A DNA stretch of 64,000 nucleotides from Clostridia bacterium. GTDB lineage: Bacteria > Bacillota > Clostridia > Lachnospirales > Bianqueaceae. Positions 1 to 64,000 of the stretch are shown piece by piece. The translations under genes were made by a program, and so were the position numbers. Below the pieces are notes generated by a model, which was given only the letters and a program-made list of their open reading frames with translations, made no database searches and was not told where the DNA came from. Numbering within the stretch: position 1 is the first letter of the stretch; every line of letters begins with the position of its first letter. The stretch covers positions 14,492 through 78,491 of the forward strand of contig CAAFMN010000024.1 in NCBI GenBank assembly GCA_900764045.1, given 5' to 3'.

Positions 1-57
1 CGGCGCGCTGATCATATTCCCTGTGGTCAAGAAGGTCAAGACGGGAGGAAAAGCAGC

Positions 58-1227
58 ATGATCGGGCTGTTGGCAAGACTTTTCATAAAAGATCGTGAGA
101 ACACACAAGAACCGCGGGTACGCGGTTCTTATGGTATATTATGCAGTATTGTAGGGATTGTTCTGAACATCCTGCTCTTCACGGCCAAGTATATCGCGGG
201 AGCCCTCAGCGGATCCATTGCCATTCAAGCCGATGCGTGGAATAACCTCTCCGACGCCGGTTCTTCGGTAGTGACAATGATTGGATTTAAGGCGGCGGCA
301 AAACGGCCGGACCGGGATCATCCGTTTGGACACGGCCGGTATGAGTATGTGTCAGGACTTGTCGTTTCCTTTTTGATCCTGCTGATGGGCGTACAGCTTT
401 TGCAGTCCTCCATAGGGAAAATTCTGCATCCGGAGGATGTGGAGAGCGGAGCACTGCAGATTCTGGTGCTTCTGGGTTCTATCGGCATCAAGCTGTACAT
501 GAATCTGTACAACCGCAGGATCGGAAAGAAGATTGATTCTGCCGCCATGAGAGCGACGGCGCTGGACAGTTTGAGTGATTCTGTCGCGACCGGAGTGGTT
601 CTCATCTGCACGGTCATCTATATGGTTACCAAAGTGAATCTGGATGGATGGGGCGGAGCATTGGTTGCCTTTTTTATTCTCTATACGGGAATTGGATCTC
701 TGCGCGATACCGTAGGTCCATTGCTGGGGCAGGCCCCGGATCCGGAATTTGTGGAGAAGATCCGTTCTATTGTGCTGTCGCATCCGCAGATCCTGGGAAT
801 TCATGACCTGATCGTGCATGATTACGGACCGGGACACTGTCTGATTTCACTGCATGGAGAAGTCTCGGGGGACGAAGATATCTATGCGCTTCACGAGGTG
901 ATCGATCATGTCGAGGAAGAGCTGCGGGAGACTTTGGGCTGTGAGGCAGTGATTCATATGGATCCTGTGGCAGCGGATGATGAAGAGACGATGGCGTTGA
1001 AAATCCGGGTAGAAGCCTTGTTAAAAGAACTGGATCCCAGAATTACCATGCATGATTTTCGAATCGTGCATGGCGCCTCCTGTACGCGTCTGATCTTTGA
1101 CGCGGTAGTACCGGATGAGGCGATAGCCTCCGAAGAAGAAGCAGGGAGGAGAATTCAGGAAAAGATTCAGGAGCTGGGAGATCAATATAAGACGGCTGCC
1201 AGGATTGACCGTTTTTCCGTAAAATGA
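58..1227 (+). CDS. cation diffusion facilitator (CDF) family metal efflux transporter
   Basis: 389-aa ORF with an N-terminal multi-TM region and CDF-like motifs (SxxSDAGSS, HGRYEYVSG) plus a C-terminal cytoplasmic domain. Confidence 0.8.
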   Translation: MIGLLARLFIKDRENTQEPRVRGSYGILCSIVGIVLNILLFTAKYIAGALSGSIAIQADAWNNLSDAGSSVVTMIGFKAAAKRPDRDHPFGHGRYEYVSGLVVSFLILLMGVQLLQSSIGKILHPEDVESGALQILVLLGSIGIKLYMNLYNRRIGKKIDSAAMRATALDSLSDSVATGVVLICTVIYMVTKVNLDGWGGALVAFFILYTGIGSLRDTVGPLLGQAPDPEFVEKIRSIVLSHPQILGIHDLIVHDYGPGHCLISLHGEVSGDEDIYALHEVIDHVEEELRETLGCEAVIHMDPVAADDEETMALKIRVEALLKELDPRITMHDFRIVHGASCTRLIFDAVVPDEAIASEEEAGRRIQEKIQELGDQYKTAARIDRFSVK

Positions 1228-2411
1228 TAAGAGCGGGAAGTTCCAAAGTAAGATGGAGCTTCCCGCTCTTGCATACGATCAGGAAAGAATGGTTGGTTGA
1301 AGGTGAAACTCTGCGCACAGACGGTCGATCTCGTCTTGCGCGTTTTTTTGACAGCCTCTGGAATCGGAGCCTTGACAGCGCGGATCAGAAGATTCTTGGG
1401 CGTGTGTTCCATATCGACAAATTCCAGAAGCTGCGTTCGGTATCCCTGTGTGATCAGATAATTGGCGCGGATAGCGTCGGTCATCAGGGCAGCGGCTCTC
1501 TCCTGAATGATTCCGTAATGGGTCAGAAGAGAGAAGGTGCTGCTCCTGATCTGACGGTTGAGCTCATGCTGACAGCAAGGGACAGAGAGGATGATGGAAG
1601 CTCCGCAGCCGACGGCATTGCGCAGCGCAAAATCGGTCGCGGTATCGCAGGCGTGGAGCGTGATGACCATGTCCACATCCGGTTCCGCGGCGAATCCATG
1701 GATATCGCCGACCTGAAAATGCAAATGGTCATATCCATAGCGGCGAGCCGCTTCATTGCAATGTTCAATGACGTCCTTTTTCAGGTCCAATCCCAGCATG
1801 TCTACCTGAAGGCCGCGAATCTGCGTAAAATAATAATACAGGATAAAGGTCAGATAAGACTTGCCGCAGCCGAAGTCGATGATCTTATAATACGAATCCG
1901 TCCGGTCCCGCAGAACATCGTCGACCATCTCGACAAAGCGGTTGATCTGACGGTATTTGTCGGACATGGAAGGGATGAGGCGGCCCTCACGGGTAAAGAT
2001 GCCCATGTCGATCAGCGGGGGGATGATCTCCCCTTCGGTCAGAAGCCGCTTCTTGGGACGGTTGTGGTTCAGAGTCGTCATGACGGCGCCCTTAGACAGG
2101 GTTTCCTGCAGCAGAACCTTTCCCTTTTTGGAAATACGCAGGGCATATTCATGAGCTAAGCTCCAGGCGTTTAACTGGGTATAGCTCTGGGTCAAAAGAG
2201 TCTCCAGCCGCTGCGGAAGCTCTTCCGGCGCGTAATTTTCATGGAATACCTGTGTCCGGGTCCGGTTGGCCTGCTGGTAAAAGACCGTTTTCCCCTGCTT
2301 CAGAGTAATCTCAGAGCGGATATAGGAAGAATTCTGGGATCTGGGAGAACTGAGTACCAGACGGGACGGGGACTCGGAGAGAATTCTGAAGATCGCTTCC
2401 TGTAGATTCAT
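1182..2411 (-). CDS. class I SAM-dependent methyltransferase (Methyltransf_32-like)
   Basis: 409-aa ORF with a glycine-rich SAM-binding motif (IIDFGCGKSYL) and an acidic-loop motif (LHACDTATD). Its 3' end overlaps the convergent CDF gene. Confidence 0.55.
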   Translation of the reverse strand: MNLQEAIFRILSESPSRLVLSSPRSQNSSYIRSEITLKQGKTVFYQQANRTRTQVFHENYAPEELPQRLETLLTQSYTQLNAWSLAHEYALRISKKGKVLLQETLSKGAVMTTLNHNRPKKRLLTEGEIIPPLIDMGIFTREGRLIPSMSDKYRQINRFVEMVDDVLRDRTDSYYKIIDFGCGKSYLTFILYYYFTQIRGLQVDMLGLDLKKDVIEHCNEAARRYGYDHLHFQVGDIHGFAAEPDVDMVITLHACDTATDFALRNAVGCGASIILSVPCCQHELNRQIRSSTFSLLTHYGIIQERAAALMTDAIRANYLITQGYRTQLLEFVDMEHTPKNLLIRAVKAPIPEAVKKTRKTRSTVCAQSFTFNQPFFPDRMQEREAPSYFGTSRSYHFTEKRSILAAVLY

Positions 2412-3421
2412 ACTTCACCCTGCTTTCTGCGGCGGGCCTCCAGGCGCAGATCCGGCCCATAAAAACGATAGAGCGTAAAGTTACCCGCCAGACGGGAAGA
2501 GAAGCGGTCGCCGTAGGCGGCGGCAAGCTCTTTGAAGGTAAGATTGGTAGAGATCAGCGTAGAGCGCTGATCCAAAATCCGCTGGTTAATACAATGAAAC
2601 AGTTCCGTAACTGACAGGCTGTTGGAGAACTCCGTACCCAGATCATCGATGATCAGAAAATCACAGCTATAGATGAAATCCAGAGAGAAAGAAGCCTGGG
2701 GGGTTCTTGCGCGATCACGGAAACGTTCGCTTTCCAGCCTCGCGCATAAGTCATAGGCAGTTACATAGAGAACGGTGTAGCCGCGGTCCAGAATCTCTTT
2801 GGCGATGCAATTGGCCATAAAGGTTTTTCCCGTTCCCGTTGTTCCGGTAAAGAGAAAATTCTGCCCGTTTTGCGGAGTGAAATTCTGAATGGCAGTTGTG
2901 AGTCCGCGGAGGATCTTGGTGATATTCTGCCGCGGAGAGACGAGCTCCGCGCCAAAGGGCTGGGCGGAGAAGAGACTCAGATCAAAGGTAGAACGATTCT
3001 CTCTGGCAAGGATCCGGCGCAGTCCGGACTGGTCATACGCGGCGTCGATCAGCTTCTGCTGCAGACAGCGGCATCTCTGATGATCGACATATCCGGTATC
3101 TTTGCAGATGGGACAGGTATAGTGCATCTCCATATAGTCTTCCGGAAAACCGGCAGAACGCAGCAGAGCTTTTTTCTGCTGAAAAAGCTCGTCCATGTGG
3201 GAACGCAGCTTGGAGAGAGCCAGCGCCGGGTCGTGCCCATTCTGCAGATAGGCGCGCATGGCATTCAGGCTGAAGGATTCAATTTCGCTGTCGATGGCTT
3301 TCACCTGCGGCAGCCTTGCGTAAACCTCGTTGACGCGGCCGTCCTTGGCATCCTTTTCCCGCTGCAGACGGATTTCGTATTCCTGCAGAATTTCCCGCAG
3401 TTTGCTTTCTGGAATAGGCAT
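2408..3421 (-). CDS. DnaC/DnaI-like helicase-loader ATPase (IstB-like AAA+)
   Basis: Walker A motif (FTGTTGTGKTFMAN) and an N-terminal Cys-rich zinc-binding motif (CPICKDTGYV...CRC). Translationally coupled downstream of the DnaD-domain gene. Confidence 0.75.
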   Translation of the reverse strand: MPIPESKLREILQEYEIRLQREKDAKDGRVNEVYARLPQVKAIDSEIESFSLNAMRAYLQNGHDPALALSKLRSHMDELFQQKKALLRSAGFPEDYMEMHYTCPICKDTGYVDHQRCRCLQQKLIDAAYDQSGLRRILARENRSTFDLSLFSAQPFGAELVSPRQNITKILRGLTTAIQNFTPQNGQNFLFTGTTGTGKTFMANCIAKEILDRGYTVLYVTAYDLCARLESERFRDRARTPQASFSLDFIYSCDFLIIDDLGTEFSNSLSVTELFHCINQRILDQRSTLISTNLTFKELAAAYGDRFSSRLAGNFTLYRFYGPDLRLEARRRKQGEV

Positions 3422-3450
3422 GGCTCTTCCTCCATAAAATATGATATGTA

Positions 3451-4509
3451 TCAGTTTTCCTGCAGATGACGATAAGAAAGATCGCTCAGTTCCTGTTCCA
3501 GCGCGTCATAATTGATATCATTGCGCTGTGTGTAATTCAGGAAAGCATTCTTATTCCGAGCCGTTTTGGAACGGGACGGAGCTGTCTGCGGGATGGACTG
3601 CTGGTATGCTTCGTCCAGGGCTTTGAGTTCGGTTGTGGTATGTACGCCCTTGCTGTGCCAGTCGGATAGGATTCCTTCAGTATAGGAAAAGCTGGGACTG
3701 TTGGTCCGGGTTCGTGTCCTGCGGCAGGCTTCCAGAAGCATCTCAAGGTTCATCTGGTATTGATTCATCCAGCGGTCGATGGTCGCGCAATCTGTATCGG
3801 AAGGATAACGGCTGACACCCAGTGTTTTCAAGATGGGACGGTATATATCCAGACGCTTGATGTAGAGCTGGGCTTCGGCGAGAGAAGAGATCCCATGATC
3901 GGACCAATCCTGCACGACCCGTTCCATATACCGCAGATCCCGGTGTCCGTTGCGAACACAGTATCCGATCAGATACTCGATGACATCCAACGGGAGACGG
4001 TAATAATCGTAGAAGCTGTAAAGGGTGGACAGATTTGGCTGGCTCAGGACCTGTCCGAGATATTCGGAAGCGGTGGAAAAGAGGCGCTGAATCTGCGCGT
4101 CCCTGCTGTAGAGGCTCAGCTCGTCCGGAGAGTAGGTAGGCTTTTGTTCTACACGGATTACCTTGGAAAACGTGGGCTGGGGCACTTCCTCCTTAACGGG
4201 ATCGGGCGGCGTAGGCTCCGTACCGTTTAAGAATTGAAGCTCCAGATTGTCCCGGCTTCCGCCGATCCGCAGGAGGCCGCAGTTTTCCCAATACCGCAAC
4301 GCTTCCAGTACATCGGATTCGATCATATGGAGAGTGGAAGCGGCCGCCGTCGTTGTGAGCGTAGCGTCGGAGTGAAGGCTGCAATGCAGAAAATACAGAT
4401 AGACCTTGACATAGGTGCCGTTTGCGGATGGCATATACTGTGTAAGAAAGGTATCCGAAACGGGAGTGTAGGATGAGAATGGGGATGGGGCAAAGGAAAT
4501 CGCGGGCAT
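3451..4509 (-). CDS. DnaD-domain replication initiation/membrane attachment protein
   Basis: 352-aa ORF with a DnaD/DnaB-like N-terminal domain (YVKVYLYFLHC...) and a C-terminal DnaD-like region, paired with the dnaC-like ATPase. Confidence 0.65.
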   Translation of the reverse strand: MPAISFAPSPFSSYTPVSDTFLTQYMPSANGTYVKVYLYFLHCSLHSDATLTTTAAASTLHMIESDVLEALRYWENCGLLRIGGSRDNLELQFLNGTEPTPPDPVKEEVPQPTFSKVIRVEQKPTYSPDELSLYSRDAQIQRLFSTASEYLGQVLSQPNLSTLYSFYDYYRLPLDVIEYLIGYCVRNGHRDLRYMERVVQDWSDHGISSLAEAQLYIKRLDIYRPILKTLGVSRYPSDTDCATIDRWMNQYQMNLEMLLEACRRTRTRTNSPSFSYTEGILSDWHSKGVHTTTELKALDEAYQQSIPQTAPSRSKTARNKNAFLNYTQRNDINYDALEQELSDLSYRHLQEN

Positions 4510-4668
4510 GATAAGCCTCCTTCTGTAGATAAAGGACGGAACTCGGGTCCTGTAGAATTGACTGGTATCAAGTAGCCGGAGTTTGTCCGGGCTTTTTGTA
4601 TGAAATGATTATAGCCTATTTTCTCTTTTTTGTGAAGGGGGAAGATATACACCAGGGGAAAACGATAA

Positions 4669-4797
4669 GTAGTCCACATAGCGGTGGATAAGTGGAGATC
4701 TCTATTTTTTATACGGATCCTTGGGATTTTTCCATAAAAAAATATCCACATCGCGTATACGGAAGATCCCGAATAGCAATGTGGATATTGTGGATAT
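4669..4797. promoter_or_regulatory. cluster of five DnaA-box-like 9-mers upstream of the dnaD-like operon
   Basis: tagtccaca (4670-4678), ggtggataa (4683-4691), atatccaca (4742-4750), and a tandem tgtggatat tgtggatat (4780-4797). Each matches TTATCCACA or its complement at 7-8 of 9 positions. Confidence 0.4.
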
Positions 4798-4798
4798 C

Positions 4799-6178
4799 TT
4801 ATCTGGAGAGTAGATCTTCGCCGATAGTTACGACATCTCCGGCTCCCATAGTTATCAACATATCATGTGGACAACATTTTTTTGATAAAAAGTCTTCGAT
4901 TTCTGTGAAAGAGCCGAAGTAGTAGGCATCCTTTCCGAGAGCCTTCAATGCGTCCGAGATCTGGCGGGAATGAATGTCTCCGGGGTCCTTTTCGCGGCTG
5001 GCGGAGTAGATATCAGCCAGAACGATATGATCGGCCAGGGACAGAGCGGAAACAAAATCGTTGAAGAAGGCCTTGGTCCGACTGTAGGTATGGGGCTGGA
5101 ACACCACATAGAGCTCTCCTTGTACGACCTCTCTGGCTGCCTTCAGGGTCGCGCGGATCTCCGAAGGGTGATGGGCATAGTCGTCGATGATCTGGCAGCC
5201 GCCCATGGTTCCTTTGTATTCAAAACGCTTTTTTGGGCTGTGGTATTGCGCGAGTCCGGACTGGATTTTATCGAAAGAGATTCCGCTGTACAATGCGGCG
5301 CCGACGGCGCACAGACAATCAAAAATATTGTGCGAGCCGGGAACGTGGATCGTAATGCGTCCCAGATCCTGTCCTTGATAGATACAGGAAAAGCTGCTGC
5401 CCAGATGATTTTCGGAAGGACGGATATCCGCTGCCGTCAGATCAGCGGAAGGATCAGTCAGAGAGACGGTCAGCATTTTGCCGGTATAATCCGGGAAAAG
5501 GGGCTGGTAGTCTTTATTGAGAACGAGGCAGCCGCCCGGCTTCAGCCCTGCGACATATTTACGGAAAGAATCCACCATGCGTTCATAGGTCTTGAAATAG
5601 TCCAGATGCTCCGCTTCGACGTTGAGTACGATTCCGATTTCCGGATGGAAATGAAGAAAACTGTCAGAGTATTCGCAGGCCTCGGCGATGAAGTAATCGG
5701 AATGTCCGATGCGGTAATTGCTGTGCAGATTCTCCAGAATACCGCCGATCGTAATTGTCGGATCCTTGTCGGCCTCCAGAAAGATGTAGGACAGCATGGT
5801 GCTGGTGCTGGTCTTGCCATGAGTTCCGGCAATACCAATGGAGTGTGTGTATTCGTCCATCAGCTCGCCCAGAAGGACGGAACGCTCAATGACCCGCGGA
5901 ACCTGCGCACGGGCCGCGATAAGCTCCGGATTATCCTCGTGAACCGCCGCGGTAAAGACTACAACATCAATCCCCGGCGTAATATTTTCAGCACGCTGTC
6001 CGATGACAACCGTGATTCCTTGTTCTTCTAGAGAACGGGTGACAGCGGTAGCCTTCAGATCAGAGCCGGTAACCTGATATCCACGGGATTTCAGGATGCA
6101 CGCAAGGCTGCTCATGCTGATGCCACCGATGCCTATAAAATGAATATGTTTCATAAAAGACCTCTCTGTAATTGTCAT
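4799..6178 (-). CDS. murC: UDP-N-acetylmuramate--L-alanine ligase
   Basis: 459-aa ORF with N-terminal GIGGISMS and Mur-ligase ATP-binding motif (GTHGKTSTS) and typical MurC length. Confidence 0.9.
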   Translation of the reverse strand: MTITERSFMKHIHFIGIGGISMSSLACILKSRGYQVTGSDLKATAVTRSLEEQGITVVIGQRAENITPGIDVVVFTAAVHEDNPELIAARAQVPRVIERSVLLGELMDEYTHSIGIAGTHGKTSTSTMLSYIFLEADKDPTITIGGILENLHSNYRIGHSDYFIAEACEYSDSFLHFHPEIGIVLNVEAEHLDYFKTYERMVDSFRKYVAGLKPGGCLVLNKDYQPLFPDYTGKMLTVSLTDPSADLTAADIRPSENHLGSSFSCIYQGQDLGRITIHVPGSHNIFDCLCAVGAALYSGISFDKIQSGLAQYHSPKKRFEYKGTMGGCQIIDDYAHHPSEIRATLKAAREVVQGELYVVFQPHTYSRTKAFFNDFVSALSLADHIVLADIYSASREKDPGDIHSRQISDALKALGKDAYYFGSFTEIEDFLSKKCCPHDMLITMGAGDVVTIGEDLLSR

Positions 6179-6265
6179 ATAATAATCTATGAGGAAAGAT
6201 CCCCCTAAACTATATCAGTATATCATATTTTTCGGATTTGTAAAGTTTTTTTGCTGAAAATGGGG

Positions 6266-6294
6266 TTGACCGAAATTGAAAAAATCAGTATAAT
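6266..6294 (+). promoter_or_regulatory. sigma-A-type promoter upstream of the glmU-like gene
   Basis: TTGACC, a 17-nt spacer, then TATAAT, about 35 nt upstream of the start codon. Confidence 0.4.
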
Positions 6295-6330
6295 GAAGGC
6301 TGCATCAGTCAGAAAGGATAAAGAGAGAAT

Positions 6331-7593
6331 ATGGGAAAACAATGGAATGCGGTTTTGATCGCGGGAACAGAAGGAGCAATGCCGATTGGGCTTGCTGAAA
6401 TATTGGGACGTCCGATGATTGAGTATGTGATACAGGCATTACAGAAAGCCGGGGTCGAGGAGATCTGTATCTTGGCGCCGGGGGCCGAGAAGGCATATCA
6501 GGAGGCGCTGGAGGGTTCATCCAAGGTTCGGATCCTGAGCGAAGGCGGTTTGGCTATAGAAGCGCAGAGGATGGAGACCGGCGCGGATATTGTGGTGATG
6601 AGCGCGAATGTGCCGCTTGTGACGGCACAGGAGTTGGAAGAACTTGTACTGGTGCATCAGGAACACGGCAACGCGGCAACATACTATATGCCCAAGGCAG
6701 ATACGATGCTGCCGGTCATGAGCCGGGAAAAGGGCTTTTGCTTTTGCTTCCGCGCAGAATATCTCGCCGATGCGCTGGAGGCCGTATCGCATTATGCGGC
6801 GACGGATATTCTGACTCGGGTCATCTCCGACGGAGGCCGTGTGGAACAGAGAATTCTGCCGAACGGCGGGGTTTTTGAGATTGTGAGAAACCGTATGCAG
6901 ATGGCGGAGGCTCTGCGTTGCCTGCAGCTTAGAATCAATCGGGAGCATATGATGGCCGGCGTTACAATCATGGCGCCGGAAAATACCTATATTGCACCGG
7001 AGGTGCAGATTGGTGAGAACACGCTGATCTATCCGGGAACCTACCTGGAAGGAACGACCCGGATCGGGAGAAATTGCGTAATCGGGCCGAATTCCAGAAT
7101 CGTTTCTTCGGAAATCGGAGATGGGACGGAGGCGGCGTATTCTACGGTACTGGAGAGCCGTATCGGCCGCAATACCCATGTCGGCCCTTATGCCTATGTG
7201 CGCCCCAACAGCCATATCGGAAACGATGTAAAGGTGGGAGATTTTGTCGAGATCAAGAACTCCAATATTGGCGATGGTACCAAGATGTCGCATCTGACCT
7301 ACGTGGGCGACGCGGATGTAGGAGAGCGCATCAATTTTGGCTGCGGGACGGTAGTCGTCAATTATGATGGTGTACACAAATTCCGCACGGTGATTGAGGA
7401 TGACGTATTTGTAGGATGCAATACCAATCTGGTATCCCCGGTACATGTTCAGAAGGGAGCCTTTATCGCAGCGGGTTCCACCATCACAGAGAATGTACCG
7501 GAGAAGGCGTTGGCGGTAGCGAGGGCGAGACAGGTCAACAAAGAGGGCTGGCTCAGTCCCAAGGATCGGGCTAAACAGGAAAAGGGCGAATGA
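6331..7593 (+). CDS. glmU: GlmU homolog with conserved acetyltransferase domain and degenerate N-terminal uridyltransferase domain
   Basis: The C-terminal left-handed beta-helix hexapeptide repeats and the NYDG...AGSTIT...ARARQVNK region are highly GlmU-like. N-terminal motifs are not conserved: LAAGxGTRM is replaced by LIAGTEGAMPIG, QLGTAHA is absent, and GDTPL is replaced by ANVPL. Confidence 0.75.
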   Translation: MGKQWNAVLIAGTEGAMPIGLAEILGRPMIEYVIQALQKAGVEEICILAPGAEKAYQEALEGSSKVRILSEGGLAIEAQRMETGADIVVMSANVPLVTAQELEELVLVHQEHGNAATYYMPKADTMLPVMSREKGFCFCFRAEYLADALEAVSHYAATDILTRVISDGGRVEQRILPNGGVFEIVRNRMQMAEALRCLQLRINREHMMAGVTIMAPENTYIAPEVQIGENTLIYPGTYLEGTTRIGRNCVIGPNSRIVSSEIGDGTEAAYSTVLESRIGRNTHVGPYAYVRPNSHIGNDVKVGDFVEIKNSNIGDGTKMSHLTYVGDADVGERINFGCGTVVVNYDGVHKFRTVIEDDVFVGCNTNLVSPVHVQKGAFIAAGSTITENVPEKALAVARARQVNKEGWLSPKDRAKQEKGE

Positions 7594-7600
7594 GAAAACA

Positions 7601-8191
7601 ATGTATCTGATAGCAGGTTTGGGAAATCCAGAGGGAAAGTATGCGGCTACACGGCACAATGTGGGATTCGAAGCGGCGGAATGCCTGAGAAAAAAGCTCG
7701 GGTGCGGCCTTCCCAGAATCCGTTTCCATGCGGATATCGCGCAGGGAAAGGTAGGAACAGAGAATGTGATGGTTGTCCGGCCATTGACCTATATGAATTT
7801 AAGCGGGACAGCGATTCGGGAGATTGCCGATTTTTATAAAATTGCGCCGGATCATGTGATCGTGATGTGTGACGACGTGAGTATTCCGTTCGGCCATCTG
7901 CGGCTGCGTCCGAACGGTTCGGCAGGCGGGCATAACGGCCTGAAGAACATCATCGAGCAGCTGGGCAGCCAGAATTTTATGAGAATCCGTATCGGTGTGG
8001 GAGAAAAGCCTGCCGGATGGGATCTGGCGGATTATGTACTGTGCCGCATGAGTGCCGAAGAGCAGCAGCAGATCGGGGAGACGGCCGCGCAGGCTGCGGA
8101 AGCCGCGGTCTGCATCATCGAGCAGGGACTGGGAAAGGCGATGAATCGGTTTAATACACCGCGTGTCAAGCCGGAGCAGGAGAAGAAATAA
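7601..8191 (+). CDS. pth: peptidyl-tRNA hydrolase
   Basis: MYLIAGLGNPEGKYAATRHNVGF N-terminus and 196 aa length. Confidence 0.9.
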   Translation: MYLIAGLGNPEGKYAATRHNVGFEAAECLRKKLGCGLPRIRFHADIAQGKVGTENVMVVRPLTYMNLSGTAIREIADFYKIAPDHVIVMCDDVSIPFGHLRLRPNGSAGGHNGLKNIIEQLGSQNFMRIRIGVGEKPAGWDLADYVLCRMSAEEQQQIGETAAQAAEAAVCIIEQGLGKAMNRFNTPRVKPEQEKK

Positions 8192-11100
8192 TATGCGTGG
8201 AATTTTTCAACCGGCACTTGAGTTTCCGGGATATGGACAGATAAAAGCACGGGCGCTTGCAAAAGAGCCGGTGCTTGTTTCTGGTATCGGAGAGGGAGTA
8301 CAGGACTATCTGGCGGCCGCGCTGGCCGAGGACATGGACAGACCGATTCTGGTTGTTACGGCCAATGAAGTCAGCGCCAGGGCGGTTATGGAAAATATGC
8401 AGTTCTATCACCCTTCCCAGACAGCGTTCTTTCCGGCCAAGGATCCGCTGTTTTACAGTGCGGATGTGCGGGGCGGAGCGATCGAGGAGCAGCGCCTGAA
8501 GGCGATTCACGCGATTCATGAACATAAGGCCAAGGTATTGGTGGTTCCGGTGGAAGCTCTTTTTGACCGTCTGGTTCCCCATGCCGTCTTTCATGATTTT
8601 ACGATCTTCAAGAAGGTCGGGCAGGAGCTGCCGCCGGAGGAGCTTGCGGAGCGTCTGGTCCATATGGGATATAGCCGTAGAGATCAGGTGGAGCATGCGG
8701 GACAGTTTTCGATTCGCGGCGGCGTAATCGATATCTATCCGTTGACGGAAGATACAGCGTATCGTGTGGAGCTCTGGGGAGATGAGATCGATTCGATCCG
8801 GGTACTGGATACGGAGACGCAGCGCTCCGCACACCGCCTGACAGAGATGCGCATTGAACCCGCGCGGGAAATCATTGCCGATTCGGAGACAGAGCGCGCG
8901 GGTCTGGAGAGAATCCAGAAAGAGACCGAGGAAACGGCAGCGCGTTTTCAAAAGCGCGGCAAAGCAGAAGAGGCGCAGAGAATCCGGGAGATGACGGATT
9001 CCTTTTTGTACCGGATGGACGGCGCGCGTTCCAGAACACTGGATGCTCATATCGGCTATTTTTATAAAGAGACCGAATGCATTTTGCAGTATATGCCGGA
9101 GAATACGCTGCTGATCCTGGAAGAGCCCGCGAGAATCCGGGAGAAAGTACGGACATTTCAGGAGGAAATCGCGCAGAGTATACAGGGAAGGCTGGAGAAG
9201 GGCTATCTTTTGCCGGGACAGTGCGAGCTCTTTCCAGACTTTGTTGAAGTGACACGGGTGATGCAGCAGTATGCCGGTGTATACATGTGCGGCCTTCTGG
9301 CAGCGAATCAGCAGATGTTTCCGGTCAAAGAGATCGTGCGGATGCAGAGCCGCTCCGTGAATGTACTCATGAATGAGCAGCAGGAGCTGATCCGGGATCT
9401 GCGGGACTATACGCAAAAAGGATATCGGGTGCTTCTCTTGACAGAATCCAGTTTACGGATCCCGATGGTCATATCATACCTTCAGGAAGAGGAGATTCCC
9501 GTCCGGGGATCGGATAAGGCAGAGGAGGCCCCTCCTCCGGGAATCGTTACCGTGATGAAGGGACAGCTGCGCCATGGCTTTGTATGCCCGGAGGGAAAGT
9601 TCGTTCTGGCAGTGCAGCAGGAGTCCGCGGCAAGGCAGAAGAAGAAAAAACGCCGCCGTAAATTCAAAGAGGGACAGAAGATCGGCACTTTCAGCGAGCT
9701 GACAGTGGGCGATTATGTGGTCCATGAGACGCACGGCGTAGGAATCTATCAGGGAATCGTTCAGCTGGATTCCGACGATGCCTGCAGGGACTATTTTAAG
9801 ATTCTGTATCGGGACGGAGGAGTGCTGTATGTACCGACAACTTCTCTGGATATGCTGCAGCGTTATGTGGGCGGAGAAGATGCCAAACCAAAGGTAAACC
9901 GCCTGGGAGGCCAGGAATGGCAGCGCGCTAAAAATAAAGTAAAAGAGTCGGTTGCCAAGCTTGCAGAGGATCTGATTCAGCTCTATGCGGAACGGGAAGC
10001 CAGGCAGGGATTCGCTTTTTCCAAAGACAGCGTATGGCAGAGGGAGTTTGAAGAGAGCTTTCCTTATGAGGAGACAGAGGATCAGCTGAACGCCATTGAA
10101 GATACCAAGCATGACATGGAGAGCCATAAGATTATGGACCGCCTGATCTGCGGCGATGTCGGCTATGGTAAGACCGAGATTGCCATCCGTGCGGCGTTCA
10201 AGGCAGTGCAGGACGGTAAGCAGGTGGCAATCCTGGCTCCGACAACGATCCTTGCGCAGCAGCATTACAATACATTTACAGCCAGAATGCGGGAGTATCC
10301 GGTGCATATCGATCTGCTCTCCCGTTTCCGCACGAAAAAACAGATTGCAGAGGCGCTGCGGGGCGCGGCGGCCGGAACCGTGGACATTCTGATCGGAACC
10401 CACAGGATTCTGTCGAAGGATGTAAAGTTTAAGGATCTGGGGCTTCTGATCGTGGACGAGGAGCAGCGGTTCGGCGTCAGCCATAAGGAAAAGATCAAAG
10501 CGCTGCAAAAGGACGTGGATGTTCTGACGCTGACGGCGACACCGATTCCGAGAACGCTTCACATGAGCATGTCCGGAATCCGGGACATGAGTGTTCTGGA
10601 GGAACCGCCGCAGGAGCGGCATCCGATTCAGACCTTTGTCATGGAAGAAGATGAGGAGCTGATCCGTGAAGCGATTTATCGGGAGATCGGGCGCGGCGGA
10701 CAGGTCTTTTTCCTGTCCAACCGTGTTCAGAATATTGAGCAGCAGATGCTGCGCGTGCAGAAGCTCGCGCCGGAAGCCAGGGTTTCCTTTGCGCATGGAC
10801 AGATGTCAGAGCGGGAGCTGGAGAACGTGATGATGGAATTTGTTGAAGGGGAGATCGATGTACTGGTCTGCACGACCATCATCGAGACAGGGCTCGATAT
10901 CCCCAATGCCAACACAATCCTGATCGCCGACGCTGATACGATGGGGCTGGCCCAGCTGTATCAGCTGCGGGGCCGTGTCGGACGTTCGGACCGGCTGGCA
11001 TATGCGTATTTTATGTACCCTAAAAACAAAGTTTTGAAAGAGGTCGCGCAGAAACGCCTGGAGGCCATCGGAGAATTTACGGAGTTCGGCTCCGGTTTCC

Positions 11101-11744
11101 GGATTGCCATGCGGGATCTGGAGATTCGCGGCGCAGGCAATATTTTGGGGGCAGAACAGCACGGACATATGGGAGCGGTAGGATATGAGCTATACTGCAA
11201 GCTCCTGAGAGAGGCGATGGAACAGCTGAAGAACACGCCGGTGCGTCCGACCTTCGAGACGACGATGCGGATCGGGGTGGACGCGTATATCCCATCGACT
11301 TATATATCCAACGAGGCACAGAAGCTGGAGGTATATAAGAAGATCGCGGCGATCACCAATGAAGAGGAGTATCTGGAGATGCAGGAGGAACTGTTGGATC
11401 GTTATTCAGATATGCCGGCTCCGGTCGGGAATCTGGTGGATATCAGCTTCCTGAAGGCACTGGCCAACGAGTTGGGAGCCGACAGTCTGGAAGAGGACGG
11501 AAAAGAGCTCCGTCTGCATTTCCGTAAGGATGCTCCGTTGGATCTGGAAAAGCTCCTGAAGCTGGTGCCGCAGATGGGAAAGGGTGCGAGGATCCTTCCG
11601 AAGGAAGACACGCTCCGCATCATCCTGCCGTTTCCGGTAGAGAAAAAGGAAAAGGATTCTATTCGCCTGACCCGGATCCGCAAGGTGTTGGAGCAGCTGG
11701 GAAAAGCCAGACAGGAAGGAGCAGCGGAACATGAAAATCCATAA
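8163..11744 (+). CDS. mfd: transcription-repair coupling factor
   Basis: 1193-aa ORF with a UvrB-homology N-terminus, RNAP-interaction domain, DEAD/DEAH helicase motifs (GDVGYGKTE, DEEQRFG) and a TRCF C-terminal domain. Confidence 0.95.
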   Translation: MSSRSRRRNNMRGIFQPALEFPGYGQIKARALAKEPVLVSGIGEGVQDYLAAALAEDMDRPILVVTANEVSARAVMENMQFYHPSQTAFFPAKDPLFYSADVRGGAIEEQRLKAIHAIHEHKAKVLVVPVEALFDRLVPHAVFHDFTIFKKVGQELPPEELAERLVHMGYSRRDQVEHAGQFSIRGGVIDIYPLTEDTAYRVELWGDEIDSIRVLDTETQRSAHRLTEMRIEPAREIIADSETERAGLERIQKETEETAARFQKRGKAEEAQRIREMTDSFLYRMDGARSRTLDAHIGYFYKETECILQYMPENTLLILEEPARIREKVRTFQEEIAQSIQGRLEKGYLLPGQCELFPDFVEVTRVMQQYAGVYMCGLLAANQQMFPVKEIVRMQSRSVNVLMNEQQELIRDLRDYTQKGYRVLLLTESSLRIPMVISYLQEEEIPVRGSDKAEEAPPPGIVTVMKGQLRHGFVCPEGKFVLAVQQESAARQKKKKRRRKFKEGQKIGTFSELTVGDYVVHETHGVGIYQGIVQLDSDDACRDYFKILYRDGGVLYVPTTSLDMLQRYVGGEDAKPKVNRLGGQEWQRAKNKVKESVAKLAEDLIQLYAEREARQGFAFSKDSVWQREFEESFPYEETEDQLNAIEDTKHDMESHKIMDRLICGDVGYGKTEIAIRAAFKAVQDGKQVAILAPTTILAQQHYNTFTARMREYPVHIDLLSRFRTKKQIAEALRGAAAGTVDILIGTHRILSKDVKFKDLGLLIVDEEQRFGVSHKEKIKALQKDVDVLTLTATPIPRTLHMSMSGIRDMSVLEEPPQERHPIQTFVMEEDEELIREAIYREIGRGGQVFFLSNRVQNIEQQMLRVQKLAPEARVSFAHGQMSERELENVMMEFVEGEIDVLVCTTIIETGLDIPNANTILIADADTMGLAQLYQLRGRVGRSDRLAYAYFMYPKNKVLKEVAQKRLEAIGEFTEFGSGFRIAMRDLEIRGAGNILGAEQHGHMGAVGYELYCKLLREAMEQLKNTPVRPTFETTMRIGVDAYIPSTYISNEAQKLEVYKKIAAITNEEEYLEMQEELLDRYSDMPAPVGNLVDISFLKALANELGADSLEEDGKELRLHFRKDAPLDLEKLLKLVPQMGKGARILPKEDTLRIILPFPVEKKEKDSIRLTRIRKVLEQLGKARQEGAAEHENP

Positions 11745-12825
11745 ATGGAGCATTTACGGATGCGTGTTTCTGATGCTTTTTCTTAGCGGATGTAAGACTT
11801 CTCCCGTTTTGACGGTGGGGAAGGATGAAATCAGCGTAGAACAGGCCCGAATCTATCTGGCGCTTACCTTGCAGGAGTATGAGCAGCGCGGCGGAAATGA
11901 GATCTGGAATATGAAGATCGGCGGAGAGAGCGCCTATGACGCCGCTTGTGAGGCAGCGCTCTCTTCAATGATACGCAATCGTGTCGTATTGGAAAAGAGA
12001 CATACGTCGAAGCGTACGATTACGCAGGAAGAGCAGACGGAGATCGATCAGGCTGTGGACAGGCTGTATCAGCGCCTTGGCGCGGAGACACTGGAATCTT
12101 GGAGGCTGACAAGAGAACAGGTTGAAAAGCTGGTTCAAGAAGAATACACGGTGTGGAGTTTTCTGAATCAGATGGATTACGAGGCGGATCAAACCGAAGT
12201 GGAGCGTCAGGTCGAAGAGTACTTTGTCTGGTATGATCACCTGAACGTCGAAGAGTACATGCAGAAGATCTGGCTGGACGCGGTGGTGATCTATACAGGA
12301 CAGTGGATTGGCGACGAATGGGTGGAATACTCCGCGGAGGGAAAGGAAAGGCAGAGACAGCAGGCGGAACAGGTCGCGGAAGCACTTGCTTCCGGCACGG
12401 AGTTCGAGGAAGTACGAAAGCGCTACAGTGAGGAAGAGACGATCCGTTTCGCAGCTCCGTTCAGAGAAGGTCTGATTCAGAATGATGTCGGCAGTGTCTT
12501 TTATAAAGGACAGCTGGAGAGAAATCTCTGGGAGCCATTATTTCGGATACCGAGCGGAGAGTATTCACAGATTCTGGAGAGCCGGTACGGGTATCTGATT
12601 GTCAAAGTGCTGGGATTTCCGGATACGGAAGACGATGCGCAGAGAATCTATCAGCAGAAGCTGGAAACAGAACGGGAACAATATCGTCAGACTGTTTTGA
12701 AAGCAGAGACTTACAAGGGAATTCTGGCAATCGTCGAACAGTGGCAGGAAGAGACAGAGGTCCATATAGACACCGCTCAGTGGCAGAGAGTCACAGAAAG
12801 TTTGAGGCAGTGGACAGAATCATAA
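11731..12825 (+). CDS. lipoprotein with SurA/PrsA-like N-domain and degenerate parvulin-like PPIase domain
   Basis: Lipobox (LFLSGC), a parvulin-like segment (AEQVAEALASGTEFEEVRKRYSEE...YGYLIVKVLG), and no GGDLG motif. Confidence 0.5.
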   Translation: MKIHKWSIYGCVFLMLFLSGCKTSPVLTVGKDEISVEQARIYLALTLQEYEQRGGNEIWNMKIGGESAYDAACEAALSSMIRNRVVLEKRHTSKRTITQEEQTEIDQAVDRLYQRLGAETLESWRLTREQVEKLVQEEYTVWSFLNQMDYEADQTEVERQVEEYFVWYDHLNVEEYMQKIWLDAVVIYTGQWIGDEWVEYSAEGKERQRQQAEQVAEALASGTEFEEVRKRYSEEETIRFAAPFREGLIQNDVGSVFYKGQLERNLWEPLFRIPSGEYSQILESRYGYLIVKVLGFPDTEDDAQRIYQQKLETEREQYRQTVLKAETYKGILAIVEQWQEETEVHIDTAQWQRVTESLRQWTES

Positions 12826-12832
12826 AAAATGA

Positions 12833-12861
12833 TTGCAAAATATTCAGAAAAGTGATACAAT
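12833..12861 (+). promoter_or_regulatory. sigma-A-type promoter for the orphan gene at 12886
   Basis: TTGCAA, a 17-nt spacer, TACAAT, and then RBS aggaaggaggg before a TTG start. Confidence 0.4.
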
Positions 12862-12885
12862 ATCTCTCCTTAGGAAGGAGGGATA

Positions 12886-13587
12886 TTGTTGTTTCCAGTG
12901 ATTTATTTTCTTTTCGTTACTGCCAAATGCTTCGCGTACCGCGGCACCTGGAGCTTGTCTCATAAGCGCCACACCAACGGGCACATGTATTATTACAAGC
13001 AAATTGGTAATAAGACCTCTTATGTGAGGCGTGGGGAGGAAGCTCAGGTTCTGGCCGAATACGACGAGCGGCAGAAGTGGCGCCAGGAGCGCAAGAATCT
13101 CAACCAGCAGTTGATGAATTTATCGCCTGCCGAGCGCCGTGAAGTCCGCCAGCAAATGAAATTATACCAGGAACTAGGACTTGAGAAATTCCCCTTAGAC
13201 AAGGATGTGTCCTTCGACGGGACGGTTCTCGATTCCAGAGCCGAGATTATCCTCTATGAATTCTTGAGAAATCTGGGCCTTAAGGCTGAACACAACCGCC
13301 CGGTTGATCCTCATCCCTATAGTTATTTGCCTGATTTCACGTTTACCCTTAATGGCAAAAGAATGTATTTGGAACATATGGGCAAACTAGAAGATCCCCA
13401 ATATCGCCGCAAGCAGATCGAAAAGATCAAAAACTACAAAACCTATGACATCCGGCTCGGCGAGAATCTGATTATCACAAGCTCCAATAGACATTTCCAA
13501 GCACCCAGAATCCTCTGGCAACTCGTCATCCGCGGAGTTTTGTCAGCGTCAAAAGCAAGAAAGCTGATCAGAAAGAACAAAAAGTGA
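12886..13587 (+). CDS. hypothetical protein with hydrophobic N-terminus, coiled-coil segment and possible nuclease-like C-terminal region
   Basis: 233-aa ORF with a TTG start, a strong RBS and its own promoter. The C-terminus carries YLPDF...NGKRMYLEHMGK, loosely reminiscent of endonuclease-fold motifs. I recognise no family. Confidence 0.4.
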   Translation: MLFPVIYFLFVTAKCFAYRGTWSLSHKRHTNGHMYYYKQIGNKTSYVRRGEEAQVLAEYDERQKWRQERKNLNQQLMNLSPAERREVRQQMKLYQELGLEKFPLDKDVSFDGTVLDSRAEIILYEFLRNLGLKAEHNRPVDPHPYSYLPDFTFTLNGKRMYLEHMGKLEDPQYRRKQIEKIKNYKTYDIRLGENLIITSSNRHFQAPRILWQLVIRGVLSASKARKLIRKNKK

Positions 13588-13640
13588 CATTTTTCATAGA
13601 TTGGTCTATTTTTCCATAGAAGTCCGTCCCTCCACGAAAA

Positions 13641-13940
13641 ATCTACCAGATTTTCTTGAAAATCCGGAGAAAGCCTATAAAATATCTAGTACACCCAAAC
13701 TTAAACAGCTCCCTGTCAAGTTGACATGGAGCTGTTCACTCTCAAAGTGTACTAGCTATTTTCCCAAAATCAGAGGCAACCTATAAAACCCTGGCACACC
13801 CAAGAGCATCAAGCTTCCAAGTGTACCAGGGTTTTTCAAGAATCCAGAGACAACCTATGGAACCATGGTATACGTAAGAGGCTTGCTCTCCTAAGTGTAC
13901 CAGATTATTTCAAATACAGAGCAGGAAGGAATATTCAAAT
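13641..13940. repeat. degenerate tandem repeat with about 3.5 units of roughly 74 bp, plus an embedded 31-bp near-palindrome
   Basis: Units start at 13641, 13745, 13819 and 13893, with consensus AAGTGTACCAGnnTTTTTCaAgAATCCaGAGaCAACCTATrrAACC. The near-palindrome ACAGCTCCcTGTCAAgTTGACAtGGAGCTGT lies at 13705-13735 between units 1 and 2. Confidence 0.6.
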
Positions 13941-13942
13941 AA

Positions 13943-13980
13943 AAACGAGGGTATCCCTAAGACACCCTCTCGTTTGAATT
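13943..13980 (-). terminator. rho-independent terminator, possibly bidirectional, downstream of the ugtP-like gene
   Basis: GC-rich hairpin aaacgagggt...accctctcgttt, followed on the minus strand by a T-rich tract. Confidence 0.55.
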
Positions 13981-15114
13981 TTATTCTTCAGTGGAAAAGT
14001 TCTTGTTATAGTCTTCCAGGATGAACTCGCAGATCATGGAAGCGGAAAAAGGATTGACATAAAGCGCCTGGGCCTCGCGCATCTGTTCCCGGATGGATTC
14101 GTCATCCAGAAGCGTGCGGACGGCTTGCAGATAATCTCCCGTATTGTTCGGCGCAAGAGCCATGTTATGTCTTGCGTAAAAAGCGGAATTCCTGGTTTCA
14201 CAGCCGGGGATCGGGGCTGTCAAAATGAGGGGAAGACGTTTGGCTGCCGCCTCGGTGGAGGTCAGTCCGCCGGGTTTGGTCAGAAGAACATCGGCGGCGT
14301 CCATATACAGGCTGACCTGATCGGTATAGTCCACGATAAAGATATTTGGGGACTGAGCGTATTTTTGCTGCAGCTGCTCCCGAACCTTCTGATTGCTGCC
14401 ACACAGGATAACCAGCGTGAGTCTCGTTCCGTATTCTTTTTTTAGGGCGGACGTAATCTTACCGATATGCCCGAAGCCCATGCTGCCGGACATAATCAGA
14501 ATCATCTTCCCGTCTTCCGGAAGTCCAAGAGTCTGTCTGGCCTCCGCTTGATTGCGATGAACACCGAAGGTACGCTGTACCGGAATACCCAGAGGAATCA
14601 GCTTCTCGTGCGGAATCCCAGCGCGATAGAACTCCCGCATCAGTTCACGGTGCGGAATGATGAAATAATCCGGATTGGTTTCCTCCCAGAAAGGAATGCA
14701 GGTATAATCGGTCGCGACCGCGTAGGTACGGATATGAAGCGAGCGGTTCTTTTTCAAATACGTCAGCGCCTCGGCAGGAAACAGGTGGGGCATCACAATG
14801 GTGTCAAACTGATGCTCTTCAATGTAATCGCCCAGCTTGGCGGCGTATTTGCAATTGAAAGCATAGACGACGGACTTGCGGTGCGGTGAACTGATCCACT
14901 GCCCGGCATTGTAAAAGAATTGAAACAATTTAGGGATCTTGGTTGTAATATTTACATAGATGGAAGAAGCCTTCTTGGAGGCCTTGGGCCGCGCGAAGGA
15001 AAGCGTATCCAAAAATTCGCATTCGATTCCGCGGCGGTGAAACTCCTCATACAGCGCGCGTCCGGCCGCATTATGGCCGCCGCCGGTATTGCAGGAAAGA
15101 ATCAGCACCTTCAT
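13981..15114 (-). CDS. ugtP: GT28-family diacylglycerol glycosyltransferase (UgtP / MGDG-synthase-like)
   Basis: MKVLILSCNTGGGHNAAGRAL N-terminus and a C-terminal GT-B fold, 377 aa. Confidence 0.8.
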   Translation of the reverse strand: MKVLILSCNTGGGHNAAGRALYEEFHRRGIECEFLDTLSFARPKASKKASSIYVNITTKIPKLFQFFYNAGQWISSPHRKSVVYAFNCKYAAKLGDYIEEHQFDTIVMPHLFPAEALTYLKKNRSLHIRTYAVATDYTCIPFWEETNPDYFIIPHRELMREFYRAGIPHEKLIPLGIPVQRTFGVHRNQAEARQTLGLPEDGKMILIMSGSMGFGHIGKITSALKKEYGTRLTLVILCGSNQKVREQLQQKYAQSPNIFIVDYTDQVSLYMDAADVLLTKPGGLTSTEAAAKRLPLILTAPIPGCETRNSAFYARHNMALAPNNTGDYLQAVRTLLDDESIREQMREAQALYVNPFSASMICEFILEDYNKNFSTEE

Positions 15115-15251
15115 AAGCAGTGAGTCCTTCTTTCTCGTATTGTTAATTTGGTTCTTGCGAATTTAAGGATAACACAGATTCCGAAAGAATGCAAGAAGTA
15201 TTCATACAATTGTAACAATATTAAGGAGAATTAAGAATACCGCGATTCGAT

Positions 15252-15797
15252 TTAGGAAAGTTGACGGCTCAGCAGTAAAGCGGCGGCACTGGCAAGTTTG
15301 ATATCGCTGGCTTCCAGACGCGCGCTGTCCGGAGCGAGGAGTAGGACGGCGCCGGTGGGATCGCCGCCGGAGAGGACGGGACAGAGAAGCTCTTCAGAAA
15401 AATGCTTTTCAGAAACGGATGCGGCAGGGCAGATGTATTCGCGGTCGGTATTGGAAGCGCGAAAGGTTTTACGCAGCAGCAGAAGGCGGTGCAGTTCAGG
15501 CGTGATCTCTTGATCCTGTAATTCTTTGGCGTATTTACCGGCAGCGCAGAGAATATGATCCTGATCGCAGATACAGGCGGTTAGGCCGCTTGTTTGTGAG
15601 AGTACCTCCGAGAGCTGCCGGGCAGTGTCACTCATTTCACCGACAGGGGAATACTTTTTCAGAATGATCTCCTGATCCGGACCGGTAAAGATTTCGATGG
15701 GATCGGCCTCACGGATATGCAGGGTGCGGCGGATCTCCCGTGGGATGACAAGACGTCCCAAGTCGTCCACCCTTCTTACAACACCGGTTGCTTTCAT
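15252..15797 (-). CDS. spoVT: stage V sporulation protein T (AbrB-type N-domain plus GAF domain)
   Basis: MKATGVVRRVDDLGRLVIPREIRRTL matches the SpoVT/AbrB swapped-hairpin domain. Start is placed at the internal ATG preceded by RBS aaggaga. Confidence 0.85.
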   Translation of the reverse strand: MKATGVVRRVDDLGRLVIPREIRRTLHIREADPIEIFTGPDQEIILKKYSPVGEMSDTARQLSEVLSQTSGLTACICDQDHILCAAGKYAKELQDQEITPELHRLLLLRKTFRASNTDREYICPAASVSEKHFSEELLCPVLSGGDPTGAVLLLAPDSARLEASDIKLASAAALLLSRQLS

Positions 15798-15834
15798 GTC
15801 TATCAATCTCCTTATCAAAAAATGGATATAGCTC

Positions 15835-15863
15835 TAGTATCCGGGAAAAGAGCCAAATTATGC
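15835..15863 (-). promoter_or_regulatory. possible forespore sigma (sigF/sigG-type) promoter for spoVT
   Basis: GCATA on the coding strand, about 18 nt, then GGATACTA, roughly 45 nt upstream of the start. The match to the consensus is weak. Confidence 0.25.
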
Positions 15864-15909
15864 AAGACCATAAAAAATAATGAAAATCTCCCTTTTTTGT
15901 ATTTGGGAC

Positions 15910-15938
15910 TTGACAAACCAGAGAAAAATGAGTATAAA
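15910..15938 (+). promoter_or_regulatory. sigma-A-type promoter for hup
   Basis: TTGACA, a 17-nt spacer, then TATAAA. Confidence 0.4.
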
Positions 15939-16057
15939 TAGGTATAGGACAGACAAAGGGACTGGGATACACCCACAGGGATGTAGGAAGAGGCATCTTT
16001 CAGGTTCGTATGCGTCCCTGTGATTTGATCCGAATATATTTCTAGGAGGAATTTAAG

Positions 16058-16336
16058 ATGAACAAGGCAGAACTGGTAGCAGCGCTTGCTGAGTCTATGG
16101 AAGTGACTAAGAAGGAAGCTGAGAAGTTTCTGAAGACTTTTGAGGATGTAGTAACTGAAGAATTGAAGAAGGGCGGAAAGGTTCAGCTGGTTGGCTTTGG
16201 TACCTTTGAAGTAGGTCAGAGACCTTCTCGTACCGGTATCAATCCCCGTACCAAGGAATCCATCCAGATCCCGGCTGCTAAGACCCCGAAGTTCAAGGCT
16301 GGCAAGGCTCTGAAGGACGCTGTCAACGATAAGTAA
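16058..16336 (+). CDS. hup: DNA-binding protein HU
   Basis: 92-aa ORF with MNKAELV...GFGTFEV...RNPRT motifs. Confidence 0.95.
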   Translation: MNKAELVAALAESMEVTKKEAEKFLKTFEDVVTEELKKGGKVQLVGFGTFEVGQRPSRTGINPRTKESIQIPAAKTPKFKAGKALKDAVNDK

Positions 16337-16350
16337 TCAGTAAAGATGCG

Positions 16351-16390
16351 AACGCCTGCGGAGAAGATTCCACAGGCGTTTATTTATTTT
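16351..16390 (+). terminator. rho-independent terminator after hup
   Basis: Stem aacgcctgcgg/ccacaggcgtt with one mismatch, then a tatttatttt tract. Confidence 0.6.
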
Positions 16391-16404
16391 CAGGAGGTGT
16401 TAGG

Positions 16405-16647
16405 ATGCGTTTGGATAAGTACCTTAAGGTGTCCCGGCTGATCAAGCGCAGGACGGTGGCCAATGAGGCCTGCGATGCAGGACGGGTGACGGTCAATGGT
16501 AAGGCGGCAAAAGCGGGAACGGTCGTGAAGGTCGGGGACGTGATCGAAGTACAGTTTGGAAACGGCGCCGTGCGCGCGGAGATTACGCAGATCACGGAGA
16601 CCACGCGGAAAGAAGAAGCTAAGGAAATGTACAAGATCCTTCCCTAA
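16405..16647 (+). CDS. yabO: S4-domain RNA-binding protein (YabO-like)
   Basis: MRLDKYLKVSRLIKRRT S4 motif, 80 aa, and conserved position upstream of yabP. Confidence 0.85.
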   Translation: MRLDKYLKVSRLIKRRTVANEACDAGRVTVNGKAAKAGTVVKVGDVIEVQFGNGAVRAEITQITETTRKEEAKEMYKILP

Positions 16648-16720
16648 GGAAGGAATATTTGCCAGGGCTCCCTCATATATTGAATTAAAGCAGGAACAAT
16701 CCGAAAAAAGGGGGGAGCAG

Positions 16721-17002
16721 ATGGTGGAGACGGCGACGCCGCACCGGCTTGTATTGGAGAACCGCAGTCATATGGAGATAACAGGGGTTCTGGATTTGCT
16801 TGTATTTGATGAGTCGGAGATCGTGCTGGAGACCTCCGGAGGTGTGCTGAATATTCGAGGGGCTGAGCTTCATATGAATACTATGACGCTGGAGAAGGGG
16901 CTGTTGATACTGGACGGAGATGTAGCGGAGATTTTTTATGAAGAGCCGGGAATGCTGAAAAAGCAAAAGACCGGGTTTATGAGCAAGTGGATAAAGGGAT
17001 GA
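16721..17002 (+). CDS. yabP: sporulation protein YabP
   Basis: YabP-like sequence (HRLVLENRSHMEITGVLDL...). Start is placed at the internal ATG preceded by RBS aaaagggggg; the longer ORF from 16556 overlaps yabO. Confidence 0.75.
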   Translation: MVETATPHRLVLENRSHMEITGVLDLLVFDESEIVLETSGGVLNIRGAELHMNTMTLEKGLLILDGDVAEIFYEEPGMLKKQKTGFMSKWIKG

Positions 17003-17006
17003 AGAG

Positions 17007-17387
17007 ATGATAAGCGAGCAGTGCCGGTTATTTCTTCTGTCAATATTGTACGGATTCGGAGCGTGGTCAGGCTACGATCTTCTGCGTCTATGGCGCAGAA
17101 TGGTGCCTCACTCGCTCTTTTTCATTCATATGGAAGATCTGCTGTTCTGGGCAGGGACGGCCCTGCTATTCTACTATGAGGCACTGTATCAGGCGGCGGG
17201 AGTGCTCCGGGCGTATTATTTTCTGGGCGGTTTGCTCGGAGTGATTGTCTGCGAAGGAACCGTAAGTCCGATTTTGCTGAAATATGCGGTGCTGGCAGCG
17301 AAAAAAGCGGGGGAACGATGGGGGAAAGTGTGGAAAAAATGTAAATCCACGGAGAAAAAATTTGAAAAAAGCTCCAAACCCCATTGA
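17007..17387 (+). CDS. yabQ: spore cortex biosynthesis membrane protein YabQ-like
   Basis: Small multi-TM protein immediately after yabP, in the conserved gene order. Confidence 0.6.
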   Translation: MISEQCRLFLLSILYGFGAWSGYDLLRLWRRMVPHSLFFIHMEDLLFWAGTALLFYYEALYQAAGVLRAYYFLGGLLGVIVCEGTVSPILLKYAVLAAKKAGERWGKVWKKCKSTEKKFEKSSKPH

Positions 17388-17444
17388 CGAATGGTGTAAA
17401 ATATTATATCATGATAAACATGAAAGCAAAAAGGCGGTAATAGC

Positions 17445-17777
17445 ATGTCGTATAGAAATAAAAGACACGACATGGCGGCGAGGGAGCAGACATCGGGCAA
17501 AAAGCCTAAGCGTTCATTGAGGAATTTTTGTATCATTGGTTGTTTTCTTGCTTTCATGTTTGGTTGTTATTGGAATTATCAGAAGCTGCAGGATGATATT
17601 GCAGCGGTTTATCAGGAAGCGCAGCTTGTTGAGAATCAGATCAGCGGGGAACTGGAGAAGCAGATCGACATCAAAGCCAAGCAGAGCTATTACAGTACGG
17701 ACGAGTATTATATGAGACTTGCCAGAATGCGGTTTAATCTGCTTCTTCCGGGCGAGCATCTATATGTGTTTGAGTAA
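17445..17777 (+). CDS. divIC: septum formation initiator (DivIC/FtsB-like)
   Basis: Single TM segment plus a coiled-coil, in the conserved position after yabQ. Confidence 0.65.
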   Translation: MSYRNKRHDMAAREQTSGKKPKRSLRNFCIIGCFLAFMFGCYWNYQKLQDDIAAVYQEAQLVENQISGELEKQIDIKAKQSYYSTDEYYMRLARMRFNLLLPGEHLYVFE

Positions 17778-17864
17778 CAGCGTACCGATCGGCAGATACG
17801 GGCGCTGTTTTTGTATGCTTTTAAAAGGTTTTGTCAGAAAATTTTTCGGGACGAACTCCACGCT

Positions 17865-17897
17865 TTGACATTTTTTGTAAATGGAATCTTATATAAT
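17865..17897 (+). promoter_or_regulatory. sigma-A-type promoter upstream of spoIIE with a possible Spo0A-box-like motif
   Basis: TTGACA, an 18-19-nt spacer, then TTATAT/TATATA. tttgtcagaaa at 17829-17841 resembles a 0A box (TGTCGAA). Confidence 0.3.
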
Positions 17898-17926
17898 CAT
17901 GGAAAGCATGATTAGGGGGGAATCCA

Positions 17927-20248
17927 ATGGAGAGACTGGAACGGCTGCAAAAAGCTGTCTCGAATGAACGGATCAGACGGATGCTGCCAGAGAGAGTCAA
18001 AGATGTGCTATGGGGTCTGCCGGCACTGTTTTTGATGCGAATTCCGCTGTTTTTAAATTTATATATATTGGGACCGGCGTATCTATGCCTAATGCTGCGT
18101 CGGCCCTTTCGGGGACGAGTCTGTACGGTCTGGTGCCTGATAGGGGCCGTCAGTATCTACTCGGAGCTGCCCAATGGTAAATATATTCTTCTTGTAATTC
18201 TGTTATGCGGGACGGAGGAGGTGCTGAGACATACAGGGCATGCGCTGCCGTCCATGGCAAGGAGTATGCTGCAGGCAATGATGCTCCCGATATCGGCGCT
18301 GCTGGCGGCTGTGATCTGGAAAACACCGTATCAGTTTCTGATGGTCAGCCTGGAGAGTGTTGTTTTTCTGATCTGGATCCTGCTCTATCAGATGGGGGCG
18401 GACAGGCTGTGGCAGCAGTCTACGGCGGGGTTTCAACTATCGGAGGAGGAGGGCTGCGCCGTTTTGGCGGTCTCGCTTGGTACTTTTCTTGCGATACTTC
18501 CATGGAGCGCGGTATGGAAGGGGTTGCTGCTCTTTTTGTGTCTGGCGGGCGCCTATTATCGGGGAATCTCCTATGGACTCCTGTTCAGTCTGCCCGCAGC
18601 GGCTGTCCTGAGAATGATGGAACGGACGGGGGACAGTTTTCTCTTGTTATGCATTCTGACGGTCATGATCAGCAGCTTTTTCAGAGAATTGGGGAAAGGG
18701 GCGGTAGCGCTGGGCGGGGTGCTGGGAGGGCTGGTGCTCCTTCTCCTCTTTCAGGGGCAGGTTGTGATATGGGAGCTTGCGTCGCTATGCGGCGCTGGTT
18801 TATGCTTTATCTGGGTGCCGGGAAAACTCTATGAGCGCTTTTTATGGGGCAGGACGCTCCAGGAAGAAGCGGGTGCCGGAGAGGTGCGCACAATGCAGCA
18901 GCATATGAGCCGAATGCTTTCCAGAAGCAGTGCGGCTATGGAGGAACTGGGGACGGTGCTGCGGGAGTCCAATCGGGAGAAGAGCCTGAATAGTCTCGAT
19001 ACGGGCAGAATTCTGGAAGATCTCTCAGAGCGTGTCTGCGGGAACTGTGAATATCATTCCTCCTGTTGGGGAGAGCGGTTCAGTGAGACATATGAGACTA
19101 TCGGCGCGATTATGGAGGCGGCAAGGTATAAAGGAATCATAGAAAAAAAGGATATCCCGCTGTTCTTTTTGAATCGCTGTAATAACAGCGAAGAATTTAT
19201 TAAACGGACCAATCGGCATTATGAATTGTATCGACTGAATCTGAGCTGGGAAAACCGTATGCGGCGTGGGGCGCAGATTGCGGCGGAGGAACTGGGCTGC
19301 ATGGCGGGGATGCTGCAGAATTTGAGAAATTATCTATGCACGCAGCTGGAACTGGATCAGAATATGAGCCGTAGGATTCAGGAGGAATTGGAACGCGGCA
19401 ATCTACCGATACAGAGAAGTCAGGTAGTAAAGGATCTGAAGACAGGGCGCTATACGTTAAATATGCAGATAGGGACGGGATATAACAAGAAGCTGAAAGT
19501 TCAGCTGGAGAGTAGGGTCAGCGCGCTGCTCGGCATTCCTGTACAGGTGACGGACAGTCGGATGATTCGGCAGGGACTATGGGACTGGAAGATGGAGGAG
19601 ACCTGCCGTCTGCGGGTGGATGGGAGTATCCTGTCCAGAGGAGTAGAAATCGTAAGCGGGGACAGTACCTGGATGGGACAGCTGCCCGGAGGCCGGTATG
19701 TGGCGGCCATCAGTGACGGCATGGGAGTCGGGGACAGAGCCGGAGGCGAGAGCGAGCGGGCACTGTATCTTCTGAGACTGATCCTAAATGCGGGCGCGGA
19801 GGAAGCAGAGGCCATACGGCTTCTCAATTCCATGCTTCTTTTGAGTGGGGACGGGGAACATTTTTCAACGATCGACATGGCCGTTATGAACCTGTATACC
19901 GGCAGTGTTCATATCGCGAAGGCGGGGAGCGCGGCTACAATCTTAAAGAGACAGGGACGCATACAGATCTATCGGTCGGACAACGTACCGGTCGGAATCA
20001 TCGAAAAGGCGGAATGGGAAGTCTTTCAGGATCAGGTGGATGAAGGGGATTGGATCATTCTGGCATCCGATGGTTTTTTTGACCAGAGAGAAGGATGCGA
20101 GGCTGTAGAACGGCGAATCCGCCAGGTGCTTTTGGAGGAAGCGGGGGCGACAAGCCGACAGATGGCAAGACGCATTTTTGACAGTGTACGGGGATGCGGC
20201 GCACGGGACGATATGACTGTGATCGCGATGAAGATCGCTCGAAAATAG
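17927..20248 (+). CDS. spoIIE: stage II sporulation protein E (PP2C phosphatase with N-terminal multi-TM domain)
   Basis: 773-aa ORF with about 10 N-terminal TM segments and a C-terminal PP2C domain (AISDGMGVG...ASDG). Confidence 0.9.
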   Translation: MERLERLQKAVSNERIRRMLPERVKDVLWGLPALFLMRIPLFLNLYILGPAYLCLMLRRPFRGRVCTVWCLIGAVSIYSELPNGKYILLVILLCGTEEVLRHTGHALPSMARSMLQAMMLPISALLAAVIWKTPYQFLMVSLESVVFLIWILLYQMGADRLWQQSTAGFQLSEEEGCAVLAVSLGTFLAILPWSAVWKGLLLFLCLAGAYYRGISYGLLFSLPAAAVLRMMERTGDSFLLLCILTVMISSFFRELGKGAVALGGVLGGLVLLLLFQGQVVIWELASLCGAGLCFIWVPGKLYERFLWGRTLQEEAGAGEVRTMQQHMSRMLSRSSAAMEELGTVLRESNREKSLNSLDTGRILEDLSERVCGNCEYHSSCWGERFSETYETIGAIMEAARYKGIIEKKDIPLFFLNRCNNSEEFIKRTNRHYELYRLNLSWENRMRRGAQIAAEELGCMAGMLQNLRNYLCTQLELDQNMSRRIQEELERGNLPIQRSQVVKDLKTGRYTLNMQIGTGYNKKLKVQLESRVSALLGIPVQVTDSRMIRQGLWDWKMEETCRLRVDGSILSRGVEIVSGDSTWMGQLPGGRYVAAISDGMGVGDRAGGESERALYLLRLILNAGAEEAEAIRLLNSMLLLSGDGEHFSTIDMAVMNLYTGSVHIAKAGSAATILKRQGRIQIYRSDNVPVGIIEKAEWEVFQDQVDEGDWIILASDGFFDQREGCEAVERRIRQVLLEEAGATSRQMARRIFDSVRGCGARDDMTVIAMKIARK

Positions 20249-20355
20249 GCAGGAGGGCTTCATGTCCTCCTTTTTACTTGCTTTTTCGGCGGTGCTATGG
20301 TAAAATAAACGCTGTCGGAATCGGCTTTGGATAAAACTGGCAAAGGAGGCGCGGC

Positions 20356-21759
20356 ATGCAGAACATCGAAACGGAAACCAGGCGGGTTCTTATGGAAGAG
20401 GGAATCGCCGGATGCGGACAGAGACTCGTCGCAGCCTGTTCTGGGGGACGGGACTCGATCTGTTTGCTGCATGTATTAGAAAAGCTGCGGCAGGAGCTGC
20501 AATTCGAGCTATGCGCGGTTTATGTGCATCATGGCCTGAGGCCGGAGGCCGATCAGGAGGCCGCGTGGTTGATGGGACTTGCAGATCAGTGGGGGGTTCC
20601 CTGCCGAATCCGCTATGTTAATGTTCTGAAGCGGGTGGAGCGCACCGGAGAGAGCATAGAAGAAGCGGCCCGCAATCTCAGGTATGCTGTTTTGCGTGAA
20701 GAGGCAGACGGCGGATATATCGTAACCGCTCATCATCTGGAGGATCAGGCGGAAACAGTGCTTCTGCATCTGATACGAGGCTGCGGATTAAAGGGCCTCG
20801 GAGGGATGGAGAGGTGTCAGAATCAGATTTTGCGTCCGTTTCTGGGGATCCGCCGTGAGAGAATCGACGAGTACATTCAGGAAAATCATCTGAAATATAT
20901 GGAAGACGCCTCCAATGCAGACGACGCGTATACGCGCAACTGGATCCGGGTGCGGCTTCTGCCGCTGCTGCGGGAGAAAAATCCCGCCATCAGCCGGACA
21001 CTTGGAGAGATGGCCGATCTGTTGCGTGAGGAAGAGGCTTATATGGAAGAAGAAGCCGAAAAGCATTATTCAGAAGTCTGCCCGGAAGGCGAACTGCGGA
21101 TATCCGCCTGGAAAACGCTTCCGGAAGCCCTAAGGCGCCGCCTGCTACGCTTGTGGCTGGAGAGAAGCGGAGGGCTCAGGGATACCCAGAGCGTTCATAT
21201 CCAGATGTTGACAGAGCTATGCGGCAAACAGACCGGAAGCCGGATGATGCTGCCGGGCGGCCGTGTTTTTTATAAGAGTTATGACCGGCTATGTCAGGAG
21301 AATACGGTACAGCCGTCACAGGCGGAAACGCTGCTGTATATTGACGGGACATGGCATGAGACGCCTTGGGGGGAGTTTCGGGCGCAATACAGCGAAAATC
21401 CCGGAGAAAAAACAGGGAAAATCCCGGATTATCCATATACAAAATGGGTAAGTTGTGATACAATCACAGAGCCCCTTTGTATCAGGACACGCCGCACGGG
21501 AGATTATATAGGCGCCGGAGGCGGGAGAAAGAGCCTGAAAAAATACATGATTGACCAGAAGATTCCGCAGGAGCAAAGAGGAAAAATGGTATTGGCAGCC
21601 GTAGGCAGTCACATTGTATGGATCGTGACAGAACGTATGAGCGACGGATGCCGGTTAAAACAAGGAGAAAAGAAAGCGGTGCGGTTGGATTACCGTCCAG
21701 CCGGGCAGGAGAAAGAGGAGGTAAGAACGTGCAGGAACCAGGAAGAAATAATTCAGTAA
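20356..21759 (+). CDS. tilS: tRNA(Ile)-lysidine synthetase
   Basis: PP-loop SGGRDS motif, 467 aa with a C-terminal domain. Confidence 0.9.
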
Positions 21760-23573
21760 AGGGCATGGGAACCTATCTGCTGTTCATGGTGGTTATCATG
21801 ATGATCCTGTATTTTGTATGGGATAGCGTGGGTTCACAGAAGACATGGCTCAGCGATCAGGGAGCTGAGGAGCTCCTGAAGCAGGAGAGCAGCATTCAGA
21901 AAGTGCAGCTTGTTCCGGTCGCTGTCGGAGACGCGGCCTCCGGCAATGCGGTTTTTTATGTAAATGACGGTAATCAGACGCGGGTCTATTATTTCTATGT
22001 TTCTAATATAGAGAATTTCCGACAGAAGATGGCATCGGAACACAGTGCGGTTCCGATCTATACTGAGGCGTTGGAGGAGACCAGTATATGGGTAGAAATT
22101 CTGCCGTATCTGTTGGTAACCGTGGTCGGTATCATCGTACTGGTATTCGTGATGGGACGGATGCAAAACGGCGGAGGCGGGCAGGCCATGAATTTTGGCA
22201 AGAGCCACGCACGCATGGTGGATAAGAATAAGAATCCCATTACGTTCCGTCAGGTCGCTGGTTCTTATGAAGAAAAGGAAGAGATGCAGGAACTGGTAGA
22301 TTTTCTGAAGAATCCGGAACGCTTTTCCGCGTTGGGAGCCAGAATCCCTAAGGGAGTGATCCTGGTCGGCCCTCCGGGAACCGGTAAAACCTATCTTGCC
22401 AAGGCTGTGGCAGGGGAAGCCGGAGTACCGTTTTTCAGCATTTCCGGTTCTGACTTTGTAGAGATGTTTGTGGGTGTCGGCGCTTCCCGTGTGCGGGATC
22501 TGTTTGAGCAGGCCAAGCGTCACGCGCCCTGCATCGTATTTATCGATGAGATCGATGCGGTCGGACGCCGACGCGGCGCGGGACTTGGCGGAGGCCATGA
22601 CGAGAGGGAGCAGACCCTCAACCAGCTGCTGGTGGAAATGGACGGTTTTACAGTCAATGAAGGCGTAATCGTAATGGCGGCGACTAACCGTGTAGATATT
22701 CTGGATCCGGCGCTTCTGCGTCCGGGCCGTTTTGACAGGCAGATCGTTGTCAACCGTCCGGATGTGCGCGGACGGCAGGAGATTCTGGACCTCTATGCCC
22801 ATGACAAGCCTCTGGCGGAAGATGTGGATCTGAAGGCGATCGCGCATATCACGGTGGGCTTTTCGCCAGCTGATTTGGAGAACCTTCTGAATGAAGCCGC
22901 CATTCTGGCAGCCAGAAATAAACGTAAGTTCATCACGATGGAGGACGTACAGGCGTCCATGGTCCGAGTTGGTATCGGCGCGGAAAAGAAGAGTCGCAGA
23001 ATCTCCGATAAGGAGAAGAGAGTGACGGCCTATCATGAGGTAGGACACGCGATTCTGCATCATCTGCTGCCGGAGCTGGATCCGGTACACGCGATTTCGA
23101 TTATTCCGACAGGTATGGCAGGCGGTTATACAATGTCCCTGCCCCAGGATGACCATATGTATGCCAGCAAGCAGGAGCTGAAAGCAGAGATGGCGGGACT
23201 TCTGGGAGGACGTGCCGCGGAAGAGCTGATTCTGCAGGATGTGACGACGGGCGCTTCCAATGATATCGAGCGCGTCAGCGAGATTGCCCGGAACATGATC
23301 ACACGGTACGGTATGAGCGATACGCTGGGGCCGCTTCAGTTTGGAGAACAGGATGAAGAGATTTTCCTGGGCAAAGAGATCGGACATTCTAGAAATTACG
23401 GAGAGACCGTAGCCGATCAAATCGATCGTGAGGTGAAGGCTCTGGTAGATGAAGCCTACGATAAGGCGAGACAGGTACTGCATGAGAATGAGAAAATTCT
23501 TCATAAGGGTGCGGAGCTTTTGATGGAAAAGGAAAAGCTGACCGGAGAAGAATTCGAAAGCTTATTTGGGTGA
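21729..23573 (+). CDS. ftsH: ATP-dependent zinc metalloprotease FtsH
   Basis: AAA+ Walker motifs ([13 protein letters not shown]) and the HEVGHA zinc motif. A GTG start with RBS gaggagg is preferred and overlaps the tilS 3' end by about 31 nt. Confidence 0.93.
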
Positions 23574-23574
23574 A

Positions 23575-23934
23575 ATGATGATACAGTCAACAGAAGAAAT
23601 GATCAACGCGGAAGGGCGTACATTGCTGGCGATGGTAAGCCAGTATACGGATAAGTATTTCTGGAATGAGGAGCTGGGAAAGCTTCCAGAGGAAATACGC
23701 AAGGAGGTGCTGGTGCTTCTGATCATGGTGACGGAAGAGGCCGGAGGCATCACCGTTATGGGGTTTGAAGCGGACGGCGAGGTGTATTTGGCCAGTACCT
23801 GTGAAGAGGGGGACCTGGGCTATGACGAAATCAGCGCCGGACTGTTGATCCGAGAAATCGAGCGGGAGCATGCCGACCTTCTGCAGCAGCTTTCCGACTG
23901 GTACCGAAAGGTGGTCAGACAGCAGAAGTCATGA
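23575..23934 (+). CDS. hypothetical small acidic protein
   Basis: About 120-aa ORF between ftsH and dusB. I recognise no motifs. Confidence 0.45.
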   Translation: MMIQSTEEMINAEGRTLLAMVSQYTDKYFWNEELGKLPEEIRKEVLVLLIMVTEEAGGITVMGFEADGEVYLASTCEEGDLGYDEISAGLLIREIEREHADLLQQLSDWYRKVVRQQKS

Positions 23935-24899
23935 AGGTAGGCGGAGTCGATGTAGGAAACGGCGTATATCTGGCGCCGATGGCAGGTTATACGGATAAAA
24001 GCTTCCGCCGGTTGTGCAAGCGGATGGGATGCGACGTGGTGGTGACGGAGATGGTCAGCGCCAAGGCGCTCTCCTATAATAATGAAAATACCTGGAAATA
24101 CTTAGACTGTGATCCGGAAGAAGCGCCGGTATTTGTGCAGATCTTCGGATCAGAGGCGGAAATTATGGCGGCGCAGGCGGAACGGATTCAGGACCGGTTT
24201 GTCGGGATTGACATCAATATGGGATGCCCAGCGCCCAAGGTGTTCCGAAACCATGAAGGCTCCGCTCTTCTTGCGGAACCGGAGAAGATCTACCGGATTG
24301 TGCGGGCCATTACCGAAAGAGTTCATGTTCCAGTGACTGTCAAGATCCGCAAGGGAATCCGCGAGGATAATCTTGCGGTGGAGGCAGCGCTGGCGGCACA
24401 GGAGGGAGGATGCGCCGCGGTCGCGGTACATGGCCGGACAGCAGCGCAGATGTATCACGGACAGGCCGATTGGGAGGTTATCCGACAGGTCAAGCAGGCA
24501 TTGCGGGTCCCGGTGATCGGCAACGGCGATATCCGCGGCGGTCAAGATGCCTTGCGGATGAAGAAAGAGACAGGGTGCGACGGCGTCATGGTTGGAAGAG
24601 CCGCCAGAGGTAATCCATGGATTTTTCGGGAGATTCAGGCAGCCTTTAAAGGTGAGCCGGAACCGGAACGGCCGGATGCCGCGGAGGTATGCCGTATGAT
24701 CCTCTTGCAGAGTCAGATGATCTGTGAACAGAAGGGGGAATATACCGGCATGCGAGAGATGCGGGCGCATATCGGCTTTTATGCCCGGGGATTTCGGGGA
24801 AGCAGCCGGCTGCGTTCGGCAATGCAGCAGCTCACAAGCCTGGATGAATTGAAAGAGATCCTGGCGCGGTTTCAGGCCGAGGAACAATTAAAGGATTGA
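23931..24899 (+). CDS. dusB: tRNA-dihydrouridine synthase
   Basis: LAPMAGYTD motif, a TIM-barrel Dus domain, 322 aa. Confidence 0.9.
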   Translation: MKVGGVDVGNGVYLAPMAGYTDKSFRRLCKRMGCDVVVTEMVSAKALSYNNENTWKYLDCDPEEAPVFVQIFGSEAEIMAAQAERIQDRFVGIDINMGCPAPKVFRNHEGSALLAEPEKIYRIVRAITERVHVPVTVKIRKGIREDNLAVEAALAAQEGGCAAVAVHGRTAAQMYHGQADWEVIRQVKQALRVPVIGNGDIRGGQDALRMKKETGCDGVMVGRAARGNPWIFREIQAAFKGEPEPERPDAAEVCRMILLQSQMICEQKGEYTGMREMRAHIGFYARGFRGSSRLRSAMQQLTSLDELKEILARFQAEEQLKD

Positions 24900-24967
24900 C
24901 TTTTTTCGATGACTATTATATAATAGGGAACAATTGAACTAAAAATAGTGAAAGGAAGCTAGGCGTT

Positions 24968-25444
24968 ATGGAACAGAAAGTGGTTTTGACATACGAAGGT
25001 CTGCAGAAGATGGAAGCGGAATTGAATGATCTTAAGATCAGCAAACGAAAAGAGGTTGCGCAGAAGATCAAAGAGGCGAGAGCGCAGGGAGATTTGTCTG
25101 AAAACGCCGAGTACGATGCTGCCAAGGATCAGCAGGGTGAGATCGAGAGTCGGATCGCGGAACTGGAAAAAATGCTGCGCAACGCGGTAGTGATCGATGA
25201 AGACGACGCACAGGAGGGCAAGGTATCTCTGGGCAATACGGTGCTTTTGCACGATATGGAATTTGATGAGGATGTAGAATATACGATTGTAGGATCGACA
25301 GAAGCGGATCCGGCAGAAGGCAGAATCTCCAATGAATCTCCGGTAGGCAAGGCGCTGTTGGGCGCGCAGGAGGGAGAAGTCGTTCATGTGGAAGCGCCGC
25401 AGGGCGAGATGAGCTTCAAGGTACTGAAGATCGTTAAGGCATAA
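24968..25444 (+). CDS. greA: transcription elongation factor GreA
   Basis: 158-aa ORF with a coiled-coil N-terminus and an FKBP-like C-terminus (ISNESPVGKALLG). Confidence 0.95.
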   Translation: MEQKVVLTYEGLQKMEAELNDLKISKRKEVAQKIKEARAQGDLSENAEYDAAKDQQGEIESRIAELEKMLRNAVVIDEDDAQEGKVSLGNTVLLHDMEFDEDVEYTIVGSTEADPAEGRISNESPVGKALLGAQEGEVVHVEAPQGEMSFKVLKIVKA

Positions 25445-25470
25445 GAGAAACAGGAAGGAATAAGGAATAG

Positions 25471-26973
<1,503 letters not shown>

Positions 26974-27088
26974 GTCTATTCCTGAAAAAATTCTTAAGAT
27001 CTAAAAAAAACTGGAAAAAGCCGGTGTTTTGTGGTATGATTAATAATGGAGGATCGTTGTAGAGCGGTTCAATATATAAGTAGAGGAT

Positions 27089-27484
27089 GTGAACGGATTG
27101 GTCAATGAGCAGAAGATCCGAATTATGACGCATGCTGCTCTGTATGAGGATAGTCAGCAGTTTCGGCGCGACGGCTTTATCAGACGGTATTATAAGGCGG
27201 ATTACATTGCACTCAATCGTTTTATTACCAAGGTTTGGATGACCCTGTTTTACGCGGCGGGTTTGGTAGCGTATATCTTCCAGTTGGTATATGTGGAGAG
27301 CGTAGATCTTCTCCACTTTGATTACCAGGGGTTTGTAATTAAAGCGGTTGCGATCTATCTTCTGATCAGTGTTCTGATTTCTGTTCTGAGTTCGGCGGTT
27401 TATGGCACTCGGTATGCCAAGGCCGAAAAAAGGATGAAGACCTATTTTGGACGTCTCGATCAGATTGACCGCTTCCAGTCATAA
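27089..27484 (+). CDS. hypothetical small membrane protein
   Basis: 131-aa ORF with two predicted TM helices and an uncertain start (GTG or TTG). Confidence 0.4.
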   Translation: MNGLVNEQKIRIMTHAALYEDSQQFRRDGFIRRYYKADYIALNRFITKVWMTLFYAAGLVAYIFQLVYVESVDLLHFDYQGFVIKAVAIYLLISVLISVLSSAVYGTRYAKAEKRMKTYFGRLDQIDRFQS

Positions 27485-27511
27485 TTTACGAACAAACACG
27501 AGGTATTATTT

Positions 27512-28882
27512 ATGAAAACGATTTATATGATCAGAGGGTGGATCTGCCGTATTTTCAAACAATATGAACTGATCGCCAAGGTGCTGTTGAAGTTCGGCGC
27601 ATATCTGTTTATTTTCCGGCAGATCGCAGGATGGGACGGCTTTCAGAATATCGGAGTGCTCAACGCGTTTTCTGTGCATATGTTGTTGGCGCTCTTGTGC
27701 GTATTGCTGCCGGCCCGTTTTGTCGCGTTCTTTTCAGTAGCGATCATCGTCTATAATATTTATCAGGTATCCTTCTGGGGCGCACTTATGGCGGCGGCAC
27801 TGCTTCTGATACTCTATGTGATGGTATCCAGACTTTGTCCGGATGAGACGGTGCTGATGATCCTGATGCCGTTGGCGATGAAATGGAATCTTGTCCTGGT
27901 CGTTCCGTTGTTCGCGGGATTGTACATGGGCGTCTTTTCTATCATACCGATCGTGGGAGGAATTCTCCTGGCAGGATTCCTGAAGATTATTCCGGCGTTT
28001 ACACAGTTTAATGTGACAGCGATAGACGCGCTTCCGGCAGCCATGTCGGAAACCATGAGCTATATCGGGGATCAGCTTCTTAAGAATGAGAACCTGATCT
28101 TTACGATGATCCTGTGCGCGGGTGTTGTATTGGTTGTATATCTGCTCAATAAGATCAGCATCAATTATATGCGGTATTTATCCTTGTGCGTGGGCGCACT
28201 GGTAGGCTTGGTGTGCTATATTGTCGGCAAGATGGCAGGTATGACGGATACAGGCATTTTGGCTGCGTTGGTGATACCGATCGTATCACTGGCGATTATG
28301 ATCGTGGTGGAGTTTTTCCATATGGCGCTCAACTATCAGATGGCGCAGCGTTTGGCGTTCGCGGATGATGAGTATTACTATTATGTGCGTGCCATCCCTA
28401 AGATTCTTGGTATCCGCAATAAGACTGAGGTCAAGACAATTACGACCGGAAGAAGCCAGGAAAGCCGCGAGACCGAGCCGGTGGTAGTACATGAGTTGGA
28501 GCCGATGGAGAAGCCGGAAGGGGAGGCAGAGCATGTGCCTTCAGAGCGAGAAGAAAAACTGGCGGCCGCGGTCAATGAGAAGAAGCAGCAGGCAACGCGG
28601 AAGCTGGATTCGGTATTGCATCAGCTTGGCAGCAAAGCTAAGGATATGATGGATAAGACCAAGGAAAAGCCGAAACAGAAGACGGAAGAAAAGCAGGAGC
28701 CAAAGAAGCCGGAGGGGACAGAGATTCCGAAATCTCCGGTACATGGCGAGAACTTTGAAGTGCCGAGACCGGAAAGCGCTGAAGAGCTTGCTAAGCGGAC
28801 AGGCTGGTCAGAAGAGACGATCCGAGGCTTTTTCGAAGGATTGGATATGGAGTCTCAACAGGAAGACAAGGAGAAAAAGTAA
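27512..28882 (+). CDS. hypothetical polytopic membrane protein with charged low-complexity C-terminal tail
   Basis: 456-aa ORF with about 8 TM helices and a roughly 150-aa K/E-rich disordered C-terminus. Confidence 0.5.
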   Translation: MKTIYMIRGWICRIFKQYELIAKVLLKFGAYLFIFRQIAGWDGFQNIGVLNAFSVHMLLALLCVLLPARFVAFFSVAIIVYNIYQVSFWGALMAAALLLILYVMVSRLCPDETVLMILMPLAMKWNLVLVVPLFAGLYMGVFSIIPIVGGILLAGFLKIIPAFTQFNVTAIDALPAAMSETMSYIGDQLLKNENLIFTMILCAGVVLVVYLLNKISINYMRYLSLCVGALVGLVCYIVGKMAGMTDTGILAALVIPIVSLAIMIVVEFFHMALNYQMAQRLAFADDEYYYYVRAIPKILGIRNKTEVKTITTGRSQESRETEPVVVHELEPMEKPEGEAEHVPSEREEKLAAAVNEKKQQATRKLDSVLHQLGSKAKDMMDKTKEKPKQKTEEKQEPKKPEGTEIPKSPVHGENFEVPRPESAEELAKRTGWSEETIRGFFEGLDMESQQEDKEKK

Positions 28883-28961
28883 ATAATACAGGGGCTGCCC
28901 CCATAAGGCGGCCCTTGTGTGGTTTGCGCCGCAAAGAATATCGGTGGAAGGAAGTGTGATT

Positions 28962-29843
28962 ATGGGATGGTTTGAACAGGTAGTGGAGTGGGTTCGTTCC
29001 AGTATCGGAATCACGTTCGTCCCTAAACTGGGACTGATCGATCTGCTGGATATTTTATTTGTGGCTTTTTTAGTATATCAGATTTTGGTCTGGTTCCGTA
29101 TGACACGGGCATGGACGCTTTTTAAGGGAGTCATTTTCCTTTTGATCATCGCGATGGCGACTTCCATGCTGCAGATGAGCATGAGTTCATGGCTTTTGCA
29201 GAATACCATGGTTTACGGAGTTTTGGCTGTGGTCATTATATTTCAGCCGGAGATCCGGCGCGCGCTGGAAAAGCTGGGGCACGGCGGACTGTTCTCCATT
29301 CTGGCCAGCGAGGAGAATGCCTGTCAGGTTACCAGAGAGACGGTATCGGAGATCGCGGACGCGATGGAGCAGATGGCGGCCGTCAAGACGGGAGCGCTGA
29401 TCGTGGTGGAGCAGGAAGTTAAACTGGGAGAATACGAGGAAACGGGTATTCCGGTGGACGCGGTTGTGACATCGCAGCTGCTCATCAATATCTTCGAACA
29501 TAATACCCCGCTTCATGACGGAGCCGTATTGATCCGGAACAACCGGATTACTTCCGCTACATGCTATCTGCCTTTGTCAGCCAACATGAATATCAGCAAG
29601 GCCATGGGGACAAGACATAGAGCGGCGCTGGGACTCAGCGAGGTATCGGACGCCAAGATCTTTGTCGTATCCGAAGAGACCGGTTCCATGTCGATGGCAC
29701 AGGGAGGGAAAATTACCCGGGATATTGATCGTGAGTTTATCATGAATCAGTTCCAGTATAAGGATGAAAAAGAGAAAAAGTCCAAAGTCATTCGGAACAA
29801 GCTGAGACAGTATACGAGAAAAGGGGGAAAAACCGATGCTTGA
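28962..29843 (+). CDS. cdaA: diadenylate cyclase (c-di-AMP synthase)
   Basis: Three N-terminal TM segments and a DAC domain (DGA and RHRAA motifs). Start is the internal ATG after RBS ggaaggaag. Confidence 0.9.
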   Translation: MGWFEQVVEWVRSSIGITFVPKLGLIDLLDILFVAFLVYQILVWFRMTRAWTLFKGVIFLLIIAMATSMLQMSMSSWLLQNTMVYGVLAVVIIFQPEIRRALEKLGHGGLFSILASEENACQVTRETVSEIADAMEQMAAVKTGALIVVEQEVKLGEYEETGIPVDAVVTSQLLINIFEHNTPLHDGAVLIRNNRITSATCYLPLSANMNISKAMGTRHRAALGLSEVSDAKIFVVSEETGSMSMAQGGKITRDIDREFIMNQFQYKDEKEKKSKVIRNKLRQYTRKGGKTDA

Positions 29844-31149
29844 TTTTGTTAAAAAGTTTTTCTCCAAAAATCTTTTGTTAAAGATATTCTCCGTTGTATT
29901 CTCATTTTGTCTGTGGGTGATGGTCGTCAACCAGCAAGACCCTGTAACGACGGAGACGATTCATAATATACCGATTGCCATACAGAACGAAAATTATTTT
30001 GAAGAGCAGAACCAGCATGTTACACTGGAATCGGAGATGAGGCTCAGTGTGACAGTGAGCGGACGTCGATCGATCGTAGAGAATCTGACGGCGGATAATT
30101 TTAACGCGTATATCGATTATCTGGCTGTACAGCCGGAGGAAGGACGCGCGGAGGTTTCCTGTACGGTTGATGATCGGAACGTGACAGTGAAGCATCAGAG
30201 TGTATCCTATGTCAGGCTTAATGTGGAAGATATCGTATCCAAGGAGTATACGATTCAGCTCCGCACGGAAGGAACGCCGGCGGAGGGGTATGTTGTCGTC
30301 GCGCAGGACGCGTACGCGGTAATGGAACCGTCGGTTGTAATCCTTTCCGGACCGCAGAGTCAGATTGACAGAATCGCTTCCGCGGAAGCCGTGCTGGATG
30401 TACAGGACGCTTCTGATACGGTATCGGGCAAGGGCAAGGCCATCACTTTCCTGGATACGGACGGCAATCCGGTGCTTCTGGATGAGCTGGAGGATATCTC
30501 CTATTCGGCCAAAGTGATGATGCAGCTGAGCGTGCCGGTGTATTTTGTCCAGGAGGTTCCGATCCGCACGGTGGAGATCACGGAAGATCCGAATAATGAG
30601 TATTATGTGGATAGTAGCAGCCTCTCGCAGGAGTCTGTTCAGCTCTACGGTCCCAAGAATGTTCTGGCCGGTATTACAGAGATTGAGCTTGCGGCGGTGT
30701 CGGCAGCAGATAAAACCGCGACATTCCAGCAGAGCTATGACCTGGCGGCAGTTTGTACCAAGATGTCTCAGGAATACGGAGTGCATATAGGACTCGTCGG
30801 CGGCAGCGCGTCGCAGACGACTCTGACAGTCAATATGAAGAAAAAAGAGATCCGAAGTTTCAGCATTACAGGGCAGAACTTTACCTGGCAGAACTCCGTC
30901 AAAGGCAAGACCTATACCTTGGCGGACAGCAGCGCTATCGTCCAGATACAGGGGAAGCCTTCAGCGCTGGACAGCCTGACATCGGCCAATATTCGCTGTA
31001 TGGCAGATGTAGGGGCATTGACCGAAAACGGAACGTATGAGGTGAGTATAGTCTATGCAGCGCCGGAGGGCCTGAAGGTTTACGGAGCGCCGCAGACACT
31101 CAGTATCGTGGTCGCGGATGAAGATACAGCGGGAACAGCGCAATCATAA
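29836..31149 (+). CDS. cdaR: CdaA regulatory protein CdaR (YbbR-like domains)
   Basis: N-terminal TM segment plus repeated YbbR-like domains, translationally coupled to cdaA. Confidence 0.85.
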   Translation: MLDFVKKFFSKNLLLKIFSVVFSFCLWVMVVNQQDPVTTETIHNIPIAIQNENYFEEQNQHVTLESEMRLSVTVSGRRSIVENLTADNFNAYIDYLAVQPEEGRAEVSCTVDDRNVTVKHQSVSYVRLNVEDIVSKEYTIQLRTEGTPAEGYVVVAQDAYAVMEPSVVILSGPQSQIDRIASAEAVLDVQDASDTVSGKGKAITFLDTDGNPVLLDELEDISYSAKVMMQLSVPVYFVQEVPIRTVEITEDPNNEYYVDSSSLSQESVQLYGPKNVLAGITEIELAAVSAADKTATFQQSYDLAAVCTKMSQEYGVHIGLVGGSASQTTLTVNMKKKEIRSFSITGQNFTWQNSVKGKTYTLADSSAIVQIQGKPSALDSLTSANIRCMADVGALTENGTYEVSIVYAAPEGLKVYGAPQTLSIVVADEDTAGTAQS

Positions 31150-31174
31150 CAAGCAGTATGGGAGGAGCGGCCAC

Positions 31175-32833
31175 ATGCCGAAGTTTTATAAAAAGAGTCG
31201 GCTGGAATTTGTCAGAAACCACTGGGGTAAGGATTTCAGCGACAGTGTGCAGGACGATCTGAATTTTCCGGATCTGGAAGAGTTCTTTGTAGACATGATG
31301 AAGCGGGCGGATTGGATCCTGGATGACCAGACCTGGAACGACATGGAGATGAACCGCATATTCTGCAAGCTGGACCGGGCCTATTCCATGCCGGGACAGC
31401 AGATGCTGTATAATATGCTGCGTACGCTGATCTTCGATGAGGAGGAGTTGAAGCGGCGGGACCGGGTGATGGATTATATCCAGCACAATGGAGAGGCAAG
31501 GGATAAGATCGCCTGCCTTCTCTTCTATCTTGGAAAAGTGGAGTATGATGGGGCAGCGTCCCTATTGTTCCATGGGATTCCTAAGCTGCCGGATTCCGCG
31601 TCCTGGGCTAACGGTCTGGCTCTGGCCATGCTGGCGGCACTTGTTTCCATCCCGTTTATGGGCTTTGGCGGATTGATGATGACAGCGGTTATGTTTGTAA
31701 TCAATACCGTTTACCATCAAAAGCTCAACGCCAGAACAGAAGCGACGATGCCGGGCGTTCAGTTCATCGCGAGGATGCTTACGGTTGCGGAAGAGATGGG
31801 TAATATGGATATTCCGCAGCTCGATAAGGGATATCTGAGCTTTTTCCGTAAATGTGTAAAGAAGTGCGGAATCATCAAGAAAAAGGCAGGCCGACTCGGA
31901 ATCGGAGGCAATGATCCGATCGGACTTGTAGAATATCTCAAGATCTTGTTCCTGACAGAGGACCGTGCTTTCATCCGGTGCCTGAAATATGTGGAGCAGG
32001 AGGCGCCTGTACTGCGGGTCCTGTACCGTAAGATCGGAGAGCTGGACGCATTGATGGCGATGGCATCCTTCCGCAGAGGGCTGCGCCGCATGACCAAGCC
32101 GGTATTTGTTTCGGAGCCGAAGTATTTTAAGGTAGAGAATATCACGCATCCGTTGCTGACCAAGGGTGTGCCCAATTCCCTGGAGATGACGGGGGGCAAT
32201 GTAGTGATCACCGGATCCAATATGTCCGGTAAATCCACGTTTTTGCGGACATTGTCCACGGGAGCGGTGTTGGCGCAGACCTTCTACACGGTTCCGGCGG
32301 ACTCTTACACGGCATCCTTTTTCAATATCCTGACATCCATCAGTCCGAGCGATAACCTGATCGAGGGCAAGAGTTATTATATGGCGGAAGCCGAGGCGCT
32401 GCTGCGGATGGTGCAGACACTGGACGAGAACCGGACCTCGTTGCTGATGATCGATGAGATCTTCCGTGGGACCAACCCCATTGAGAGAGTGGCGGCAGCC
32501 TCTTCATTGCTGTCCTATCTGGCCAGACACAATACGATGGTCATTGTAGCGACCCATGATATTGAGATTACACAAAAGGTGGCAGATCAATATACCAGTT
32601 ATCATTTTAGTGAGAATGTCACGAAGGATGCGCTGGATTTCGACTATAAGCTGAAGCCGGGAGTTCTGAAAGTGCCGAACGGTATCCGAATTTTGGAATA
32701 TCTGGGATATCCGCAGGAGATTACGGACGAAGCCTATCGGGAGACCGGTTATGTCGGATTGACAGCTGCCGAAGAGAAACAAAATCAAGATCAAGATAAA
32801 AATACTATACAGGGGGTAGATCAAGATGAGTAA
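31175..32833 (+). CDS. MutS-related protein (MutS domain III/V ATPase with TM segments, no mismatch-binding domain)
   Basis: Walker A (GSNMSGKST), MutS signature (LMIDEIFRGTNP) and a THD motif. Hydrophobic helices lie around residues 160-200. It occupies the position where glmM normally follows cdaR. Confidence 0.75.
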   Translation: MPKFYKKSRLEFVRNHWGKDFSDSVQDDLNFPDLEEFFVDMMKRADWILDDQTWNDMEMNRIFCKLDRAYSMPGQQMLYNMLRTLIFDEEELKRRDRVMDYIQHNGEARDKIACLLFYLGKVEYDGAASLLFHGIPKLPDSASWANGLALAMLAALVSIPFMGFGGLMMTAVMFVINTVYHQKLNARTEATMPGVQFIARMLTVAEEMGNMDIPQLDKGYLSFFRKCVKKCGIIKKKAGRLGIGGNDPIGLVEYLKILFLTEDRAFIRCLKYVEQEAPVLRVLYRKIGELDALMAMASFRRGLRRMTKPVFVSEPKYFKVENITHPLLTKGVPNSLEMTGGNVVITGSNMSGKSTFLRTLSTGAVLAQTFYTVPADSYTASFFNILTSISPSDNLIEGKSYYMAEAEALLRMVQTLDENRTSLLMIDEIFRGTNPIERVAAASSLLSYLARHNTMVIVATHDIEITQKVADQYTSYHFSENVTKDALDFDYKLKPGVLKVPNGIRILEYLGYPQEITDEAYRETGYVGLTAAEEKQNQDQDKNTIQGVDQDE

Positions 32834-35201
32834 GAAAACCTTGCAGGAAATGCAGCCGCTGGCAGATGTCCTGAACAGAGATATCGTCTGCGCATGCGGC
32901 AAGACGCACCGTGCCAATATCGACGCGGTCGTTATCGGACGTGGAGCCATGGAATACGTTCCGGAGCTGCTGCAGCAGCACGGTATGAAGACGGTAATGC
33001 TTCTGGAGGATACGCATACGCATGAGGCTGCCGGAGAACAGGCGGCTCAGTTGATCCGGAACGCTGGAATCGAGGTCTATGAACATATTTATCAGCGCGC
33101 GGATGGATGGCTGACGGCGGATGAAGTAGCGATGGAGGAAGGCGTGAATGCTTTTCGCGCCTGTGAGAACCGCCCGGACGTGATTATCTCCGTAGGTTCC
33201 GGTACGCTGAACGATCTGGGAAAGGTGATCGGAGAGATGCTGGGCGGCGTGCCGCAGTGGATCATTGGAACCGCTGCTTCTATGGACGGATACGCGTCTA
33301 CGGTAGCAGCGCTGGTGCGCAACAATCTGAAGGTAACAGAATACTACAATCCGCCCAAGGTCATCATCGGCGATATGGCGGTGATGTGCAAAGCTCCGAG
33401 GTCTATGACACTGGCAGGAATCGGCGATATGGCAGCTAAGTACAATTCCGGCCTGGACTGGAAGCTCAGCCATCTGATCAATGGAGAATATTATTGCGAT
33501 TTTGTAGCTAAGGCCATGTTAAAGGTAACGGACCAGATCATCGATCTGGCGTTGGAAGCTCCGGAAGAAGGAGAGTTTGGCGATGAGCTGCTGGCGAGAT
33601 TGATGGAAGGACTGGTTCTGTCCGGCGTATATATGAGCTATATGGGATCTTCCCGAGCAGCTTCGGGTTCTGAGCATCATTTCTCTCATTTTTGGGAGAT
33701 GTGGCTGCAGCTGAACGGAAAGCCCGCGATCTATCACGGAACCAAGGTAGGCGTAGGTACGCTGATCATGGACCGTTTGTACCGTGAGTTCCTGACATTG
33801 GATATTGAGGCGCGCCGTGTTATTCCGAGGCTGCGCAAGTTTGATGAGGCGGCATACCGCAAGAAGCTGGAAAAGGTATATGGCGCCGCCGCTCCGGCCA
33901 TTCTGGCTGACTATCATTATGACGCGGAAGAGAGAATCCGCCGGTTGGGATTTATTTTGGAGAATCGCCGCACGATCAATGCGATTATCCGTGAGGCGCT
34001 GCCTTCGCTGGATAAGATGCGCAAGGCGATGGAGCATGTAGGCGCGGTTCGTGATTGGACGGGATTGCCCCACATCACGGGTGAGGTGGCGTTGCAGGCG
34101 CTGCTGTATTGCAAGGAGATGCGTCCCCACTATACCATGTTGCAGATGCTGCAGGACGTAGGATATAACATCAAGAAGTTCGCGCCCAAGATGGTTGAGG
34201 CAGGATATCTGCGCCTGGATCAGATTCAGATGCGGGACCCGTTTGTACTTCCGGTAGAGGAAGAGGGCAAATACTATCTGTTCGGCACGACCGATCCCAG
34301 CTGCTGGAGAGGTCCCTTCTATGGATTTGATTGTTTTGTAAGCGAGGATCTGGAGCATTGGGACGGACCGATCGCCGCTTTCCGGCCGGATGAGAATTTC
34401 TGGGGAACCCGGAACAACTGGGCTCCGGAGGTGCATCGCTATCGCGGTAAGTATTATATGTTCGCGACCTTTGGATCGGAGAAGCGCTATAAGGGTACGC
34501 AGATCCTGCGTTCTGACCGTCCGGAGGGTCCCTATATGCCTATATCCGACGGCCCGGTAACACCGGCGGAGTGGGACTGCCTGGATGGTACGTTCTACCT
34601 GGATCCGGACGGACAGCCGTGGATTGTATTCTGCCATGAATGGACGCAGATTATAGACGGAGAGATTGTGGCCATGCCTTTGAAAAAGGATTTGACCGGA
34701 CCGGCCGGAGATCCTGTTAAGCTTTTCTCGGCATCGGAAGCTTCCTGGGCATCCGGACGTCCGTGGAAGGAACGTCACCCGGAGTCAGACAGCGACGCCT
34801 ACAGCTATGTAACGGATGGCCCGTTTATGGTAGAAGACGGGGATCAGTTGATGATGCTCTGGTCTGGAAGAGGCCCCAAGGGTTATGCCATGGGCAGCGC
34901 ATATTCTGAGGGCGGAATTCTTGGCCCCTGGAAGCAGAACGAGCAGCTTGCCTTTGAAGAAGACGGCGGCCATGGTATGGTCTTCCGTAAATTTACGGGC
35001 GAATTGATGATGACAGTGCATCAGCCCAATCAAACGCCCAACGAGCGTCCTAAGTTCTTTGAGGCGAAGATTCAGAATAAGGCGATTGTACTTGCTTCCG
35101 CTAAGGAAGAGCCGGAACAGAAGCCGGAGGAGCAGGCGAAACCGCTCAAGAGACAGCAAGGCGTTCATGTAAAGGATGAGATGCCCTATTGGCTTCTGTA
35201 A
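32826..35201 (+). CDS. fusion protein: AraM/EgsA-like glycerol-1-phosphate dehydrogenase domain plus GH43 glycoside hydrolase domain
   Basis: The N-terminal ~430 aa carries Fe-ADH/G1PDH-like motifs (GSGTLNDLGK, TAASMDGYAS, HGTKVG). The C-terminal ~330 aa carries GH43 beta-propeller motifs (DPFVLP, WAPEVH, FCHEW, GPFMV). Confidence 0.7.
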   Translation: MSKKTLQEMQPLADVLNRDIVCACGKTHRANIDAVVIGRGAMEYVPELLQQHGMKTVMLLEDTHTHEAAGEQAAQLIRNAGIEVYEHIYQRADGWLTADEVAMEEGVNAFRACENRPDVIISVGSGTLNDLGKVIGEMLGGVPQWIIGTAASMDGYASTVAALVRNNLKVTEYYNPPKVIIGDMAVMCKAPRSMTLAGIGDMAAKYNSGLDWKLSHLINGEYYCDFVAKAMLKVTDQIIDLALEAPEEGEFGDELLARLMEGLVLSGVYMSYMGSSRAASGSEHHFSHFWEMWLQLNGKPAIYHGTKVGVGTLIMDRLYREFLTLDIEARRVIPRLRKFDEAAYRKKLEKVYGAAAPAILADYHYDAEERIRRLGFILENRRTINAIIREALPSLDKMRKAMEHVGAVRDWTGLPHITGEVALQALLYCKEMRPHYTMLQMLQDVGYNIKKFAPKMVEAGYLRLDQIQMRDPFVLPVEEEGKYYLFGTTDPSCWRGPFYGFDCFVSEDLEHWDGPIAAFRPDENFWGTRNNWAPEVHRYRGKYYMFATFGSEKRYKGTQILRSDRPEGPYMPISDGPVTPAEWDCLDGTFYLDPDGQPWIVFCHEWTQIIDGEIVAMPLKKDLTGPAGDPVKLFSASEASWASGRPWKERHPESDSDAYSYVTDGPFMVEDGDQLMMLWSGRGPKGYAMGSAYSEGGILGPWKQNEQLAFEEDGGHGMVFRKFTGELMMTVHQPNQTPNERPKFFEAKIQNKAIVLASAKEEPEQKPEEQAKPLKRQQGVHVKDEMPYWLL

Positions 35202-37568
35202 TGGGAGAAGAAGGGGCAGTTCATGTCTCCATACGGCAGATGGTTGAATTCATCTGCCGTGGCGGAGATCTTGCCAGTGGGGGCTTCAGCGGACCGGAGC
35301 GGGCTCTGGAGGGTACGAGGATTCATCAGAAGCTGCAAAAGAGCCGTTCCGCAGCCTATAGGAACGAAGTTCCCATGCTGCTTGCGGTATCTCTCGAGGA
35401 TGGGCTGTGCCTGGAAGTTGAGGGCCGCGCGGACGGAGTGGAAGAGCTGATGGATCTGGAGGCTCCCTGCCGTATCGAAGAGATCAAGTCAACCTATGCG
35501 TCCGCGGAGCATTTGGGCTTTTCATATGAGCCCGCGCACCGCGGACAGCTTTTGTGTTATGGGCATATTCTGTGCGAGAAGGAAGGATATGCCGCCGTTT
35601 GGCTCCGCCTGACGTATTATCAGATGGAACAGGAAAAAGAGTATACGTATGATGAGCTGTGGCGGGCGGAAGATCTGCGGAACTTTTTTACAGAGACGGT
35701 AGAAGCCTACGCAAAATGGCTGCGCTGGAGCAGCGAACATCTTGCCAAACGTACGCGGAGCCTGCAGAACCTGAAATTTCCCTTTCCCGCGTACAGAACA
35801 GGACAGCGGACGATGGCCGCCTATGTATACAAGACTATTCAATCCGGCGGCGGAATTTTTATACAGGCGCCCACAGGAACCGGCAAGACGGTGTCGGCGC
35901 TTTTCCCGGCCCTGAAGGCTATGGCCAATGGATTGACATCCAAGCTCTTTTATCTGACGGCCAAGACGGCGACGGGACTTGCGGCGCAGGATGCCTTGGA
36001 CAGACTGTCAGAGCAGAAGCCGGAGCTGATCAGTATTACATTGACGGCCAAAGATAAGATCTGTCCTCTGGAGGAAAGAAACTGCGATCCGGAGAACTGC
36101 CCGTATGCCAAGGGACATTATGACCGGATCAATCAGGCAGTGTACGCGGCAATTACGCAGTACCGGCAGATTGGGCGGGAGCTTCTGCGCAGCCATGCGG
36201 AAACGTATCGGGTATGCCCTTTTGAGCTGGGTCTGGATATCAGTACCTGGGCCGATGTGATCATTGGAGATTATAATTACGCGTTTGACCCGACAGCGTC
36301 CTTAAAACGTTTTTTCCAGGACCAGAAAACAGAGTATACTCTATTGGTGGATGAAGCCCATAATCTGCCGGATCGGGCGCAATCTATGTACAGTGCGGAA
36401 GTGACCGGGCAGATGTTTTTTGAGTTTGGACGGATCTTCCGCGGCAAACCGGTTTCCTGGAGGAGAGCTCTCCGGCGGGCACAGCGACGATTGGTTTGAC
36501 CAAAAGGGAGAAGAAGTCAAAGAAGGCGAATGCATTACCTATTCCGCACCCTCCCAGGAGCTGGTAACGCTGCTGGCGGAGTTCAATACTCAGCTTGCCG
36601 AGTGCCTGACGCAGGAGGCAGGAGTGGAAGAGTGGATGGAGCTGTATTTTCAGGTACAGTTTTTCCTGAAGATGGAGGAAGAGTACGATGAGAGTTCCGT
36701 CACCTATCTGGAAAAAATAAGCGGTCAGCCAGTTTACAGGATTTTTTGTGTCCATCCGGCACAGAAACTGTGGCAGCGCTATGAGAAAGTGCGTTCCGTC
36801 ATTCTCTTTTCCGCAACGCTTTTACCCATTGAATATTATAAAGAGCTTTTGGGAGGCAATGATCCGGAGCATCCCATGGACGCGATCTATCTGGAATCCC
36901 CGTTTGATCCGGCACATAAACAGGTGCTTGTGGCAGCCGGAATCCGCGCGGATTATCAGAACCGGGAGAGGACGGTGGGAGCCGTAGCCGCTGTGATCTA
37001 CCGCACCGTACAGGCCAAGGAGGGAAATTACATGGTCTTTTTCCCATCCTATCCGTATTTGCGGCAGGTCGCCGCTTTTTTTCGAGATGCTTATCCGGAG
37101 ATAAACCTCTGGGAGCAGAGCCCGGGGATGAATGAAGAGGAGAGAGAGGATTTCCTGGCGCGATTTCAGGAAAATCCGCCCTGGGGTATCGGATTTTGCG
37201 TACTTGGGGGCGTTTTTTCGGAGGGAATCGATCTTAGAGGCCGGCGGCTGATCGGAAGCCTGATTGTGACGGTAGGATTTCCGCAGATCGGTATGGAGCG
37301 CGACCTTGTGAGAGAATATATGGATCGCCTTTGCGGACGTGGATTTGACTATGCCTACAGGTACCCGGGACTGAACCGGGTGTTTCAGGCGGCCGGACGC
37401 GTGATCCGCACCGAAGAGGACCGGGGGATCATCTTATTGATTGATGAGCGCTACCGGGAGAGAAGATATCTTAAGAGTATGCCGCCGGACTGGAATCCCA
37501 GAATCGTTCCGGCGCAGGAGATCGAGAGAAACATAATAGAATTTTGGAGAAAACAGGAGTTAGAGTAA
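35201..37568 (+). pseudogene. Cas4-like PD-(D/E)XK nuclease plus DinG/XPD-family Fe-S helicase, interrupted by a frameshift near 36420-36500
   Basis: N-terminal nuclease motifs are RADGV, IEEIKS and QLLCY. The helicase carries a Walker A (APTGTGKT), a 4-Cys cluster (CPLEERNCDPENCPYAKG), a DEAH box (VDEAHNL) and a Helicase_C_2 domain. The two halves lie in different frames and overlap at 36420-36499. Confidence 0.65.
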
Positions 37569-37569
37569 T

Positions 37570-38379
37570 ATGCGCTATTGTTCTGTTGCCAGCGGTTCCA
37601 GCGGCAACTGTCATTATATAGAGGCGGGCGGCGTGCGTGTTATGGTCGATGTGGGACTGAGCCTGAAGGTGATCGAGGCCAATCTTAGGCTGCGGGGCAT
37701 TGCCCCGGAATCCATTCAGGCCATCTTTGTTACCCACGAGCATTCAGACCATATCAAGGGAGTTGGAGCCTGGGCCAGAAGATATCATATTCCGGTGTTT
37801 GCTACAGAGGGAACATGGCACGGGATGGAACGCAGCATGGGCCGGATCGAGAGTGAAAAGTGCTATTCCATCCGGGCAGGGCAGGGATACCGGATGGCCG
37901 GCCTGCGGATTGAGCCCTTCATGATTTACCATGACGCCAACGAGCCGGTGGGCTACTGCTTTACAACGGAAAACGAAAAGCTGGTCGTAATGACAGATAC
38001 CGGAATGGTCTCGGCGGAAATGCGGCAGATGCTGCAGGGAGCGCGGATTGCCGTGGTCGAATGCAATCACGATATTGAGATGCTGATGGGAGGCTTCTAT
38101 CCGCTCAGCCTGAAACGGAGAATTCGGAGCAATCTGGGGCACTTGTCCAATGAAGACTGTGCACATTTGCTGGCGGAGCTGATTCCGGACAATCCGGAGT
38201 GTGATTTTCTCTTGGCGCACTTGAGTAAGGAGAACAACACGCCGGAGCTCGCGATGCAGACTGTGCGTCAGATTCTGAATTACCGCCTTGGCGAGGGAGA
38301 ATATCGGATTCATATGACCTATCGGGATCAGCCGACAGAGATCTTTTCCACGGAGGAGACATGTGGTATCGGGACCTGA
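37570..38379 (+). CDS. MBL-fold metallo-hydrolase (YycJ/WalJ-like)
   Basis: MRYCSVASGSSGNC and HEHSDH motifs, 269 aa. Confidence 0.8.
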   Translation: MRYCSVASGSSGNCHYIEAGGVRVMVDVGLSLKVIEANLRLRGIAPESIQAIFVTHEHSDHIKGVGAWARRYHIPVFATEGTWHGMERSMGRIESEKCYSIRAGQGYRMAGLRIEPFMIYHDANEPVGYCFTTENEKLVVMTDTGMVSAEMRQMLQGARIAVVECNHDIEMLMGGFYPLSLKRRIRSNLGHLSNEDCAHLLAELIPDNPECDFLLAHLSKENNTPELAMQTVRQILNYRLGEGEYRIHMTYRDQPTEIFSTEETCGIGT

Positions 38380-39281
38380 ATGGATACTTACAGGAGACCT
38401 TTGGGAAAAAGGTCTACAAGATGGCGTTAAATGGCGGCATGACCTGCCCGAATCGGGATGGAACTCTAGGCTGGGGCGGCTGCATTTTTTGCAGTGCGGG
38501 CGGGTCCGGAGAATTTTCTCCGTCGGCAGCGCTGCCGATCCCAAGACAGCTGGCGGAGGCAAAGGAGAGGCTGAAGAAAAAGTATAAAGGAAACGCGTAC
38601 ATTGCTTATTTTCAGTCCTTTACCAATACATACGCGCCAGTCTCTTATCTGCGGAAGATTTTTTATGAGGCGATCCAGGATCCGGAGGTCGTCGCACTGT
38701 CCATCGCGACAAGACCGGATTGTATAGCAGAGGAAACGCTTGCGCTCCTGCGGGAATTAAACCGACATAAGCCGGTCTGGGTGGAACTGGGACTACAGAC
38801 TTCCAACGAAAAAACAGCGGAGCAGATTCACAGAGGGTATGGGCTGGCTTGTTTTGAAGACTGTGTCCGGAGGCTAAAGGCAGCCGGACTGCAGGTGATT
38901 GTACATGTGATTTTAGGCTTGCCAAATGAGACAAAAGAGTGTATGATAGATACGATCGAATATTTGAATCAAGTGGAAATCCATGGGATCAAGCTGCAGC
39001 TTCTCCATGTGCTGAAAGGAACACAGCTGGAGAACATCTATCGTTCCGGAGCGTTTCAAGTATTGGATCTGGAAGAATATACGGATATTTTATGTGATTG
39101 TATAGAGCATTTGTCTCCGGATGTTGTCATTCATCGTCTGACGGGGGATGGCCCGCGCCGGCTTTTGATCGCGCCTTCCTGGAGTACGGATAAGAAGGGC
39201 GTCAGGAATTATATTCATCAGGAGTTCCTACGCAGAGAGATCTGCCAGGGGCGGCTCCAAGGGAAAGGAGAGAGCCAGTGA
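38361..39281 (+). CDS. TIGR01212-family radical SAM protein
   Basis: CPNRDGTLGWGGCIFC radical-SAM cysteine motif with YtqA/TIGR01212-like architecture. Confidence 0.8.
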   Translation: MWYRDLNGYLQETFGKKVYKMALNGGMTCPNRDGTLGWGGCIFCSAGGSGEFSPSAALPIPRQLAEAKERLKKKYKGNAYIAYFQSFTNTYAPVSYLRKIFYEAIQDPEVVALSIATRPDCIAEETLALLRELNRHKPVWVELGLQTSNEKTAEQIHRGYGLACFEDCVRRLKAAGLQVIVHVILGLPNETKECMIDTIEYLNQVEIHGIKLQLLHVLKGTQLENIYRSGAFQVLDLEEYTDILCDCIEHLSPDVVIHRLTGDGPRRLLIAPSWSTDKKGVRNYIHQEFLRREICQGRLQGKGESQ

Positions 39282-40921
39282 TTCGAATTACTCAGTTAAA
39301 GCTTTCGATCGAAGAACCCATAGAGGCTTTGGAGCCGCTCATCTGTAAGCATCTCAAGATTCAGAAAAAGGATCTGGTTCGCTGGGAGATTCTCCGGCGT
39401 TCGCTGGATGCCCGCAGAGGGCATGCTTTTGTTTTCTCCTATACGGTAGAGGCAGAGGTTACCAATGAGGCGGCCTGCTGGAAAAGATTGACGCAGAAGA
39501 AGGACATGGAGCTGCGGGAGGAGACTGCAGCGAGTTTTCCGGCTCACGCCGGCTATCAGAGCAAGGAGAGGCCGGTGGTCGTGGGCTTCGGTCCGGCCGG
39601 AATGTTCTGCGCATTGGTTCTGGCCCGGGCAGGGCTCTGTCCGATTGTTCTGGAACGAGGACGCAGAGTAGAAGAGAGGGCGCAGGATGTGGAACGTTTC
39701 TGGAAGGAGCATGTCCTGCAGCCGGAATCCAATGTACAGTTCGGAGAAGGAGGCGCGGGAACATTTTCCGACGGTAAGCTCAATACGCTGGTCAAGGATA
39801 AAGAGGGCCTCGGCCGCTGGGTGCTTCGAGAGATGGTTCAGGCTGGCGCGCCGGAAGAGATACTGTATGACAGCAAGCCACATATTGGGACCGATCGGCT
39901 GCGGGAGGTTGTCCGCGGGATTCGGCAGGAGATCGAGAATCTGGGCGGCGAGATCCGATTTGAGACGAAGCTGGAGGATGTGGAAGCCGTTTCGCAGGGA
40001 CTTCGTCTGAGTACCGTCTCTCATGGAGTTCGTAACCATCTGCAGGCGGAAGCCGTCTTTCTCGGGATTGGACATAGCGCACGGGATACATTTTCAATGT
40101 TAAAAAAAGCGGGCCTTCTTATGGAGCCCAAGCCTTTTGCGGTAGGACTTCGGATTGAGCACCCGCAAAGCTTTGTGGATCATCTTCAATATAGGGAATA
40201 CGCAGGGCATCCGGCTTTGGGGGCGGCCTCCTATAAGGTCGCTTACACGGAGCCCGGCGGACGGGGCGTATATTCGTTCTGCATGTGTCCCGGCGGTCTT
40301 GTTGTAGCCTCCGCTTCCGAAGAGGGAGAGATGGTGGTCAATGGCATGAGCAATTACCGCAGAGATGAGAAGAATGCGAATTCCGCCATTCTGGTTACGG
40401 TTACGCCGGAGGATTATCAGAAGTATGGAGAGGATGAGCTGGCAGGCGTTGCCTTTCAGCGCTGCCTGGAACGGGCGGCATACCGGCTGGGAGGCTCCGA
40501 CTGGCGGGCGCCTGTTCAATATGTGGGAGAGTATCTGAAGGGACAGGGCCTGGAGGTACCCAAGGGACAGCCGCCTTTTTCAGAGGTAGAACCCAGTTGC
40601 ACTTCCGGATGGAAGGCAGCGGAGCTGGGAGAGGTTCTGCCGGAAGCGCTTGCTCATTCGTTGGGACTGGGCCTTTTGGGCTTTGAAAAGAGTATGCCGG
40701 GCTTTGCTTCAGCCGGCGCGGTATTGACCGGAGTGGAGTCCAGGAGTTCTTCACCGGTTCGGATGCTGCGGGATGCGGCGATGAATTCTTCCATACCGGG
40801 GCTTTACCCGATCGGAGAGGGCGCAGGCTATGCGGGCGGTATTATGTCCGCAGCGATGGATGGACTCAAGGCAGCCAGAATGTATCTGCGGAAACTGGAG
40901 GGAGGAGCATGTGGTATGTAA
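39278..40921 (+). CDS. FAD-dependent oxidoreductase (COG2509-like)
   Basis: Rossmann GFGPAGMFCA motif and a GGAGTFSDGKL motif, 547 aa, with a GTG start after RBS aaaggagag. Confidence 0.7.
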   Translation: MIRITQLKLSIEEPIEALEPLICKHLKIQKKDLVRWEILRRSLDARRGHAFVFSYTVEAEVTNEAACWKRLTQKKDMELREETAASFPAHAGYQSKERPVVVGFGPAGMFCALVLARAGLCPIVLERGRRVEERAQDVERFWKEHVLQPESNVQFGEGGAGTFSDGKLNTLVKDKEGLGRWVLREMVQAGAPEEILYDSKPHIGTDRLREVVRGIRQEIENLGGEIRFETKLEDVEAVSQGLRLSTVSHGVRNHLQAEAVFLGIGHSARDTFSMLKKAGLLMEPKPFAVGLRIEHPQSFVDHLQYREYAGHPALGAASYKVAYTEPGGRGVYSFCMCPGGLVVASASEEGEMVVNGMSNYRRDEKNANSAILVTVTPEDYQKYGEDELAGVAFQRCLERAAYRLGGSDWRAPVQYVGEYLKGQGLEVPKGQPPFSEVEPSCTSGWKAAELGEVLPEALAHSLGLGLLGFEKSMPGFASAGAVLTGVESRSSSPVRMLRDAAMNSSIPGLYPIGEGAGYAGGIMSAAMDGLKAARMYLRKLEGGACGM

Positions 40922-41541
40922 TGCGCGTCCCTACGGGGATGGAGCAGAGTTATCAGAGAAAATGCGAACAAAGGATAGAAGCGCCGGTTCTGGAAAAAAG
41001 TTTTTTGCCATATTATGATGAGATGAGGAAACAAGGCGGCGTATGGACCATCCGTCCATGCGTGCTGTTTCCGGGTTATGTGTTTATGCAGACAAGGGAA
41101 CCGGAGGAGCTTCAGCGAAAGTTGAGGCAGATTCCGGGCTGGAAATCACTTGTAACAGTGGGGACAGAGATTGTGCCGATCACACCAGCTGAAGAGGCAC
41201 TTCTTCGGGAGCTGGGGCATGAGGAGCAAGTGATCCCCGTTTCACGCGGGATTATACAGGATAATGAGATTATCGTCACAGAGGGGCCTTTAAAGGGCAA
41301 GGAAGCGTACATCCGAAGGATTGACCGTCATAAACGGCGGGCATATCTGGAATGGCATATGGCATCGGAGGTAGTGGAGGCCGGAGTCAGTCTGGAGATC
41401 TACGCCAAGAATCAACCGGAGAGAAAGTATAAGACAGAATTTTTTAATGGAAATCACGCGGTGGTTAGCCTGGAAGACGGGCAAACCGCACAGAATATAC
41501 AAAGTATATACATGGAGACGAAAAAGCGGAAAGGAGTATAG
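40909..41541 (+). CDS. NusG-family transcription antiterminator paralog (LoaP/UpxY-like)
   Basis: NGN motifs (WYVMRVPTGMEQ, LFPGYVFMQ) and a KOW motif (IVTEGPLKGKEAYIRRID). It directly precedes a polysaccharide locus. Confidence 0.75.
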   Translation: MWYVMRVPTGMEQSYQRKCEQRIEAPVLEKSFLPYYDEMRKQGGVWTIRPCVLFPGYVFMQTREPEELQRKLRQIPGWKSLVTVGTEIVPITPAEEALLRELGHEEQVIPVSRGIIQDNEIIVTEGPLKGKEAYIRRIDRHKRRAYLEWHMASEVVEAGVSLEIYAKNQPERKYKTEFFNGNHAVVSLEDGQTAQNIQSIYMETKKRKGV

Positions 41542-41544
41542 GCT

Positions 41545-43389
41545 ATGTGTGGAATCATCGGATATATCGGTAAAGAAGAGAAGGCGACCAATATTATCAT
41601 GGAAGGGTTGGCCAAGCTGGAATACCGGGGATATGACTCGGCGGGAATCGCGGTTTTCACGCCCTCAGGGATCTGTATAGAAAAGAAAAAGGGAAGGCTG
41701 TCCAACCTGGCGGAGCATCTCAAGGAGGTCGGTTTTCCGCAGGGCTATGCCGGAATCGGCCATACCCGCTGGGCAACGCATGGAGAACCGTCCGATATCA
41801 ATGCGCATCCGCATTGCAGTATGGATCACTCGGTGGTTGTGGTACATAATGGTATCATCGAAAATTACGCACAGCTGCGGGATCAGCTGATTGCTCAGGG
41901 GAGTTCCTTTGTCTCTGAGACGGATACGGAGATCCTGGCCAATGTGATCGCATGGTATTATAAGCAGGAAAAGGAGCCGGTGAAGGCGATCAATAAGGCT
42001 CTCAGTGTCATGCGTGGTTCTTATGGTCTGGGAATCCTTTTTGCGGACCATCCGGACACGATATACGCGACAAGAAAGGACAGTCCCTTGATTGTAGGAC
42101 TTGGTAAGGGAGAGAACTATATAGCCTCGGATATCCCCGCCATACTGAATCATACCCGGGACGTATATCTTCTGGAAAATCATGATATCGCGGTCCTGAC
42201 GACCGATACGATTCAGATCGTCGGAGCGGACGGAAATCCGGTTCACAGGGACATTTTCCACGTGACCTGGGATGTAGCGGCGGCAGAAAAGGGCGGATAT
42301 CCGCATTTTATGTTGAAGGAGATCTATGAGCAGCCCCAGGCCGTCAGAGACACACTCAATTCTCGGCTGCAGGATACGGTGGACCGCCCGAGAATGGAAG
42401 ATCTGGGTATCGGTCAGGAAGTATTGGACAATCTGGATCGGATCTATCTGGTAGCCTGCGGTACAGCATATCATGCGGCGATGGTAGGCAAATACCTGAT
42501 TGAGCGGATTGCCAGAGTCAGTACGGTCGTGGAGACGGCCTCCGAGTTCCGGTATCGGGATCCGATCATTGATGAAAAAACACTGGTCATTGTCGTATCG
42601 CAGTCCGGAGAGACGGCGGATACGCTCGCGGCGCTACGGATATCCAAGGCTGCCGGAGCTAAGGTGCTGGGCATCGTGAATGTTGTCGGCTCCAGTATCA
42701 GCCGGGAAGCGGATTATGTATTCTATACCTGGGCTGGCCCGGAGATTGCCGTTGCCAGTACCAAGGCCTATTCCTGCCAGCTCGCGGCCATGTACCTATT
42801 AAGCGCCCATTTTGCCATGCTGCGTGGGAAGATGACTACAGAAGAGTTCCGGGCGCTGCGCAGCGATCTGATCGGTCTGCCAGCCAAGATTGAGGAGATC
42901 CTTCAGAAGGCGGAAGAGATCCATAAGATTGTGGAAGAGAATGATCCATACAATGTGTTTTATGTCGGACGAGGACTGGATTATTACACCGGTATGGAGG
43001 GCTCCCTAAAGCTCAAGGAAGTCGCGTATCTGCATAGTGAAGCCTATGCTGCCGGAGAATTGAAGCATGGACCGATCGCGATGATTGAAAAGGGAACGCT
43101 TGTGATCGGCATTGTGACGCAAAAGAGCCTGATCGAGAAGACCATCAGCAACCTCAAGGAGGTCAAGGCCCGAGGCGCGAAGGTGCTCTGCATTGCGGCG
43201 GAGGATGCGGATATGGCGTTGATCCGCAGTGTAGCGGATGAGATCATCACCATTCCGTCCTGCAATTGGATGTTTACCTCGCTGCTGGCCAATATCCCGC
43301 AGCAGCTGATCGCCTATTACATGTCCGTAAAAAAGGGATACGATGTAGATAAGCCGAGAAATCTGGCCAAAAGTGTCACCGTTGAGTAA
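41545..43389 (+). CDS. glmS: glutamine--fructose-6-phosphate aminotransferase
   Basis: MCGIIGY N-terminal nucleophile and two SIS domains, 614 aa. It lies 3 nt after the NusG paralog, leaving no room for a glmS ribozyme. Confidence 0.95.
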   Translation: MCGIIGYIGKEEKATNIIMEGLAKLEYRGYDSAGIAVFTPSGICIEKKKGRLSNLAEHLKEVGFPQGYAGIGHTRWATHGEPSDINAHPHCSMDHSVVVVHNGIIENYAQLRDQLIAQGSSFVSETDTEILANVIAWYYKQEKEPVKAINKALSVMRGSYGLGILFADHPDTIYATRKDSPLIVGLGKGENYIASDIPAILNHTRDVYLLENHDIAVLTTDTIQIVGADGNPVHRDIFHVTWDVAAAEKGGYPHFMLKEIYEQPQAVRDTLNSRLQDTVDRPRMEDLGIGQEVLDNLDRIYLVACGTAYHAAMVGKYLIERIARVSTVVETASEFRYRDPIIDEKTLVIVVSQSGETADTLAALRISKAAGAKVLGIVNVVGSSISREADYVFYTWAGPEIAVASTKAYSCQLAAMYLLSAHFAMLRGKMTTEEFRALRSDLIGLPAKIEEILQKAEEIHKIVEENDPYNVFYVGRGLDYYTGMEGSLKLKEVAYLHSEAYAAGELKHGPIAMIEKGTLVIGIVTQKSLIEKTISNLKEVKARGAKVLCIAAEDADMALIRSVADEIITIPSCNWMFTSLLANIPQQLIAYYMSVKKGYDVDKPRNLAKSVTVE

Positions 43390-43398
43390 AGAATATTT

Positions 43399-43438
43399 GC
43401 CAAAGATTTTCAAAATGAGAATCTTTGGCATTTTTATT
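43399..43438 (+). terminator. rho-independent terminator after glmS
   Basis: Stem gccaaagatt/aatctttggc followed by a tttttattt tract. Confidence 0.7.
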
Positions 43439-43523
43439 TGGTAGGATCTGTCCAAAAATCCATGGAAAACGGGAGAATAAGGGATATGTCGAACAGATTC
43501 GACAGAAGTAGAAGATAATAGTG

Positions 43524-43552
43524 TTGCAAATCCTAGTGAATTATGGTATACT
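43524..43552 (+). promoter_or_regulatory. sigma-A-type promoter of the polysaccharide operon
   Basis: TTGCAA, a 17-nt spacer, then TATACT. A ~220-nt leader follows before wbaP. Confidence 0.5.
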
Positions 43553-43689
43553 GTCCATGTATAATCAGGAAAGGAGAGGATGGTTTGTGAGCTTCCCTGG
43601 AAGCTGTTTGTGCAAGAGAATCACAAAGCATTGGCCTATCAAATCGTCGCCCAGCCGCGTTTGAGAATCCCGTGCCACACACCTGTTTT

Positions 43690-43737
43690 CCATTCATGCG
43701 GACCCTAGGCATGAATGGCGTAGCTTACTCTTTTTTT
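43690..43737 (+). promoter_or_regulatory. leader hairpin plus T-tract (candidate attenuator or antitermination target) in the cps 5' UTR
   Basis: A 10-bp perfect stem (ccattcatgc/gcatgaatgg) with a 9-nt loop at 43690-43718, then ttttttt at 43731-43737. Confidence 0.35.
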
Positions 43738-43771
43738 AATATCAAAATCACAAAGGATATGGACTCATACT

Positions 43772-45181
43772 ATGTATAGACAAACCAAAAACAGTTTGGA
43801 CAAGCATTGGGATTTTATCATTGTCGATATCTTTGCCCTGGAGCTGTCCCTGTTTCTTGCATATTTGCTACGGAATCAAGGGGAATTGCCTATTTATAGC
43901 GAGCTTTACCGCAATCTGATCCTGATCATTCCGCTGCTACACATCGTAATGGCCTTTTGTATCAATAATTATTCCGGCATTCTTAGAAGAGGCTATCTTC
44001 TGGAGCTGAAAAGCGTCCTGAAGCAATGCCTCGCTATCTCTGTTGTCCTGCTCATGTATTTTTTTGTATTTCAATCTACAGATGAATATTCACGCTATGT
44101 CCTGATCGGAACAGCGGTATTCAGCGTCCTTTTTGTTTATCTTGGAAGAATCGGTCTGAAAGCCCTGAAAAAGCATATTGGAAAAGCCAATGTTTCCTGC
44201 ATGCTTGTGATCGCTCCGTCCGATGAGGTTTCGACGCTGCTTGAGAATCTTCAGAAGGATATCTACAACCGGTATCGCATCAGCGGTATTGTGTATAGTG
44301 ATAAGGAAGTGGAAGAGGGACAGAGTGTAGAAGGAATTCCCGTCGTCGCGGATATGTCGACATATAAGGAATATGTGCGTCAGCAAGTGGTGGATGAGAT
44401 CTTTGTGGCTGTGAAGCCAAGCGATGAGAGAATGGGCGAGATCATGAAGATCGCGGAGGAGATCGGAGTGACAATTCATCTTAGTATCCCCATTCTGTTT
44501 CCTACGTCTTTCCCACAGATAATCTCCAGAATCGGTCCCTATACGGCAGTGACCTCTTCCCCAAAGCTTGTTACGCAGACGCAGCTCTTTATCAAGCGGA
44601 TGATGGACATTGCGTCAGCGCTGATCGGCCTTGTATTTACCGGCATTGCGTATCTATTGGTCGCGCCGATCATCAAGATCCAGGCGCCCGGTCCGGTGTT
44701 ATTCTCACAGACCCGAGTGGGGCGGAACGGCAGACCGTTCAAAATCTATAAATTCCGTTCTATGTATGTGGACGCGGAGGAGCGGAAAAAGGAGCTCATG
44801 AAGGAAAATGAGATGCAGGGTCTGATGTTCAAGATGGAAAACGATCCGCGAATTTTTCCTTTTGGTCGGTTTATCCGTAAGATGTCCATCGATGAGCTGC
44901 CGCAGTTCTGGAATGTGCTCAAGGGGGACATGTCGCTGGTAGGGACAAGGCCGCCGACAATGGACGAGTATAAACAATACGAACTGCACCATAAGTTCCG
45001 CCTGGCCTTTAAGCCGGGCATCACAGGCATGTGGCAGGTTTCCGGCAGATCCTCGATCAAGGACTTCGAGGAGGTTGTCCGCTTGGATGGCGAATATATC
45101 TGCAACTGGTCCATTTTGTTGGATATTAAGATCATATTGAAAACGATCAAAGTCGTTTTAAGTCACGCAGAAGCGGAATAA
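43772..45181 (+). CDS. wbaP: polyprenyl-phosphate hexose-1-phosphate transferase (WbaP/CpsE-like initiating sugar transferase)
   Basis: Multi-TM N-terminus and a C-terminal Bac_transf domain (PGITGMWQVSGRS). Confidence 0.85.
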   Translation: MYRQTKNSLDKHWDFIIVDIFALELSLFLAYLLRNQGELPIYSELYRNLILIIPLLHIVMAFCINNYSGILRRGYLLELKSVLKQCLAISVVLLMYFFVFQSTDEYSRYVLIGTAVFSVLFVYLGRIGLKALKKHIGKANVSCMLVIAPSDEVSTLLENLQKDIYNRYRISGIVYSDKEVEEGQSVEGIPVVADMSTYKEYVRQQVVDEIFVAVKPSDERMGEIMKIAEEIGVTIHLSIPILFPTSFPQIISRIGPYTAVTSSPKLVTQTQLFIKRMMDIASALIGLVFTGIAYLLVAPIIKIQAPGPVLFSQTRVGRNGRPFKIYKFRSMYVDAEERKKELMKENEMQGLMFKMENDPRIFPFGRFIRKMSIDELPQFWNVLKGDMSLVGTRPPTMDEYKQYELHHKFRLAFKPGITGMWQVSGRSSIKDFEEVVRLDGEYICNWSILLDIKIILKTIKVVLSHAEAE

Positions 45182-45211
45182 ATAGTTTATGGTAAGAACT
45201 TTATTAAGACC

Positions 45212-45577
45212 ATGCTGAATGTTGGTAATACACACGATACTGTTCGTGTGGTCAATGACCAGATCGGCACACCGACCTATACATATGATTTGGCTCGACT
45301 GCTCGTCGATATGAATGAAACCGAGAAGTACGGTTATTATCATGCAACCAACGAGGGTGGCTATATCAGCTGGTATGATTTCACGAAAGAAATCTATCGT
45401 CAGGCTGGATATAAGACAGAAGTGGTTCCTGTCACTACGGCGGAGTACGGTCTGAGCAAGGCGGCTCGCCCGTTTAACAGCCGGTTGGACAAGAGCAAGC
45501 TGGTGGAAGCTGGATTTACTCCGCTTCCGACCTGGCAGGATGCACTGAGCCGCTATCTGAAAGAAATCGAGGAGTAA
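45212..45577 (+). pseudogene. rfbD: C-terminal fragment of dTDP-4-dehydrorhamnose reductase
   Basis: Matches only the C-terminal ~120 aa of RfbD (QIGTPTYTYDLA...). The N-terminal Rossmann half is absent. Confidence 0.65.
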
Positions 45578-45583
45578 AAGAAA

Positions 45584-46192
45584 ATGGGACAGATTAAAGT
45601 TGAGAAAAACGTAGGTGGCATCAAGGGTCTTTGTGTGATTGAGCCGGCTGTTCACGGCGATGCCCGTGGCTATTTTATGGAAACCTACAACGAAAAAGAT
45701 ATGAAGGAAGCTGGCATCGACATTCATTTTGTACAGGATAATCAGTCCATGTCCACGAAGGGGGTGCTGCGCGGTTTGCATTTCCAGAAGCAGTATCCGC
45801 AGTGTAAGCTGGTACGCGCCGTGCGCGGAACTGTGTTTGATGTCGCTGTTGACCTGAGAAGTGATTCTACGACCTATGGCAAATGGTATGGTGTTATCCT
45901 GTCGGCCGAGAACAAGAAGCAGTTCCTTATCCCAGAAGGCTTTGCACATGGATTTTTGGTACTGAGTGATGAGGCAGAGTTCTGCTATAAGGTCGACGAT
46001 TTCTGGCATCCAAATGACGAAGGCGGCATGGCTTGGAATGATCCAGAGATTGGCATTGAATGGCCGGAACTGAAGGGTGAGTACAAGGGAAGCGCAAGTG
46101 CAGAAGGCTACACGCTGGAAGACGGTACGGCACTGAATCTGAGTGATAAGGATCAGAAGTGGCTGGGATTGAAGGATACATTTAAATTTTAA
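45584..46192 (+). CDS. rfbC: dTDP-4-dehydrorhamnose 3,5-epimerase
   Basis: Cupin-fold RmlC motifs (RGLHFQ, GFAHGF), 202 aa. Confidence 0.9.
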   Translation: MGQIKVEKNVGGIKGLCVIEPAVHGDARGYFMETYNEKDMKEAGIDIHFVQDNQSMSTKGVLRGLHFQKQYPQCKLVRAVRGTVFDVAVDLRSDSTTYGKWYGVILSAENKKQFLIPEGFAHGFLVLSDEAEFCYKVDDFWHPNDEGGMAWNDPEIGIEWPELKGEYKGSASAEGYTLEDGTALNLSDKDQKWLGLKDTFKF

Positions 46193-46622
46193 GAACACAG
46201 GGGTAGGAAGAATGCAGCGTGAAAACGAAGTACAACACGTATTTCTGGTAGGAGCTAAGAGCTTAGGTGCTTATGGCGGGGAGTGTGAAATAATATGGGC
46301 AACCAGAGAAAAGCCTGATTTCATGCGGGTTTACGCGGCTTGGCCTTTTCACCTCAACCTGTTTCTGCCTGTCATGGTGCGTTATAACCAGCGTGATTTT
46401 AGGTGCTAATGGCTTCTGGTTGCGCTCTATACTTAACCCACCACAGCGAAAGCTGATAGAGCAGAAAACGGAATAAGGAGGTACGAGGACAAGTCTGCAT
46501 GCAGATTCAATTGAATCCGCCTTCATGTTGATTATTAGGAAGCAAAAATACACTTGAAAGCAAGAGACTGTGTGATTTTCACAACGATTTAAGAAGCAAA
46601 AAAGAATTGAGGAGTAAAGATT

Positions 46623-47735
46623 ATGTACGATTATTTGGTGGTTGGTTCCGGCCTTTACGGGGCCACGTTTGCGCAGCAGGCTAAAGCACACGGTAAATCA
46701 GTCCTTGTTATCGACAAGAGGCCGAACATTGCCGGTAATATCTATACTGAAAAAGTAGAAGGTATCAATTTCCATAAGTATGGCGCGCATATTTTTCACA
46801 CTAATAATAAGGAAGTCTGGGATTACCTGCAGCAGTTCACTGCGTTCACCCGTTTCACCAACTCTCCAGTAGCAAACTATAAGGGCGAACTATACTCCAT
46901 GCCCTTCAATATGTATACCTTCAATAAAATGTGGGGAGTTGTGACACCGGAAGAGGCACAGGCCAAGATCGACGAGCAGCGAAAAGAGATAACGGGAGAG
47001 CCGCAGAATCTGGAAGAGCAGGCTATCAGTCTTGTTGGTCGTGACATCTATGAAAAGCTCGTCAAGGGCTACACAGAAAAGCAGTGGGGACGTGACTGCA
47101 AGGATCTGCCTGCCTTTATCATTAAGAGACTTCCGGTAAGGTTGACCTTCGATAACAACTACTTCAATGCTTTGTACCAGGGCATTCCGATTGGTGGCTA
47201 CACCAAGATGGTAGAGCACATGCTGGACGGTATCGAAGTGCGGCTTGGTGTTGACTATCTGGAACACAAAGATGAGTTGGACGCACTGGCTGAGAAGGTC
47301 ATCTATACTGGACCGATTGATGCTTACTTCCAGTATTCCCTTGGTTATCTGGAGTACCGTAGTGTGAGATTTGAAAACGAGATTCTGGACAAGCCAAATT
47401 TCCAGGGTAACGCAGCTGTGAACTACACAGATCGTGAGACGCCGTGGACACGAATCATTGAGCACAAGTGGTTTGAATTCGGCAAGGATGAGAATGGAAA
47501 TGACCTGCCCAAGACTATTATATCTCGTGAGTACAGTTCCGAGTGGAAGCCGGGTGACGAGCCGTATTATCCGGTCAATGATGCAAAGAACGGGGCGCTC
47601 TATACCCAGTATAAGAAGCTGGCTGACCAGGAGACTGATGTGATCTTCGGCGGCCGCCTCGGTGAGTACAAATATTATGACATGGATGCTGTGGTGGCAT
47701 CGGCGCTGGAAATGTGTGAGAAGGAATTGGCTTAA
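46623..47735 (+). CDS. glf: UDP-galactopyranose mutase
   Basis: MYDYLVVGSGLYGA FAD-binding motif and NIAGNIYT motif, 370 aa. Confidence 0.95.
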   Translation: MYDYLVVGSGLYGATFAQQAKAHGKSVLVIDKRPNIAGNIYTEKVEGINFHKYGAHIFHTNNKEVWDYLQQFTAFTRFTNSPVANYKGELYSMPFNMYTFNKMWGVVTPEEAQAKIDEQRKEITGEPQNLEEQAISLVGRDIYEKLVKGYTEKQWGRDCKDLPAFIIKRLPVRLTFDNNYFNALYQGIPIGGYTKMVEHMLDGIEVRLGVDYLEHKDELDALAEKVIYTGPIDAYFQYSLGYLEYRSVRFENEILDKPNFQGNAAVNYTDRETPWTRIIEHKWFEFGKDENGNDLPKTIISREYSSEWKPGDEPYYPVNDAKNGALYTQYKKLADQETDVIFGGRLGEYKYYDMDAVVASALEMCEKELA

Positions 47736-47766
47736 AGCCTAATACAGATTAAAAGGGGTAGGCGAT

Positions 47767-48594
47767 ATGAGCCAAAATAAACAAAGCAAACCGTTAGACA
47801 TCAAAATCATCATTGCTGCACACAAGAAATATCGTATGCCACAGGATGATATATACTTACCACTTCATGTTGGCGCAGAGTGCAAAGCGCCTATTGGATA
47901 TCAGGGCGATAACACAGGCGATAATATCTCCACCCTCAATCCATACTTCTGTGAGCTTACCGGAATGTACTGGATGTGGAAGAATCTGCAGGCTGATTAT
48001 CTGGGCTTGGCGCATTATCGTCGGCATTTTTGTTTCAGAAAGAAAAAAGCTGAAAACGACGAAGAGAGCAAGTGGAAATCGGTATTGAACAGCAAAGAAG
48101 CACAGATTCTGTGCAAACAGTATGATGTTATCGTTCCTGAAAAACGCCATTATGTGATTGAAACGCTTGAATCGCATTATGCTCATACTCATTATATAGA
48201 ACACTTGGAAAAGACACGGGAGATTATCGGCGAACGATATCCGCAGTATCTTGATAGTTATAACAAGATCCTTAAAAGGAAAAGCGGTTACATGTTCAAT
48301 ATGTTTCTGATGAGAGCGGATCTTGTTGATAAGTATTGCTCGTTCCTTTTCGATGTGCTGTTTGAACTGGATAAAAGAGTAGATACGAGCGAATATTCAG
48401 CTTTCCAGGCGCGATATCCCGGAAGAGTTGGAGAAATTCTGCTTAATGTCTGGCTCGATAAAGAGGCGGAAGAGCAAGGGATGAAGATAAAGGAAATCCA
48501 ACATATACACATGGAGCCGATTAACTGGTGGAACAAAGGGACTGCGTTCCTCAAAGCTAAGTTCTTGGGCAGAAGATATGAGCATGGGTTTTGA
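47767..48594 (+). CDS. DUF4422-domain protein (putative glycosyltransferase commonly linked to galactofuranose loci)
   Basis: IIIAAHKKY...GDNISTLNPYFCELTGMYWMWKN motif pattern. Confidence 0.65.
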   Translation: MSQNKQSKPLDIKIIIAAHKKYRMPQDDIYLPLHVGAECKAPIGYQGDNTGDNISTLNPYFCELTGMYWMWKNLQADYLGLAHYRRHFCFRKKKAENDEESKWKSVLNSKEAQILCKQYDVIVPEKRHYVIETLESHYAHTHYIEHLEKTREIIGERYPQYLDSYNKILKRKSGYMFNMFLMRADLVDKYCSFLFDVLFELDKRVDTSEYSAFQARYPGRVGEILLNVWLDKEAEEQGMKIKEIQHIHMEPINWWNKGTAFLKAKFLGRRYEHGF

Positions 48595-48645
48595 TAGAAG
48601 GAAATGGTAGAAGAAACAAAAAAGTTTCACGAAAGGGTTTGACAG

Positions 48646-49764
48646 ATGGGAGAGATGAGGACAGGCTCGCTTAGCAAGCAAGCAAGCAAGCGGATAGAAT
48701 GGCTTGATGCATTAAAAGGCTTTGCGATTATAGCTGTTGTGCTGGGACACACCCTTTTGGGATATACAGAGAATGATGCGTTTGGAGAATATAACGAGTT
48801 CTTCTGTAGGCTGAAAGAGTGGATTTATATATGGCATATGCCGTTATTTATTTGTTTGAGCGGATTTTCATTTTGCCTTGCATATTATCGTAAGGATGCA
48901 TTGGACGCTAACAGTAGACTGAAAACAAGCAAGGTGAAACGGCAAATAATCAATCTGGTGCTTCTTTATGTCATGTTCAGCATTGTGTTCTACGCACTAA
49001 AGATTCCGCTGGCTGCCTTTACTGATAATAAATTGACGATTAGTGAAGCTGCTGTAAATCTGGTATTTCCTAATACGCTGATGTGGTATTTATGGGTCAT
49101 GGCAATTTACTACTTTATCATTCTCTATTGCAAGCCAGCTATGGAGGTGATTGCAGAAAAAACAATGGCTATTTTAGGAATTCTTTTGATAGTCGCCGTT
49201 GCGCAAAGAGTGAGTGGTAACTTTGTCGATTGGAGGCTTTGTTTTGGGAATTTCGTTCACTGTGCCTTTTATTTCTGCTTTGGTATGGCGCTGTGCCTAT
49301 ACAAAGAACGATATGAGAACAAGAAACACGAAAACAAGTGGCTATGGATTGGAATACTTATAGTGATGGTCCATTTTGTATGCTATATGGCAATAAGCGC
49401 AGAAATGGCGGACATTGAAGTGGTTGCCGTTGCTAACACAATCATTAATGAATTAATTGCTATTTTGATAATCGCATTAGCTTTTTCAGTGGCGTATCAT
49501 TGGCAACATGCAGGTGGGCTTTTACCAGCTCTCGGTAGAGCATCGCTTGTGATATATCTTCTCCACACCTACATAGTGACTGCAATGAAGGTGGTTGCAA
49601 TAAGAATGGGAGTATGTAGCAGCATGGTAATTGATATTGTAGTAATAGCTATGAGCGTTATTGTGCCGATAGCCATATGTTATTTTGTGGATTGGATTAG
49701 AAGAAAGAACAGACTGGTTGGAGCAATTTTTGCTCCGGGAAAACACATAAAAATATTCGATTAG
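48646..49764 (+). CDS. membrane acyltransferase (acyltransferase-3 family, O-acetyltransferase-like)
   Basis: About 10 TM helices and a WLDALKGFAII...GHT N-terminus. Confidence 0.7.
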   Translation: MGEMRTGSLSKQASKRIEWLDALKGFAIIAVVLGHTLLGYTENDAFGEYNEFFCRLKEWIYIWHMPLFICLSGFSFCLAYYRKDALDANSRLKTSKVKRQIINLVLLYVMFSIVFYALKIPLAAFTDNKLTISEAAVNLVFPNTLMWYLWVMAIYYFIILYCKPAMEVIAEKTMAILGILLIVAVAQRVSGNFVDWRLCFGNFVHCAFYFCFGMALCLYKERYENKKHENKWLWIGILIVMVHFVCYMAISAEMADIEVVAVANTIINELIAILIIALAFSVAYHWQHAGGLLPALGRASLVIYLLHTYIVTAMKVVAIRMGVCSSMVIDIVVIAMSVIVPIAICYFVDWIRRKNRLVGAIFAPGKHIKIFD

Positions 49765-49839
49765 ATTAGTTGATTTGTTTTAGATACATCCGACCAGATT
49801 AAAAGGAGTAAAGGACGGATTTCTGGAGGAAGATATGCC

Positions 49840-50859
49840 ATGAACTTGGAGTTGACGTTTATTATTCCAGCATATAATTGTGAAAACTCACTTCGCAGAT
49901 GCGTTGCCAGCATAGAAAACGACATTCAGGAAAGTAGTGCTCCTTGTGAAGTACTTATTATAGAAAATGGATCAACCGATAAAACCTGGTGTGTAGCGGA
50001 GGCTTTGAGAGAAGAGCATGAAAATATTGTTCTCTTAAAAAGTGATAAAGGTGTATCGAAAGCCAGAAATAAAGGAATAGAACAAGCGCATGGCAAACGG
50101 ATTGCTTTTGTCGATGCTGATGATGAGTGGATTCACGGATCCATAGCGAAAATACTGAAACATGTGGAAAATGGCTGTATTGATTTATTGATGTGTGGGT
50201 ATTATAAAGGCGAAAAGCTCATTGCCCATGATTATAAAGCCATGAACACGGTATTTTTCGATGACTTGGATGATTTTAAGGCGTGGCTATTGGTGAGGCC
50301 GACAGTGCGTATGCAGGTTTGGGCAAAGGTTTTCAAAAAAAGTATAATAGAGCAATATGATTTGCGATTCAATGAAGGACTTTCTTTCTCGGAGGATTCA
50401 GAATTCCTTTTAAGATATGTTCAGAATTGTTCTTCGGTGCTTGTGTTGGACTTTCCTGTTTACAGATACTCGTGTTCTGGCGTATCCGCCGTGAGAACAT
50501 ATAGCCCAGATAGACAAAAGATGTATTTAAAGTCTCTGGAGGTCACTTCAAAAGATATTGAACCCGAGTCGGCAACTGTGAGAGAAGCCTATGTGGAATA
50601 TGTGCTGGCGCATCTAAATCTGATTACGGTACATGACATTTTTGACTTGCAAATCAAAGGCTCTTTTTGGAAAAAGTACAAAAATATGAGAAAATTGATA
50701 AAAGAGCCGACGTTTGAAAGGGCATTAAAGGATATTCCTTTCAAAAGCTGTTTAACGATGCAGTTGTCCCCCGAGGCCTGCATAAAATGTCATCTTAGCA
50801 TAATGGCTGGAGTAATCTGCTATTTAAAGGCATATCTGAATTTTAGGCAACAGAGATAA
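49840..50859 (+). CDS. glycosyltransferase family 2
   Basis: TFIIPAYN motif and a DAD motif (FVDADDEW). Confidence 0.8.
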   Translation: MNLELTFIIPAYNCENSLRRCVASIENDIQESSAPCEVLIIENGSTDKTWCVAEALREEHENIVLLKSDKGVSKARNKGIEQAHGKRIAFVDADDEWIHGSIAKILKHVENGCIDLLMCGYYKGEKLIAHDYKAMNTVFFDDLDDFKAWLLVRPTVRMQVWAKVFKKSIIEQYDLRFNEGLSFSEDSEFLLRYVQNCSSVLVLDFPVYRYSCSGVSAVRTYSPDRQKMYLKSLEVTSKDIEPESATVREAYVEYVLAHLNLITVHDIFDLQIKGSFWKKYKNMRKLIKEPTFERALKDIPFKSCLTMQLSPEACIKCHLSIMAGVICYLKAYLNFRQQR

Positions 50860-50964
50860 AATTCGCTCCTAAAAAGATTTGCGATAATGCTTATAATGCA
50901 TCACTATCTATTATAGGCCAGCAGTCAATAATATTTGTGGAATGTTCGAGGTGGAAAATAAACA

Positions 50965-51837
50965 ATGCAGGCAATCCTTGTAATAGCGCACAAAAACATA
51001 GAGCAGGTTACAGAGCTCTCTAAACTATTGAAAAGAAAATTTGAAGTTTATATTCATATAGACAAAAAATGCATAGTGCCAGAGCCCCAGATGCGTATGT
51101 TACTAAACACAGGTGCTCATGTCTTTCAAAAAGTGGATGTTAGATGGGGTGGGTGGGGCGTTGCGGAAGCTGCCCGTGTTTTGTTTAGAGAAGCCTTGAA
51201 AAATAAGGACATTACATACATGCACGTTATTTCCGGAGAGGATTATCCCGTGAAATCTCCGGAGATAATATATAATTTTTATGAAAACAACAACAAAATC
51301 TATATGCAGTGCAATCCAGCTGAGGGATCTGTGAAGTCTGGAGAGTCGCAGGTGCTTTGGCAGAAGTATTATTTCGATTATGATAAAATCAACAGAAGAA
51401 CAACATTTGGAAAGATATATCATAGATATACTCTTCTGAAACAGACACTATTGCATGTTGATAAATTCAAAGAGTTAGGCGTGAATTTGAAACTGTATCA
51501 AGGTGCAAACTGGATGGACATTCCAAGAGATGCAGCTGAGTTCTTCATGAAATATTTTGATGAGCATGAAAATGTGAGAAAGCTGTTTATGACTGGTTAT
51601 TGTCCAGATGAATTTTGGATTCAGACAATTTTGAAGAATTCTGAGTTCGAAGCAAGGATAGACGGAGATATACACAGGTATGTCAAGTGGGAAAAGCAAT
51701 ATGATAATTATCCTGCTGTGTTGGACGAACGTGAGTTCTCTAAGATCAAAGGCGGGAACTATCATTTCGCCAGAAAATTCAATCCACAGTATTCAGCTGC
51801 GTTGATAAGAATGATCGATGATGAATTGCTTTCCTAA
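50965..51837 (+). CDS. GT14-like (Core-2/I-branching family) glycosyltransferase
   Basis: ILVIAHKNIEQVTEL N-terminus resembles bacterial Branch-domain proteins. Confidence 0.5.
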   Translation: MQAILVIAHKNIEQVTELSKLLKRKFEVYIHIDKKCIVPEPQMRMLLNTGAHVFQKVDVRWGGWGVAEAARVLFREALKNKDITYMHVISGEDYPVKSPEIIYNFYENNNKIYMQCNPAEGSVKSGESQVLWQKYYFDYDKINRRTTFGKIYHRYTLLKQTLLHVDKFKELGVNLKLYQGANWMDIPRDAAEFFMKYFDEHENVRKLFMTGYCPDEFWIQTILKNSEFEARIDGDIHRYVKWEKQYDNYPAVLDEREFSKIKGGNYHFARKFNPQYSAALIRMIDDELLS

Positions 51838-51864
51838 ATTACAATATAGAGGGAACAAAAGGCG

Positions 51865-52968
51865 ATGAGAATTTTAGTATTTGGTATGACGGAGAATCCA
51901 GGAGGCGTAGAGAGCTTTCTAATCAACTACTATCGTCATATAGACAAAAATAAAATACAGTGGGACTTCCTCTGCAACTCTCATAATCCTGTTGCGTATG
52001 AGGACGAGTTGATAAGCCTTGGCGGTCGGTGCTTCCATATCTCGGCCAGAAGCGCAGACAGGCAGAAATATCGGCAGGAGCTTGACTCTGTTTTTAAGGA
52101 GCATGCGAAAGAGTGGAGCGCAATCTGGGTGAACGTGTGTAGCCTTGCCAACATTGATTATTTGAAGGTTGCAAAAGAATACGGGATCGAAAAGCGAATC
52201 ATACACAGTCATAACTCTCAGAATATGGATAATTGGCTGCGCGGACTGTTACATAAATGGAACAAGCGACAGATCGGGAAAATTGCCACGGATTTCTGGG
52301 CTTGCTCCGAGGACGCGGCAAAGTGGTTTTACAGTGGTGAGACACTGAAAAAGGCCGTGGTGATCCACAACGCAATTGATGTGGAGCGTATGCGTTTTGA
52401 CGAGGAAAAAAGAAAAGCCATCCGCACAAAATACGGATGGAAGGATAAGTATATTATTGGAAATGTTGGAAGACTTCATTTCCAGAAAAATCAAAGCTTC
52501 GCACTTGATATTTTTGCGGAATATCTGAAAAAGAACAAGAATGCACTTCTTGTTCTGGTCGGTCAGGGCGAAGATGAACGAATGCTGAAAGAGAAGGCTG
52601 ATAAGTTGGGCATAGCGGATAGAGTATTCTTCGCTGGGTTGCAAAGCGACATTCAAGCGTGGCTGAGCTGCTTTGATTTGTTTCTGTTCCCATCAAGGTT
52701 TGAAGGTCTAGGTATAGCAGCTTTGGAGGCACAAGTCAATGGCTTGACCACAATTTCTTCAAAAAAAGTTATTCCGGATGAGGTCAAAATGAATGATAAC
52801 TTCTATTTCATGGATTTGGAGGCCGGAGCCGAAGCGTGGAGCAAACAGATTGAAGAGATAAGTGGATACGAGCGCGCTGAGTACAGCGAGGTGAAGAAGC
52901 GTTTCGTTGAAAAGGGCTACGACATAGACACAGAGACAGGCAAGCTGGAAACGCTGTTGATGGGCTAA
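51865..52968 (+). CDS. glycosyltransferase family 4 (GT-B)
   Basis: EGLGIAALEAQVNGL C-terminal GT4 motif. Confidence 0.8.
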   Translation: MRILVFGMTENPGGVESFLINYYRHIDKNKIQWDFLCNSHNPVAYEDELISLGGRCFHISARSADRQKYRQELDSVFKEHAKEWSAIWVNVCSLANIDYLKVAKEYGIEKRIIHSHNSQNMDNWLRGLLHKWNKRQIGKIATDFWACSEDAAKWFYSGETLKKAVVIHNAIDVERMRFDEEKRKAIRTKYGWKDKYIIGNVGRLHFQKNQSFALDIFAEYLKKNKNALLVLVGQGEDERMLKEKADKLGIADRVFFAGLQSDIQAWLSCFDLFLFPSRFEGLGIAALEAQVNGLTTISSKKVIPDEVKMNDNFYFMDLEAGAEAWSKQIEEISGYERAEYSEVKKRFVEKGYDIDTETGKLETLLMG

Positions 52969-52992
52969 GACGATGAAAGAGGAAGCAGTTTC

Positions 52993-54042
52993 ATGGATAA
53001 ATATCAAATTGTGGAGACGACCGAACAATTCAATCATGCTGGAACAAAAGCCACCGCAGATATTTCGGTGGTCGCCGAGAAAATGGGCTTTCAAAAGCTC
53101 TATTTGAAGATGCGCACCACAAAGTCGGGCTATCTTGCAAAGGCGCAGCGCCAGGTGGGGTATTATATCGACTGGAACAACTGTTATCAGGCGATAACAG
53201 AGGGAAGCGTTGTGCTGTTGCAGCATCCGTTCCATTATCCGCAGCTTACAAGAGATAGGTTGCTCTACAAGCTGAAAAAAGAGAAGAAGGTCAAGTTTAT
53301 CTCGGTTATGCATGATGTGGAGGAGCTGAGAGCGTTCCGCTACAACGACTACTACAAGAGAGAGTTTGAGGTCATGCTTGATATTGCGGATGTTATCATC
53401 GTCCACAATCAGGTGATGCTTGATTGGTTTGTGGGGCGCGGTGTGCCAAGAGAAAAGCTTGTCAATTTAAAGTTGTTTGATTATTTGATCGACGCTCCAA
53501 CACCCAAGAAGGTCGATTTTGAAAGGAGCATCAATATCGCCGGCAATCTGGATGTGACGAAATGCGGCTATATCAGTCAGCTCGGCCAGCTGGAAGGCGT
53601 AACGGTGAATCTATACGGTCCGAATTTTGATGAAAAAATGCGGCAGTGTAAAAATATCGTCTATCACGGCTCTTTTCCTGTGGCTGAGATACCGAATCAA
53701 CTTAATAAGGGATTCGGGCTTGTGTGGGACGGAGATAGCATTGACGGCTGCAAGGGACTGTCAGGACAGTATCTGAGGTATAACAATCCACATAAGATGT
53801 CGCTTTATATCGCCTCTGGACTGCCGATTATTATTTGGAAGGAAGCGGCTCAGGCGAAGTTTGTGGAAGAGAATGGGATTGGGATTTGCGTGGGTAGCCT
53901 TGAAGAAATAGGGGGTACTTTATCACGCATATCTGAAAACGAGTATTGTGGTCTTATCGAGAATGTAAATAAAATAAACAATGAAGTTACAACTGGAAAA
54001 TATGCGGAGAACGCACTTTATTTGAGCATTAAAATGCTTTAA
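52993..54042 (+). CDS. putative glycosyltransferase (WbbI/WciB-like, possible galactofuranosyltransferase)
   Basis: 349-aa soluble protein inside a glf-containing locus. Family assignment is tentative. Confidence 0.4.
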   Translation: MDKYQIVETTEQFNHAGTKATADISVVAEKMGFQKLYLKMRTTKSGYLAKAQRQVGYYIDWNNCYQAITEGSVVLLQHPFHYPQLTRDRLLYKLKKEKKVKFISVMHDVEELRAFRYNDYYKREFEVMLDIADVIIVHNQVMLDWFVGRGVPREKLVNLKLFDYLIDAPTPKKVDFERSINIAGNLDVTKCGYISQLGQLEGVTVNLYGPNFDEKMRQCKNIVYHGSFPVAEIPNQLNKGFGLVWDGDSIDGCKGLSGQYLRYNNPHKMSLYIASGLPIIIWKEAAQAKFVEENGIGICVGSLEEIGGTLSRISENEYCGLIENVNKINNEVTTGKYAENALYLSIKML

Positions 54043-54088
54043 ATCAATAACTAAGAGAATTACGTCAATTTTTACGATGGAGGAATAC

Positions 54089-55339
54089 ATGAAACTAAAC
54101 CACAAATCCCACTCGCTTCTGAAGATGTATGACATTATATTATATTTGATGGCATTATCTTTTATCCTTTCGTCCGGTTCGATGTATACCGTAATAACTG
54201 ATTATTATGACGCAGGCATTACAGATTCGCTATTCGTTAAAATTTTCTGCGTTGTGGGATTTATATATTGGATCTTGCTTGTCTCAAAAAAGAATAAGAT
54301 TAAAATAAAAGCTCTGATTTTTCCACTCACAGTCGTTGCTTTTTTTGCTATATATTTATTGTTTACTGGAATTGGCGTTATGCCCTGCATTTCCCAAATG
54401 GTTTTGCCGTTCACCTTATTATTTATGATTTGTGCGCAAGAAGGTCCAAAGCTTTTTCTTGAAAAATTTTTTGATAAATATTCACAAATAATGTCGTTAA
54501 TAGCAATTGTCTCACTTGTGTTTTATTTTTTAGGTACACTTGGTGGCATGCTTCCTAAGAGCGAAATACAATATTACAATAATCGCTGGACTTATAGCTG
54601 CTATAGCTATTTTAATATTTACTTTGAGAATCCTTTACAAAATCTGTCTTATGCACCACGAAATGTCGGCGTGTTCATGGAAGCCCCTGGATTTGCGATT
54701 GCTCTCTTATATGCCCTCTTTTGGAATTTGGTTAAGGAGAAAAAAAATAAAGTTATAATTGTAATTCTACTCGTTACCATGGTGACAACTTTATCCACAA
54801 CTGCAATCGTTGTTGGTGGTCTTTTGATATCGTTGTATTATTATTTTAATGCAAAGAATCGCTCAATTAAAATAGCTTTAAGAGCATTTACACCATTACT
54901 TGTTGTATTGGCTGCGTGGATGGTATATCTGATTATGAAGGCAAAAATGACAACGGGGAATTCTGGATCGGTTTTGATCCGGCTTGACGATATTGGAGCT
55001 GCCTGGAAATCGTTTCTACAAGCTCCAATCTTTGGAGTGGGTTTCTATAATCTTGAGGCAATTTACAGTAACTACACCTATACTACATTAAAAGGTAATC
55101 CGACATTTGGACTTTTAAATATTCTTGCTTATGGTGGAATATATTTAGGTCTTTACTATTACGGAGGACTACTATGGTTTGCTAAATCGAATATTCTTGA
55201 CAAAAATGGAAAAATCTTGTTCGTTTTTATGATGGGCGCTCTTTTATGTTCTAGCCCAATGCAGTATAGTATTATGCTATATCTATTTATAAGTGCTGGA
55301 TATGTTGCTAAGCTTAGCATAGCACCTCGGCTAAAATGA
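54089..55339 (+). CDS. wzy: O-antigen/EPS polymerase (Wzy-like) membrane protein
   Basis: About 10-12 TM helices with a large periplasmic loop. Start is the ATG after RBS ggagga. Confidence 0.6.
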   Translation: MKLNHKSHSLLKMYDIILYLMALSFILSSGSMYTVITDYYDAGITDSLFVKIFCVVGFIYWILLVSKKNKIKIKALIFPLTVVAFFAIYLLFTGIGVMPCISQMVLPFTLLFMICAQEGPKLFLEKFFDKYSQIMSLIAIVSLVFYFLGTLGGMLPKSEIQYYNNRWTYSCYSYFNIYFENPLQNLSYAPRNVGVFMEAPGFAIALLYALFWNLVKEKKNKVIIVILLVTMVTTLSTTAIVVGGLLISLYYYFNAKNRSIKIALRAFTPLLVVLAAWMVYLIMKAKMTTGNSGSVLIRLDDIGAAWKSFLQAPIFGVGFYNLEAIYSNYTYTTLKGNPTFGLLNILAYGGIYLGLYYYGGLLWFAKSNILDKNGKILFVFMMGALLCSSPMQYSIMLYLFISAGYVAKLSIAPRLK

Positions 55340-55391
55340 ATAAAAACAGTCATGTAAATAAAGAATACAATTTATCAAATGGAGAAAATGG

Positions 55392-56837
55392 ATGAGACAG
55401 AAATCTCTAAAACTAAATTTTATTATGAACGCCATCCTTACGATGTCGTCATTTATATTTCCTCTTATAACTTTTCCATATGTCTCCCGCATTCTTTTGC
55501 CAGAAGGTACTGGAAAGGTATCATTTGCGACATCCGTAATCTCGTACTTTGCGATGTTTGCTCAGCTCGGTATCCCTACTTATGGCATCCGCGCCTGCGC
55601 AAAGGTAAGAGACAACCGTAAAGAGCTGACCAAAACAGCACAGGAAATCTTCATAATCAATATTGCAATGACGGTGCTTGCTTATGCTGTTTTCTTAGTT
55701 GCGTTGTTTACAGTTCCTCACTTGCAGCAAGATAAAACATTGTTTTTGATTGTCAGTACAACAATGATTTTTAATGCCATCGGGATGGAATGGCTTTATA
55801 AGGCATTGGAGCAGTATACATACATAACTGTTCGTTCTATCATCTTTAAATTTGTCGCCTTGGTTGCGATGTTTCTTCTGATTCACGAGAAAAGCGATTA
55901 TGTAATTTACGGTGGAATCTCCATATTGGCATCTTCGGCATCGAATGTATTTAACTTTATTAACATACATAGATATATTGGCTTTCGCCCAGTAGGACAA
56001 TATAATTTTAAACGACATCTACAGCCCATTGCTGTGTTCTTTGCAATGTCATGCGCTATGACGGTATATACGAACCTGGACACCGTGATGCTTGGATTCA
56101 TGAAGACAGACACTGATGTCGGATATTACAATGCCGCTGTGAAAATCAAAAATATTTTGGTAAGTGTGGTGTCTTCTCTTGGCACGGTTCTTTTACCGAG
56201 AGCGTCGTACTATGTCGAGCATGATATGCTGAATGAGTTTAAACGTATCACAGGCAAAGCCATAAATTTTGTGTGGTTGGTTGCACCGCCGCTCGTTGTT
56301 TATTTCATCTTATACGCAAAAGAAGGCATCGTTTTGTTATCTGGTGATGCTTATTTGGGCTCGGTATCTGCGATGCAACTTATTATGCCAACTGTGTTTC
56401 TTATAGGTTTATCTGGAGTTATGGGCATCCAGATTTTAGTACCCCTTGGCAGAGAAAGAGTTGTTCTTCACTCCGAAATTGCTGGGGCAATAGTTGACTT
56501 GATTATCAATTGGATGCTTATTCCATCAATGGCTTCAGTTGGAGCTGCGATAGGCACACTTGTTGCCGAGGCTGTTGTTACAGTCTGGCAGTTTGTCGCA
56601 CTGCGTGATACTGTCACAGCTGCTTACAGAGAGGTGCATTATTTGCCGATAATAATCGGCGTTTTGCTGGGTGGCGCAGCATCTATATGGGTAAAAAGCC
56701 TTAGCTGGACGGAGTTTCCTACTCTGACCCTGTCCGCGATACTGTTCTTTAGTGTGTATGCAATTGTCTTGACACTAGCAAAAGAACCAATGACAATTGA
56801 GGTCGAGAAATATATGCTTAGGAAACTACGGCACTGA
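55392..56837 (+). CDS. wzx: oligosaccharide flippase (Wzx, MOP superfamily)
   Basis: 481 aa with about 14 TM helices and a polysaccharide-biosynthesis-protein signature. Confidence 0.8.
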   Translation: MRQKSLKLNFIMNAILTMSSFIFPLITFPYVSRILLPEGTGKVSFATSVISYFAMFAQLGIPTYGIRACAKVRDNRKELTKTAQEIFIINIAMTVLAYAVFLVALFTVPHLQQDKTLFLIVSTTMIFNAIGMEWLYKALEQYTYITVRSIIFKFVALVAMFLLIHEKSDYVIYGGISILASSASNVFNFINIHRYIGFRPVGQYNFKRHLQPIAVFFAMSCAMTVYTNLDTVMLGFMKTDTDVGYYNAAVKIKNILVSVVSSLGTVLLPRASYYVEHDMLNEFKRITGKAINFVWLVAPPLVVYFILYAKEGIVLLSGDAYLGSVSAMQLIMPTVFLIGLSGVMGIQILVPLGRERVVLHSEIAGAIVDLIINWMLIPSMASVGAAIGTLVAEAVVTVWQFVALRDTVTAAYREVHYLPIIIGVLLGGAASIWVKSLSWTEFPTLTLSAILFFSVYAIVLTLAKEPMTIEVEKYMLRKLRH

Positions 56838-56928
56838 ATTTGATGTGTAAAGTGTAGGACGGATTAAAATGATTTGGCTGATTTGACGAAGGAAGCTTTT
56901 AAATGACAATTTAGATAAGGAGTATGAC

Positions 56929-58347
56929 ATGAAAAAAATATTATATTATAATTGGACACCTTTGGATAGTTCTGAGGGAGGTGGTGTCGCTGTATATCAG
57001 CGAAATTTGATCGATTCTCTGGGGGGGAGTTACAGCGTAACATATCTTAATTCGGGATACACTTATACTTTTGATAAAAAGCTTCGTTTAAAAGAAAAAG
57101 CATGCCCAGATTATCCCGAGGTAAAAACATTTGAGGTCATAAACTCTCCTGTCCTTGCTCCGGTACAACAGTCAATAAAAAATATTGATATTTATCTGCA
57201 CGATGAAAGCCTTTATAAGCTTATCAGAAATTTTATTATATCTCAAGGCGGATTCGATGTGATTCATTTTAATAATCTGGAGGGGTTGTCGCTTAAGGTT
57301 CTGAGTTTGAAAAAGGACTTTCCTGATACCACATTTATTTATTCAGTCCATAACTACTTCCCTGTATGCAGCAGAGTCAACCTGTGGAAAGATGAGGCGC
57401 AGGGCAAGGGACATAATTGCAACAAAAGGGATTTTGCAGAGTGCGCAGCATGTTATAAAAGCAGGAGTTACAAAGGAGAAGTTACCTCGAAGATTGCAAA
57501 TCGCTACAAGGACAAAGATAAAGCAAAATGGGTCGCATTAAAAATCGCCTCGAAATTTTATACGCTTACCGAAAACGATTCTTGCGATTTGGACTTGTAC
57601 AGACAGTTCGAAGAGAAAAACATAGAATACATAAACCTCTATTTTGACCGGGTGCTTGCGGTTTCACAACGTGTAAAGACTATTATGCTTGAGCACGGTG
57701 CGGATAAAAGCAAGATCGAGGTATCTTATATAGGAACAGCAGTTGCCGAAGCACAAATGGGGTGTTGCAACGCAGAGGTTGATTTGGAAGAATTCAATAT
57801 GATCTATATGGGATATATGAGAGATGATAAAGGATTCTATTTCTTGCTTGATGCGTTAAAAAATGTCCCACCTGAGATCGCGGCTAAAATTTCAGTTACA
57901 TTTGCTGCTAAATATGATGAGAGAACACAGCGTCAGGATGTGGCCCAAATAATGGAGCTTAAAAGAATATATAAGAATATTAAGCTTGTAAACGGTTACA
58001 CAAAGCAAAATCAAAGAGAGCTTTTAACCGGGATCCACTTGGGGATTGTACCTGTATTGTGGGAGGATAATTTGCCTCAGGTGGCAATCGAGCAAGTCGC
58101 CTATGGTGTGCCAGTCCTGGTCAGCGACTTGGGCGGTGCCGCTGAGGTGTGCAACAACAAGCAGTTCGTTTTTAAAGCAGGTGATAGAAAAGACTTTTTG
58201 ACGAAACTGCAATATATTATAGAAAATAGGGAATGCTTGAATGATTTTTGGAAATATTCAATGCATTTAGTTACAATGGATCAGCATATCAATCAGTTGA
58301 ACCGTTTGTATGAAGGACCTACAGTTCGGAATTTGCATTGCGTGTGA
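56929..58347 (+). CDS. glycosyltransferase family 4 with inserted Cys4 cluster
   Basis: C-terminal GT4 motif (EQVAYGVPVLVSDLGGAAEV) and a C-x16-C-x7-C-x2-C cluster at about 57367-57453. Confidence 0.6.
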   Translation: MKKILYYNWTPLDSSEGGGVAVYQRNLIDSLGGSYSVTYLNSGYTYTFDKKLRLKEKACPDYPEVKTFEVINSPVLAPVQQSIKNIDIYLHDESLYKLIRNFIISQGGFDVIHFNNLEGLSLKVLSLKKDFPDTTFIYSVHNYFPVCSRVNLWKDEAQGKGHNCNKRDFAECAACYKSRSYKGEVTSKIANRYKDKDKAKWVALKIASKFYTLTENDSCDLDLYRQFEEKNIEYINLYFDRVLAVSQRVKTIMLEHGADKSKIEVSYIGTAVAEAQMGCCNAEVDLEEFNMIYMGYMRDDKGFYFLLDALKNVPPEIAAKISVTFAAKYDERTQRQDVAQIMELKRIYKNIKLVNGYTKQNQRELLTGIHLGIVPVLWEDNLPQVAIEQVAYGVPVLVSDLGGAAEVCNNKQFVFKAGDRKDFLTKLQYIIENRECLNDFWKYSMHLVTMDQHINQLNRLYEGPTVRNLHCV

Positions 58348-58472
58348 CTATTAAATAATAAAATTTTCAACCATTTTGTGAACGCAAGCTTCTAATGGAT
58401 AGGTCTACTTTATTTTCTTGTGAGATAAGTCGTTACTTTAAACTTAAAATAGGAAGGGAGTACAAGAGACTT

Positions 58473-59426
58473 ATGAAAACAACATTACTGATAATGGCCG
58501 CAGGTATCGGCTCCCGCTTCGGCGGTGGTATTAAGCAGCTTGAGCCGGTTGGCCTGCATGACGAAATCATCATGGACTATTCCATCCACGATGCCATCAA
58601 GGCAGGATTTAATAAGATTATTTTTGTAATCCGTAAAGATATAGAAGCTGACTTCCGGGAACGAATCGGTGAACGTGTGGAGAGCATCTGCAATAATGCA
58701 GGTGTGGAAGTAGGCTATGCTTTTCAGGATATTAATGATATTCCGGCATCCTATTCTGTTCCCACTGGCCGTACTAAGCCGTGGGGTACTGGACAGGCTG
58801 TACTTGCTGCGAAAGAGCTAATCCATGAGCCGTTTATGGTCATCAACGCGGATGACTATTACGGGAAAGAAGCGTTCAAGGCATTACACGACTGGCTAAT
58901 ACTGCCTCATGCGGACAACGCCATTGCTATGGCTGGATTCATTCTGAAGAATACACTATCTGATAACGGCGGTGTGACCAGAGGTGTGTGCAAGGTAGAA
59001 GAAGGGCATACGCATATTGTTGATGTTGTAGAAACGAGCAATATTGTGAAGACTGTTGATAGGGATGGCAATGTTGGAGCAGAAGCTGATGGCGTAAAAC
59101 TCAATCCGGACTCCTATGTTTCCATGAATATGTGGGGCTTCCCGGCTGCGGAAGGAGAGGCTCCTGCGTTCCTTCAAGTGCTTGAGTATGGTTGGCTTGA
59201 TTTCTTTAAGGATTCAGTATCGGCTAATCCTCTGAAAGCTGAGTATCTGCTACCGACGCTGATCGGTGGACTGTTGAGAACTGGTTCTTGTACTGTAAAA
59301 GTTCTGGAGACGAATGATAAATGGTTTGGTGTTACCTATAAGGAAGATAAGCCTGTGGTAGTGGAGAGCTTTAAGAAGCTGATTGCTGATGGTGTATACG
59401 GTGAGGAACTGTATAGAGATTTATAA
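58473..59426 (+). CDS. sugar-phosphate nucleotidyltransferase (NTP_transferase domain)
   Basis: LIMAAGIGSRFGG glycine-rich motif, about 318 aa. Start is the internal ATG after RBS ggaaggga. Confidence 0.6.
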   Translation: MKTTLLIMAAGIGSRFGGGIKQLEPVGLHDEIIMDYSIHDAIKAGFNKIIFVIRKDIEADFRERIGERVESICNNAGVEVGYAFQDINDIPASYSVPTGRTKPWGTGQAVLAAKELIHEPFMVINADDYYGKEAFKALHDWLILPHADNAIAMAGFILKNTLSDNGGVTRGVCKVEEGHTHIVDVVETSNIVKTVDRDGNVGAEADGVKLNPDSYVSMNMWGFPAAEGEAPAFLQVLEYGWLDFFKDSVSANPLKAEYLLPTLIGGLLRTGSCTVKVLETNDKWFGVTYKEDKPVVVESFKKLIADGVYGEELYRDL

Positions 59427-59462
59427 TTGGCGGTAGAGTTAATCAGAGATGGAGGATTTTCT

Positions 59463-59720
59463 ATGGCTGTATTTAGCAAAAAAGAAGAAAAAGTCACTGC
59501 AATTTTCGAGGCAATGGAAAATATCAATGACGAGCAGGAATTTAAGGATAAATTTAAGGCAACGTATCCGGACGACTGGAATAAAGTTAAAGCTACATTT
59601 AACAAGGAAGAGCGGGATACAAAACCAGGCAAGAACCACCCGATGCCATATCCGGATATTTATTTGAGCAATATGTATAAGGTTGGGCTTAAGAAATTTA
59701 AGGAGAGCAGAGGAGAATAA
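59463..59720 (+). CDS. hypothetical small protein
   Basis: 85-aa ORF after RBS ggagga, with no recognisable motif. Confidence 0.3.
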   Translation: MAVFSKKEEKVTAIFEAMENINDEQEFKDKFKATYPDDWNKVKATFNKEERDTKPGKNHPMPYPDIYLSNMYKVGLKKFKESRGE

Positions 59721-59724
59721 AGCG

Positions 59725-59935
59725 TCTGCATGATCGTACTTGGCCGTCTCCTGAAAGCGCACCTGTTTTTGCCAGTAGTAAAATTGGCCTTCGCCAATAC
59801 CACGTTCCTTGCACCATGCGTTGACTTTCATCCCGCTGGCTTTCTGCTCCTTGATGAGTTCGGTTCACTGCCGAAGCATGACCTGACGTTTTGTTTCCGA
59901 TATTTTCATGGCCTGTCCTCCGACGCTGAGCCAAT
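59725..59935 (-). mobile_element. truncated, frameshifted N-terminal HTH fragment of an IS transposase (family unresolved, IS3/IS66-like HTH)
   Basis: Minus-strand ATG at 59909 after RBS ggagga encodes MKISETKRQVMLRQ and stops. The next frame continues as TELIKEQKASGMKVNAWCKERGIGEGQFYYWQKQVR, and the coding stops abruptly at about 59725. Confidence 0.45.
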
Positions 59936-60004
59936 CCGCTTTATTGCAAAGTGACTCTGAAAACTCTGAAAACTTGAACATTAGTTGACTTAAGTTTTGA
60001 GCTT

Positions 60005-60135
60005 TCACTTCAATTCTTTGAAATGATCGGTTTCGTCCACACGCATCCCCACGTTCTCGGCAATCAGCCGGATGCTCCGTGTTCCGACACTTTGTACAAG
60101 GTCATTTGCTTTCTGGTGTAGAAAAATGGAATCCA
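60005..60135 (-). CDS. possible 43-aa small ORF downstream of the XRE regulator
   Basis: Strong RBS ggaaaggaga, then ATG encoding MDSIFLHQKANDLVQSVGTRSIRLIAENVGMRVDETDHFKELK. It is below the length cutoff of the ORF track. Confidence 0.25.
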
Positions 60136-60171
60136 TAGGGTTCTCCTTTCCTGCATCAGCAGAGCGGATTC

Positions 60172-60582
60172 TTAGCCGCGCTTGCCTTTTGCTTTCAGTT
60201 TGTCCTCTTTATATTTGAAGTATGCTTTTTGCATAACGATCATTACCCCGTCTATATCCTCGTCCGTCAATTCCCCGTCTATGAACAATTCAGATAGTTC
60301 CTGCGCCAATAGCTGCGCTTCCTGTCGTCCCTTTTTGCCGTAGGCGGATTCTGCGTTCTCGAAGAAAGACACCTTTTCTGTATAAAGATAATCGACGGGA
60401 ACGTGGAAGGTATCAGCAAGATTCTGGTAGACTGCTCGTTGACGTGGGTAACGTCCTTCTCGCTCATATCCTATTACAGTCCGCTTGTTGACTCCTAACA
60501 GCTCTGCAAGTTCGGCCTGCGTCAGACCGCTTTTTTCCCGCAAGGTGCGTATTTTCTCGCCAAATTTCATAATGCTCTGCAT
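60172..60582 (-). CDS. XRE-family helix-turn-helix transcriptional regulator (mobile-element repressor-like)
   Basis: IRTLREKSGLTQAELAELLGVNKRTVIGYE HTH motif, 136 aa, RBS gaaagga. Confidence 0.8.
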   Translation of the reverse strand: MQSIMKFGEKIRTLREKSGLTQAELAELLGVNKRTVIGYEREGRYPRQRAVYQNLADTFHVPVDYLYTEKVSFFENAESAYGKKGRQEAQLLAQELSELFIDGELTDEDIDGVMIVMQKAYFKYKEDKLKAKGKRG

Positions 60583-60705
60583 ATCCTTTCTGCCGCTGCA
60601 GAATGTTTAAGTATGCGATATGCAGCGGAATCTGTATATTTTCATAAGACGAAATTAAATTGCACTTAAAATCGTCCTTATTCTCACATAAAAGCGGTTT
60701 TATAC

Positions 60706-60734
60706 TTGACAAGTGACGCTAAATTTCATATAAT
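60706..60734 (+). promoter_or_regulatory. perfect consensus sigma-70 promoter divergent from the XRE gene
   Basis: TTGACA, a 17-nt spacer, then TATAAT. Confidence 0.55.
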
Positions 60735-61270
60735 AGTGCCATGTTTTTTCGCTGTGGGTGTATTATACACAAAAGCGGCGAAGTGCGCAAGTGTTACGGC
60801 ATAAAGACACAGAAAATTAACTTCTCTGTCTGTGGCAGAAACACAGAAATACGATGAAATGCGAGGGAGGATGCCGATTGGAAAAAGGGCAGCATGAAGT
60901 CCGCACCCCGCGAAGTGGGGTGTGAGTAGGAAACCGAAGTGTCATTGACGGGCAGAATGTGCTTCATGTCAAGCAGGGGAAAACCGAAGATTTTATTTCC
61001 CTGGTGGAGCTTGTAGAGGCAATCTGTGGTGTCCCCGTGAAGAAGATCGTATTTCACGGCGGCACGGTACTACTGGAATCCGACTAAGGCTTTGAGCCTG
61101 GCACTGGGGCGCAAACGTAAAAATCCAGGATAGCACAGTATGTAGCTGTCCGGCTTTGCGGGAGCGGTTCTGGGCCTACAATAAAATATCTGCTGGCAGA
61201 GCGATACCGATTGCGAGTATAGGCCGGAGCAGAATGGAACGACAAGGCGTAAGTGCGCCCGGACGTGTTT

Positions 61271-61376
61271 CCATTTTGCCCCGGCTTTTTTGTTTGCCGA
61301 TCAGTTATCAAAAATTTTCAAAATTTTTTTGATAACTGTATATCAAACGCCCTCTCCCGAATGTATAGGTGAGAGG
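61271..61376 (+). promoter_or_regulatory. conserved ~100-bp box, copy 1, upstream of the sigma-like gene
   Basis: cattttgcc...ttttcaaaa...tgtatatcaaaCgccctctcccGaatgtAtaggtgaGagg, near-identical to copy 2. Confidence 0.45.
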
Positions 61377-61532
61377 AGGAACAGTTTCGCTGCCATCAGC
61401 GGCAGAAAAATAAATGTAGCAGGAGAAGTCTTGGCTTCCCGTTCAAAAAAAACGGGCAGTGTCAGGGCGATTTTCTGCTGTATATTTTTCGCTCTTCCCT
61501 GCCCGGAGCCGGAAGGCAGAAAGGCAGGACGT

Positions 61533-62189
61533 ATGCTCACATTGAAAGTTTTGAAGGACAAAGTTGCCGCACCTCGCCGTGCCGAGCGTCTCCCGACCCC
61601 AAAAGCCCTGCGGGAACGCGAGGCAGTTTTGGTACATAAAGATGTCGGCTTGGATGGTCTGCTGACAGTGTTTGAGAGCGGATACACGGTATTTCAATCA
61701 GGCAAGCGTCATGGCGTGTTCCATGTCCATGACTGTGGGGATTATGAATACAGTGCAGCGCACGGAAAAGGGGATGTGATCGCCGAAGAATATTTTGATG
61801 GCCGCGAATGGCATCTGCGCGCCTTGCTGCAAGGTGAGACGGTGATACAGGAAAATGTGGAGAGAACGGAGCAGGCGGGAAATGGGAAGAATGTCTCCTA
61901 CAGCGCGATCTCGGAAGAATGGGAGAGGATGGCCGACCTATCTTCGGACACGCTGGAGCGGCTGATCGACAAGGAGACGGTTACGGCGATGCTGCACAAG
62001 CTGACGGATAAGCAGCGGAACCTTGTCCATCATCATGTGATTTTAGGCAAGCCGCAGCGCGAGATAGCGAGGGAGTGGGGCGTGTCTTACGGCACGATCC
62101 ATCGGATGTTTCAGCAGGCAATGAGCCGTATCCTCCGTACTTATGATTTTGAAGCACATTATGGATTAGCAGGAGGGTTAGCAGAATGA
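61533..62189 (+). CDS. sigma-70 region-4 (HTH) domain protein, conjugative-transposon regulatory type
   Basis: C-terminal LTDKQRNLVHHHVILGKPQREIAREWGVSYGTIHRMFQQAMSRI matches a sigma-70 region-4 HTH. Start is chosen at the ATG after RBS aaaggcagga. Confidence 0.55.
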   Translation: MLTLKVLKDKVAAPRRAERLPTPKALREREAVLVHKDVGLDGLLTVFESGYTVFQSGKRHGVFHVHDCGDYEYSAAHGKGDVIAEEYFDGREWHLRALLQGETVIQENVERTEQAGNGKNVSYSAISEEWERMADLSSDTLERLIDKETVTAMLHKLTDKQRNLVHHHVILGKPQREIAREWGVSYGTIHRMFQQAMSRILRTYDFEAHYGLAGGLAE

Positions 62190-62410
62190 TGAGAAACGAG
62201 AAAATGAATCCAAAAGAATTGAAGTTTCCGCAGGGCGCAGGGCATGAAAAGTGCCGTGAAGTATTTGCTGCGCAGGCGGGAAAAGCGCGGGTCTATAAAG
62301 ATAACGGCTTTACCGTTGAGGTTAGCTTTGCAGGGAGTGCAACGCTGGAATCCTGCATCGCAGAGTACCTGAGCCGGAAGTATGGTATTCCTGCACCAGA
62401 CAGCCGATAA
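62186..62410 (+). CDS. small hypothetical protein translationally coupled to the sigma-like gene
   Basis: 74-aa ORF with an ATGA overlap with the upstream gene. Confidence 0.4.
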   Translation: MMRNEKMNPKELKFPQGAGHEKCREVFAAQAGKARVYKDNGFTVEVSFAGSATLESCIAEYLSRKYGIPAPDSR

Positions 62411-62445
62411 AGACACCTATTATAAATAAAGCAGTTTAAGTAAAG

Positions 62446-62486
62446 CCCTCCGATTGGCCTGAACCGCCAGCCGGAGGGCTTTTTTG
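62446..62486 (+). terminator. rho-independent terminator after the small ORF
   Basis: Stem ccctccg...cggaggg followed by cttttttg. Confidence 0.65.
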
Positions 62487-62489
62487 CGC

Positions 62490-62574
62490 GCATTTTGCCG
62501 CTCAAAAAAATTTTTTGAAATTTTTTCAAAAAGTGTATATCAAAAGCCCTCTCCCAAATGTGTAGGTGAAAGGG
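62490..62574 (+). promoter_or_regulatory. conserved box, copy 2, upstream of the RepA_N gene
   Basis: cattttgcc...ttttcaaaa...gtgtatatcaaaAgccctctcccAaatgtGtaggtgaAaggg. Confidence 0.45.
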
Positions 62575-62840
62575 ACAAGCAAATAGCCCCTCTCACAGAA
62601 CCTTGAAAACTGAATAGCCATCCTGAGTAGATACCACGACCTGAGTGTGCATTCTGCGCGCCGTGCTTTGTGGGGAATACGCCGCTGAAATGGGGGTAGG
62701 AACGGGCTTGGGGCAGAATGGCAACCAATAACAACAGATACCATGCGGCGGAGCAGGAAATGCTCGGCTCCGCCGTATTCATTGTGCTGCTATTGCACAA
62801 AGGACGAAACAAAGCTGTTTTGTGCGCGGGAGGTGATGCA

Positions 62841-63323
62841 ATGCACGAAATAGAATACTCGTACTTTAACGGCCTGACGGCAGACCGATATGCCTTTTAT
62901 CGGATACCGAAAGCCCTCGTGAAGCACGAACGGTTCCGCCGTATGTCCGGCGATGCCAAACTGCTGTATGCGTTCCTGTTGGATCGCATGAGTTTATCGC
63001 TCAAAAACGGTTGGCAGGATAAGGACGGCAATGCCTACATCATCTGCACGATGGAGGAAATCATGGCGGCGATCAACTGTGCTAAGCAAAAAGCCGTGAA
63101 GCTGCTGGACGAACTGGAACAGCAGTTTCGGCTCATTGAGCGCAGGAGGCAGGGGTTGGGAAAGCCGAACCTTGTGTATGTGAAAGACCTGTATGCGGGG
63201 CTGACAGAATCAAACTTCAAGAAGTATGAAAATCAAACTTCTGCAAGTTTGAAAATCGAACCTCTGGAAGTATGGAAATCAAACTCTAATAAGACTGATA
63301 GTAATCATAGGAAAAGTATGTAA
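62841..63323 (+). CDS. RepA_N-family replication initiator, N-terminal domain only
   Basis: YFNGLTADRYAFYRIPKALV...AKLLYAFLLDRMSLSLKNGWQDKDGNAYIICTMEEI...LGKPNLVYV matches the Firmicute plasmid/ICE RepA_N pattern. The low-complexity C-terminus abuts the IS200 fragment. Confidence 0.65.
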   Translation: MHEIEYSYFNGLTADRYAFYRIPKALVKHERFRRMSGDAKLLYAFLLDRMSLSLKNGWQDKDGNAYIICTMEEIMAAINCAKQKAVKLLDELEQQFRLIERRRQGLGKPNLVYVKDLYAGLTESNFKKYENQTSASLKIEPLEVWKSNSNKTDSNHRKSM

Positions 63324-63324
63324 A

Positions 63325-63612
63325 ATGGAAGGAGTAACAATATTAAAAGCAGCAACCCTTCCAGAACATGTACATATGTATGTATCGATTCCGCCGAAGT
63401 TAAATGTGTCAAAAACAATAGGTCGAATCAAAGGAAAGAGTGCATTAATGATATTCGATAGACATCCAGAATATAGAGACAGAAATAATCGTCACTTTTG
63501 GGCAAGAGGATACTATTGTGAAACGGTAGGTAACGTTAATGAAGAAACAATAAAACAATATATACAAGAACAATATGAAAGAGATTGCTTAGAAGGGGAC
63601 TCAGAAAAGTAA
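63325..63612 (+). mobile_element. tnpA: IS200/IS605-family TnpA (Y1 HUH transposase) C-terminal fragment
   Basis: HVHMYVSIPPKLNVSKTIGRIKGKSA...FWARGYYCETVGN matches the TnpA C-terminal two-thirds. The N-terminal HUH region is missing. A hairpin gccgcttttaagcggc follows. Confidence 0.8.
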
Positions 63613-63714
63613 AAAAGAGCCGCTTTTAAGCGGCCACCAGTAACTAAAGGAATGGTTTGTTAGACCGGCTTCAGGCGGAAATGCAATGTGCCCTGGAAGG
63701 GCAAACACAAACCA

Positions 63715-63885
63715 CCAGCAGAGCTGGTGGTACTGACTAAGCTCACTTATGGCTATTGAAAATAAGTGATTATGTTCACTTAAAATAAGTGAGCTTTTTA
63801 CGCATCCTCATATCTGGATGATAGAATCATCCAGACGGAAATAAGTGAGTATAATCACTAAAAATCCATATAAGTGAGAATAATC
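63715..63885. repeat. iteron-like array of at least 9 AAGTGA/TCACTT core motifs plus a perfect 10-bp inverted repeat
   Basis: ATAAGTGA occurs at about 63741, 63764, 63818 and 63848. TCACTTAT occurs at about 63722 and 63862, with further half-sites. The inverted repeat tctggatgat/atcatccaga lies at about 63790-63815. Confidence 0.5.
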
Positions 63886-64000
63886 ACTTATCCAGAAAAA
63901 AGTGAACATTTTACTCCGAACGGGGTTTGAAGCGGTCGATTAGTCCATAATCGGCGGCTTCTTTTTTATGCTTAAAAATCGAAAATGTAGCGTCATATCG

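What the first reader, a model, noticed from the sequence alone, without database searches (positions are those of the whole stretch)
40909..59426. NusG paralog (LoaP/UpxY-like) co-transcribed with glmS heads an 18-kb galactofuranose-containing polysaccharide locus
The ORF at 40909-41541 has the NGN and KOW signatures of a specialised NusG paralog. It is followed 3 nt later by glmS, so there is no room for a glmS ribozyme. After glmS come a terminator, a strong promoter and a ~220-nt structured leader in front of wbaP...wzx. Specialised NusG paralogs are known to drive operon-specific antitermination of polysaccharide or polyketide clusters. Here the paralog is physically coupled to hexosamine supply through glmS, and the leader hairpin plus T-tract at 43690-43737 is a candidate site for its action.
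Basis: partly seen in the sequence, partly recalled or inferred. Interest (0 to 1): 0.6.

Follow-up and report, generated by a model that had tools for sequence, protein, structure and literature searches.

The report
LoaP antiterminator, displaced from its leader
A specialised transcription-elongation factor (LoaP) is encoded next to glmS in a housekeeping operon, and the polysaccharide operon just downstream carries the conserved leader that marks LoaP targets, including an RfaH/UpxY-like "ops" block apparently not yet described for LoaP.

Summary
ORF 40909-41541 is a LoaP-family NusG paralog (NCBIfam NF033641, 141 bits, cutoff 125), not housekeeping NusG, RfaH or UpxY. Its start overlaps the upstream gene by 13 nt, and glmS follows 3 nt after its stop. 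After glmS come a terminator, a conserved extended -10 promoter and a ~212-nt leader before a 16-kb Wzx/Wzy-type locus with glf.

The new result is in the leader. Window 43614-43738 is one copy of a ~125-nt element present once, same strand, beside loaP in 77 of 80 related loci. It has four parts:
- a long covarying hairpin (P1) whose apex has the frame of the validated LoaP-binding dfn hairpin;
- a GUCAUA-like spacer;
- a second covarying hairpin (P2);
- an invariant TGGCGNAGC block with the same GCGNAGC core as Bacteroides opsX.

Brevibacillus polyketide loci carry the same element. It usually precedes loaP; here and in three related lineages it sits after glmS, in front of the polysaccharide operon, so LoaP acts in trans.

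Coupling to hexosamine supply is conserved synteny only. This is a new variant of a known kind.

The parts
39278..40921 (+). FAD-dependent protein gene (FAD-depend_C). Its stop overlaps the loaP start by 13 nt. It is part of the conserved MBL / radical-SAM / FAD-dependent / loaP / glmS block.
   Evidence: Pfam PF21688, 241 bits. The block is conserved in L002-L005, L081 and L083.
40909..41541 (+). loaP: a LoaP-family NusG paralog of 210 aa. It has an NGN domain, a KOW domain and a ~40-aa C-terminal extension shared only by the glmS-linked clade.
   Evidence: NF033641 141.3 bits against cutoff 125, with the nusG, RfaH and UpxY models far below their cutoffs. Alignment A1. AlphaFold model. Best PDB match 8f5g, E = 1.8e-13, whose sequence is 94% identical to a Thermoanaerobacter protein named LoaP.
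41545..43389 (+). glmS (glutamine--fructose-6-phosphate aminotransferase), starting 3 nt after the loaP stop.
   Evidence: TIGR01135 796 bits. Sequence read directly.
43398..43440 (+). Intrinsic terminator that ends the housekeeping / loaP / glmS transcription unit.
   Evidence: 15-pair stem followed by TTTTTATTT. L003-L005 also have T-runs after glmS; preceding hairpin read by eye (L004).
43524..43552 (+). Promoter of the polysaccharide operon: -35 TTGCAA, 17-nt spacer, TG-extended -10 TATACT. The transcription start is predicted near 43559.
   Evidence: The same TTGCAA-17-TGnTATACT is present in L004 and L005, where LoaP is 51% identical.
43614..43738 (+). LoaP-associated leader element; this is the full-length match to covariance model R1.
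   Evidence: Only hit in the window, 71.3 bits, E = 6e-14. One hit per locus in 77 of 80 loci, all on the loaP strand. Hits also in loci outside the training set: L081, L085 and L086.
43628..43675 (+). P1, a long hairpin. Its apex AAUCGUCGCCCAGCCGCGUU (43642-43661) has the frame of the LoaP-binding dfn hairpin and is the candidate LoaP RNA-binding site.
   Evidence: 17 pairs, 12 of them with compensatory changes; 90% of cells paired against 33-45% in slid controls. Same length and frame as the dfn hairpin; the window copy is identical at 12 of 20 positions.
43674..43689 (+). Spacer carrying the window's version (GUGCCACAC) of the conserved GUCAUA-like motif. Its function is unknown.
   Evidence: Alignment A5, with column 66 invariant. 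GAGGUCAUA is also present in Brevibacillus L085 and L086.
43690..43718 (+). P2 hairpin (CCAUUCAUGC / GCAUGAAUGG), a candidate pause hairpin.
   Evidence: -15.8 kcal/mol, z = -2.8. All four P2 pairs covary across 65 leaders. One compensatory change relative to L004 and L005.
43716..43727 (+). ops-like block TGGCGTAGC-T-T-A. It contains the GCGNAGC mini-hairpin motif and a proposed pause at T43726. It is a candidate non-template-strand DNA hairpin and pause signal.
   Evidence: T, GGCG, A and G are invariant in 65 of 65 leaders, and the final C in 64 of 65. N is A in 56, G in 6 and T in 3. AGC is followed by N-Y-R in 58 of 65. The core is the same as Bacteroides opsX YGCGNAGCR, and E. coli ops is GCGGTAGC (PMC11685472).
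43731..43737 (+). T7 tract. A run of at least four T is found at this position in about 55% of family members. Its role is unclear: weak terminator, pause element or neither.
   Evidence: 43 of 77 leaders have such a run. The upstream RNA hairpin is weak whether or not a T-tract is present.
43772..45181 (+). Initiating polyprenyl-phosphate hexose-1-phosphate transferase (WbaP/WcaJ-like). It is the first gene after the leader.
   Evidence: TIGR03025 396 bits; Bac_transf 230 bits.
45212..59426 (+). The rest of the polysaccharide locus: rmlD fragment, rmlC, glycosyltransferase fragment, glf, DUF4422, acyltransferase-3, GT2, GT14-like, GT4, galactofuranosyltransferase-like, Wzy-like, Wzx, GT4 and an NTP-transferase-like gene.
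   Evidence: Gene content after wbaP differs in the 92%-identical relative L001.

Best explanation
The ORF encodes a LoaP-family processive antiterminator. In this lineage loaP has been separated from its target leader. It is translated from the end of a long housekeeping transcript (... MBL hydrolase, radical-SAM, FAD-dependent protein, loaP, glmS) that stops at the terminator at 43398-43440.

The polysaccharide operon starts at its own promoter (43524-43552). Its leader carries the family's recruitment module, and the proposed sequence of events is as follows.
1. LoaP, supplied in trans, binds the nascent P1 hairpin (43628-43675). This is inferred from the similarity of P1 to the dfn hairpin.
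2. RNA polymerase then pauses a few nucleotides after the ops-like TGGCGTAGC block (about 43726). P2 acts as a pause hairpin, and GCGTAGC is exposed as a non-template-strand mini-hairpin. This is inferred by analogy with RfaH ops and Bacteroides opsX.
3. The pause gives the LoaP-RNA complex time to load onto the elongation complex.
4. The modified complex transcribes the ~16-kb wbaP-to-NTP-transferase operon without premature termination.

What is shown here: the family assignment of the protein, the gene arrangement and its conservation, and the presence, covariation and strict loaP linkage of the leader element. What is inferred: binding, pausing and antitermination.
For: Protein. The LoaP model is passed and the nusG, RfaH and UpxY models are failed.

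Linkage. Covariance model R1 finds exactly one element per locus in 77 of 80 LoaP loci (1.3 Mb, both strands). Every hit is on the loaP strand, and there are no other hits at E <= 0.01. The window has a single hit.

Structure. P1 and P2 covary: 264 cells changed on both sides, against 39-88 in slid controls, and 0 of 500 shuffles reach the observed values for percent paired, both-side cells, pair types and covariation score (2/500 for pairs changed on both sides).

Link to experiment.
- The P1 apex has the length and frame of the dfn hairpin that LoaP binds and needs in vivo (PMC12691694; sequence from its Table S2).
- Brevibacillus polyketide-linked loaP loci carry the whole element. Their P1 apex is 16-17 of 20 identical to dfn by my count from the aligned sequences (R1 E = 2e-7 and 6e-5).

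The element marks the target, not the loaP gene.
- In the window, L001, L002, L004, L005 and L081 it lies after glmS, in front of the first polysaccharide gene.
- In L066, L085 and L086 it lies downstream of loaP, in front of the transferase or polyketide genes.

The ops analogy.
- TGGCGNAGC is invariant. The variable N falls at -6, and G(-10), Y(-1), R(+1) follow the ops register.
- The published ops and opsX cores are GCGGTAGC and YGCGNAGCR, placed at -11 to +1.
- GCGNAGC and GCGNNAGC are the two known extraordinarily stable DNA mini-hairpins (PMC13037366).
- A pause between the hairpin and the terminator helps LoaP in B. velezensis.
Against: - No experiment was done, and only one genome window is available. 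Other loaP copies or other targets cannot be excluded.
- The window's P1 loop is CCA, not UUC, and its apex matches dfn at only 12 of 20 positions.
- Thermoanaerobacter LoaP, the crystallised protein, has no such element within 5 kb. L028 and L029 have none within the flanks fetched, up to 10 kb each side.
- Terminator-like sites inside the operon are not enriched (18 found, 15.3 +/- 5.1 expected). What LoaP has to overcome here is therefore undefined.
- The 9-mer TGGCGNAGC alone is not rare: 6 copies in the window against 2.3 expected.
- The conserved block could act as RNA rather than as DNA.
Confidence: 0.72

Rival explanations
1. One reading: the hairpin at 43690-43718 plus the T-tract at 43731-43737 is an intrinsic terminator (attenuator) in the leader. 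It is the site at which the NusG paralog acts.
For: - The hairpin is stable (-15.8 kcal/mol, z = -2.8) and conserved.
- A T-run follows the conserved block in 43 of 77 leaders.
- B. velezensis LoaP is known to override a NusA-stimulated terminator in the dfn leader.
- In some relatives (L080, L079, L046) the 3' arm of P2 can pair with the sequence after the ops-like block, forming a hairpin directly before the U-run.
Against: - 12 nt separate the stem from the T-tract, so the site fails the terminator scan.
- In the window the alternative RNA hairpin over GCGTAGC is only -1.8 kcal/mol.
- Mean stability is the same in leaders with and without a U-tract (-3.8 against -3.4 kcal/mol).
- About 45% of leaders have an A-run or other sequence in place of the T-run.
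- The invariance of TGGCGNAGC is not what a terminator stem needs.
- The dfn-like hairpin lies elsewhere, at 43628-43675.
Confidence: 0.2
2. The loaP-glmS linkage is functional. LoaP production is tied to hexosamine (GlcN6P) supply, so the polysaccharide is made only when precursor synthesis is switched on.
For: - The adjacency, with gaps of 2-40 nt, is conserved in four lineages: the window species, L003-L005, L081 and L083. LoaP identity across them is only 51-54%.
- These LoaPs share a C-terminal extension that is absent from other LoaPs.
- glmS lies 8-10 kb upstream of loaP in five further Lachnospiraceae loci.
Against: - The whole MBL / radical-SAM / FAD-dependent / loaP / glmS block is syntenic, so the adjacency may simply be inherited.
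- The four lineages are relatives, not independent events.
- No amino-sugar-specific enzyme was recognised in the locus.
- Gene content after wbaP varies between strains.
- The C-terminal extension is predicted with low confidence and has no recognisable fold.
- No glmS ribozyme or other sensor was found.
Confidence: 0.15
3. The conserved leader is a LoaP-independent cis-regulator, such as a riboswitch or another protein's binding site, that merely tends to sit in polysaccharide and polyketide loci.
For: - It is a structured, covarying RNA with invariant single-stranded blocks, as riboswitches are.
- It is not in Rfam.
Against: - It co-occurs with loaP in 77 of 80 loci, in both polysaccharide and polyketide contexts, and was not found elsewhere in 1.3 Mb.
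- Its apex matches the hairpin that LoaP binds with sub-micromolar affinity and that is required for antitermination.
Confidence: 0.05
4. The ORF is the housekeeping NusG of this organism.
For: It has an NGN domain and a KOW-like domain.
Against: - TIGR00922 nusG scores 35 bits against a cutoff of 135.7, while LoaP scores 141 against 125.
- None of the window ORFs scanned against Pfam/NCBIfam is a secE or rplK neighbour; ORFs before 25474 were not scanned.
- The IDRHKR motif is shared with the LoaP homologs.
Confidence: 0.01

Closest known systems
LoaP of Bacillus velezensis with the dfn/mln leader (hairpin, pause, NusA-stimulated terminator)
   Same: - The protein belongs to the same family: it passes the NCBIfam LoaP model.
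- The target leader contains a hairpin with the same frame, AAUCG...C NNN G...CGUU, including the bulged U.
- loaP is encoded next to, but outside, the operon it should act on.
- Brevibacillus polyketide loci bridge the two leader types.
   Different: - The target is a Wzx/Wzy polysaccharide locus, not a trans-AT polyketide cluster.
- The apical loop is CCA and not a UNCG-type tetraloop. The internal mismatch is C-C next to U-G, not as in dfn.
- loaP lies inside a housekeeping operon, with glmS, a terminator and a promoter between it and the leader.
- The protein has a ~40-aa C-terminal extension.
- No strong terminator is evident in the leader.
RfaH with the ops element / JUMPstart of Enterobacteria
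   Same: - A NusG paralog is made elsewhere and acts in trans on polysaccharide operons through a short leader signal.
- The conserved block TGGCGNAGC-N-Y-R aligns with ops GGCGGTAGCGTG. The A-G-C at -5 to -3, the G at -10, the Y at -1 and the R at +1 are in the same register.
- Both contain a GCG..AGC mini-hairpin motif.
   Different: - The loop is one nucleotide shorter (GCGNAGC against GCGGTAGC).
- The protein is not RfaH (30.7 against 144.5 bits).
- An additional upstream RNA hairpin module is present.
- Recognition of the DNA strand is untested here.
UpxY with opsX of Bacteroides capsule operons
   Same: - The mini-hairpin core GCGNAGC is the same, with a variable position at -6.
- A nascent-RNA hairpin sits immediately upstream of it.
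- The first start codon is a few tens of nucleotides downstream: +46 in the window, against +41 or +42 in class 1 opsX.
- The target is a capsule or exopolysaccharide operon.
   Different: - The protein fails the UpxY model (35.7 against 100).
- No UpxZ-like partner gene was recognised among the annotated genes of the locus, and no invertible promoter was looked for.
- The flanking bases differ: G before the core here, Y in opsX.
- upxY is the first gene of its own operon, whereas loaP here is in a different transcription unit.
Typical Lachnospiraceae arrangement: leader, then loaP, then polysaccharide genes
   Same: The leader element is the same (model R1) and the protein family is the same. 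Seventy of the 80 fetched loci have this layout.
   Different: In that layout loaP is the first gene behind its own leader, which allows positive autoregulation. In the window lineage the leader fronts wbaP, and loaP is transcribed with housekeeping genes, so the feedback loop is absent.

Membership tests
LoaP (specialised NusG paralog) | Scores above the curated cutoff of NCBIfam NF033641 over its full length | tested here: met
   141.3 bits against cutoff 125; residues 2-166 align to profile positions 1-165 of 166.
LoaP (specialised NusG paralog) | NGN domain plus KOW domain | tested here: met
   Pfam NusG 39 bits (cutoff 22.2). Pfam KOW is below cutoff (16.5 against 22.3), but the AlphaFold model shows a confident beta-barrel at residues 112-168.
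LoaP (specialised NusG paralog) | Encoded beside a long polysaccharide or polyketide operon | tested here: met
   The 16-kb polysaccharide locus starts 2.2 kb downstream of loaP.
LoaP (specialised NusG paralog) | Target leader carries a dfn-type RNA hairpin | tested here: met
   The P1 apex has the same length and frame as the dfn hairpin: 12 of 20 identical in the window and up to 15 of 20 in the family. Brevibacillus leaders bridge the two types at 16-17 of 20 by my count. The loop is not UNCG in the window copy.
LoaP (specialised NusG paralog) | Binds the hairpin and promotes read-through of terminators by antagonising NusA | not testable with these tools
   This needs binding and transcription assays.
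Housekeeping NusG | Passes TIGR00922; lies in a secE-nusG-rplK neighbourhood | tested here: not met
   35.2 bits against cutoff 135.7. The neighbours are a FAD-dependent protein gene and glmS.
UpxY | Passes NF033644; first gene of the capsule operon, followed by upxZ | tested here: not met
   35.7 bits against cutoff 100. The gene is not in the polysaccharide transcription unit.
RfaH | Passes TIGR01955 | tested here: not met
   30.7 bits against cutoff 144.5.
ops / opsX-type recruitment site | GCG(N)NAGC mini-hairpin motif in the leader, between the transcription start and the first start codon | tested here: met
   GCGTAGC at 43718-43724, 46 nt before the wbaP ATG. The block is invariant across 65 aligned leaders. 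The reference motifs come from PMC11685472 and PMC13037366.
ops / opsX-type recruitment site | RNA polymerase pauses there, and the paralog recognises the non-template DNA hairpin | not testable with these tools
   Only a sequence-level fit is available: G at -10, Y at -1 and R at +1 in 58 of 65 leaders.
Intrinsic terminator (for 43690-43737) | G+C-rich stem followed within 0-2 nt by a U-run | tested here: not met
   There is a 12-nt gap between the stem end (43718) and the T-run (43731). The scan did not list the site. The alternative hairpin is only -1.8 kcal/mol.
glmS ribozyme | Match to the Rfam glmS ribozyme model upstream of glmS | tested here: not met
   No Rfam hit at gathering score in the window or in seven related loci. 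Only 3 nt lie between loaP and glmS.
Wzx/Wzy-dependent polysaccharide locus containing galactofuranose | Initiating phosphoglycosyl transferase, flippase, polymerase, UDP-galactopyranose mutase and a galactofuranosyltransferase | tested here: met
   TIGR03025 396 bits; Polysacc_synt 112 bits; Wzy_C 37.8 bits (cutoff 31.7); GLF 273 bits. The galactofuranosyltransferase model NF007326 scores 396 bits, just under its cutoff of 420.

The most novel reading that the evidence does not exclude
LoaP recruitment is bipartite. Besides the known RNA hairpin, LoaP leaders across Bacillota carry an invariant ops-like GCGNAGC element preceded by a pause hairpin. This holds for Lachnospiraceae and relatives with polysaccharide loci, and for Brevibacillus with polyketide loci. 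The element would act as a non-template-strand DNA mini-hairpin and pause signal, as in RfaH ops and Bacteroides opsX. A GCG(N)NAGC hairpin would then be a shared, possibly ancestral, loading signal for specialised NusG paralogs in three phyla. The window lineage would be a natural case in which the regulator gene has been uncoupled from this signal.
Probability: 0.4. Interest if true: 0.8.

Novelty: new variant of a known kind. Interest (0 to 1): 0.6.

Why it matters
LoaP is currently described as the one NusG paralog that is recruited by nascent RNA, in contrast to the DNA ops signals of RfaH and UpxY (PMC12691694, PMC11685472). Here a covarying, loaP-linked leader element contains both a dfn-type hairpin and an invariant GCGNAGC block in the ops register. 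If that block works as ops does, the three systems share one recruitment logic. The pause that helps LoaP in B. velezensis would then have a defined sequence basis that can be tested directly.

In practical terms, covariance model R1 predicts LoaP-controlled operons from sequence alone, for both gut-bacterial capsules and polyketide clusters. It is not represented in Rfam.

The window lineage also shows that the element travels with the target operon rather than with loaP. In this lineage loaP is wired into a housekeeping operon, which removes the autoregulatory loop seen in most relatives.

Tried and rejected
- Rfam, whole window at gathering score, the leader at E <= 10, and seven related loci: no glmS ribozyme and no family for the leader.
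- Whole-leader folding: not more stable than shuffled sequence (z = -0.47).
- Enrichment of internal terminators in the operon as a rationale for antitermination: 18 found against 15.3 +/- 5.1 expected, so no enrichment.
- The RNA hairpin over GCGNAGC plus the U-run read as a terminator: the stems are weak and no stronger when a U-run is present.
- TGGCGNAGC as a stand-alone signal: 6 copies in the window against 2.3 expected, so it is not significant on its own.
- A UNCG tetraloop hairpin in the window leader: none seen by eye in the sequence; the P1 loop is CCA.
- A possible 4-5 bp complementarity between the P1 apex strand UCGCY and GGCGA of the ops-like block, seen by eye in alignment A5: both blocks are invariant, so there is no covariation to test, and I dropped it.
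- The C-terminal extension of LoaP: the AlphaFold model gives low confidence and only one helix, so no functional clue.
- The primary LoaP papers (Goodson 2017, Elghondakly 2021 and 2024, and the Goodson and Winkler review) are not held in the library. I therefore cannot exclude that part of the leader consensus has already been published. The dfn hairpin sequence came from the supplement of the 2025 mBio paper.
- Thermoanaerobacter loaP locus (L084): no element within 5 kb.

Full report
**1. Observation**

The ORF at 40909-41541 encodes a 210-aa protein.
- It has a Pfam NGN domain (39 bits, cutoff 22.2) and a sub-threshold KOW match (16.5 against 22.3).
- NCBIfam places it in LoaP: NF033641 scores 141.3 bits against a cutoff of 125 and aligns end to end.
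- The models for housekeeping NusG (35 against 135.7), RfaH (31 against 144.5) and UpxY (36 against 100) are all failed.
- An AlphaFold model built on 20 homologs gives a confident NGN domain and a beta-barrel KOW domain.
- The best PDB match is 8f5g. Its sequence is 94% identical to proteins that NCBI names antiterminator LoaP of Thermoanaerobacter.

The surrounding features are also as described.
- glmS (796 bits on TIGR01135) starts 3 nt after the loaP stop.
- Downstream lie a 15-pair terminator (43398-43430 plus a T-run) and a TG-extended promoter at 43524-43552.
- A ~212-nt leader then precedes a WbaP-like initiating transferase (43772).
- This is followed by a Wzx/Wzy-type locus with glf and a galactofuranosyltransferase-like gene, ending at 59426.
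- Rfam reports nothing in the window, so there is no glmS ribozyme.

loaP is thus the penultimate gene of a tightly packed housekeeping array. The array runs cdaA, cdaR, a mutS2-like gene, an Fe-ADH/GH43 fusion, a dinG-like helicase, an MBL hydrolase, a radical-SAM gene and the FAD-dependent gene.

**2. Relatives**

A scan of one genome per species returned the 80 closest LoaP loci.
- The block MBL / radical-SAM / FAD-dependent / loaP / glmS / gap / first polysaccharide gene is conserved in the window species (L001, L002).
- It is also conserved in a second lineage with only 51% LoaP identity (L003-L005, which includes Candidatus Faecimorpha stercoravium).
- Two further metagenomic lineages share it: L081, where the first gene after the gap is capD-like, and L083.
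- These LoaPs share a 40-75-aa C-terminal extension that the 168-aa LoaPs of Lachnospiraceae lack.
- The other 75 loci have no adjacent glmS, although five have glmS 8-10 kb upstream.
- L001 is 92% identical in DNA up to the end of wbaP and unrelated beyond it. The glycosyltransferase content is therefore strain-variable.

**3. The leader element**

Aligning the glmS-wbaP spacers of the two lineages showed the same promoter and two conserved blocks. Searching for the first block in all loci gave the key result. The motif ATCGTCGC-NNN-GYCGCG lies 105-420 nt upstream of loaP, on the loaP strand, in most Lachnospiraceae loci. In the window lineage it lies in the wbaP leader instead.

An alignment of 65 non-identical leaders (A5) shows four parts.
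- **P1**, a 17-pair hairpin. Its outer stem covaries freely and its apex AUCGUCGC-NNN-GYCGCGU is invariant.
- A **GUCAUA-like spacer**.
- **P2**, a variable covarying hairpin.
- The invariant block **TGGCGNAGC**, a median of 58 nt after the P1 core.

The covariation is strong. Ninety percent of cells are paired, against 33-45% when partners are slid. There are 264 cells changed on both sides, against 39-88 in the slid controls, and 0 of 500 shuffles reach the observed values (2 of 500 for pairs changed on both sides).

A covariance model (R1) gave these results.
- One hit in the window, at 43614-43738 (E = 6e-14).
- Exactly one hit per locus in 77 of 80 loci (1.3 Mb, both strands), all on the loaP strand and including loci not used for training.
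- The exceptions are L003, which is cut short, and L028 and L029.
- A hit in the untrained L081, again between glmS and the first polysaccharide gene.

Rfam has no matching family.

**4. Link to experimentally studied LoaP**

The 2025 mBio study reports the following.
- B. velezensis LoaP binds a small hairpin in the dfn and mln leaders.
- The hairpin is required for antitermination.
- A pause between the hairpin and the terminator helps.
- LoaP antagonises NusA at a leader terminator.

Its supplementary table gives the hairpin RNA as GGCCAAUCGCGUCUUCGGCACGUUGCC. The 20-mer AAUCGCGUCUUCGGCACGUU has the same length and frame as the family apex AAUCGUCGC-NNN-GYCGCGUU, and the predicted topology is the same: A-A stem, bulged U, C-G/G-C pairs, an internal mismatch and a short apex. 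Family members are identical to it at 10-15 of 20 positions, and the window copy at 12 of 20.

I then fetched more distant LoaP loci. In two Brevibacillus loci, where loaP precedes trans-AT polyketide genes, R1 finds the full element immediately downstream of loaP (E = 2e-7 and 6e-5). By my count from the aligned sequences, their P1 apex is 16-17 of 20 identical to dfn. The same GAGGUCAUA spacer and GGGCGAAGC block are present at the same spacing.

The whole bipartite element is therefore a general LoaP leader, found in both Clostridial polysaccharide loci and Bacillales polyketide loci. The Thermoanaerobacter locus has none within 5 kb.

**5. The ops-like block**

The Bacteroides UpxY study states that all E. 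coli ops sites encode the non-template hairpin GCGGTAGC. It gives YGCGNAGCR for Bacteroides opsX, placed at -11 to +1 of the pause. The "key" variable base is at -6, and a nascent-RNA pause hairpin reaches to -12 to -9. GCGNAGC and GCGNNAGC are the two known extraordinarily stable DNA mini-hairpins.

The LoaP leaders fit this pattern.
- T, GGCG, A and G are invariant in 65 of 65 leaders, and the final C in 64 of 65.
- N is A in 56, G in 6 and T in 3.
- AGC is followed by N-Y-R in 58 of 65.

If the Y is placed at -1, the block occupies -11 to +1, N falls at -6 and the invariant G falls at -10. A-G-C then sits at -5 to -3, as in ops, and the 3' end of P2 lies at about -13 (at -9 in the window).

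In the window this corresponds to TGGCGTAGC at 43716-43724, a proposed pause at T43726 and the wbaP ATG 46 nt later. The family median for that last distance is 67.5 nt.

The RNA hairpin that the block could form is weak: mean -3.5 kcal/mol and -1.8 in the window. It is no stronger in the roughly 55% of leaders that have a U-run. A terminator stem therefore does not explain the invariance. The 9-mer alone is not rare (6 in the window against 2.3 expected). Its significance comes from fixed position and invariance across leaders whose flanking stems covary. Whether it acts as DNA, as in ops, or as RNA cannot be decided here.

**6. Mechanism proposed**

LoaP is made from the housekeeping transcript together with GlmS, and that unit ends at the terminator at 43398-43440. 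The polysaccharide operon starts at its own promoter. LoaP binds nascent P1. The polymerase pauses at the ops-like block with help from P2. The LoaP-RNA complex loads onto the polymerase, and the modified complex transcribes the 16-kb operon.

The family assignment, the arrangement, its conservation and the loaP linkage of the element are shown by the analyses above. Binding, pausing and antitermination are inferred from B. velezensis LoaP and from RfaH and UpxY.

Because the leader fronts wbaP and not loaP, the positive feedback possible in the common arrangement (leader, then loaP, in 70 of 80 loci) is absent here. Comparable layouts, with loaP first and the leader in front of the target, occur in L066 and in Brevibacillus.

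**7. What is not supported**

- The hairpin plus T-tract at 43690-43737 is not a canonical terminator and is not the dfn-type hairpin.
- Internal terminators are not enriched in the operon.
- The glmS link is conserved synteny within one group of relatives. No amino-sugar-specific enzyme was recognised in the locus, and the clade-specific C-terminal extension gives no structural clue.
- Related Lachnospiraceae glmS genes also lack a ribozyme hit, so its absence here is not special.

**8. Verdict**

LoaP beside polysaccharide loci is already known. Two things are new here. The first is the displaced arrangement of loaP, inside a housekeeping operon next to glmS. The second is a well-supported covariance model of the LoaP leader that includes an ops-like GCGNAGC block, which the literature I could reach does not describe. 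The primary LoaP papers from 2017, 2021 and 2024 were not available, so prior description of part of this consensus cannot be excluded.

Noticed in passing
window 45212-45577 and 46212-46409 (gap 46192-46623): The rmlD ORF is only the C-terminal 121 aa (profile positions 163-285 of 287). It sits next to an intact rmlC. The 430-nt gap before glf holds a 65-aa ORF whose N-terminus looks like the start of a glycosyltransferase. Together they look like a decayed rhamnose module inside the locus. The rmlD fragment is identical in L002.
   Followed up: partly
window 35189-36499 and 36420-37568: The dinG-like helicase is split into two overlapping ORFs in the window. It is a single gene in the same-species relative L002 (795 aa) and in L081 (768 aa). 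This is either a frameshift or an assembly error.
   Followed up: partly
window 41416-41538 (LoaP residues ~170-210): LoaPs of the glmS-linked clade share a 40-75-aa C-terminal extension with a conserved AVVSLE-like motif. It is absent from the 168-aa Lachnospiraceae LoaPs. AlphaFold gives it low confidence and one helix (residues 194-206). Its function is unknown.
   Followed up: partly
window 59427-63323: The region downstream of the locus looks like a mobile element. It holds a small ORF, an apparent transposase remnant on the minus strand (by eye; not searched), a minus-strand ORF at 60172-60582 that looks like a small HTH/XRE-type regulator (by eye; not searched), a perfect 12-of-12 promoter at 60706-60734, a sigma-70 region-4 protein (61290-62189) and a RepA_N protein (62718-63323).
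   Followed up: no
L001:4664-8457 compared with window 45184 onward: A relative with 92% DNA identity shares loaP, glmS, the leader and wbaP, but has unrelated DNA after wbaP. This is the conserved-head, variable-body pattern typical of capsule loci.
   Followed up: partly
A5 columns 61-70; window 43674-43682; L085 and L086: A conserved GUCAUA-like motif (RRKGUCAUA) lies between P1 and P2 in Clostridial leaders and in the Brevibacillus leaders. It has no assigned role. The window version is GUGCCACAC, which differs only by transitions.
   Followed up: no
L028, L029, L079, L084: Some loaP genes have no leader element nearby. There is none within the flanks fetched (up to 10 kb each side) in L028 and L029, and none within 5 kb in Thermoanaerobacter L084. 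In L079 the element lies 10 kb downstream of a stand-alone loaP. Trans-acting arrangements may therefore be more common than the window lineage alone suggests.
   Followed up: partly
window 28917-31149: cdaA (diadenylate cyclase) and a YbbR/CdaR-like gene lie in the same plus-strand array as loaP and glmS. In many Bacillota (from memory, not checked here) cdaA and cdaR are followed by glmM. Here the amino-sugar gene in the array is glmS, 10 kb further on.
   Followed up: no
L014, L015, L017, L018, L022: In five Lachnospiraceae loci glmS lies 8-10 kb upstream of loaP on the same strand, with glf in between in four of the five (not detected in L015). glmS may be a recurrent flank of LoaP-controlled polysaccharide loci.
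   Followed up: no
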